Shown: positions 1-47,720 of the stretch, piece by piece
How positions within the stretch are numbered: the stretch's first letter is position 1
Layout of the letters: every line of letters begins with the position of its first letter
DNA from: Neoconidiobolus thromboides FSU 785
Taxonomy: Eukaryota > Fungi > Entomophthoromycota
Reading direction: 5' to 3'
Assembly: GCA_025603075.1 (NCBI GenBank)
Contig: MU626408.1
Span: forward strand, 1-47,720
Length of the DNA: 47,720 bases
Made by a program: the position numbers and the translations under genes
Notes under the pieces: model-generated
Databases searched by the model: none
Told to the model about the DNA's origin: nothing
Seen by the model: only the letters and a program-made list of their open reading frames with translations

Positions 1-103
1 ATGTGCGGCATATGAATCAAACGGCAAATGTAACCCATCTATCTTTTATGTTGATGTAACCAAATGTGATTATTCTTATTACTAAAGATATTTTAAATTT
101 ACG

Positions 104-475
104 TAATTGGAATTCAGTCAATAAATATTATTTAAATAAACAACAACTATTATACTTTCTTTTTAATGGGTTATTAAATAATAATTTCAGCATAACTTTA
201 AATTGTTTTTAATACTATTAATGTAGTTTACTATTGTATTGAGCTACTTAAACTAAACACTAATGCAATCTTAAAATTAGAAAAAAATAAATTATACTTT
301 ATATTTAGTAGACTGTAAATTAAACTTAAGTTGTCAATTAACATGTAATGAAGTAACAATTAATAATTATATATATTATCTCCTTTTATCACAAAAAAGA
401 GCGCCTTCTTGGCTCAGTTGGCAGAGCGTCCGCCTAGTAAGCGGAAGGTCATTGGTTCGATTCCGATAGAAGGCA
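104..475 (+). repeat. Left arm of an inverted duplication (tRNA-Thr plus ~300 bp of 5' flank); partner at 2814..3148
   Basis: Upstream flanks align, e.g. ttatctccttttatcacaaaaaagagc, aaaaataaattat..tttagtagact, taattggaatt..caataaatat. Confidence 0.85.
403..475 (+). tRNA. tRNA-Thr(AGT), copy 1
   Basis: 73-nt cloverleaf GCCTTCT...AGAAGGC+A, anticodon arm TCCGC-CTAGTAA-GCGGA, T-loop TTCGATT; T-run at ~486-493 is a plausible Pol III terminator. Confidence 0.97.
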
Positions 476-643
476 TGGAGATATATTTTTTTTCCATGGT
501 CTCTTATCATTTTAAATTGGTAACATTACTACTCTTTATTCCGCATAATAAGATAACTATGAATTCATGTATAATAATAAACTTTCAAATTATATTAAAC
601 AACCGTGTTAAAAATTTAATTGATGTATATTTTAATATAGAAA

Positions 644-2403
644 CTAAATGAATTCTTCATGACAGATAATATTTTCCTTTTCTAAATAAGGTAAAAATAA
701 CTCAAGCATATCATAATCAATTGGTGCTAACACCCCTTTCTTAGTAAGTATACCATCTAAAATAAGTTGAGTAGCAATACCACAAGGTACACCTACAGTA
801 CGTGCCATAGCCGAATAACCATTAGGTTCACCATATTCTAATAAGGTAGAAGTTAAAGTTTCCTAAAATTAATAAAATATTAGTTTATTTGATAAAAATT
901 AATTTAGAATTGATTACCTTTTTCCCTTCTTTAGTTACAAAGTCAAATCGATGTTGTAATATAATCATATCTCTTTCGCCATCTTTATATGTCATCTTTT
1001 CTTCTAATGTATTACATAATGTATCCAATAAATTGCCTTTAGTAGTAATAGCATCTTCACTAAAGAAACCCAGCCATTTCATTCCTTTAAGTATATGTTC
1101 TTTAACACTTGGTTCATAAGCTTCTAATTTACAGTGAGAAATTATAGATTTTTGAAGTTCCCTATTTTTGTTAGTTAATTCTCAAAACTCGCTAATAATA
1201 TTTACTCTTCATTAGCTGGATTAAGATTTAATAATGTGGATACAATAGTCATCTTTTAACAAAATTAATATTTAACTTAGATAGTGTAATAATAAAAATA
1301 CCCAACTACATTGTTGTTGATCTAAGAATGGCTTTGGTGAGTCATCTAATAAACCAAGATCTACTAAGGCTTGAACAAAAGGTGGAAAGACCTATAAAAA
1401 TGTAAATGTATGTATTAAAACTAACACAAAACGCTTACTGAATATCTTAAGGAACCTCTAACTACTGTTTCAGCTTCAGGGATAGAATATCTATCATTAT
1501 AAAAAGAAGAATCTCTATTAGCATAAGAGACTAAGGAAAAAGCAGGGAAAATGTTTATAGGTTCTACACTACGCATTAAATCTTTTCCATTAACTTCTTG
1601 AATCTAAAATGATAGTAAATCTTTTAAGCCTTAATCAAAAACAATTCAAAATTTTAATTACTTTTCCATTTTTTAAAAATTTAGCGTCATTACGTAAAGC
1701 TAATAAGACCCCTCTTGAACTCCAAGAAAATTTATAACCTAATGGATTATTAGATGCTTCAGGGGCTGGTAAGCCACCACAAAAACTAGTAAAGGATTTG
1801 ACTTGTTTGCCTTCGGCATGGGCATCACGGATAGCTTTAACAGCATAAATATGATCTACTCCAGGATCCAATCCAATTTCATTCATAACTGTGATGCCAG
1901 CTTGTTTACATCTAATCCAATAATTTTAAAAAAAGGATCTAATTCTACAAAATAAATAATCTTACTTTTCATCTAATTCTAACATAGCTGGTGAAACATA
2001 AGAGGTTGTAACTACATTTTTCTTATATCTTATAGCCGAATTGATTACTTTGACATGATGGATATACGGGATTAAACTAATCACTAAATCATGTTTGCTT
2101 ACTAAATTATCTAAACTAGCTTCATCATTCACATCTACTTGAGCCCCATGTACACGTGAACTATCATATTTATTACTAAGAGCAACACTTCTTTCTAAGC
2201 GATAACTAGCTATTGAAAAAATTAGAAATCGTTATGAAATATGGTGACTTTAATTACCTATAGTAATTATATTGTTTTCATTTCTTAATAAATAATCCAC
2301 ACAGGGGGCAGCCACGTAACCAGAACCTAATAACAAAATTTTTCTATATAAAAAAAGTTAAAATTCATAAACATTAGCTATATAGCAATTACTTTTCACT
2401 CAT
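644..2403 (-). CDS. LYS9: Saccharopine dehydrogenase (NADP+, L-glutamate forming), multi-exon
   Basis: Spliced translation begins [23 protein letters not shown]; contains [17 protein letters not shown] and [30 protein letters not shown]; ends [10 protein letters not shown]; several short GT-AG introns. Confidence 0.95.
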
Positions 2404-2813
2404 TTTTGAATAAATTTCAATACCAATAATTCTATTTGAGCTCTTTTTATATACTTTTTGAACATATGCTTGCTATCTTTTTTCAGTTAATCAATCACTC
2501 AGGGTGACTCATTTATATTAACTCAAATTTTTTGGTCTTATTTATATTGATGAGCCTGCTTTTTTTAGTAAAATGTGGTAACTAATATTCTATTATTAGA
2601 ACATACATATCAAAACTACTATAGTTTAGAACTAATTGATACTAACTTTTACACAATATTTAATATTTTAATATACGAATTGGAAAATAAATCCAACAAC
2701 ATCAAAAACGTCATAATATATATGGTAATAGCTAAATGCATGATGATTTCATTAAAAAAAGTTGTTTATTATAAAATTGTAGTTTTTTTTACTACAAAGT
2801 TGATATAGATATA

Positions 2814-2886
2814 TGCCTTCTATCGGAATCGAACCAATGACCTTCCGCTTACTAGGCGGACGCTCTGCCAACTGAGCCAAGAAGGC
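2814..2886 (-). tRNA. tRNA-Thr(AGT), copy 2
   Basis: Reverse complement identical to 403..475. Confidence 0.97.
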
Positions 2887-3148
2887 GCTCTTTTTTGTGA
2901 TAAAAGGAGATAATGTATATAATTCTTAATTGTTATTTTATTATATGATTAATAGTTTAAAACTCGATCAAATGTTAATTCAATTATAGTCTACTAAATG
3001 TAAAGAATAATTTATTTTTCTCCGATTTTAAGACTATATTAATATTTAGTTAATATCTCAGAATAACTATTTAGCAAATAATAAAATGTAAATCTTATAA
3101 CAATCATTGTCTATTTAAATAATATATTTATTGGTTAAATTCCAATTA
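2814..3148 (-). repeat. Right arm of the inverted duplication; partner at 104..475
   Basis: Reverse complement aligns to 104..475 with substitutions and one larger indel. Confidence 0.85.
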
Positions 3149-3343
3149 TACTCTATCCGGAACACAATAATTACCATGATTGTTAGTGAAGAGGTATATT
3201 AATAATTGTCATATTTTGATGAATCTTAGCAGATAGTTTTCTTAACTAAGAAATTTTTATAGAAACACAATAAAAATAGCATAGTAATATAATAAAAAGC
3301 TATTTTTTGATATAAAAATTAATCTAAATAATTTAGTATAGTA

Positions 3344-3447
3344 TATAGGAATGTATTTTTTTTGGTTAACAATTTTAATAACAGTTATTCTACTCAATAG
3401 CACTTGAAAAATGGAAAAAGTAGTGGAATCAAAAAAACATACTTATA
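3344..3447 (+). mobile_element. ~104-bp hairpin repeat/MITE-like element, copy A (degenerate)
   Basis: TA-TAGGAATGT...ACATACTTA-TA with core aatagcacttgaaaaatggaaaaagtag. Confidence 0.7.
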
Positions 3448-3913
3448 TCTGATATATTCTAATTATATCTATAAAACAAACTATTTCTATAATCAATTTT
3501 AATATTTTTAGAACTATCATTATTATTTGATTTATTTTTTATAGTTTCATAGCCAGTATAATTATTTAATAGCTTAATATTAATATTATTTATTAAGATT
3601 GCTTTTATAAAATCAATAGTACATATTTTAGTATATGATTTACAACTACTGTGAAATCTGGTACTTAATGGTTGGAATCAAAAGCAGTTTTTGCTTGATA
3701 GACTTGAATTATGAAGAATAGCAAATAATAGGCTATGGACTATATAAAACAAATAGAATAGACAATACTCCTGTAAAGCATACATAAAATACTACCAGAA
3801 AGATTAGTAATATATATTAAAATATTATTAATGTTTTTATATCCATTATACTCACCTTTTATTTGTTATAAAATTATTGTTAATATTTTAAAATATTAAA
3901 ATTTATAAGAGTA

Positions 3914-4010
3914 TATGGGGATACATTTGTTTAAGGATTTTACTATTAATCTTTCTGCTCAAATAGCGCTTAAAAATGGAAAAAGTAATGAACTCAAAAA
4001 AAATATTAAT
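3914..4010 (+). mobile_element. Hairpin repeat copy B
   Basis: tatggggatacatttgtttaagg...ctcaaatagcgcttaaaaatggaaaaagtaatgaa; right end decayed. Confidence 0.8.
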
Positions 4011-4174
4011 TTACTTTAAACAGTTTGTAAAAACAGTATTAGCTGATTCATAATTAAATAATAATAAACTTAATAGACAGTTGGTTATTTTAATTATATA
4101 ATTTTTTAAAATATTCTACTTTTTTATTATTTTATATCTTTTTTTAGCTTTTTTTATATAAATTTTAATTATTA

Positions 4175-4277
4175 TTTGGGGATGTGTTTTTTTGTTTAAG
4201 AATTTTACTGCAATCTTTCCACTCAAATAGCACTTAAAAAATGGAAAAATAATGAAACCAAAAAAAACAGTCTCATT
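4175..4277 (+). mobile_element. Hairpin repeat copy C
   Basis: tggggatgtg...ctttccactcaaatagcacttaaaaaatggaaaaataatgaaacc...acagtctca. Confidence 0.85.
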
Positions 4278-4600
4278 TTATTTTTAAATTATTATTGTAT
4301 TACTATTATAAGAATTAAAAAAGTCTAAATAGTAATAAGATAATTATTTAAATAAAAAGTATTTATAAAATAGAATATATAATTAGTTAATTTTTTCTAT
4401 GAAAATAATATCAAAACAATTTAAAAGTAAATAAAATAAGAGGTTTTTTATTTTAAAATTATATTTTCATAAAAAATAAAGAATTTACATGAGATTTAAC
4501 TAAAGTTTTAAAAAAATAATAATTCAAACTTTAGAAACTAATCATAGTAATAATTGGTCCGATTTTAGGCATTTTTATTGCCCAGTTTAATTTTTTAGTA

Positions 4601-4705
4601 AGTGGGGATGTTTTTTTCGATTTTATTACTTTTCCATTTTTTTAAGTGTTATTTGAGTGGAAAGTTCGTTAATAAAATTCTTAAACAAAAAAATATATCC
4701 CCAAG
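4601..4705 (-). mobile_element. Hairpin repeat copy D
   Basis: Reverse-orientation match: tggggatg...ttttccattttttaagtgttatttgagtggaaag...atatcccca. Confidence 0.85.
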
Positions 4706-4830
4706 TACTTTTTATTTAAATAATCATATTGTTACTATTTAGTCTCTTTCAAAAACAACTAAAAATTACATATTATTTAGTTATCAAAATTGCTTATAAA
4801 AACAATCATATTTCTAAGAAATTTATGATA

Positions 4831-4946
4831 CACTAGTAAAGATTTCAGATAGTCACTCTCAAAAATCGATTTATTTAGTAAAATACGATAAATTTTTACT
4901 AAATAAATCGATTTTTGAGAGTGACTATCTGAAATCTTTACTAGTG
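4831..4946. mobile_element. Perfect 116-bp foldback/MITE-like element (second family), TA-flanked
   Basis: 4828..4883 is the exact reverse complement of 4894..4949 (56 bp) with a 10-nt spacer; reads TA|CACTAGT...ACTAGTG|TA. Confidence 0.85.
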
Positions 4947-7494
4947 TATAATTTAAATATTAAGATGTGTGCAGAAATTTAAATTTAAATAATTTATATC
5001 TTATATTGACACATTACACTTTAACTTAAATTTATTTTTATTATTAAAGCCATAAAATGCAAAATTGTTATTGATCTGATTGATAGTTTTTATTAAAATC
5101 ATAAAGCATTCTAATATTAAAATTAATTTAACATTAAATAGACTTAAATATATATAAGATGTAATTTTAAATATAAAGAAGATAATGTAAATAAAAAATA
5201 ATAAAATCTCATTAACTTGATATATTATTAGAAGGCTTTATAATATATACGACAAAAAGAAATGAATGTGGTTAAACCTATTATTAAATTATTATTTATT
5301 TGTTTTTTGTCATAAAATTCTAATTTAATGTCTACCTTGAAAAATAGAATCATAAAATTAAAATATAAATGATATATATTTTATAAATTTATTCCAATAG
5401 TTTTTATTTATAGCTTTCTTTCATGCTTTACTAGGAAGTATTTACTAAATTATCAGATAATTTTTATAGTAAAACTTAAAACTGTGGTTTTATATCTTTA
5501 AAATAGTAAAAGGCTTAATGTTTTAAATGTTCACTTTTTTAATTAGCTATCAAAATAGTTCATTGATCCATTTTGTTTAAAATATTAGTTTTTGATTAAA
5601 AATGAAGATTTTATGATTATCTATATCTCAATTTTGTTAAATTTTATTTCTCTATTTATTGCAATTATTTACTCAGTTTAGCTCTAATGTTCTAAAGTAT
5701 TTAGGCTGAATGTAAAAAAAGATTATTTTAAATAAAGTTTTATCTTGTATATTCAATATGCATACATATTAAATATACAAATTAATTATAACAATAGTAC
5801 ATAAAATATCTATAAAAGAGATTGATTTAGGGTGTTAATCAAAAATAATAATTTTACTAAAATGTAATAATATGTGAGCTTAAGGTTCAACTAGAAACTA
5901 GTGCATTTCTAATTATACAAGAATTATTAAATTTTAATATGTATTTTGATAGCTTATTTAATATAAATAGATAAATAAAATATAAAATATTTAGATATTT
6001 TTAAACAATATAATAACTTAATCTTATTCTGCCTTTTATAAAATTAATTTTAGTTTAACCAAACCCTGTTTTTTGAAATGACGCTTAGTTTAAGTTGGCT
6101 GGGTTTTCTAAAGGTTGGGAGGTAAAATAAAATAAGATTCAGATAATCAATAAAGAGAAAGGAATCGAAGAATTGATTGGTTAACAGCTATTTTTAGGGA
6201 TCTAAATAAAAAAACAAGGAATAACTAAGGGGGGTTAAAATTAATTTAAACTCTTGTATTTTAAGGGGAAAAATACAACTATCTTTTTTTAAATCAAACT
6301 TATTTTTGTTTAATTTATTTTAATAGTACAAAATAAAACCAAATAAAACTATTATTTTAAAACTTTTGAAATTTTACTATCTAGTCTTCCCGAGATAGCC
6401 TCTTGATAAAGAATATGGCCTTATTCTAAACATTTAATTTATTATTAATTGTCCTTTAGTGTACTTATCAGTCTTATTTTTTACCATTTATTCTTTAAAA
6501 TCTAAAGGTTCTTTTTTTTAATTATTTGTTTCAGTTAATTCTTTAGTTTATTTATTTAAAAATAATGATAACACAAAAAGCAAAAAAAGTTATATTGTCG
6601 TCCATTGTATTATACTATAAAAAACTAGATTCTAAGAGTGAGTTTTAATGTTTATTAAATATTAACATTATTAATATGCTAATTAACAAATATTAATTTC
6701 AAATGAAATAAAATTAGTTCATGTTTAGAATTAAAAAACTTGATTCGAATATGTTTAAAATAATTTTAAACCAAATTAGAAGTTCCTTAGTAATAATATC
6801 AAACCAAAAGGTAGGGTAGGGTGTTCAAAGTAAAAAGGAAATAAGATGAAGTAAGGTTAAAAGTGAACCACGTTTTTATACTGAGAATGTATTAGATTTT
6901 AAAGAAAATTTGCAAAAATGATGTCATTTTATAAGCCCCTAATTTTTTAAATAAATTTAAAATCCAAATTATGGGGAGTCTTCAATATGAATAATTTATA
7001 AATATGGTCATTCATAGGCATAATGAAAGGTTAAAAATAACAGACAATTTCATCTTCTAAATCAAGATCAACCTAATCTATAAATTTATAAGTTACTTAG
7101 CCTTTGAAGAAAATTGGTAAAGAGATTAAGTGAAATTTTAACTATAAATTAATGCTAAGTTGAATTTCATGAGCATTAACTTTCTTTTTTATTTTGTAAA
7201 TTCAAAATTTATTTTATTTTATAACTCATATTTAAATATTTAAACTGGTTTTAAACGTCAAGTTTCTACTTTAATTTTATAACTAAGTGTATTATTATTT
7301 ATCACTCTTTTAAATTATTTAAGTGTATCATCAATACCCTTATCTTTGTTCTGCTTGTATAAGTGATAGTATATATACAACACATCTTTAGATAATTATT
7401 TTTTAAAAATAGTTTATGCTATATTGTTATATTAAAGTAGCATAGCATAATAGAATCGAAACTCAAGCGCAATATATAAACCTAAATTAACATA

Positions 7495-9036
7495 ATGTAT
7501 TTAAACAGTAATCCATTGCTTAACAATAATAATAATAATAATTTATTACCACCATCACAACCATTTATAAGATCGCAGTCTGATGCAGTTAACAATAATG
7601 ATAATTCATTAAACCTAGATATGGCTAAACAACAACAGCAAGAGAATTATGATAATAACAGTGGACTACGTATGAAGAGGTACAATTCATTGCCAGATGT
7701 AGCTGAATACTTGGATCCTAATCAGCAACCAACGAATAATATGATGAACAATAACAATTCAAATAACAATAATTCACAACAAATAAATTCTTTGATGGCA
7801 GCATTCAATCAGAATAATAAGTTATATGAGAAGAATTCAACTTATTTTAATACTCAGCATTTGACGAATAACCAAATTCAAAATCTTCACTTGCCTCAGA
7901 TCATTACTACCAATTCCAACAATCATTCTTCTAACTTAAACGTTAATCATTATGATCATAGTTTATCTTTACCTATGTCTGCTGGTTTACCAGTACCTTT
8001 GTCCGCAGGTTTATCTATGCCATTATCTGCAGGTTTATCAGTTCCATTATCTGCAGGTATGTCAGTATCTTCCCATGAAAGTGTTAATAATTTATCACAT
8101 CCATCTTCAGTACCACACTCGCCTATTTTTAATATTGAACAATATAGCAATAGTAATAATCAATCAAATAGTCATTTATTATTAAATGATAAATTACAAT
8201 CAAGAAGGTTACCTAATGAAGATAATCATTCACATCTCATAAATGAAATGGCTTATAGTCAAGGTTATACAGTGAATTACTCACATAATAACCCTACAAA
8301 TAGCAATAGTAATATAAGTCCAATGTCCCCTCATTTTCCAGCAAACCCATCGAATTATCAGCCTTACTATCAAGACAATTTAATGTTAAACAGCCAAATG
8401 AAAAGGGCAAAGATAGAAGATAACTTCAATAATACTTTATTCCAGCATGCTCATGTTAATAGTTATTTAAATCATCAACATCCTCATGGTCATCATGCCA
8501 ACAACAATCCTCACATGTATAGTATTAATGAATCTGGTATGCCAATGGCTATCCCTATTCAAAATGCTCCTGCTCCTGATGCTGCTACTGCCCAAGCTGC
8601 ACAAGAAGCCATCAACGCTTCTGCTCATCTTCCACCACCAACTGATGATAGCGACCCAGAAGCAGTACCACGCCGTCAACATTTAAGATATCCAGGGGAT
8701 TTATATACGCCCCAATGGGTGAGATTTGGGGGTCATAAAAAGGAAGGATATTGTGATTTATGTAGTCCAGGAAAATGGTTACAGTTAAAGAATAGTGCTT
8801 ATTGGTACCATAAACAATTCTATCATGGGATTTCCTCAGTATCCGGAAAATTCTTTTCAGGGCCTATTCAAACACGTCAAAAAGATGCTGAAGTTGTTGA
8901 AGGACTTTGTCATCAATGTCAACAATGGATCCAAATGTCATCTGCCAAAAGAAGAAATTCAGTGCTTTGGTTCCGCCATGCTCATAAATGCCATGTTTAT
9001 CATAAACCTAAATCCATCTTTGGTAAAAGGGTTTAA
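7495..9036 (+). CDS. Putative transcription regulator with Rua1/Meu26-type C-terminal domain and N/Q/H-rich N-terminus
   Basis: 513-aa intronless ORF; C-terminus DLYTPQWVR..KKEGYCDLCSPGKWLQLKNSAYWYHKQFYHGISS..EGLCHQC..WFRHAHKCH resembles the fungal Rua1_C (formerly DUF4451) domain. Confidence 0.8.
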   Translation: MYLNSNPLLNNNNNNNLLPPSQPFIRSQSDAVNNNDNSLNLDMAKQQQQENYDNNSGLRMKRYNSLPDVAEYLDPNQQPTNNMMNNNNSNNNNSQQINSLMAAFNQNNKLYEKNSTYFNTQHLTNNQIQNLHLPQIITTNSNNHSSNLNVNHYDHSLSLPMSAGLPVPLSAGLSMPLSAGLSVPLSAGMSVSSHESVNNLSHPSSVPHSPIFNIEQYSNSNNQSNSHLLLNDKLQSRRLPNEDNHSHLINEMAYSQGYTVNYSHNNPTNSNSNISPMSPHFPANPSNYQPYYQDNLMLNSQMKRAKIEDNFNNTLFQHAHVNSYLNHQHPHGHHANNNPHMYSINESGMPMAIPIQNAPAPDAATAQAAQEAINASAHLPPPTDDSDPEAVPRRQHLRYPGDLYTPQWVRFGGHKKEGYCDLCSPGKWLQLKNSAYWYHKQFYHGISSVSGKFFSGPIQTRQKDAEVVEGLCHQCQQWIQMSSAKRRNSVLWFRHAHKCHVYHKPKSIFGKRV

Positions 9037-9223
9037 AAAGCAAGGCAATTTTTCACAGATTATTTTTTAAAACAGGATTTTAGCTTTCTCCTTTCTTTTT
9101 TCTAGTGTATTTTATTTTAGATTTCAAAAATAAAAAATAAAATTTATTTATTAACTATTTGCTTTAATGACTAGTTTTATTTTAATATTTACTTCTCACA
9201 TATTAAAATCTATTAAATAGGTG

Positions 9224-9320
9224 TATGAGGATGTCTTTGGTTCCTTTCCTTTTTCCATTTTTGAGTGATAACTGAGTTCAAAAATATTGTAAATTTCTAA
9301 TAAAAAGGGACATCCCTACA
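9224..9320 (-). mobile_element. Hairpin repeat copy U (degenerate)
   Basis: tatgaggatgtctttggttcc...ttttccatttttgagtgata...gtaaatttctaa...acatcccta aligns to the reverse consensus. Confidence 0.65.
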
Positions 9321-9928
9321 TGATAAGTGTAATAATCTAAGGTCTTACTTTGACTTTATAAAAAGTGGGCAAAAAATAATATAATCAAAAAATAATCTTG
9401 ATCTAAAATAGACAGCATTTTTTAGCGTTAAGATTTTTTAAGGTAAAAAGCACTCTATTAGCATTTAATGAATTATTTTTAAATTGTACATGAATAGAAT
9501 AGAATAGATCATTTATACTTTTGTAAAAGTTATTGAGATTCATTTATATATTCCAAGTATAAAGTCACCTTAAGGGAGGACAGTAAAGTAAAAGACGCTT
9601 ATATAAATTTCCCCCATCGTTAATTTCTAATCCAGAGTAGTGATGTCATGATTAAAAAAGCGATTTAGAAGAATATCAAATTAACGATGGGTATAGAAAT
9701 TAACTTATTATTTAGCTCATTGACACATACAAAAAAGGAAAGTGGCCAACAATAGCATTCTTAATGATACTAAATTATTAGTAAGAAACAGAAGCATGAT
9801 TATTAATAAACCGGTTATTAGGAACATGAAGATGAAAACGTCATCAAACGAATACAAGGAAATAAAGTATAAATAAGAGATAAATTGATGAGATTTAATC
9901 TAATCTAATCAAAAATTTAGTTTTAAAA

Positions 9929-11008
9929 ATGTTTAGGAATACCTTTAAAGTGTTAAGACCCAACACTTCATTTAAAGCATTCGCTGCTAACAATGTAAAA
10001 GTAAGTCAAGTACTTACCCAAGGACCAAAATTCCGTTACTATTCCAGTGCCCCAAATGAAGAAAATAAAAGTGGTAACAATAATATATTAATTGGTACTT
10101 TGTTAGTAGCTGGTGCAGGCTTAGGGTATTACTTTTATGGTAGTGATTCAAGTAAGAAAAATTCACAATCCAAAGTAGAAAGCATAGACTATCAAAAAGT
10201 GTACAATCGTATTGCATCCATATTAGATAAGGACGAAGATTATGATGATGGCAGTTATGGACCACTCTTAGTCCGTTTAGCTTGGCACGCTTCTGGTACC
10301 TATGATCATAAAGCCAAGAATGGTGGATCATGTGGCGCAACTATGAGATATGAAGAAGGAAAGTGGGGAGCTAATAAAGGGCTTCAGATTGCACGTAGTC
10401 TTTTAGAGCCTATAAAGAAGGAATTCCCACAGATTACCTACTCTGATTTATGGACTTTAGGTGGTGTTGTTGCTGTTCAAGAAATGCAAGGACCAACTAT
10501 CCCATGGAGACCAGGCAGGTCCGATGATAAGCCTGAAAATGAAAGACCACCTGATGGAAGATTACCTGATGCTAGCCAAGGTGAACAACATGTTCGAGAT
10601 GTGTTTTATAGGATGGGATTCAATGACCAAGAGGCCGTTGCCTTAATTGGAGCCCATGCTTTAGGACGTTGTCACACTGATCGTTCTGGTTATGAAGGCC
10701 CATGGACCTTTTCACCCACTATGTTTACTAATGACTACTTTGTTAAATTATTAGAAGAAAAATGGGTACCTAAAAAATGGAACGGACCACATCAATATGA
10801 AGATAAAAGTAGTGGTAACTTAATGATGTTACCAGCAGATTTATCTTTGATTAAAGATAGTACCTTCCGTAAGTATGTCGAACTTTATGCTAAGGATGAA
10901 AACAAATTCTTTGATGCCTTCTCCAAAGCTTACTCAAGATTATTAGAATTAGGCTTTGATTTTGATGCTTCTAAAAAACCATTGGAGTTTAAGAGAGTTG
11001 CACAGTAA
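9929..11008 (+). CDS. CCP1: Mitochondrial cytochrome c peroxidase
   Basis: Presequence plus TM segment; distal motif [13 protein letters not shown]; proximal motif [24 protein letters not shown]; intronless. Confidence 0.95.
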
Positions 11009-11942
11009 AATATCTTTTCAATATTATTATCATAATAAAAAATAAGTTCTTATTTATTTATATTATTAACTTTTAATATCCGTAATGAATTTAGTACAAA
11101 CAAAAAAATTGTCAAAAAAATTTTCTAATAATGATAGAATTATACAGATTAAGATTTGAATGTTTCTGGTATAGTAAAATTTAAATTTAGAGTCAAGAAA
11201 TGATTTATACTAAACATTAGTTTAAACTCCAATGATTACTTAATTTTTGATATAAAAAACTTTGTTCTTTGAATCTTTCTTAAATATGTTGTGTTGACAT
11301 AGTATATCTAGCTAAATAATAGCTGTTAAGCATAGGACGGATTAATTGATCGGTAAAAAGAAGAATTCTTATTTATAAATCAAAACAGCTTAGGGCTAAA
11401 TTAGACAAATATTATAAAAATGTAAAATAGTTTCATCTATTTATTACATTCAAAAGTACAATATTTACAATATTTAAATTAAAGTCAAAGTCTCAAGTTA
11501 ATCTAAGTAATTATTTCTAAAAGTGACATCTCAATAAACATCTATATTTTTTTACAGTTGGAAATTTATACTACATAAAATTTTAAAGTACTAAGAACTG
11601 GTTGTTTGTAAAATTATATTTTCCCAAAATCAATATTGCTATGTTAAAATAAAAATAGTTATTCTGAGTTTATAAAGTATCTAAAATAAATTTTGATATT
11701 TAATATCATAAATTGTTATGTGTTAAACGAAAAGTAGTTTATAGTTATATATCACTAACTTAATTTTCTATGTGAAAATTACTTTTTTTAAATTAAATAG
11801 TTTAGAATTAAAAATCATAAAAATGAAAAAGATGAAAACATTTTTAGATATTTGATAAAAACTTTGAAATAAAAAATGTCTATTAAGTATTATAGCTGTA
11901 AAAATGAATTAAAGGTTAACTAAAATGTATAATGAGTTAAAA

Positions 11943-12045
11943 TATGGAGACGTATTTTTTTGTTCAAGAATTTTACTAACAATCTTTCCACTCAAATAGC
12001 GCTTAAAAATGGAAAAAGTGATGAAATCAAAAAAACGTCCCCGTA
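11943..12045 (+). mobile_element. Hairpin repeat copy E
   Basis: tatggagacgt...ttttactaacaatctttccactcaaatagcgcttaaaaatggaaaaagtg...acgtccccgta. Confidence 0.9.
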
Positions 12046-12648
12046 CTTTCTTTTATAATTTTGCAATCTAATACTATTTTTCATTTAATATTTTGTTTGC
12101 TTTTTATATAACATAAAAATTGAAAAATATTAAATTCTAAACAAAAAAGACCTGCTTGAAATAAAACTAAAGCTGCTTCTAGATGACCAAATCTGATTCA
12201 AGATTGTTTTACAGCTCCTTCAACTCTATTGTGACCTAATTTGAAGTAATCTTTAAAGCTAGCTAACTTTTTATTTGGCTTTTTTAAACCTAATCTTTAG
12301 ATTTTAATCTAACTTTAGTAAAATTTTACTCTAAAATGAACAGTTACTTAGATCACAACAGAATCATAGCAGCTGTAGGCTTAAAATCATAAGTTAATGA
12401 TAATCTCATACTTGGAAATTGAAAGTTTGTAAACAAAGTTAAAATCAAACTATTTAAAATCTTTATATAGAAAAATCGAATGAACAAAAAATAAAGAGGT
12501 CAAAGCAGATAGATCCCAGTTTTTAATTATTGAATTATTTTTAGAAGCCTGATTATAAAAACCAAAAAGGTGACTGTTTTTTATGATAGTGGAATAAAAA
12601 TGATTCTACATAAGAGTAAAAATAATGTAGGTCATTGCAAATATAGAG

Positions 12649-12744
12649 CCAATGAAAGCAAGTTAGGAAAAGAGTGCCAATAATGAGAATAAAAAATTCA
12701 AGGTTGATCAAATCAAATAAAAATATTCTTTAGAGAAGGCCAAT
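12649..12744 (+). promoter_or_regulatory. Three CCAAT boxes upstream of the Yippee-like gene
   Basis: gagCCAATga (12649), gtgCCAATaa (12677), aggCCAATga (12740), 100-200 bp before ATG 12846. Confidence 0.45.
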
Positions 12745-12845
12745 GAAATAATATGCAGAAAACCTACGCAATTAGTATATTAGTTAGCTGAGTCTAAGTC
12801 AAAAAATTAAACGTTGAACAAATTCTATTTTCCAATTTATTTAAA

Positions 12846-13473
12846 ATGGGTCAGATTTACAGACAATATTTATCCGGATCAAAGGTGTTTGCCTGCAGTG
12901 GGTGCAATACTCATTTGACTACAGTTGACCTTATAGTTTCAAAGGCAAGCATTAGTTGATACTTTTAGTATAATAATTACTATAGCTTGACGGAATCTAA
13001 TATTAACTTTGAAAAATAAATCAAACGAAATCGTATTAACAATTAGTTTTTAGGCCTTTCAAGGACAACATGGACAAGCTTATCTATTTAAGAAAGTGTA
13101 AGTTTTATACTTATTTCATTATTATACTATAGATATTTCTTTAAAATAACTTTTTTATCAATATTTTATGAATATTAACTGTTTTTTAAAGGGTAAACGT
13201 GGATTTTGGAGAAGCTGCTGATCGCCATATGACCACAGGACTACATACTGTTAGAGACATTGTTTGTAATACTTGTGGAGAAGTATTAGGTTGGAGTTAT
13301 GTAAGTATATTAATTATCCTAAATAGTATTAGTGCTATTACATTCTACTTAATACTATAAAAAAATATGATTTACTTATGCTTAAATTTTAGATTAAGGC
13401 ATACGAAGAGTCACAGAAGTATAAAGAGGGAATGTTTATTCTTGAAAAGCAACTTTTAACCACAATAAATTAA
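12846..13473 (+). CDS. Yippee/MOH1-family zinc-binding protein, 4 exons; not in the ORF track
   Basis: Spliced: [33 protein letters not shown]|[15 protein letters not shown]|[36 protein letters not shown]|[26 protein letters not shown]. Confidence 0.93.
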
Positions 13474-14341
13474 AGGTTAGAAATAGAATGCTAATAGAAT
13501 ACGCATATTTGGCGTTAGACATTACCACTATAATTGCATCTATTCGTATTCAATAATTTAAGTCACTAATTTCTTCATTTTACTCTAGTTTATCATCTTA
13601 ACTCATCTGTACTCTTTATTATAGGAATTAATATCATTTCCTCTTTTGTTCTCCTTGTTTCGTATCATTTGAACCTTACCCTCCTGCTTTTATGACATCA
13701 TAAAGTACACACTTTTTCACAAATGCAGCATGGATTAATTCTTTTTTTTACATACAATTAAATTAAGCCTTTATTATGCATTTATATACTATATAATTAA
13801 GTTCGAAGGAGTTGATATCTCAATTTATTACATATACTATTACTTAATTAAAATCTAACTATTATACTAAATTAATTAACATTATTCTTAACAGTTTTGA
13901 TTTTATTATTAGCCCGAAAAATTATAATTACCTAATAAATTAAATAAATCTGTAACCCAAAAAATACAATTACTGTAGCTAATATATATAGATTACAGTT
14001 AACAAAGGCTTAAACTAGCTCATATTATACTATAACAAAAACACAATTCTTCAAGCTATTGTTGAATATTTAGAAAAGAGTAATTTATTTATATATAAAC
14101 TTTTGCTCATAAGAGCTTAGTAAATAATGAATTTCTTTAAGCTTTTAATATGGAAGAAATAAGTTAACTGTTGAATTTAGCATCAAAAATTATACTTATA
14201 TTTTTAAATATTATTTAAATCTATGGATTAAACTAAAAAAGATACATGTTTTACAACAACATAAAATTCTTGCTTTATTTTTAATTTTCTATCTGTTATT
14301 TGATAAGCAACCAAGGCAATTATAATAAAGAAAAATGAAAA

Positions 14342-14445
14342 TATGGGGATATATTTTTGTATTTAAGAATTTTACTAACAATTTTTCCACGTAAATAGCG
14401 CTTAAAAGATGGAAAAAGTAATGAAGAAAAAAAAACATCCCCATA
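14342..14445 (+). mobile_element. Hairpin repeat copy F (near consensus)
   Basis: TA-TGGGGATAT...tagcgcttaaaagatggaaaaagtaatgaag...ACATCCCCA-TA. Confidence 0.9.
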
Positions 14446-14513
14446 TGTTAGCATATTTTTAGGCTTATCTAATCGCAAACTGTCAAATAATTTATTTAAA
14501 GGAAATTGACTGG

Positions 14514-14585
14514 GGAGGGTTGGCGTATTGATTTAACGCTAAATCTTCAGCTACCCAGGTCTCTAGTTCGAATTCATTCAATCTT
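14514..14585 (+). pseudogene. Highly decayed tRNA-like sequence
   Basis: Paired D-arm TG-GCGT-ATTGATTTA-ACGC and B-box-like AGGTCTCTAGTTCGAATTC at tRNA-like spacing; anticodon and acceptor stems do not pair. Confidence 0.4.
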
Positions 14586-14788
14586 GATCTAAGATAGTGA
14601 AGAGGTTTAATCAATTGTTACTCCGCTGTGGAAACTTTAGATTATGCTCAATAGAAATCTTGATGATAACAACTCGTCTTGTACATACCTTTGGTTATTT
14701 GTAAATATTTCTTTATTGAATTACATGTTCAAAAGAGGAAAAAGAGACACAAATGCATTCAAATTATTTATATTCTAATAAAACTTAC

Positions 14789-14890
14789 TATGGGATGTAT
14801 CCTTTTGCTTAATAATCCTACTAACAATCTTTCCACTCAAATAACGCTTAAAAATTGGAAAAATAATGAAACTAGAAAAACACCTTCCTA
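14789..14890 (+). mobile_element. Hairpin repeat copy G
   Basis: tatgggatgtat...ctactaacaatctttccactcaaataacgcttaaaaattggaaaaataatgaaac. Confidence 0.8.
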
Positions 14891-14902
14891 CATTGAGGAA
14901 TA

Positions 14903-14964
14903 GCGTATGTAGTATAGCGGTAGAATACCTGGCTACCATAGGAGAGATCTGGATCCAAGCTCCC
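14903..14964 (+). pseudogene. tRNA-Gly-like pseudogene (anticodon reads ACC)
   Basis: GCGTATG-TA-GTAT-AGCGGTA-GAAT-A-CCTGG-CT ACC AT-[CC]AGG; T-arm decayed and 3' acceptor strand missing. Confidence 0.6.
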
Positions 14965-15174
14965 TTTCGAAAAGCTCAAAGTTTATAAATATTATATTCT
15001 CTATATTTTAAAAAGAACTCAGGTCATCACAATTTGTTAATATTTATAATTACTACCATTTCAAATAAAGTTTGCTCTATAAAATAACAAAATACAAATC
15101 AAATGTTATGTGAAACGGAAAACAAATAGCAAGGAAATAAAAAACAGATGGATTTAGCAAAACATTTCAATGTA

Positions 15175-15276
15175 TATGGTGATATATTTTTGTATTTAAG
15201 AATTTTACTAATAATCTTTCCGCTGAAATAGCGCCTAAAAATGGAAAAGTAATGAAACCGAAAAAATATCCCCATG
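15175..15276 (+). mobile_element. Hairpin repeat copy H
   Basis: tatggtgatat...ctttccgctgaaatagcgcctaaaaatggaaaagtaatgaaacc...atatcccca. Confidence 0.88.
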
Positions 15277-15469
15277 TATTTATTGTAACTGAGTACTAGA
15301 CCATACCAGTTGAAATTAACTAAATAATGATAATGTGATACTAAATGGAAGTATATAAAGCTAAAATCGTTATCAACAATTATAAACAAGACCATTTCAA
15401 ATTTTGTAAAATTTATATAGCGTTATTTATTAATAAAGACATGAAAAAGATAGAACGATAACAGTAAAA

Positions 15470-17039
15470 TTAGAGTATATATCTGAACCCTTGAGCAATG
15501 GCCATTCTATCAAAGGCTTCTTCTTTATCAGAGATTACTTGATCCATTTCATCTAATTTTCTGTTTTCAACTTTAAACCTCCATTTAAGGATAAGGGCAG
15601 TAATAATCGTAAGGGATAAAAACCCAATGTTAGTAGAATGAGAAGGAATGTAGGTAGGTGCTTCGCTTGCTCTATAAAATTGGCCAGATAAAATCCCACC
15701 TATATTACCAAAAGAAATAATCATAGCAGTAACCGTAGCAGATTTTGTAGATCCTATAGTATTATTGTTTGACCAAGATAAGGTAGGAGGTAAACAAGTA
15801 GCAATTCCAACAGTAGCTATGATAACTCCAAAATATTTCACGGGTATACTGGAAGCAGCTACTAAAATTACAAAGCCGATTAAAGCTAAAGTAGCTGAAC
15901 ATGCTACATGGTAACCCCTTTCCATTATTCTGTCAGAATTCCATGCTGAAGCCATAGTAATAAAAAAGGCAATAGCATAAGGTGGTACGGTAAGTAAGAA
16001 AGAGCTTACTTTAGAAAAGCCCATATTATTGACAATGGTTGGCATTAATAATGCTAAAGAGTACAATGGACATACAAAACCGATATAACACAACATATAT
16101 AAATAGGTTTTATAATCCTTAAAAGCAGAAATAAACTGAGCTTTATCAAATTTTTTGGATTCAACTTCAACGTGACTTGCAATTAACCTTTGCTTTAAAA
16201 ACTCTTTTTCCTCTTCAGTTAACCACTTTGCAGTTTGAGGTGAAGAAGGCATAATAAACCTGGTAACTTGTAAACAAAAAATTATATACCAAAATAATAT
16301 ATTACCATGTAAGAACGCCTAATAAAACAGTAGGCAAACCTTCAATAATAAAAATCCATTGCCAAGATTTCAAGCCACCGCTGTTATCTAAATAATCGAT
16401 TCCATATGCGATAAGGCCACCGAAAGCGCCAGCTAATGAAGAAGCTGAAAAGAAAAAAGCTATTCTAACCCCTTGCTCTGAGCGTGTATACCAAAAGCTT
16501 AAATAAAAGATAATTCCTGGGAATAAACTAAATTTAAAATTTTAATGTTATTTTCCTTGCTATCATCCTGATACTTACCCAGCTTCGGCAATACCCAAGA
16601 AAAAACGACCAGCTAATAAACCGGAGAAATTTGTGACTGCTGCTAAACACATTGTCACTACGCCCCAAGTGATCATAATACGAGCAATCCAAATTGGCGG
16701 AGAAGTCCTTTTCATCATCAGATTTGAAGGAACCTCAAATAAAACATAACCTAAAATAAGAAGGAATATAAAATATTAGCTAAAATAAGGATAAATTCAG
16801 TTACCTATAAAGAAAATGCTTAAACACCAACTGAATTCGTCTTGAGTCAAGTTTAAAGCTTTTTCTAACCCATATAAACGAGCATGGCCAATATTAACTC
16901 GATCCAAAAATGAAAACATATAAAGTAACGATAAATAGGGTATTAACCTTAAATCCATTTTCCATAAAAACTTTTTCAAATCAATATTACTCTCATTATT
17001 CACAGCTACCTCTCTGGACTCTATTTCTTTTGCTTCCAT
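15470..17039 (-). CDS. MFS transporter, anion:cation symporter (Dal5/Tna1-like) family, multi-exon
   Basis: KMDLRLIPYLSLLYMFSFLDRVNIGHARLYGL; FLLTVPPYAIAF; SDRIMERGYH; IISFGNIGGILSGQFYRASEAPTY; ATG at 17039. Confidence 0.9.
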
Positions 17040-17733
17040 TTGATGCAATTTAAGTAAAAAATTTAATTTTACAAGATTCCATTGTTTCTCTTATATATTG
17101 TTGTTTCGTTGTGCATGTTTACTTCAATTTATTTAAAGAATTTGTTGTTGATGAGCGTGATTTTTTTTTATTACTATTTCTAGTCAGCGTGTGAATAATA
17201 GTTATCATTTGATGATAATTTGATTGGAGAACTGTTTTGGGCAAGCTAATTTGATTGATATTTTATGTAAGATTATCTAAATCCCTTATTAAATATATTG
17301 ACAATAGTGTATGACTATTCTATTTTAATTCATATAAATAATCATACTATTCCTTACTTTAAAATATTTATAAGTACTATAACTTGATCAGTGCTTATTA
17401 AAATAGTATAAAACTTCTTATGGTTTATCTTTATTTTATTTAAAAGTTCACTTGCCTTTTAATTTTTTAAATCACGATTAAACTGATTTTTTGATCATAA
17501 ATTTGAAGTTCTTGATAATAAATGCCAACTCAATGCTCATTCTAATTTTGGCAACTTGAATAGTATATTTGTGGTGATTCCATCATTCTGTCTATTAGAG
17601 GAGCTTCACAAGTTGTTTTATAGCTCTACTATTATATATGTTTCGATTTTATCCTTTCAACTTTCAAGGCTGAGGTGCCTTTCATGTGAGATAAAAAAGA
17701 GCAAAGTGTTTATAAATCTTTTGTATATAAGGA

Positions 17734-17836
17734 TATGGGGATGTATTTTTGCGTTTAAGAATTTTACTAACAGTTTTCCCACTCAAATAGTGCTTAAAAA
17801 AGGGAAAAAGAATGAAACTAAAAAAACAGCCCCATA
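17734..17836 (+). mobile_element. Hairpin repeat copy I
   Basis: TA-TGGGGATGT...ttttactaacagttttcccactcaaatagtgctt...ACAGCCCCA-TA. Confidence 0.9.
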
Positions 17837-17993
17837 TTGTTTTTATTCGAAAGCCGTTTAAAATAAAATATTCCTTTAAAGTCTTAAAGCTTTGATATCT
17901 ATAAATAATCATTTTAAATTAACTATAAAGCTAAACAATAAATGTCTAGAGATAAAGAATCTGCATTGAAAAATGATATCTCACAATATAATA

Positions 17994-18097
17994 TATGGGG
18001 ATGCATTTCCTTGTTTAAGGATTTACTTGGAATCTTTCTGCTCAAATAGTACTTAAAAGATGGAAAAAAGGATGAAGCCAAAAAAAACATGTTTATA
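17994..18097 (+). mobile_element. Hairpin repeat copy J (first unit of a tandem dimer)
   Basis: tatggggatgc...ctttctgctcaaatagtacttaaaagatggaaaa...acatgtttata. Confidence 0.85.
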
Positions 18098-18199
18098 TTG
18101 AGATGTATTTTTATGTTCAAGAATTTTACTAATAATTTTTCTGCTCAAATAATGCTTGAAAGATGGAAAAAGTAATGAAGCCAAAAAAACATCCCCATA
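18096..18199 (+). mobile_element. Hairpin repeat copy K (shares TA 18096-18097 with J)
   Basis: tattgagatgt...ttctgctcaaataatgcttgaaagatggaaaaagtaatgaagcc...acatccccata. Confidence 0.88.
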
Positions 18200-18616
18200 T
18201 AGTGATTTAGCACATCAATGTTTAAGAGTAACGTTTAATAGTTAGTACATAATTCAGCTAATAATAACATTTTTTCCACTTTGGTTAGATTTGATTTTTT
18301 AAAATGTTTAAAACAGTATCTTTTAAATGGAGATTCATATCAACTTTCATGGTTCATAATGCTAACCAGCTTAAAATAACACGAATGTTTTTAGCTCTGG
18401 TTGTCTTTGAATTGCTTTTTATTTAAATGGTATTCAATCTCTTTTGATATTTTTTATCTTCAAAATCTTCAAAAATAATACAACACTAATCTTAATAGCT
18501 TTAAAAAATTCACTATTCATACCAAGTTTAACAATTGTAAATAGTTATAAATGCTATTGCTTCTGAAGCTAAGACTTATTTATTGGAAGACATTTTATGG
18601 CTCCAACAAATAATGT

Positions 18617-18718
18617 TCTGAAGGTATTTTTATGTTTGAAAATTTTACTAACAATTTTTCTGCTCAAATAGTGCTTAAAAGATGAAAAAAGTGATGAAGC
18701 CAAAAAAATATCTCCTGT
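18617..18718 (+). mobile_element. Hairpin repeat copy L
   Basis: ttttactaacaatttttctgctcaaatagtgcttaaaagatgaaaaaagtgatgaagcc; ends decayed. Confidence 0.8.
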
Positions 18719-19391
18719 CATTTCCTAAATCGAAATTTTAATTCAACTTATATCTAGAATAGGTATATTGAGTTGAAGGATATACTTTTAGATGGTATAA
18801 ATTTAATCTAAGGACTTGGTCTAGGTAGAAAGGTTTAAGTTTTAATAATAAAGGTTAACATATTGTAAATATAACTGTAGTACAATGATTATGTTATAAA
18901 GTTTATATTCGTTTATTTCAAATTAAAGCTAGAGTAAATAATAATATTGAATCAAAATGTTTAATGTCAAAGCTATTATTAACATAAAGATTTGTAAAAC
19001 ACCCAAATGTAAGTAATTGAAAGCTATAAATAATTAGTTTATATATTGCAAAACTAAAAGTGTTTTAAAAAATTAATACTGACACGAAATATACCGAGCA
19101 AAATATACGCCATATGCAATAATACTGTTTTGAACCTCATTTTTTGATAGATTTTTAAATAGATACTTTCTGTAAACAAACTTAATATTATTTAAAATTA
19201 TCTTTTGGAGTCCAACAATAAAAGTATATATGTTTGCGAAAACAGCTGATTAAATATATATTTATGAGGTATAAAAGGTGTTGTTGTAAGGCCCTAAATA
19301 AATGATGTTTCGATATCCTTACTGGGCAAAACATTTATTATGGGTAAGAGACATAATTTAGAAAAGCCCATTAAAGTTGACTTTTAGCTCT

Positions 19392-20145
19392 TTAGATGAG
19401 CTCCATATGAGTGTGGATTGGGAATTCAAATACAGCATCTTTACCAGTAAGTTTCTTGTAAACAGCTCCAAAAGTATCTAATTTATGTTCTTGAGAAGTG
19501 GTATCTTTGGTGTCAAGGAAACTAAGAAAAATTAAAATCTTATAAAAAAATAATAGAAGGTAATATTTACACTTTGATAAGACGAGATCCATCAACTTTG
19601 TGCTTGATACGTTTACCAACAATTTCAGTTGGGTAAGCGAGATCTTCAAGAATAGCGTCATGGACGGCAGTTAAAGTACGAGAGCGTGGGCGTGGTTGTT
19701 TAGTTGAGGTCTTACGGGATGGTTTTGGAAGAATACGACGTTGAGCAACAAAGAGAACATGACGATCGGAGAATTTCTTTTCGAGTTCACGAGTTAAACT
19801 GAATTGGTTGTTAAAAAAAAATCCAATTACAAAAGATAAAACTTACCGAACTTGAACTTTGTTGAATTGCTTCTTGAGAGGGATTGGGAAGAAAATTACA
19901 ATAGCGAATCTTCCAGCTCCAATTTCAATCTTAATTTAAAACTGTAAATACTTATGAACAAACTCTAAAAGAATTGAAAATCTATTTTTAATTACCTCTT
20001 TAGCAGTGTTAATTTGAAGAGGACGAAGGTCTTTTTTAAGTTCTGGGTTGTTTTTTTCAAGGTCAATGAGAGCTTGAGCAACGTTGAGCTCGAGTTCAGT
20101 AGCCTTAACGTCAGCGGCCTTTACGATCTTGTGTTCTGCAGACAT
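19392..20145 (-). CDS. RPS7: 40S ribosomal protein S7 (eS7), multi-exon
   Basis: [38 protein letters not shown]..; [10 protein letters not shown]; [22 protein letters not shown]. Confidence 0.97.
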
Positions 20146-21845
20146 GATTTTATTTGTTTCGTTAATTAGCAACTACAAAAAACTTGATCAGCTTATTTAT
20201 TCTCGAATTTCATCATCTTCAATTTCATTTATTGATCATTAATTATTTAAATTCTAATACATCCATCAATGTTTCATATAATCATATCCATATTGTAATA
20301 TTTACTGCTGATATCTTTTCATTATATATACTTATTATCCTTTGTTTTGCATTTTAAAATTGTTCATCTTAGTTGATCTCGTTTTTTATTTTTCACTTTC
20401 TTTATGCTCTAATAACATCATAGTAGGTTAAAATACTTACTATAAGCTTTTGCTTTGTTTTGCTTGACTAAAAATCCACTTGAAGGGAAAAGAAAGAATT
20501 GGGTGCTATTATAATATCTATTTCTACATTCAAGTCGAATATGTATATACAAATATACAATTCATAGAATACGTTATGCCCAATCAGCTAAATCGTGTTT
20601 TGAAATTACCACTTTTAATTGGACAATCAAATTTAGACTTAATTAAACAATTTAAGCCACCAAACGTAATATATTTTATAATACATGTAAAAGTAGTAAT
20701 TAAGCAAATTTAAAATTATTAGGAGCGCTAACCTTGATAGGATAATCATAAAAAATATATTATAATAATTAAAGTATTAGTTGATCTTATTTGATATAAA
20801 ACCAATTTATAGCATATGGTCATAGTTTTGAAAGATCAATTTTTTCTCATATCAACGATTTAATTTCGATATTTAATTAAACTTAAATTAAATTTTAGAT
20901 CAACTATTCTAACATGTTAATATCATAATTACTCTTAATTTAAATAATTTAATTTGAGTTTTTTATTTTATCATTTTTGATATTCAATTATTGAAAAACT
21001 TTATATTTATATTGGCAATAGTAAATATTGAGCATCAAGTTCCTAATAAGAGCATATTTTTTTATGGATTTGGTTAATATTTTCAATTTTAAACCATTAA
21101 AAACTGGTCAAAATGTTGAAACAAAGGACTCATCCTAACAAAATTATTAGGTCTGTTGAAAAAAGTATTTAATTAAGTCAAAAACATATGTTAACTTTTA
21201 TATGAATATTTGTAAAAATCCTAAATCGCTCAAAAATTGTTTATCATGGACAGTAGCAGACATGTTCTATAATTGATATTATAACACTATAACCTCTTCT
21301 GCTTTTAGATAATACATTCATTTGAACTAAAAAAGCTGATCTTTTTGTACACTATTAAAAAGATTGATAAAAAATTTCAGGGATATATTTAGTATTATCC
21401 GCGAACTATGCAGAATAATAAATCTATTTACTACTAAAATAATAGTAGATTGTTCTATTGTTTTCTGTAACAATTAAATCGACATAATATAAAAAATGAG
21501 ATTAAAATCAAGAATTTAGCGTAAAAATGAGATAAAATAAATAAACTTTTTATTAAGTTTTAATTTCATATCTTTAAAATAAACAATTATATGATTTTAC
21601 ATTATTTGATCAGCGTGGTTAGGTTGGTAAAAAAAAAGGAGACATAACCAATCAGCAGCTTTGTATCTCATTAAACTTTTGGCATAACTAAAATTAAGAA
21701 CTAAAAGTTTAATTATATACCAAATATAGCAGGTGTTAAAAAGGAGTGAGGTAATGCTCCTTGAACTTAAATAAGGGGTAAACGAGCAAAACTAACTCAA
21801 TAAAAAAAAAAAAAAAACTACTTTTATTTCAATTAATCTTACAAG

Positions 21846-23183
21846 ATGACTAAGACAAGTAAAAAAGAGCTAAACATTGATACGAAACAGCAATTAAAAA
21901 ACATGCCTTCAATCTCAAGTATAGGGTCCCCAGGCTCAGTATATGACCAATACTTTGATGCTTTTAATGATAGTTCTATTCATTCTCCGAACTTTTTACC
22001 AAACCAAGCGTTACGTTTAACTCACAAGAAATCATCCATGAATGGATATCCAGTGATTAGTTTTGACTCAAATCAACCTTATGACAATGAATCTGATGTG
22101 TACGATGACATGATCAGCTTACCTTCTGCGTCATTAGATGTTTCATCAAAGCAACTCAAAAACAAAAAGATAAATGATGATCTTAAGCAAAAGAAGCTTA
22201 ATAGAGATAGGGTTTCAATTATTAAGGAAGAGGAGGAGATAGTTGAGCCTCAAGAGGAAGAAACAGAGCCTGAGGAAGAAGTTGAACCAGAGCCAAAATC
22301 AGAGGAAATAGTAGCTAAGGAAGATACTAGCACCAGTAAGACTAAAAATAAAGAAAAAGAAGTAGCACAGTTGAAGTCAGATGAGAAGCGTAAATCAGTA
22401 AATAAGAAAGAGAAAGCAAAGCCAGAAACAAAACAAGTAAGACAAGAGAAAGAAGAAGAAGAAGAAGAAGAAAAAGAAGAAAAAGAAGAAAAAGAAAAAG
22501 AAGAAGAAGAAAAACCTGTTGTGAAAGATAGCAATAAAAAGACAAAACAAAAAGAAGTGATGGAAGAAAAAGATAGCAAAGAAGAAGAGAATAATGAACC
22601 AGAGAAAGAAAAAGGAGAGGAAGAAGAGGAGGAAGGTGATGGCGAAGATGGGATATTTGATTATTATGATATATTAGGACTTGAAAAGACAGATGATATT
22701 GAAGAAATTATTAATCAGTTTAAAAAGGAGGTGGTGTTAGCTGGGTTTAGTAGGAATAGTGAAGAAGGACAAGCGAGGATCAAAGAGTTAACGGAAGCGT
22801 ATGTTGTTTTAGGCAACTTGGAGAACAAACTTAATTATGACAAGACCATCGAGTTAGAGGATATGTCATTAGTAGAGTTATGGAAGCCCAAAGAAGCATA
22901 TGATCCGGATGACATATTTTCCCAAGTCTTTGAAGAACCTATTAAGAAAGAGTTGTTTAAACCAGAGTATTATTTCACACCCATGTCTTATGTGGCTGGA
23001 GCTATCATTGGGTTCATTTTATTCTCTTGGCCTGGATTAATTATTTTTGCCTATTTTTGTGGTAAAGTGGGTGATTGGGAGGATAATCGTTGTCCCCCTT
23101 CAAGAGAGCTTATTGGTAAATTATCGGATAATCAAAGAAATGCTTTGCTCCATGCTATGTCTAGATATATGCCTAAAGATTAA
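21846..23183 (+). CDS. E/K-rich protein with a degenerate J-like domain (no HPD) and a C-terminal hydrophobic segment
   Basis: 445-aa intronless ORF; FDYYDILGLEKTDDIEEIINQFKKEVVLAGFSRNS..IKELTEAYVVLGNLENKLNYDK aligns to the J-domain pattern; TM-like YVAGAIIGFILFSWPGLIIFAYF. Confidence 0.75.
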   Translation: MTKTSKKELNIDTKQQLKNMPSISSIGSPGSVYDQYFDAFNDSSIHSPNFLPNQALRLTHKKSSMNGYPVISFDSNQPYDNESDVYDDMISLPSASLDVSSKQLKNKKINDDLKQKKLNRDRVSIIKEEEEIVEPQEEETEPEEEVEPEPKSEEIVAKEDTSTSKTKNKEKEVAQLKSDEKRKSVNKKEKAKPETKQVRQEKEEEEEEEKEEKEEKEKEEEEKPVVKDSNKKTKQKEVMEEKDSKEEENNEPEKEKGEEEEEEGDGEDGIFDYYDILGLEKTDDIEEIINQFKKEVVLAGFSRNSEEGQARIKELTEAYVVLGNLENKLNYDKTIELEDMSLVELWKPKEAYDPDDIFSQVFEEPIKKELFKPEYYFTPMSYVAGAIIGFILFSWPGLIIFAYFCGKVGDWEDNRCPPSRELIGKLSDNQRNALLHAMSRYMPKD

Positions 23184-23314
23184 TATTTATAAACTTTACT
23201 ATTTATTTTTTCATTAAATTTTCATTTTTGTTATAAGCTTTTTTATTTTTCTAATTAAAAAGGAAGTTTTTTGTTTCTATTTTCATTTTTATTAGATATA
23301 GTAATAATTGAGTA

Positions 23315-23418
23315 TATGGAGATTTTTTTTTGGTTTCATCACTTTTTCTATCTTTTAAGCGCCATTTGAGCAGAAAAATTATTAATAAAATCCTTAAACA
23401 CAAAAATGTATCCCCATA
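23315..23418 (-). mobile_element. Hairpin repeat copy M
   Basis: TA-TGGAGAT...ttttaagcgccatttgagcagaaaaatt...ATCCCCA-TA. Confidence 0.88.
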
Positions 23419-23620
23419 TATTGTAAACAATATTATAGTATCAATATAAGCCAGTGCTAAAATAACTTTTTTATTGTATTAATAATATTTCATATTTTAA
23501 TTATAATTATCTCAAAACTACGCAGTTCTAAATTGAGCAATTTGAGAATAAACTGTGCAGAAAAATTGAATATAAAATATCATCAAAAACATAAATAATT
23601 TTTATCTATTAAATTTAAAA

Positions 23621-26600
23621 ATGAAAGGTAGATTTTCAGCAATAGATATTCGAGCTTCAGTTCAAGATATCAAAGAGAGGTAAATAAAATTATTAAAAAA
23701 GCAGTACTTAATTAAAAAAAACTAGTATCATTGGGCTAAGGTTACAAAATATCTATGATATTAATTCCAAGACGTTTTTATTGAAGTTTTCTCAAGTAAA
23801 TTTATCATATTGTATTTTGTATTGGTAGCTAATAATTCAATTTAGCCTGATAGAAAAGAGTTTTTGATTATTGAATCCGGTATCAGACTTCATTTGACTC
23901 AGTTTTCAAGAGAGAAAGCAACTACACCTTCCAATTTTTGTACCAAAGTAAACTTAAATTTTATGATTATTTATTAAATACTTAAATCATATAGTTAAGA
24001 AAACATTTACGTACTAGAAGGTTGACTAACGTAAGACAAGTCGGGGTTGATCGTATTGTTGAGTTTGAGTTTGCTTCTGCTACTGGGGCTAATACTCCAG
24101 GGACTTATCACCTAATTTGCGAATTTTATTCATCCGTAAATTACTCAGTATACTTAAGATAAATTTAATGTTAAATTTGAAATAGGGGAATGTAATATTA
24201 ACAGATCATGAATATACCGTCATCTCACTACTAAGAGTAGTCAAACAAAATAAAAGTAAGGAAATTGAAGATAAAAAAGATGACAAAAAGGGGGAGAATA
24301 AAAAAGACAAAAAAAGTAATGGTAAAGCAGATAACAAAAAAGAAGTCAAAAGCGACGAGAAAGAAAACGCGTTTACAATGGCAGTTAAAAATGTATATGA
24401 TATTTCACAACTCTCGCGTAAGTTTGAGACCGCTGTGATTGATAAATTATTGAATAAATTTCAACAAATGCTTGAAAATAAGCAAGAGAAAGTTGAAAAG
24501 GGCAATAAAAAGGGGAAAGGGGATTCACTTAAAAATATACTGAATGAAGTTTATTTATTTGGGTTACCATTAAGCGAACATGTTTTATTGGAAGTAGGTT
24601 TGGACCCAAATTTAATTATTAAGAAAGAGAATATTGATTTGGATAAAGACTCTGAATTTATTCAAAAATTGCAAAGCGCACTTCAATTAGCTGATAAAAT
24701 TATAGTTGAGTTTGATACTATTCCATCAAAAGGATACATTTTATTAGATGATAAAAGTAAAAAGGAGGAAGATGATGCTATGCTATATAAAGAATACCAT
24801 CCCTTTTTATTTAATCAATATAAAGATGTAAATTATAAGGAGTTTCCTACTTTTGTTACTGCTTTAGATCAATTCTTTTCCAAAATTGAAAGTCAGAAAT
24901 TAGCACAAAAAGAAAAATCAAGGGTAAATTAAATAAATTAAAGTAAATTAATTTAAACATTTATCATTTATTATAGGAAGATGCTGCTAAAATGAAACTA
25001 CAAGCTATTAAATCAGAACAGATGGGTCGTGTGGATGCTTTAGCACAAGCTGAAACGCAAAATCGATATGTCGCAGAGTTAATAGAAAACAATCTAGAAT
25101 TAGTTGACCAAATTATTTTAGTATTACGTAGTTTATTGGCATCTGGGATGGATTGGCAAGAACTTGAAGATATGATTAGAGATGAAACAAGAAAAGGAAA
25201 TCCATTAGCATCTCATATTAAATCACTTAATTTACATTATAACCAAGTCACTATTACTTTAAATGATCCTTATTATGAAGAGGATGTAGATATGGAAGAA
25301 GTATCTGATAGTGAATACGAATCTGGAGATGATGATAAAGAAAACAATAGTACTGAAGATAAAGAAAATAAAAGCGATGTTAAAGTAGATATCGATCTTG
25401 GATTATCAGCGCATGCTAATGCATCTAGGTATTACACGATGAAAAAGAATTCAGCTACTAAAAAAGAAAAGACATTAGCAATTGCAGAAACTGCGTTCAA
25501 AAATGCTGAAATTAAAGTACAGAATGACCTTAAAGAATTGAAACTAAATAAACCAACGATTGGAGTGAATAAAATACGTAAACCATTTTGGTTTGAAAAA
25601 TTTATGTGGTTTATTTCATCGGAAGGATATTTGGTTATTGCAGGTAGAGATGTACAACAGAATGAATTATTGGTTAAAAAGTATTTAAGAAAAGGCGATA
25701 TCTATTTACATGCTGATATGCATGGAGCTGCTACTGTAATTGTTAAAAATCCAGATCAAGGTACTATACCACCGTCCACTTTGAATCAAGCAGGTACTAT
25801 GTCAGTGTGTCATTCTAAAGCTTGGGAAAGTAAAATACTAACTTCAGCTTGGTGGGTATTTCATCATCAAGTATCAAAGTCAGCACCCACTGGTGAGTAT
25901 TTACCTGCTGGATCCTTTATGATCCGTGGTAAAAAGAATTTTTTAGCGCCTGCTGCTCTTACTTATGGTTTTGGATTGATGTATATGCTAGATGTTAATT
26001 CTACTGCTAGACGGCTACAAGCTCGATTAAAAAAGCAAAGTGAAGTAAACGAAGTTGAAGACCAAAAAGTTGACCAAGAAAAAATTGATAAGAAGCAAAA
26101 AGAAATTGACGATAAAATAGAGATAAAAGAGGAGACTGAACAAGAAATTGCTCAGGAAGATGATGACTCAGTTGAGAATGAACAAGAACTTGAAGAAGAA
26201 AAAAGTTCAATGAAAATTGGGTCTAGTAATTTATTTAATAGTAATACAGCACCATTGAATGAAAATAATCAAGATAAAGTAGTGGATAAATATGGACTTG
26301 TTTCTTCACAGCACATTCAAGAGAACCAAAAAAGCCAAGACGAAGCCGAAGAAGGTAAATTTGAAGAAGATCATCTTGGTAGAGAAACTGTATTTGATAG
26401 ATTACTTAATTCAAATGACGCTAACAGTAATAAAGAAAAGGTAGGCTATTGATTAATAGTTAATAGGTTGATGTCACTAATATGATTTAGGGTAAAAAGA
26501 GAATTTCAGCCAAAGAACGTAAGAGTATGAAAAAAGGAGGTAAAATAAATGAAGAATCAAAAGGCGAGGAAATGGACAAGAAAGAGAGTCTAAGTAGCGA

Positions 26601-27381
26601 TAAAAAGAGTAACAAAGAAAAGAATACTAATCAAAGCAGTGAAATGAGTAGTGTTAAACGAGGGCAACGTGGTAAAATGAAGAAAATACAGAATAAATAT
26701 GCCGACCAAGATGAAGAAGAAAAAGAGATTCGAATGCAATTATTAGGATCGGATAAGGGGCCTCAACCTAAAGGTAAAAAAGAAAAAAAAATAGCTGAAC
26801 AAAAGAAACAAAAGGAACAGATGATCTCTGAAAGAGAAACTTATTTCAAAGACAAGAGTAACAAGAAAAATGAAGATGAGAAAAATGAAGATGGGGCTAT
26901 TAAGGAGAGTGAACCTGCTGGAGTTAGTACAGTAAATGAAGAAGGCGATAAAAACGAAATGAATGAAGAAATCAAAGCCATGCTTGAAGAAGAAAACATT
27001 GTAATATTAGATGAAGATGAAACTGAAAATTTACAAGTTTATATGGATGGTTTAGTAGGTACTTTGCAAGAAGGTGAGATACCTGAATTCATGATCCCAG
27101 TCTCAGCCCCACTATCGGCTTTAAATAAACTTAAGTTTAAAGTTAAGTTACAACCTGGTACTATGAAAAAAGGACAAGCGGCTAAATTAGCAACTAACCA
27201 TTTCTTGGCTACCAGTGAATGTACCAAGTTAGACCAACAGCTTATTAAAACTATACCTAATCAGGAAGCTATCAATGTTTTGTTACCAAAGTCTAAGGTG
27301 ATGGCTCCTTCATTGGCAGCTGCTAAAAAGTCAGCGAATAATAAAGCGGCTAAAAAGGCGGCTAAAAAGAAGGAAGGGTAA
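23621..27381 (+). CDS. RQC2: Ribosome quality control subunit Rqc2/NEMF, multi-exon
   Basis: MKGRFSAIDIRASV start; KLRKHLRTRRLTNVRQVGVDRIV; FWFEKFMWFISSEGYLVIAGRDVQQNELLVKKYL; HADMHGAA; SKSAPTGEYLPAGSFMIRGKKNFL; C-terminal KVKLQPGTMKKG. Confidence 0.95.
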
Positions 27382-27717
27382 ATTCAATTGAATAGAGTCC
27401 TTTAAGTAAAAATTAGATTAAATAAAGTGAAATAATTTTTTGAAAAATCGAAAGTTTACTAAAATTACTAAGGAATAACTAAAAATTAGTTTTGTTTATT
27501 TTACTTAATTTAGTAGCCATTAATAAGTTGAAAATTTCCTAAAAATTTCCTAACTGAGTTTTGGTTAATTAAAATGACTTCATTGGATCCAGTTCAATTT
27601 TGTTTAGTGCGGAGTGAAATGAGTATTGTTAAATAAATAAATGCTAGTCAATTATAAAACAAAATAAAAGATAAAACTGTTAAATTAATTTTTATTTAAT
27701 TATAATATTTTATAAAA

Positions 27718-30700
27718 ATGAGAATTAAAGGCAGAGTAAGTCCAATTAGTAGGATGAAATAGACTATAATTAACTCTTTATAACAAGGAAAGAGACACTT
27801 TAGACTTGATCATCAAAGCAATCTTCTACGAATATAACAATAAACTACGGGCGAACAAGTTAATTGAAGAATTGGAAATAAAAAAAGCGGAGCTAACTGA
27901 AAAAGATGATCAAAACTCATTAGAAACCTTAATACTGACCATAAAACAAAGCTACGCAGATATGATGGTGTTAACTATTGATGATATACTTGACAATAGC
28001 AAAAGTATGGTAAGTAGTTCTTTACCTGAGTCTGGTAAGAGTGGGAATCGAGAGTCTTGGATACAAACGGTGAAAAGAGACTCACCTTTACCACGGGCTA
28101 CAGCTTCACCCAACTTTAAAGTTTTAAGAAGTAGAGCAGCATCTATGAACTTTTCTCTAGATTTCCAATCTCCTCTAGTTTATCCTCAACAATTATTAAG
28201 AAAGCAAGTTAGCTTCAATGAAAACAATCAAGTAGTATTAGAAGGGCTGACCGTTTCGGTATATTTCTGTTTTTTGACTTTTTTGGTAAAAACTAACTTT
28301 TTATAGGGAAGTAAAGAGTTACAACAATGGCAAGAAAAATATGAAAAGAGGATACAAAAGGAACAACGGGAAAGAGAAAGAATAGAAAAAGAAATGATGG
28401 AATTAAAAGAGCAGTTAATCGAATATGAAACAGGGCAAGAAATTTTGAGTTTTAATTTTCAAAAGGAGAAGCAAAGCAAAGTTAAGCTGATGAAAGAAAA
28501 CCAAGTTTTGGATAGTTATTTATCTAGTTTGAAAGAAGAGATAGAGCAAATTTTACAAGACAAAATCCAATTGAGTCAACAAGTCAATAAGCTAAGAGGT
28601 ATGCTAAAGAATGAAGAGAACGAAAAGAGGGTTGTCAAAGAGAAACTGGTATGTTCATTGAGAGAAATGAATCAATTAAAACAGACTAATAATATTAAAA
28701 TTAATAAAACCAACAAACATAATAAAGTTAAAAGTTTGATTAATTTTAATACTATTATTGAGAGCAATAATAACATTAATGATGTTAGCTTAGAGTCAGC
28801 TGGATTTTTTAATAAAATTAGAGAACACTCAGAAAACAATTCCTGGTTGCTTTCACCTTCTTCTTTAAGTAATTACTCAAATAAAGACTCGCCAGTTCGC
28901 TCAATTCCTTTATCTAAAGTAATGGAAAATCAAAGTAACAATGATAGCAACAATAATAACAAATTGAAGGGAAAAAGTGAAAATTTGTTACTAGTATTTG
29001 AAGGTATCAAAAAAGATAGCAGTTCAAGAAGAAAGAGCGAGTCTGCACTGGAAAGTTATCAACTGAAAGGCGAAAATTATTTAAATGATTTTGAATTTAA
29101 AGACTACAGTTTCACGGATTGCTTCCCAAACTCAAAGAACAAAGTTAATAATACTAATGATAAAACCAACTGGTTGAATAGTTTAGAGTATAATATCAAT
29201 GGGTTATTTGATGACGATGATAAGGAAATGAAACTGACGACAGTTGAATTAAAGGATGGCAATAGTAAGAGGATGAATGTAAATACCGCTGAATTAAAGC
29301 AAAATAGCAATGGCGACAGCAGCACTGAGAAGGACATGGAGATAACTGAATTAAAACGGGATAGTTATAGCAATGAAGAAAGCAAAGAAGCAACTAAATC
29401 AAAATATAACAATAATAAGGAAACGGAGCAAAATACAGAAGAATCAATATACGATGCTAATAAAAAAGTGTATGACAAGCCAGCTGGGCTAGTACATGGT
29501 ACTAATAATAACAAAATGGAATCTGAGTTAAAAAAACAGATAGTTTATAACGATAAGGAAGTGGGTGATGAAGTAAATGAATCTAAGTTTAATAATAATG
29601 AAATGGACAATGAACCAAATGGATTAAAACGTAATGACAAGGAAGTGAGTGGTAAAATAATTGGATTAAGTTTGGATAGTAGTAATAAAGAGACTGGAGT
29701 TAAGGCAAAAAACCAAACAGCTTGTATCAGTAAGGAAGCGCGTGATGAAGCAAATGAACTTGTTCACAATAATCAAGAAGAAGGAAATGAAACAAATGAA
29801 CTTAGATATAATATCAATAATAATGAGGAATTAGAGTTAGACTTAAATATAAATATTAACAATAATAATAGATTAAATGGTTTCGATCCAAAATTAATTG
29901 AAGAAAGTAAAAGTAATGACTCGAGTTGTAAAAACAGTGTCTATTTAAATGAATCCAATCGAATTAGTAGAGGCAGTTTATTAAGCTATCAAATTAATAA
30001 TGAAAATCCATTGGGACTTATCAACAGTAATAATGAAAATAATAATAATAACAAACAATACAAGGTAAAATTAAACTAATGTATATAATTTATTAACTCC
30101 CAAACTAATAATTATAGATTAAGAGTACCCAAACTTATTACTTAAATTTGTGTAATAAATGTGAATTAAAATCAAAGACAAATATAGGTAAGTTAAGAGT
30201 TATCAATATAATGGCATGATTTAATAAAATTTTGTTTAGGTTATAATCATAACAGTGCTACTACCATCCCTATCAAGCAAAAACAAAACAGAATGAAAAG
30301 TATACCATTAACGCAATTGTCTAAAAAAGGTAAACAAAACAACAAAATAATAAAGTAACAAAGATTAATATTTGATGTTATCTAATAGCTATTCAACCTT
30401 ATTTATCTCCACCAAACAATAAAAAACTGTTTGACCAGCTTATTTCATTCCAACCTCAGTTTAGAAATACCGTGGGATTAAATACCCCATTATCAAGTTA
30501 TTTTTCAGAGTCTCCTTTTTCAGAAGAATTTGGTAAATTACTTTTGATTGTTTTTATAAAACTTCGTTCATTTTGTTTATTTAGAAATTATCAATTCGCC
30601 AACCACTTTATGCTCCTCAAGTTGTACGGATAACATAGTTGAAAATAACCTAAGTATGTTTCTTTAGAAGTCTTGTTTTAAATTATTTAAGTTAATTTAT

Positions 30701-30875
30701 TGTAGATTCACCTAATAATGAAAATTTAACAACATCTAATAATTTTTCTTTTGAAAATGTAGATGAGTTTGAAATTGAATTAGCTAGATTAAAATATACT
30801 AAAAATAATCGTACAGATTTAAATGTTTATGACCATTCTAATAAGTTTAGAGGTTATCGTATGGGGCTTAATTGA
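27718..30875 (+). CDS. Large coiled-coil / Asn-rich low-complexity protein of unknown family, multi-exon
   Basis: GT-AG joins link MRIKGR|ERDTLDLIIKAIF to ORFs 27806..28306 and 28394..30079 and to five further short exons ending RGYRMGLN* at 30875; no recognisable domain. Confidence 0.65.
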
Positions 30876-31160
30876 ACAGTTTATTTTTTATTATTTATTA
30901 GTTATTATTGTGTTTTATGTATATATTAATAAAATTCCATAAATTTCATTTTATTTTATCTTTTGTTTTTATTTTTCTATTTTTCATTTTCTACTCTCTA
31001 TTTTTATTTTTGCTTATGTCATACTCATCAAAACTAAGCGATTAATTTTTAAAAACTTAGCCATCCACCAATAAAAAATCACCTAAAACTAAAACAATCA
31101 AACTAAAAGTGTATATTTAGACAAATAAAAGATTTTAATTTCAAATAGCAATAATATAAA

Positions 31161-33838
31161 ATGAATGACTATTATCAATTAAGTAAAGAAATTGTAGGCC
31201 ATGAGCAAGATGTAAAGACAATAAACTTATTTATATACATTTATTAAACAAACAACAATTAGATTAAAGGAGTAGATTATAATACTTTAGATGGGAGTAT
31301 ACTATCAGTAAGTAGAGATGGTAGTTTACGAGTGAATGGTGATAAGATATATTTAACTACAAATAAATTTTTAAATTGTGTTAAATATTTACCAAAGAGT
31401 GAAAAGAATGATGGTAATCAACTAACTTAAATATACAAAAATAAGAATTAATTTGTTTTAATATAGAGTATTATTTATCAGCTGGTAGTGCCAAAACAGT
31501 ATATATTCATCACCCACAGCAGCTAGATAGTGCTATTATGAGCTTAACAGGGCATAATGACAATATATGCTGTATTGATTTAACCGAGGATCATCGTATT
31601 ATTACCGGTAGTTGGGATAAGTAAGAATTTATAATTAATTTAGTAACATAACTTAACTAATAATAAAACAAATAGGACCATAAAAGTGTGGAAAGATTTT
31701 AATTTACAATTTACTTTCTTTGGCCATGAACAAGCTGTTTGGGCAGTCAAATATTTGAAGAGTAAACAATGGATTGTATCTGGTAAGTATTAGGCATAAC
31801 TAAATTTGAGGATTTTTTTAATGAATATTTATTTAGGTTCAGCAGATAAAACAATAAAGGTATGGGATGCAAATACTGGAAGTTTAATTCATACAATTCA
31901 AGCGCATACTGACTGTGTACGTAGTATTGATGAAGTTAAAAACTTGGGATTTATTTCTTGTGGAAATGATGGAGTCGTCAAAGTATGGGATTATTCCTTT
32001 AATTTAATTCAAGAATTACATGGACATACCTCATTTGTTTATTCTGTGCAAACTATTGATCCAGAGCAATTTTTATTTGCTTCAAGCGGTGAAGATCGTA
32101 GTATAAGGATTTGGAAAGGTAACTAATGTAACAACTATATTAATAATTACCAACATCATATGATTTTATTGTAGAAGGAAAATGTATTCAAACAATTACA
32201 TTACCAGCCCTATCGATTTGGACCTTAAAAGTATTACCTAATCAAAATATCGTTGCTGGGAGTTCAGATTCAGTAGTCCGTGTATTTACTAAAATCCAAG
32301 AAGAAGTAGCTGATAACGATACTCTTAAAGTAAGAAAATAATAGCGAATAATGATGTAACAATATACTAAACAAAAACTAGGCTTTCGAAGAGAAAGTAG
32401 GGCAACAAAGTATTAATACCAATCAAGTAGGAGATATTCAAAAAGAGAAACTAGAGGATGTTGAAGGATTACAAAAAAAAGGAAAGAAAGAAGGTGAAGT
32501 TAAAATGATACGTAATAATTTAAATAATGTAGAAGCATATCAATGGAGTATGAATAACCAAGAATGGGTTAAGATTGGAGAAGTAGTAGATGCGGTGGGT
32601 AATAGTAGAAAACAATTATATCAAGGTAATTAGTGATATTATAAACAATACAATAATATAAAATATTGATCATTTTATTATAGGTAAAGAATACGATTAT
32701 GTATTTGATATCAATTTAAGCGAAGGAGCTCCTAATTTAAAGTTACCTTATAACGTGGTTGATAATCCATTTACAGTAGCAATGAATTTCATTCAACAAA
32801 ACCAGTTACCTGTAGAATATTTAGACCAAATTGTACAATTCATCAACCAAAATGGCAAACCTATTACTATTGATAGTAATACTAACAATACCAGTAACTT
32901 TGCTAATCCTGACCCTTATACTGGAAGTAACAGGAATAAGGGCATCAGTACTACTACTACTACATCGACAATTATTAATGAAAAGATCAATTATACTAAA
33001 ATCAACATTGACCAAGTAATGAATAAATTCGACGAATTTAATTTATTACAATCATATGAGGTAATTTTGTTATAGTGGTAATATGTTTGATTAGCTATTA
33101 ATATTAATATTTATATAGAATAAACTTGAACAAGATAAATTCCAATTAATACATCAAACAATTAAGAACACAACTAGTAAGAGTGATGAAATGAAACAAG
33201 TGATTCAGCTGCTATTGCAACAATTTGTTAAAGTAAACAAAGAATATAAATTCCCCATCTTGGATTTATTGCGTTATTTAAGTAGCTTTATTGATTTGGA
33301 GAAGGAATTTAATGTTATAGAGTATTTAAATAACCATTTATATTCAAACATAAAGCCATTTGATAAAATGACAGATATTTTATTAATGATTTCATTTAAA
33401 TTAATATCCAATCTATTATTAGTTAACCAAACTAATAATGCTTTAGTTTGTAGTAATATGAGTTTATTATTACAGCAATTGAACATTATCGAGCCTTTTA
33501 TTAATCAGTCAAGTATCAATTGTAATTTAGCTTATTCTTCTATATTTGTTAATTTATCTCAGCTCAATCCCAATGTTACTAATTTTACAGTGGAAAATAT
33601 AAATGAATTTTTATTGCTATTGAATGAGTTATTATTGATTGACCATGAAGAATTAAATTATCGAAGTTTTGTAGCGATTTATAATGTTTATTTAAATTAT
33701 CAGAAATATCACGAGGATATCAAATTGTTGTTAGAACAATTAGAAATGCCAACTAGAATCCAAAAGGAATTTGTTGTTAAGTATAAAAATAATACAAAGA
33801 TTAGTGGATTATTAAACAAATTATATAATTTGCTTTAA
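31161..33838 (+). CDS. DOA1: Doa1/Ufd3 (PLAA): WD40 + PFU + PUL ubiquitin/Cdc48 adaptor, multi-exon
   Basis: YQLSKEIVGHEQDV start; WD repeats (ITGSWD, SGSADKTIKVW); PFU signature YDYVFDINLSEGAPNLKLPYNVVDNPFTVAMNFI; PUL-like FPILDLLR. Confidence 0.92.
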
Positions 33839-33928
33839 AAAATAAAAGATTAAAAATCTGTTATTATTATCGAGTTTATACTGTCAGTTTCTTCTTCTTC
33901 GGTTATTATATATCTTTCTTTTATCTAT

Positions 33929-35422
33929 TTAAATTATTTTTAGCAAAGGAACAGTCAGAAAAAATATGTAGCTTACCAATATATATAATTCATTATTTAA
34001 ATTATTTAAGGTTGTAAAATCAGTATAAATTAACAACAAAAATCGAACGAATATGTGTTCCAAATAGTTAAACAGTATAGATAATATAAAATAATTTATG
34101 ATTAATATTAAAACTAAATTCAATATCAAAGTAAAAGTAGAATTAAATTTAACTTCCAAATTAAATATTACTATTGTACTATAATTGATTATTAGTTGTA
34201 TCAATAATAAATTGAGCTTAACTAAAAATACAAAATAAGTAATTATTATTATTATATTTGAGTAATTACCGTAATTCAATAATTTAAAGACAACAACATC
34301 TTTAATAAAGCAATACCAGTAATGATTCTTGTTTATATTTAGTCTTATTAAGTTATGTATTAAGGGATTATTATTGTTGCTACTACTGTTAAATAGTAAA
34401 TGAGAGTGTATTAGATTGCTAATAACAAATTGATTTTTGAACATAGCTATTAGAGATATTATTGGTTTTATCAGTGAATAAGATAACAAATTAAATTGAA
34501 ACTGCCTATTATCACTTACAATATTACTATTGATGCTCTCACCACTATTATTGTTACTATTACTACTTTTATAAAATCTATCAAATGATTTCAAATAATA
34601 ATTTTGTATACAATGACTACTATAATGAAACAACCAGCTTAACCAATACAATTTACAACCTAAAAACAACATCAAGCTTAAATTGGTATAATAACATGTA
34701 TTTAACACATTACAATGTACAATTGAGATATATAAATACCAATAAATAGCTATTGAAGCTGTCATTAGTATTCCTATCATCATCACAGATGCTACTACTA
34801 TCCTTAACCTTGACCACTTTTCCCAAATAAACTTAATAAACTTAACAATCGTTTGATTCATTAATAATAACAAATGAAACTGGTCCTCTAATACTTTACT
34901 TTGTTCTTGATTTCTTTTGATTAAATTTTGAAAGGTGGTCAACTCTTTAAATATAATAAACAATAGTGCTAGAATACAACTCATAGCCAAAAATAAAGAC
35001 CCTAAAAATAACGAAAAGATAGATAAGCTGAAGAGCAATAAGCTATTCAATAAAATTATATAAACCGAATAATGTTTTGGATAACTAAAATAACGAATAA
35101 ATTAAATATACTATTGGTATTGAAATAAAAAACCCTACATTAATAACAACCAACCATACAAAGTCATTATCAGTAGATTCCAAATAAATAGAATAAAACT
35201 GATAACAGTATAACTTGATGCTAAAGATAGGCTTTTGACTTCTTTCATCGTTAAAATAACTATGGTTTTATAAAAGAATTCAAAAAAATAGACACTACTT
35301 ATTAAAATTAGTACTGCTAAAAGTAGTGGATAGTAATACTTGTAATAACTGGGCTTATTATTGTTTAATTCGTCTTTTTGAACATCTTGATTGAGTAAAG
35401 CCTCGTTTTCTAAAGTCGACAT
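33929..35422 (-). CDS. Multi-pass membrane protein of unknown family (2 exons, ~480 aa)
   Basis: ORF 35135..35422 joins ORF 33929..35050 in frame through a 54-nt GT-AG intron (35138..35085); many hydrophobic segments. Confidence 0.65.
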
Positions 35423-35645
35423 TTCTTATTTTTGAGGAACAAAAAGTAGTTCTAATACATAAAGCTTTTTAATTATTATTGCTACAATATTCAATCAATT
35501 GATTTAATAAATGAACTAGAGAACGGATAGCTATATAAAGTAATTTTCAATTTTTTGGTTTAAAACATAGTAAACATCTCAAGTACATTGTTCATTTTTA
35601 ACTACCTTAATATTTACAAATGTTTATTTAGCTTAGAAAAAAATA

Positions 35646-35749
35646 TATGGGGTTGTATTTTTGTATTTAAGAATTTTACTAACAAATTTTCCGCTTAAAC
35701 AGTGCTTAAAAATGAAAAAGGTAATGAAGTCGAAAAAAACACTCCTATA
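35646..35749 (+). mobile_element. Hairpin repeat copy N
   Basis: TA-TGGGGTTGT...ttttccgcttaaacagtgcttaaaaatg...ACACTCCTA-TA. Confidence 0.88.
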
Positions 35750-35821
35750 TAGAGATATCTCTTAAGAATTTAACATTTTTTCACCTAATGATGCTTAAAA
35801 GATGGAAAAAATACCTTCATA
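35748..35821 (+). mobile_element. Hairpin repeat copy O (internally deleted, shares TA with N)
   Basis: tatagagatat..ttaagaattt..atgcttaaaagatggaaaaaataccttcata. Confidence 0.7.
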
Positions 35822-35837
35822 AGGGAGGGTATGTATG

Positions 35838-35910
35838 TGCCTTCTATCGGAATCGAACCAATGACCTTCCGCTTACTAGGCGGACGCTCTGCCAACTGAG
35901 CCAAGAAGGC
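35838..35910 (-). tRNA. tRNA-Thr(AGT), copy 3
   Basis: Identical 73 nt to copies 1 and 2; upstream flank unrelated. Confidence 0.97.
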
Positions 35911-36029
35911 GCTTATTCCTCGTGAACATTAAAATTAGTATTTAATTCAAATAACTTCTCAGGTTATAATTTAATTTATTAGGTTCAAAATAGCTGCACC
36001 CAAATGAACAAATTTGTATATCTATAAAA

Positions 36030-36131
36030 TATGGTAATATATTTTTGTGTTTAAGAATCTTACTAGTAATTTTCGATTCAAATAGCGCTTAAAAGACAGA
36101 AAAAGTGATGAAGCCAAAAAACACCTCCATA
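36030..36131 (+). mobile_element. Hairpin repeat copy P
   Basis: tatggtaatat...caaatagcgcttaaaagacagaaaaagtgatgaagcc..acacctccata. Confidence 0.85.
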
Positions 36132-36434
36132 TGCCCCCTTCGTACTGTACTATTAGGTAATTGTCAACGGATATCCTATGCTATTGGCTTACATTTAGAC
36201 TGTATCAAATTATTTGAATTCAATATAAGAGAAGAATTGTTTATTTTTATATTTGTTTTTTATCGAACCTTATAACTATTTGAACTGGACTACAAGCCTA
36301 TAGTCCACATAAAAGTAAGCATTTTCAACTAAAGTTTAACGAAGAGATTAATATAGACCTTATTATTATTTTGTTTTCCGAGTATTTGTTAAAGACAGTA
36401 AGTGTTATACCATTAGGTATTTAAAAGAAGGATA

Positions 36435-36538
36435 TATGGGAGTGTTTTTTTTGACTTCATTATTTTTCCATTTTTTAAGCGCTGTTTAAGCGGAAAATTT
36501 GTTAGTAAAACTCTTAAACATTAAAATACATCCCCATA
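36435..36538 (-). mobile_element. Hairpin repeat copy Q
   Basis: TA-TGGGAGTGT...ttaagcgctgtttaagcggaaaatttgttagtaaaa...ACATCCCCA-TA. Confidence 0.9.
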
Positions 36539-37203
36539 TAGAGTAACAAATTAATTATTCATTTAAATCTATGAGTAGAAAAAAATACAGAAACAGTTAA
36601 ACATCAGATATATAAAATATGTAAGTAAGATAACTAATACGAAATCACATCGAGAAGAGGGATAGTATAGTATTAGTTCAATGACTAAAATGAAATATTT
36701 TCTATTATTCTCCAACTTTTACTTAATTTCAAACTTGTTTTCTATCTAATTAAAATAGTTATATTGAACTTGAAGGCTACTTAAACTAAAACTATTTATT
36801 AACTGAGACTAGTATCAAATTAGGCCCCTAACTATATGATTTATTTTAGTATTGGTATGTTAATTCAATACGTTGAATTTATTTAAGGAATAAACAACTC
36901 AATCAAATTAAATCTGAAAAGTATATTAAACTAGGCTGAAAAAATGGTTGACTTGAAAGCTGTCTTTATTTATGAGTTTCAAAAATCAATATTAATTTGT
37001 CAAACTCTATTTCTACTCTTAAACGAATATATTTCTTGGTATTTATAATGTTTGTCAAATAAAACGTAAATTACAAAATAAAATATTTATTAAAAAATGT
37101 AACGTAAATTTAAACAGTTAAGTATCTTTTTTTAAGTATAATAGGTTAGAGGAGTCAAAATATAAGGTAGCCCCTGGGCAGTATATTGTAAGTTAGAAAT
37201 AAA

Positions 37204-38635
37204 TTAAGCTACTATCGATATGGGTTGTTTCCTTGGGGCTTTATCTACTTTTCTTTGTCTCTTGTCTAAGATACTGGCCTTATTCAAATTAAGAGCAAAT
37301 CCCTTTTCAACCTCTTCTTCACCAAGGATACCACGGTTAAACAATTTCATTTGATTAGATTCGTGTAATGAATTGAGTGCTTCATAGTTTGTTGTGTCTT
37401 CAAGTGAAACTGTGCCTTTATCTAAGGTTCCTATACGACGATTTGTATCATCGTCTTGGAGAATTTGTACTGCAAATGAAACATCAAAAGCTGCTTTAAG
37501 TGTAACACTAGGTGTAATAGGTGTGGCTAATGAATGTGCAGCACGACGTTTAGCCATTGGTGGTTTCTCTTGGCGCATCCATGGATGAGTAAACAAATTA
37601 TTGCAATCATATCTAACTTTAGGATTAACTACTAATAAATGTGATACTAAAGATTTGGCTGATTTAGAAATATCATCCCACCATGGGGTAAGGAATTCAA
37701 AGTAGCCATGTGCTACCTTTTCGGTCAAAATATTAATATCTTCATCATAAAAAGGTGGGAATCCACATAATAAAGTATAGAGAACACATCCTAAAGCCCA
37801 CATATCGACTGAATAACTGTAAAGCTCATCTTTGACGATTTCTGGTGCAGTATAACCAACTGTACCACAAGGGGTTTGTGTGCATTTATCCATGACTTTT
37901 TTACTAAGTCCAAAATCAGCAATTTTAACTCTTCCAATGCCAGCACCACCAATTCCCTCTACGATATAACCTTCACCTTCGCGGCCTTCATGGACTTTAT
38001 ATCCTTTAGCTAAATAAGGTTCAGGATCTTCAATTATTGGGATTTTTTCAAATAGAATGTTTTCAGGCTTAATATCACGATGAACTACACCTTGCTCTTC
38101 ATGGAGATATCTAATTCCTTCAGCTACTTGAGAGATAACATGGCGACACAATGGTTCGGAAAAATAGGTATGATCAATGATCTTATTAAATAATTCGCCA
38201 CCATTAACTAATTCTAAAGAGACCATATAATGGTATTTATCTTCATGGAAGTGATGGAGTTTAACAATATTAGGATGATTACAAGCTCTAAGAATGGCTA
38301 CTTCTTTGTGTACAAAATTACGTTGGCTAGGGCTTAAATGAAGCTTATCTACTACCTTCACAGCTACCTCTTTTTCTAAAAGAGAGTCATAAGCTCTATA
38401 GACATTGCTAAAAGCACCGCTAAATAAAATATAAGTCTCTAGTTGTTAGATTTAATTATAATACTTACTCTCCAAGTTTATTGAGGAAATGCAAGTAAGG
38501 TACAGATTCAAACTGCTTGATTTTCGATTTCTTTAGCTGTTCAGCTATATGATCAGGTAATTGATTCATATGTACGCTATCAAATTTTGATTTAGTTGGA
38601 GAACCTTTTAATATAGAACGAAGACTATCAAACAT
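37204..38635 (-). CDS. CAMK-family Ser/Thr kinase, Rck2/Srk1-like, 2 exons
   Basis: LG(D/E)GAFSNVY, VAVKVV, HRDIKPEN, insert GIGGAGIGRVKIADFGLSK, TPCGTVGYTAPE; first exon MFDSLRSILKG from 38635. Confidence 0.92.
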
Positions 38636-40520
38636 CTGAATATTTGAATGATTTAGAAATGTTTGGAAATTTCCAGTAATTAAATTTATCCTAAATTCAT
38701 GTCTCTGCTTTTATATTTATAACATTTGCTGAGTTCAATCATAATAAAATTACACCTTGATTACCAATCCAATTTTTGATTACTATATTTGGAAGTTCTC
38801 TACTTAAATTTGTCATTATATCTTTTTGATTGGGCATCCCCAAAAAATCTATTGGTCATTCTTACATGAACAATTGTCAATTAGCAAACATCTATAGCAA
38901 TGGTGTTAATTTAAGATTCCAAATAAATTCAACTGGCCATTTTATGTTTAAAGTTGGTCTTATACCAAAGATTTTTATTGGCTGGAACAGCTTTAGCGGT
39001 AATACTTTGATCAGACCTAGAATTATTTGCGTTTATATTTTTAATTATCTTTATTTTCATCATTGCTACTATCAATATTGAAGCTCAGTTATTTGATACA
39101 GATCATATAAAATATTGAATGAAGTAAATCTTCATTAAATTATTAACTAGATTTAACTTTATTTGACTCATTTTTATTTTTAAATTTCAACGTTTCTAGG
39201 TTCTAGTAAGAGTGATTTCATTATGAAATCATTTTTTATCGATTTAAATTGGTTATTTAATTTAGAAAATATTTCATAACTATCAATTCAAACTAAAAGT
39301 TGTTTGGAATAGAAACTTTATTACCAACTAAATATACAACTTTTTATGCCACTTTCATTATAACTGTATTTTTATTACTATTTATTAAATATACATTTCA
39401 CAAGATATATCAAATACATATTCACACAAAATCCATCTACTGTCTGTTCTTGTTAAGCGTTATTATTCCTTTAGCCGAGCCGGTTTAAATTAAATTAAAT
39501 TAAAATTTAATTTTCTTGTGGCTTTTTTGTTACAGCTTAATTTAAAATTAACCATTAATTCTATTTTAAATAATAAAATTTGGTTTGTTAAAATAATATA
39601 CTTTATGTAGTAATATATTAAAGAAGATTTATATGATGGATACTTCGAAATAAGTTGAACTATTATAATACTGATATTAAAACTTTATTCGAAAATTTAA
39701 CGCTTTACTCAATAATGAGAAACAAAGTACATAAATTAGATACTAATTACAATAATAATTTTAATCATCTTTTATTTAATTTTATAATTAGATTTGAAAC
39801 AAGTATAATTAAATGATTGTATTATTTCCTTTATTACGCTAAAAGTTATTTATAAGATCATAATACACTTTTTAATAATAGATTATATTTAATAATTTTG
39901 TATGATTTTTCAATGATTTATTCTCTTTATTTTTGCTAAATTACTAATATTATATTCTTAGTATAATAATTTCAGAGTTAATAAATATCTAGATTATTAT
40001 AATAGTTAAGTGAAACTATTATAAAGGATGATTAAAATAAACTTTTATTACAAATTATAATTCTTAAATAATACTTTGTATTTTGTGAAGCTGTTAAAAG
40101 TATTCAAGGATAATGCAAATATAACTTATTACTTAGTTGTTGAATAGATATTATAAATATTTAGTTTGCTAAGTTTTACACATGGGATGTTCTTTTATTC
40201 ATATTTGTTATTTTATCAAGAAAATAGGCTATGAGTTGATAATATAATGTTTTATTTCAACATTAAGTAGAATTTTCAAGTTTACCCTAGCATAAATGGG
40301 AAAACAATAAAGTGGAAAGGTATTTCCATCTATGCTCGATTTAAGGCTGAAATACAATTTTACCATAACAATGATATACAATTTGAGATTTTCCGTTTGA
40401 AGTATACTTAAACAAATAAATAAATATACAAATTTAATGTTAAATTAAAAAAGCTAATTATGGATTTTTATATTTATTTCATGAATAATAAATAATATAG
40501 AAGGCTTGCGTTTTAGTAGC

Positions 40521-41090
40521 TTAATTAATTTCTTGATATCCGTTAGCCCTGAATGGAAATGAAACCAAAATTACTGCACCTCCAATAACTGAAAGTAACC
40601 ATGAAGCTAAATTTAAATAGAAAGAAAAATCATAGTTAGTTCCAATATAGAACTCAGCAGAATTATTAAACAAGTAAGCGATGGAAGAAAACGAAACCAA
40701 TTGTAGTACAGTATAAGCAGCAGAAGCACCTAAAGCTAAAGGCCAAGCTTTGTATTGTTTACGCGCGTCACTAAAAAGTATAAAGAGGAAGAAAAAGAGG
40801 GTAATAGTACCTAAAATAGTAGCAAAAAGTTGAGTGTACCTTGCAGTATACCATAATCTACAAAAGCCTTCTTCATTACAATCTCCTTGAACTTCATCTG
40901 GAAATGGTCGACAGTGATTAGTTATTATAGAACACTTTTGAAATAATCCATAAGTTGTACGAAAACCTAGAGGCTCTGGTGCTCGAAAGACTAGCCAGTT
41001 AGGGAATATCAAAGATACATAGGTGAATCCTAATGCTAGTGTATGTTGCAAAGTAGTTATTAAATAAACACGAATTGGGTGATTTAACAT
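40521..41090 (-). CDS. Four-TM claudin/PMP22-like membrane protein
   Basis: 189 aa, four hydrophobic helices, first loop W-x(n)-YGLFQKC-x(n)-C like the claudin W-GLW-C-C signature. Confidence 0.7.
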   Translation of the reverse strand: MLNHPIRVYLITTLQHTLALGFTYVSLIFPNWLVFRAPEPLGFRTTYGLFQKCSIITNHCRPFPDEVQGDCNEEGFCRLWYTARYTQLFATILGTITLFFFLFILFSDARKQYKAWPLALGASAAYTVLQLVSFSSIAYLFNNSAEFYIGTNYDFSFYLNLASWLLSVIGGAVILVSFPFRANGYQEIN

Positions 41091-41441
41091 TTTATTTAAA
41101 AAAAGAAAGGAAACTAATGTTCAAATAGTGATAAGTTAATTTTTAATCATCACTTTATGCTGTTTCTGTTATAAGTGACGTAAATATGAGCTTTATAGTT
41201 CTATTTTTGATATAAGCACAGAATTAAACAAAGTCAAAAAAAGATACAATCTTAATCAAGTTAGGTTTAAGACTAGGTAATTGATGTTATTTGACGTTAA
41301 TTTAAATGTAAAAAGCTTTTTCATTTTTTAATTTATTTATTCCAATTCTATTAATATAAGGGCATATATATAATATATATATATAAACAATGTGTGTATA
41401 TAGTAGTGGTATATATAATTTATTAAGAAAATTTATACTAG

Positions 41442-42094
41442 TTAAACTTCAAAATTGATAAAAAGTTTAGTTTTTAACTTCTCATTAAAAACTAAACCTT
41501 CTTTAGTTAATAATTCTTTTTTAGCCTGTATCTTCGTGCCAGAGCCCCATTGACTTTAAATAGTTAATAAAGTAATCAATATTAGTTTATACAAGGATAC
41601 CCATCAAAACCACCAATCTTATAATCTGAAGTTATGACTCTATGGCATGGTACTGTAGGCGCAAAAGGATTATTTCTTAATGCTTGACCAACTTAAACAC
41701 ATTACAAAGTTTGCTTTTAAAAACAACAAAATGAATTACCAGCTCTTGGTGAACTCTTTAATGCTCTAGCAATAGCCCCATAAGTACTAAAGCTGCCTAT
41801 TTGTATTTTAAAATACGCATCTATTATACTTGTACTCTCAAATTACCTTCTGGTATCTATAAAATAAACAAATATTACGAAAATAAATAGTAAATAATAA
41901 GCTATACCTGAATACAGCAACTAAGAACTTTTATTTGATGCAAAGTTAATTTTGTATTTGTCTTTTTGTTAAAGGAATCTAATATAGTTTATTATACTTT
42001 AAGTCATAATAACAATTGATTTACCACAAGCTTGAATTAACTCATTCAGCTCTTTAATTCTTGGATGTTCAGTTAATTTACTAGGAGTTTTCAT
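41442..42094 (-). CDS. MGT1: O6-methylguanine-DNA methyltransferase, multi-exon; not in the ORF track
   Basis: Spliced: ..CIQ|IPEG|SFSTYGAIARALKSSPRA|VGQALRNNPFAPTVPCHRVITSDYKIGGFDG|QWGSGTKIQAKKELLTKEGLVF; active-site PCHR. Confidence 0.93.
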
Positions 42095-42466
42095 TTTTAT
42101 TTCTATAAAAATAATCAATTTGTGTTTATTTATATTCGAAATGCGCAGCTATAGAATTACTAATCGTCCTTTAAAAAAATCCTACTATTGATTTGATTTA
42201 AACACGAAATGGGCATTTTTGATTTTGTGTTTGCTGAGTTTAATATAAAGATTTTTTCTATTTTTGTATTTGAAAAATAAAAAATCAAATACCCATATTA
42301 TGTTTAAAATGAGTCAACAGAGCAATTTGAATTTTGAATTCATGAAATCTAAATTATCAACAAGCATCAAATTGACATTTGATTAACCAATCATATTTCA
42401 CCTTTATTCAGAAATGATTAAACTATTTTTCAAAATATGATTTTTTAAAATTTCATTTTAATTTTA

Positions 42467-42758
42467 ATGAAGAAATCGGGTTTGCAAAAAGAAATATTAG
42501 CATTGTATCGTACTGTGTTAAGAGCAGTAAGATTGAAGCCAGAAGTAAACAATAGTATAAAATTATAAGGAATCATTTATAACTAAATAATTGTAGGAGA
42601 ACAGGACATCATTTAAACAATATGCAAGATATCAGTTTGATAAATATAAAAATATAGATCATAAAGATTTTAATACCATTGAATTTTTATTAAGAAAGGG
42701 TAAAAGGCAGCTAGAAATTTACTCTGGAGAAGGCATCAAAAATGTAAAGTTTAATTAA
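42467..42758 (+). CDS. SDH6: LYR-motif succinate dehydrogenase assembly factor 1 (Sdh6/SDHAF1), 2 exons; not in the ORF track
   Basis: MKKSGLQKEILALYRTVLRAVRLKPE|ENRTSFKQYARYQFDKYKNIDHKDFNTIEFLLRKGKRQLEIYS. Confidence 0.88.
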
Positions 42759-43358
42759 TTTTATAAAGTGTACAACACTTTTTACTTATATGCCACCATA
42801 AAATTTATTCTGAGATGATTATTTTAATAAACAGTAGTAAACTACACCACTTTTCATGACTAGTTTTTTATAATGTTTTATAATACACAAATAAAACTTT
42901 ATGGTTTAGCGACTTTGGATTGATTCATAATATTAAGTAAACCAATGTCGTATATATCGTGTAAAATATCTGAAAAGACGGTACTTGAAGTAAACTATAA
43001 TCAAGGTATGCTGATATAGAAATAAATATAATAAACATGCATTCGTATAAATATTTTTAACTAAATACTTTCAAAATTAAAAATAAACTGTGAGAGCCTA
43101 CTTATTACCAAAATGTGCTTATTTAATTGCCTCATATAACTCATGATATTCAAACAATAAACTTAATTATACTTAGTACTCCTAAATTTATTTTATAAAA
43201 GACACTTACTTGGACAAATCTGATTATTTTTCAAAAATATACTAAATAAATAATTAAATAATTAAAGAATAACATATTATAACATGAGTAAAATAAAAAG
43301 AGATTATATTAAAGTAAAAGGAGATAATCTAACATTTTTTAAAAGCACGATTTTAAAA

Positions 43359-44575
43359 TTACCCAATAAGTCTTCGATATTCATCACATTTTGGTAATCT
43401 TCTGCTTCTTAATTCTTTCAGCCTTTTTTCATTTCTATTCCAACCAAACCAGCCAGTTGCTTCAGCAATTTCGCTATTTAATCTATCCCTCTGGTTAATA
43501 CATTGTTGATAAACTGATCTGACATAATACGATTCCACATCCTTTTCAAATTGATTAAATCTCTGCTTATTTGCCTTAGATTTAAAGGTAAGCATCTCTT
43601 TAGGATCAGCGTAATAAGTAATTCCCCTTGATTGAGTATTATAACTTTTAGTAAACCTAGGTGCCCTTTCGAATGTATAGTCAGGCTCTCTTAAGTTAGC
43701 TGGTGTAAATAAAGTTGAAAAGAGTGAAAAAACTAGTAATAAAAGAATGGGAAGTAACTGAATAAGGTTAAAATTGGTTTCAAATTGGGTAGTATTAGCT
43801 CTAGGTTGTTGACGATTTCTACGCATATATTGACGTCCATCTGGTCCCACAAACGTACTATGAAATCCAGGGCCGAAATTTGAAGCCCCAAAAAACATAT
43901 TAAATAACTCTTCAGGACTTACTTCTTCTTGATACCTAAATCCTGGATTATATTGTGGTCCGGAATTACGTTGCTCAGGATCTCCGCCGTATCTATCATA
44001 AGCTGATTTCTTGTCAGGATCTGACAGTACTGAAAACGCTTTGCTAACAACTATAAAAGATTTAAGCATTTATTCCAACTGTTTTTTAAATAATATTACG
44101 TTTAAAGGCCTCGTCTGCTCCTGGGGCGCTATTTTTATCTGGATGGAATTTTAAAGCTAACTAATAACAAGGTGAATTATAGTTCAGATAAAGAAAAGTT
44201 CCTTACTTTTTTATATGCCTTTTTAATTTCGTTTTCAGTGGCTTCTTTAGTTATCCTGAGTATCTTATAAAAATCTCCTGAATTTCGCTTGATTTCAATG
44301 ACTTCTTCCACTTGCTCTTTTGTATAAGCTCTACTACTTGAATTACTATTGCTCATTTTTACACTTTCCTTTTCTTGTTTAATTTCAACTTTTACTTTTT
44401 CTGGGCTTTCTTTACTTTTTGGCTCAATAATTTTCAAATATTGTTTGGCTTGGTCGGTTGGAAATAAAGCAATGGATTTGCGACAAAACTTTAACGCTGA
44501 AGAATAATCTCCTTGTTGCTCTTTCTTTTTAGCAATGGCTAAACATCTTATTGCTTCGTCTTTGTTTACCTCCAT
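43359..44575 (-). CDS. DnaJ co-chaperone, DNAJB12/14 (Hlj1-like) with TM segment and DUF1977-like C-terminus, 3 exons
   Basis: MEVNKDEAIRCLAIA; DFYKILR..IKKAYKK|LALKFHPDKNSAPGADEAFK|..SKAFSVLSDPDKKSAYDRYG; VSPEELFNMFFG; QLLPILLLLVFSLF. Confidence 0.9.
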
Positions 44576-45695
44576 TTTATATTTTGTTGACAATTTTGAT
44601 TATTTAAATTAAATCTCTATTTTTCACCTTAAATTGTTTTCTTTTTTAGCTTTATGAATAGCCAATTAACCTTGATCTTTCTAGTTCTTCACAATCCTCT
44701 GGGAGGCTATTATTGGCTTCAATTTATGTTGAGTTTTTAATTTTGTCGAAAGTGGAATTAAGTGATTGGTTTATTTCATTTTATATTTTGTATTAATAAA
44801 ACTAAGTTTATTTTGCACATCGTCAAAGCGTTTGGCATGTTTTAGAATACAGAAGGATGCCATTTTTATTACTTAGTGGCAAACATTATTTGTCACCAAG
44901 TGATGGACTGCTGATGAAGGATAGAAAATTTATGTTTTAAAGATCTTATTAGCATTTAACCACATAATTTTCACCACACTATATCTATCTCAAAAGACAA
45001 TTTAGCGAATTACTGAAATTATTTCTGACAATAGAAAAATGAATGGCCAAAAATTTAAATACTATAAAAATTAGTATGTTCCAACAATAAAATGATCAAC
45101 TTTGTATCAAGGTTTTATATTTTATTTACTTTCATCAATTATAAAATAAATTTTATGGTGATTTATTGAAATTTACTCAAGATGGCTGTGATGGGATGAA
45201 AATCTTATACTAAATGCTTAAAAATAAAACACTAAAAGACATTTTGAACATCTATTATAGAATAAACAATTTTATCAACTAGATGCAGGGTTAATATAAT
45301 GTTTATAAATACTCAAAATAAGTTGTAACTCTAGCAGTAAAAGCCTGGTAAATTCAAAAACTGACATAAACAGCTTAGCTGGATTATGAAATAAATCTAG
45401 GATTTTAAATAATAAACTTATATATAAATGTCAAAAATACTATCACCCAAAATTGGACCCAACACCAGTAAAGTTCCTAGTAAAAAGCCATTTACATATA
45501 TGAATTATTTTATTAGTTTTTTAAATAAAAATCTATCCAAGTTTAGACTAGTCCTAAATACAAGCTTAAGAGAAATACTATTACTTTCAAATGATTATTA
45601 TTATTCACAAAATAAAATGTATAAAGCAACTATTTAGATAAAGCTAAATTTAAACATGAGTTTTTATTCCCTAATATTCATTTTATATTGTAAAA

Positions 45696-45794
45696 CATTG
45701 GAGATATTTTTTGGTTTCATTATTTTTCCATTTTTAAACACTATTTGAGTGGAAAGATTGTTAGTAAAATTCTTAAACAAAATGCAGCCTCATT
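45696..45794 (-). mobile_element. Hairpin repeat copy R
   Basis: ttggagatattttttggtttcattatttttccattttt..ctatttgagtggaaagattgttagtaaaattcttaaac. Confidence 0.85.
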
Positions 45795-45809
45795 TATAAA
45801 TGACAAATA

Positions 45810-45907
45810 TATGGGGATATGCTTTTGTATTTAAGAATTTTACTAACAACTTTCCACTCAAATAGTGCTTAAAAAATAAAAAAATAAACCAAAAAAACAC
45901 CCCCAAT
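45810..45907 (+). mobile_element. Hairpin repeat copy S (head-to-head with R)
   Basis: tatggggatat..ttttactaacaactttccactcaaatagtgctt...acacccccca-like end. Confidence 0.85.
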
Positions 45908-46157
45908 CGTTGATTAATTTTTTTGAAAATACATTACTATACATCTAATAGTCATAATATACAATTATAGCTGTTGCTATATTTTTGTAGATAATATTTT
46001 GATGTGGAATATAAAAATGCTTTTTAATATAATATCTTTTTTTTAAGTTAATTATAAAATCATCTTTTTAATAAAGTTGTTAATATATATATAAGTATCT
46101 TATATAACTTATATAATTGTATTTCTTATCAGTTTTGCATATTCTGTAGTTTGTTTA

Positions 46158-46262
46158 TACGGGGGTGTTTTTTTTGGTTTCACTACTTTTTCCATTTTTT
46201 AAGTGTTATTTGAGTGAAAAAATTGTTAGTAAAATTCTTAAATACAAAAATACATCCCCGTA
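46158..46262 (-). mobile_element. Hairpin repeat copy T
   Basis: TA-CGGGGGTGT...ttgagtgaaaaaattgttagtaaaattcttaaatac...ACATCCCCG-TA. Confidence 0.9.
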
Positions 46263-46842
46263 TATTGTTTTTATATTTTTTGTTTATTTTAGTTATATAA
46301 ACTAAGACCTGTTAGTTTATAGCCATTTAACTAAAGTAAAGTATTAGCTTTTAACTCTAACAACTAACGATCAAATTCTATATTATAGAATAAGATAAAG
46401 CATACTTATTTTATCAATAATAAAGGTTTTAAAGAATAAAAGTAGAACCTTAATAAATTAAAAAACACTTAGTTTTAAAGTGAACACTTTTATTTACTAA
46501 TTAAATAAAAATGCCATAGATTTTATTAGTAACTATTGTAATTAAAGTAATAACAAAATTTTTAAAAAATTTTCGATTTTAAAAACGTGTAATGAAAAAT
46601 TACACAACCCAATATTTTAACTTAGAAAACGCCCACAGATACACCATATCAACTTCGTGTAATTGTATTAACATTAAATAACCAAAAACAAAAGCTATAA
46701 ATTATAAAACTAAGTTTTGATATTTGTCTGTAGATTATGAAAAATATCAAAATATTCCAAACGTGTTGCTCGTTTTATCAATATAGGTAAAAAATAATAC
46801 GTTGACAAAACCAATAATAAAGCTAATTACATAAAAGTAATC

Positions 46843-47720
46843 TTAGTCATCATCTTCATCATCTGAAAAAGTAACTATATGTTCTTTAACTGGTATTGAA
46901 ATCTCTCCCACTAACCCAGCAATATTATGGCCTAATAACTCGACATCTTCAAATAATCTTACTAACCCAGCCATATATGTATACCAATATATATGATTAA
47001 ATTCTTCATGTAAATTTTTTTGATCAAAATTAAGTGTAGTATTTAACTCTAAATGGGACCCAACAACCTCATTTTTAAATTCATCAGAACGCTCTAATAT
47101 TGATTTGTGGAGTGGTAAAGTATTATAGCTATTTTTTTTGAACTTCTTTATCAAGGCAGATCTGGTTTTTAACATCAACTGATAACGTATGGCATGAATT
47201 GGAGGAGGATAAGGTGGTAGTGGCATTTTAGAACGTAAAGCCCCAGAGAGCACATAAAAATATAAAATAACAGAAGAAACCATGAATTTACGATAAGAAT
47301 TAAATGGAAAAATGACTGTTTTTTGGACATCAGGAGTGAGTTGAGATACAGCTCCAGTCATAGCAACAAGTTGATCCAAAACATCTTGTAAAATACGAAT
47401 TTGTTCAGAATAAACTGGTGCTTGGAATGGACCTTTAAGTCTAGGCTCATCTAATGCAAATAAATGTAAACTTTTAGCTGAAAGTATTCGTTTCTGTAAC
47501 TTCCGATTACATAAATTAATTTGAGATTGTAATTCCTTCCATTCAGTAGTTGTATTGGATGACATGCATAATGCTGCTACTTTACCAAAACTCATACCCA
47601 TATCAGCTAACAAAGAAGCAATTAACTTTCTTAGCTCTCTTCTTGCTGAAAATGGCCAAATAGTTGAGCTAACAATCATAGACACAATTAAACCAACAAC
47701 AACACTTGCTGTACGAAGAA
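46843..47720 (-). CDS. C-terminal part of a FUSC/ArAE/ALMT-like membrane transporter; 5' part lies outside the window
   Basis: Open frame runs off the window end; ..VVVGLIVSMIVSSTIWPFSARRELRKLIASLL.. resembles the end of the FUSC_2/ALMT TM region. Confidence 0.65.
   Translation of the reverse strand, partial: LRTASVVVGLIVSMIVSSTIWPFSARRELRKLIASLLADMGMSFGKVAALCMSSNTTTEWKELQSQINLCNRKLQKRILSAKSLHLFALDEPRLKGPFQAPVYSEQIRILQDVLDQLVAMTGAVSQLTPDVQKTVIFPFNSYRKFMVSSVILYFYVLSGALRSKMPLPPYPPPIHAIRYQLMLKTRSALIKKFKKNSYNTLPLHKSILERSDEFKNEVVGSHLELNTTLNFDQKNLHEEFNHIYWYTYMAGLVRLFEDVELLGHNIAGLVGEISIPVKEHIVTFSDDEDDD

Follow-up and report, generated by a model that had tools for sequence, protein, structure and literature searches.

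The window, the whole 47,720-nt stretch of DNA analysed here, is scaffold MU626408.1 of Neoconidiobolus thromboides FSU 785, an insect-pathogenic, zoopagomycete fungus; it is fungal nuclear sequence with a GC content of ∼27%. A family of short repeats is scattered between its genes (Table 1). The original prediction listed ∼21 copies, in both orientations, and all of these positions are real because consensus matches, repeat finding and a profile search recover them. The left 36 nt of the predicted consensus matched six places with at most 3 mismatches (0 expected), and repeat finding in the window gave families of 11–14 copies at the same coordinates. Scanning the window with an nhmmer profile made from 10 copies recovered 19 strong copies (all with E ≤ 4e-13), a weak, highly diverged copy on the minus strand (9224–9317, E = 8e-6) and a partial copy, predicted at 35748, that has an internal deletion and a 3′ truncation (35762–35812, E = 0.003). 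Both orientations were confirmed by the profile.

Table 1. Copies of the repeat in the window (positions in the window; span includes the flanking bases)
Feature	Span	Element	Strand	Flanks (left/right) and remarks
MITE copy	3343..3448	3347-3444	+	ATAT/ATAT; diverged, K2P 0.21
MITE copy	3913..4014	3917-4010	+	degenerate right end
MITE copy	4174..4278	4178-4274	+	perfect non-consensus duplication ATTT/ATTT
MITE copy	4600..4706	4604-4702	-	perfect non-consensus duplication ACTT/ACTT
MITE copy	9223..9321	9227-9317	-	old, strongly diverged; ~190 nt past Rua1-like ORF; E = 8e-6
MITE copy	11942..12046	11946-12042	+	ATAT/GTAC
MITE copy	14341..14446	14345-14442	+	ATAT/ATAT; near consensus
MITE copy	14787..14893	14791-14889	+	ends diverged
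MITE copy	15174..15277	15178-15273	+	ATAT/ATGT; 44 nt past 3′ end of MFS transporter gene
MITE copy	17733..17837	17737-17833	+	ATAT/ATAT
MITE copy	17993..18098	17997-18094	+	most diverged, K2P 0.29; right ATAT shared with next copy
MITE copy	18095..18200	18099-18196	+	ATAT/ATAT; inserted at ATAT flank of the 17997-18094 copy
MITE copy	18614..18719	18618-18715	+	left terminus degenerate
MITE copy	23314..23419	23318-23415	-	ATAT/ATAT; ~130 nt past DnaJ ORF
MITE copy	35645..35750	35649-35746	+	ATAT/ATAT; right ATAT shared with following partial copy
Partial MITE copy	35751..35812		+	internal deletion, 3′ truncation; adjoins tRNA-Thr(AGU) 35837-35910
MITE copy	36029..36132	36033-36128	+	ATAT/ATAT
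MITE copy	36434..36539	36438-36535	-	ATAT/ATAT
MITE copy	45696..45795	45700-45791	-	AAAT/AATG
MITE copy	45809..45908	45813-45904	+	small internal deletion
MITE copy	46157..46263	46161-46259	-	ATAC/GTAT; youngest-looking, K2P 0.054

The copies are intergenic, as had been claimed: in annotated stretches, 40% of which are genic, none of 23 copies overlaps a gene span (P = 7e-6). ORFs crossing the copies are short and absent from some of them. The absence from genes probably reflects selection against insertions. No transposase was seen among the ORFs of the window, again as predicted. A sequence after the tRNA-Thr at 476 resembles a MITE terminus, but the other two tRNA copies lack it and the candidate was rejected.

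The element proper is 96–99 bp long (mode 98) and runs from GGGG to CCCC; the predicted unit of ∼104 bp takes in flanking target bases. The 98-bp unit, GGGGATGT...ACATCCCC, is non-coding and has a 4-bp target duplication on either side. Its terminal inverted repeats are imperfect and ∼20 bp long, with arms GGGG(A)TGT(A/T)TTTTTG(T)GTTT. Perfect 4-bp direct repeats flank 17 of 29 well-preserved copies (ATAT in 13, ATTT in two, ACTT and TAAT in one each), and a further perfect pair, GTAT/GTAT, was found outside this set, at L002:4948. As many non-ATAT perfect pairs as observed appeared in none of 10,000 shuffles (permutation test). The duplication, earlier taken to be a TA dinucleotide, is thus 4 bp long and usually ATAT. 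The flanks of two copies, ATAC/GTAT and ATAT/GTAC, are not a clean fit to either the 4-bp or the TA model. In published Sola2 elements, the ends are GAG...CTC and the duplications are 4 bp long and AT-rich (AWWT; ATAT, AAAT, ATTT) (PMC3627910). This MITE has the AT-rich 4-bp target duplication of the Sola2 group, and its copies depart from the strict TA duplication expected of Tc1/mariner.

A Stowaway-like MITE of Tc1/mariner or pogo origin would have ends TGGGG...CCCCA and a duplicated TA, the outer A and T coming from an ATAT-like target preference; its parent element would have termini TGGGGATGT...ACATCCCCA. Such a model also yields A-TA-T on both sides, as in most copies, and under it ACTT/ACTT and ATTT/ATTT could stand for duplicated CT and TT; the copy at 46161–46259 even has complementary changes (C...G) at the would-be terminal-repeat ends. 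However, perfect central CT and TT duplications are themselves a failure of TA specificity, and TAAT/TAAT and GTAT/GTAT require extra mutations if a duplicated TA adjoins fixed T...A ends. The Tc1/mariner domain is absent from the window ORFs, and no Tc1/mariner or pogo transposase element with the termini of the MITE was found in the window or in five loci. The end of a Sola2 element, described below, matches the 3′ arm of the MITE. We consider a Stowaway-like origin very improbable. The 4-bp duplication, the non-TA pairs and a partner with a Sola2-type DDD transposase leave the Tc1/mariner origin suggested earlier unsupported.

Sola2 DNA transposons, with a DDD transposase, reportedly belong to the Sola superfamily described by Bao, Jurka and Kapitonov in 2009. 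Outside the window, we identified two broken transposase copies (L004:6771-7956 and L006:10233-11901; 89.6% identical), both truncated at the same point on the 5′ side; no full-length Sola2 with both termini was seen, nor was a Fanzor or other passenger gene with the Sola2 copies here. The 215-aa transposase core has 906 homologues, with D21, D105, D147 and an HGK motif invariant or nearly so (at least 90% of 35 rows). Its structure, predicted with confidence (pLDDT 91), shows an RNase H-like fold; the model best matches integrase catalytic cores, terminase nucleases and RNase H domains, with the transposase IstA lower down. Five collinear motif blocks, compared by eye, are common to the fossils, Sola2_DFa-2 and Sola2_PPa-1, and in the protein file of PMC3627910 only these two published elements carry DFKEN, HGKS and VLNHC. 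We therefore classify the fossils as putative Sola2-type DDD transposases, on this by-eye comparison of motifs.

No Pfam model matches the fossils; DUF7869 gave a weak match in only one of 35 homologues, and a literature search on DUF7869 found nothing. Cluster names of 30 homologues are nearly all ‘hypothetical’. The best named homologues come from Furculomyces and Smittium, two other zoopagomycete fungi. One Furculomyces locus is fragmented, with element ends that are unreadable.

The original prediction had called for long elements that share the ends of the repeat and encode a transposase. The two broken Sola2 copies share its 3′ end, their left end having been lost to truncation. When the right 42 nt of the MITE were ranked against 256,252 non-MITE end positions in 133 kb of the genome, the two fossils took the top two places with their right ends, both of which are followed by ATAT. 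When the final 100 nt of the L004 fossil are aligned with the MITE, 66 of 94 positions are identical, a score reached by none of 2,000 shuffles; the 3′ subterminal region of Sola2 and the body of the MITE are collinear. The unit L004:6662-8454 consists of a complete MITE, a truncated transposase and a Sola2 right end between perfect ATAT/ATAT flanks; an unlikely though conceivable reading is that a MITE end was used here to move a piece of a transposase gene.

The fossil resemblance and adjacency would be secondary if another transposase had moved this MITE with its 4-bp duplication, for example if a degenerate MITE had inserted beside the fossils before they were duplicated. The fossils are both bordered by ATTT on the left and by ATATATT on the right, and may therefore be copies of one duplicated segment that already bore a MITE remnant at its end; the nhmmer MITE profile gives the fossil end an E-value of only 0.1–0.8 after composition correction. 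Against this, the match is collinear, ends exactly at CCCC followed by ATAT and ranks at the top in 133 kb, and a 4-bp AWWT duplication with G-rich and C-rich ends is the published Sola2 signature. Another transposase thus seems very unlikely, and the enzyme that moved these copies was probably the Sola2 transposase alone.

Very probably, then, the copies are Sola2-derived MITEs with a 4-bp target duplication. Each copy would be a 98-bp non-coding element that entered an AT-rich target of four bases, usually ATAT, by cut-and-paste, so that the duplicated target now flanks it on both sides; a Sola2-type DDD transposase would have mobilized it in trans. The MITE body would derive from the last ∼90 nt of a Sola2 element, capped by an inverted terminal repeat, and such an origin would explain why the whole unit folds back on itself.

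The consensus folds as one long hairpin (−23.7 kcal/mol as RNA); among single copies, some outdo their shuffles in folding (z down to −3.0) and several do no better (z about −1). The inner stems, earlier said to exceed what terminal repeats require, are explained by the whole element being an old imperfect palindrome and do not indicate an RNA role. RNAalifold predicted no consensus structure, and paired columns vary independently: 640 of 832 cells (32 pairs, 28 copies) are Watson–Crick, as compared with a mean of 644 in column shuffles, 771 of 1,000 of which reach the observed value. Compensatory cells are not in excess (nine, versus 7–19 when partners are slid). Rfam has no family for the repeat, its only matches in the window being three tRNAs. 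In RNA run X2, 1,127 contigs carry the repeat; by a rough measure, each copy-equivalent has ∼1% of the RNA depth of the neighbouring MFS mRNA.

The other reading first offered was of structured small RNAs or cruciform DNA, kept as a family by selection on the nested hairpin and with mobility secondary or absent. It would account for the stable consensus fold, the copies that beat their shuffles and the RNA contigs; however, there is no RNAalifold consensus, pairing excess or Rfam family, several copies fold like shuffles, little RNA is made per copy and the copies lie in both orientations. Lack of a compensatory excess and of an Rfam match, together with the low RNA level, leaves a structured-RNA role unsupported, and we regard this reading as extremely improbable. 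The hairpin is inherited, not a conserved RNA structure. Its genome-wide co-option, for example to yield small RNAs from the hairpins or to serve as shared 3′-end or regulatory modules, is an unlikely though conceivable development. Co-option draws on the presence of about one copy per 3–4 kb, on placement by gene ends and on occurrence in many transcripts.

Four other pieces of the same genome added 16 copies, giving 36 in 133 kb on five scaffolds (0.27 per kb); no other dispersed repeat family was found in 112 kb examined. Two DNA runs gave 9,575 and 13,234 contigs over 6 kb of the window. Contig similarity begins at 14341 or 17733 and ends at 18200/18201, i.e. it covers the ATAT-element-ATAT span, and thousands of contigs from other genomic copies begin to align exactly at 14341; their flanks beyond the element are unrelated (agreement about 0.47). 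Summed depth per bin is 40,000–160,000 versus ∼47 for unique DNA, a copy depth that implies a family of several thousand copies. The MITE reading itself therefore stands, given a short non-coding unit with imperfect ∼20-bp inverted repeats, target duplications, thousands of dispersed copies in unrelated flanks and a 3′ arm that matches a transposase-bearing element.

The family is old (median 14% from consensus) and probably now inactive. In strain run X6, at least five of the seven sites looked at carry their copy, and among the matches listed for these seven sites no precise-skip joint marked an empty site. No match to the MITE core was found among the metagenome contigs scanned, and no copy in one 21-kb locus of Entomophthora muscae, a very small sample. 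A literature search found no described MITE in N. thromboides.

Among known systems, the closest are the Sola2 elements described from Dictyostelium fasciculatum and Polysphondylium pallidum (PMC3627910). Both share with the N. thromboides family the AT-rich AWWT duplication, short terminal inverted repeats with a G-rich triplet at the start and its complement at the end (published GAG...CTC, here GGGG...CCCC) and, in the transposase, the DDD triad with the five motif blocks. By contrast, the N. thromboides family consists of 98-bp non-coding derivatives that number in the thousands and sit in a zoopagomycete fungus, and the transposase copies found are all broken and 5′-truncated. Stowaway-like MITEs (Tc1/mariner-derived, e.g. 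mimp of Fusarium) are likewise short, AT-rich, palindromic and non-autonomous, with TA at mid-flank in most copies, high copy number and a location near genes, but the duplication here is 4 bp and not strictly TA, and the partner is Sola2. Epichloe MITEs are also abundant, degenerate and intergenic, with relics of parent elements in the genome, and all 13 families together make up almost 1% of that genome (PMC3227409); in contrast, a single family, of another superfamily, is denser here, at ∼0.27 copies per kb (133 kb).

In a survey of fungi from 2017, Sola2 was essentially missing, with one case in Aspergillus flavus (PMC5751038), and a literature search on Sola2 in Zoopagomycota gave nothing beyond that survey. 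The family described here is a new fungal record for Sola2 and a known kind of system. With the superfamily corrected from Tc1/mariner to Sola2, it is a clear fungal case of a Sola2 transposon accompanied by a burst of MITEs, in which one 98-bp family makes up, by a rough estimate, ∼2–3% of a compact genome of ∼25 Mb. The family matters for genome annotation and assembly because assemblies break at its copies. Given the homologues in Furculomyces and Smittium, Sola2 may have gone largely unnoticed in the genomes of early-diverging fungi.

The window spans the entire scaffold MU626408.1 (GCA_025603075.1; 47,720 bases) and has a GC content of ∼27%. It carries ordinary eukaryotic genes, coding for cytochrome c peroxidase, a Rua1-like regulator, a DnaJ protein, NFACT/Rqc2, a protein kinase, ribosomal protein S7e, saccharopine dehydrogenase and a PLAA/Doa1-like WD40-PFU-PUL protein; NCBI lists its MFS transporter among the proteins of Neoconidiobolus thromboides FSU 785. 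Short introns (46, 51 and 54 nt) are backed by RNA contigs, and an Rfam search of the window returned three tRNA-Thr(AGU) genes and nothing else. The window is therefore part of a fungal nuclear genome, neither prokaryotic nor organellar.

Coordinates of these and other features are collected in the table. The NFACT/Rqc2 gene consists of three long ORFs, and the gaps of ∼60–75 nt between them are presumably short introns. The MFS gene has three introns (46–54 nt); its closest paralogue, P0122, is 78% identical and is one uninterrupted ORF. A diverged intronless MFS copy, which aligns to the window gene in the DNA runs and is weakly present in RNA, is a candidate retrogene. The three tRNA-Thr genes are identical: two lie within the arms of a 145-nt inverted repeat (94% complementary) that brackets the saccharopine dehydrogenase gene, the third amid copies of the MITE family. 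Directly past the first one stands TGGAGATATATTTTTTTTCCATGG, not present behind the other two; it resembles the MITE left terminus joined to the inner TTTTTCCA block and may be a heavily deleted MITE remnant or a chance likeness. One window stretch occurs in DNA run X6 (another strain) in two versions, each at about half depth (26 and 22 versus 48), one having many substitutions and small deletions, which suggests that the X6 sample is heterozygous or mixed.

Features of the window and of related loci (L002, L004 and L006, other pieces of the N. thromboides genome; L007, a Furculomyces boomerangus contig)
Locus	Position	Feature	Flanks
Window	342-486 and 2803-2947	inverted repeat arms, each with a tRNA-Thr(AGU) gene	
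Window	476-505	TGGAGATATATTTTTTTTCCATGG	
Window	4178	MITE copy	ATTT/ATTT
Window	4604-4702	MITE copy	ACTT/ACTT
Window	9224-9317 (-)	weak, old MITE copy	
Window	15320-17039 (-)	MFS transporter gene	
Window	17433-17700	two versions in X6	
Window	17997/18099	tandem MITE pair	shared ATAT
Window	24186-27378 (+)	NFACT/Rqc2 gene	
Window	35649/35751	tandem MITE pair	shared ATAT
Window	35762-35812	partial MITE copy	
Window	35837-35910	third tRNA-Thr(AGU) gene	
L002 (MU626264.1)	4948	MITE copy	GTAT/GTAT
L002	8900-8942	GGATGGACAACAAAATGAAACAAAAAAGCCACTC	
L002	10001-11419	MFS paralogue P0122	
L004 (MU626315.1)	6662-6757	complete MITE	ATAT/ATTT
L004	6771-7064, 7114-7758, 7762-7956	ORF pieces of first fossil	
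L004	7189-7761	190-aa ORF	
L004	6662-8454	MITE, broken 5′-truncated transposase and Sola2 right end	ATAT/ATAT
L006	4185	MITE copy	TAAT/TAAT
L006	10233-11901	second fossil	
L006	16862	MITE copy	ATTT/ATTT
L007 (MBFT01000140.1)	about 2449-2469, 5027-5047, 5195-5225	inverted pairs of TAAGGGCAAC or its complement	

The repeats of the original prediction proved real: the left half of its consensus has 6 matches at ≤3 mismatches, with 0 expected. Repeat finding in the window gave groups of 11–14 copies, and an nhmmer profile detected 19 copies at E ≤ 4e-13, together with a weak, old copy and a partial one. Aligned, the copies form a single family, the columns averaging 78% identity. Another 16 copies were found in L002, L003, L004 and L006, pieces reached via paralogues of the MFS gene and then via a transposase fossil. 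The window and these four pieces hold 36 copies in 133 kb (0.27 per kb); the window is the densest (0.42 copies per kb). No second dispersed repeat family appeared in the 112 kb compared. The L002 sequence GGATGGACAACAAAATGAAACAAAAAAGCCACTC ranks third among the matches to the MITE right arm that lie outside recognised copies, and probably represents what is left of a decayed MITE.

When copies are anchored on their termini, the element proper extends from GGGGATGT to ACATCCCC over 96–99 bp, mostly 98; the predicted 104-bp unit is thus a true repeat whose length had taken in flanking bases. The arms are inverted across ∼20 nt, and further inward their similarity is patchy and broken by indels. 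Among 29 copies with well-preserved ends, 17 are bounded by a perfect 4-bp direct repeat. The pair is ATAT in 13; the others are ATTT (two copies), ACTT and TAAT, and the observed count of non-ATAT perfect pairs was reached in none of 10,000 permutations of right flanks among copies. One further copy, outside this set, lies between GTAT and GTAT. The target duplication is therefore 4 bp long and not the TA proposed earlier: the ACTT and ATTT pairs show that TA at the centre is not obligatory, and a TA duplication beside fixed T...A element ends cannot yield TAAT or GTAT. In two tandem pairs one ATAT is common to both members, as expected if the newer element inserted into the ATAT that flanked its older neighbour.

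Two broken transposase copies bear on the origin of the family. In an L004 stretch without called genes, three ORF pieces are broken by one frameshift and two stop codons. In a protein atlas, the 190-aa ORF of this stretch falls among clusters with the Pfam label DUF7869; the model whose structural neighbours include bacterial DDE transposases is that of the best-scoring cluster, rather than one of the ORF. An exhaustive search found 906 homologues (373 at E ≤ 1e-10), the top one, at 83% identity, being an N. thromboides hypothetical protein on another scaffold, L006, where the second fossil is 89.6% identical to the first across 1,627 nt. The next named matches are in two zoopagomycetes, Furculomyces boomerangus and Smittium angustum. 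In a 35-member alignment, D21, D105, D147 and an HGK motif are conserved in at least 90% of rows. The AlphaFold model of the core is confident (pLDDT 91.4), and its structural matches are RNase H-like catalytic cores: for the most part retroviral integrases and RNase H domains of reverse transcriptases, as well as terminase nucleases and, lower down the list, the IstA transposase. The TM-scores are low, and the core thus has no close relative of solved structure. Pfam holds no model for this transposase family, and a 2017 fungal survey stated that it had none for Sola (PMC5751038). L007 carries the closest named transposase relative outside N. thromboides; the inverted pairs on this contig may be ends of related elements.

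Comparison by eye placed five motif blocks in the same order in the fossils and in Sola2_DFa-2 and Sola2_PPa-1 (fossil/published: RSTFFKYIPS/RSTFYKFVPS, TDLCNIC/TDTCPYC, IILDFKQN/VLMDFKEN, LNHDSGY/LNHCSSY, IWADTGSHFRS/FWSDGAKHFKS and HHGKSIVDGHF/YHGKSDVDRHF). DFKEN, HGKS and VLNHC are limited to these two Sola2 proteins in the 86-kb protein file of PMC3627910. Judged by these motifs, the fossils are Sola2. Bao and Jurka reported the target duplication AWWT (ATAT, AAAT, ATTT) for Sola2 of two dictyostelids (PMC3627910), and the supplement of that paper has Sola2 ends of GAG...CTC type adjoining AAAT; the AT-rich 4-bp duplication of the N. thromboides MITE is thus the published hallmark of Sola2.

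Since both fossils begin at the same internal point (ATTT followed by ACTAAATG), without roughly the first 200 codons, the MITE–fossil comparison covers right ends only. Both 3′ ends read TGGATAAAATAAT(G/A)AAACTAATTCAGACAACCCC followed by ATAT, past which the loci diverge. We scored the right-terminal 42 nt of the MITE against 256,252 non-MITE end positions (five loci, both strands), and the two fossil ends were the two best matches. The last 100 nt of the L004 fossil are collinear with almost the entire MITE (66 of 94 positions), and none of 2,000 shuffles scored as well. nhmmer alone gave a weak match (E = 0.1–0.8 after composition correction), so the weight of the link lies on rank, register and position. 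The MITE thus resembles the 3′ end of the Sola2 element, with the inverted terminal repeat as its cap. The superfamily of the MITE is Sola2, not Tc1/mariner; of the predicted Tc1/mariner-derived MITE, the class stands, and the superfamily is replaced on account of the 4-bp duplication and the matching fossil ends.

In L004, the first fossil ORF begins 11 nt after a complete MITE. The whole has perfect flanks, unlike the MITE alone; it may have moved together as one composite, or may be the remnant of a donor site. The L006 fossil starts at the exact point where the L004 MITE ends, with no MITE at that copy.

The consensus is able to form a single long hairpin, and individual copies have somewhat better folds than shuffled sequences (z −1.0 to −3.0). 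RNAalifold found no consensus structure for 20 copies. We also counted pairs directly in a profile alignment (28 copies, 32 pairs): Watson–Crick cells made up 77%, 640 versus a mean of 644 with 3′ letters shuffled among copies (the observed count was reached in 771 of 1,000 shuffles), and compensated cells numbered 9 versus 7–19 with slid partners. With no excess of either kind, the two arms accumulate changes independently of each other. The fold was inherited from the ancestral sequence and is not maintained by selection. The RNA run has 1,127 contigs with the MITE, so copies are present in transcripts; nearby unique intergenic DNA is at zero depth. RNA depth per copy-equivalent is, roughly, ∼1% of the depth over the adjacent MFS mRNA. 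The pattern fits passengers within longer transcripts, in a library type that would miss small RNAs. With no consensus structure, no excess of pairing or compensation and a low RNA depth, the structured-RNA or cruciform reading is not supported.

Contigs from two DNA runs of N. thromboides were aligned to 13400–19399. The 9,575 and 13,234 aligned contigs come almost entirely from other genomic copies. Similarity starts at 14341 and 17733 and stops at 18200/18201, and the loose flanks are AT-rich and unrelated (agreement ∼0.47). Summed depth over copies is 40,000–160,000 per 200-nt bin, against ∼47 for unique DNA; converted per position, this is roughly 7,000–12,000 copy-equivalents on consensus-like copies. 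The density of 0.27 per kb in a ∼25-Mb genome (the size of the X3 contig set) gives roughly 6,000–7,000 copies. Both figures are rough, and are fairly summarised as several thousand copies, or 2–3% of the genome.

Copies diverge from the consensus by K2P 0.05–0.29 (median 0.136), transitions outnumber transversions four to one, and no pair of copies is identical. In X6, which has scattered substitutions relative to the window, at least five of seven examined copies are present, as contigs terminate within them from both sides; the two fossils differ by 10%. Copy divergence, X6 occupancy and fossil divergence together indicate one old burst, or more than one, and give no sign of current activity. 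The predicted intergenic placement was borne out: in annotated stretches, 40% genic, 0 of 23 copies overlap a gene span (P = 7e-6). ATAT is almost as common within genes (9–12 per kb) as outside (11–16 per kb), so target supply does not account for the exclusion, which is likely caused by selection against genic insertions.

The 2017 survey found Sola2 nearly absent from fungi (PMC5751038), and the literature searched contains no description of this MITE family. The kind of system is already known; the N. thromboides family is a new member of Sola2 and a new host record.
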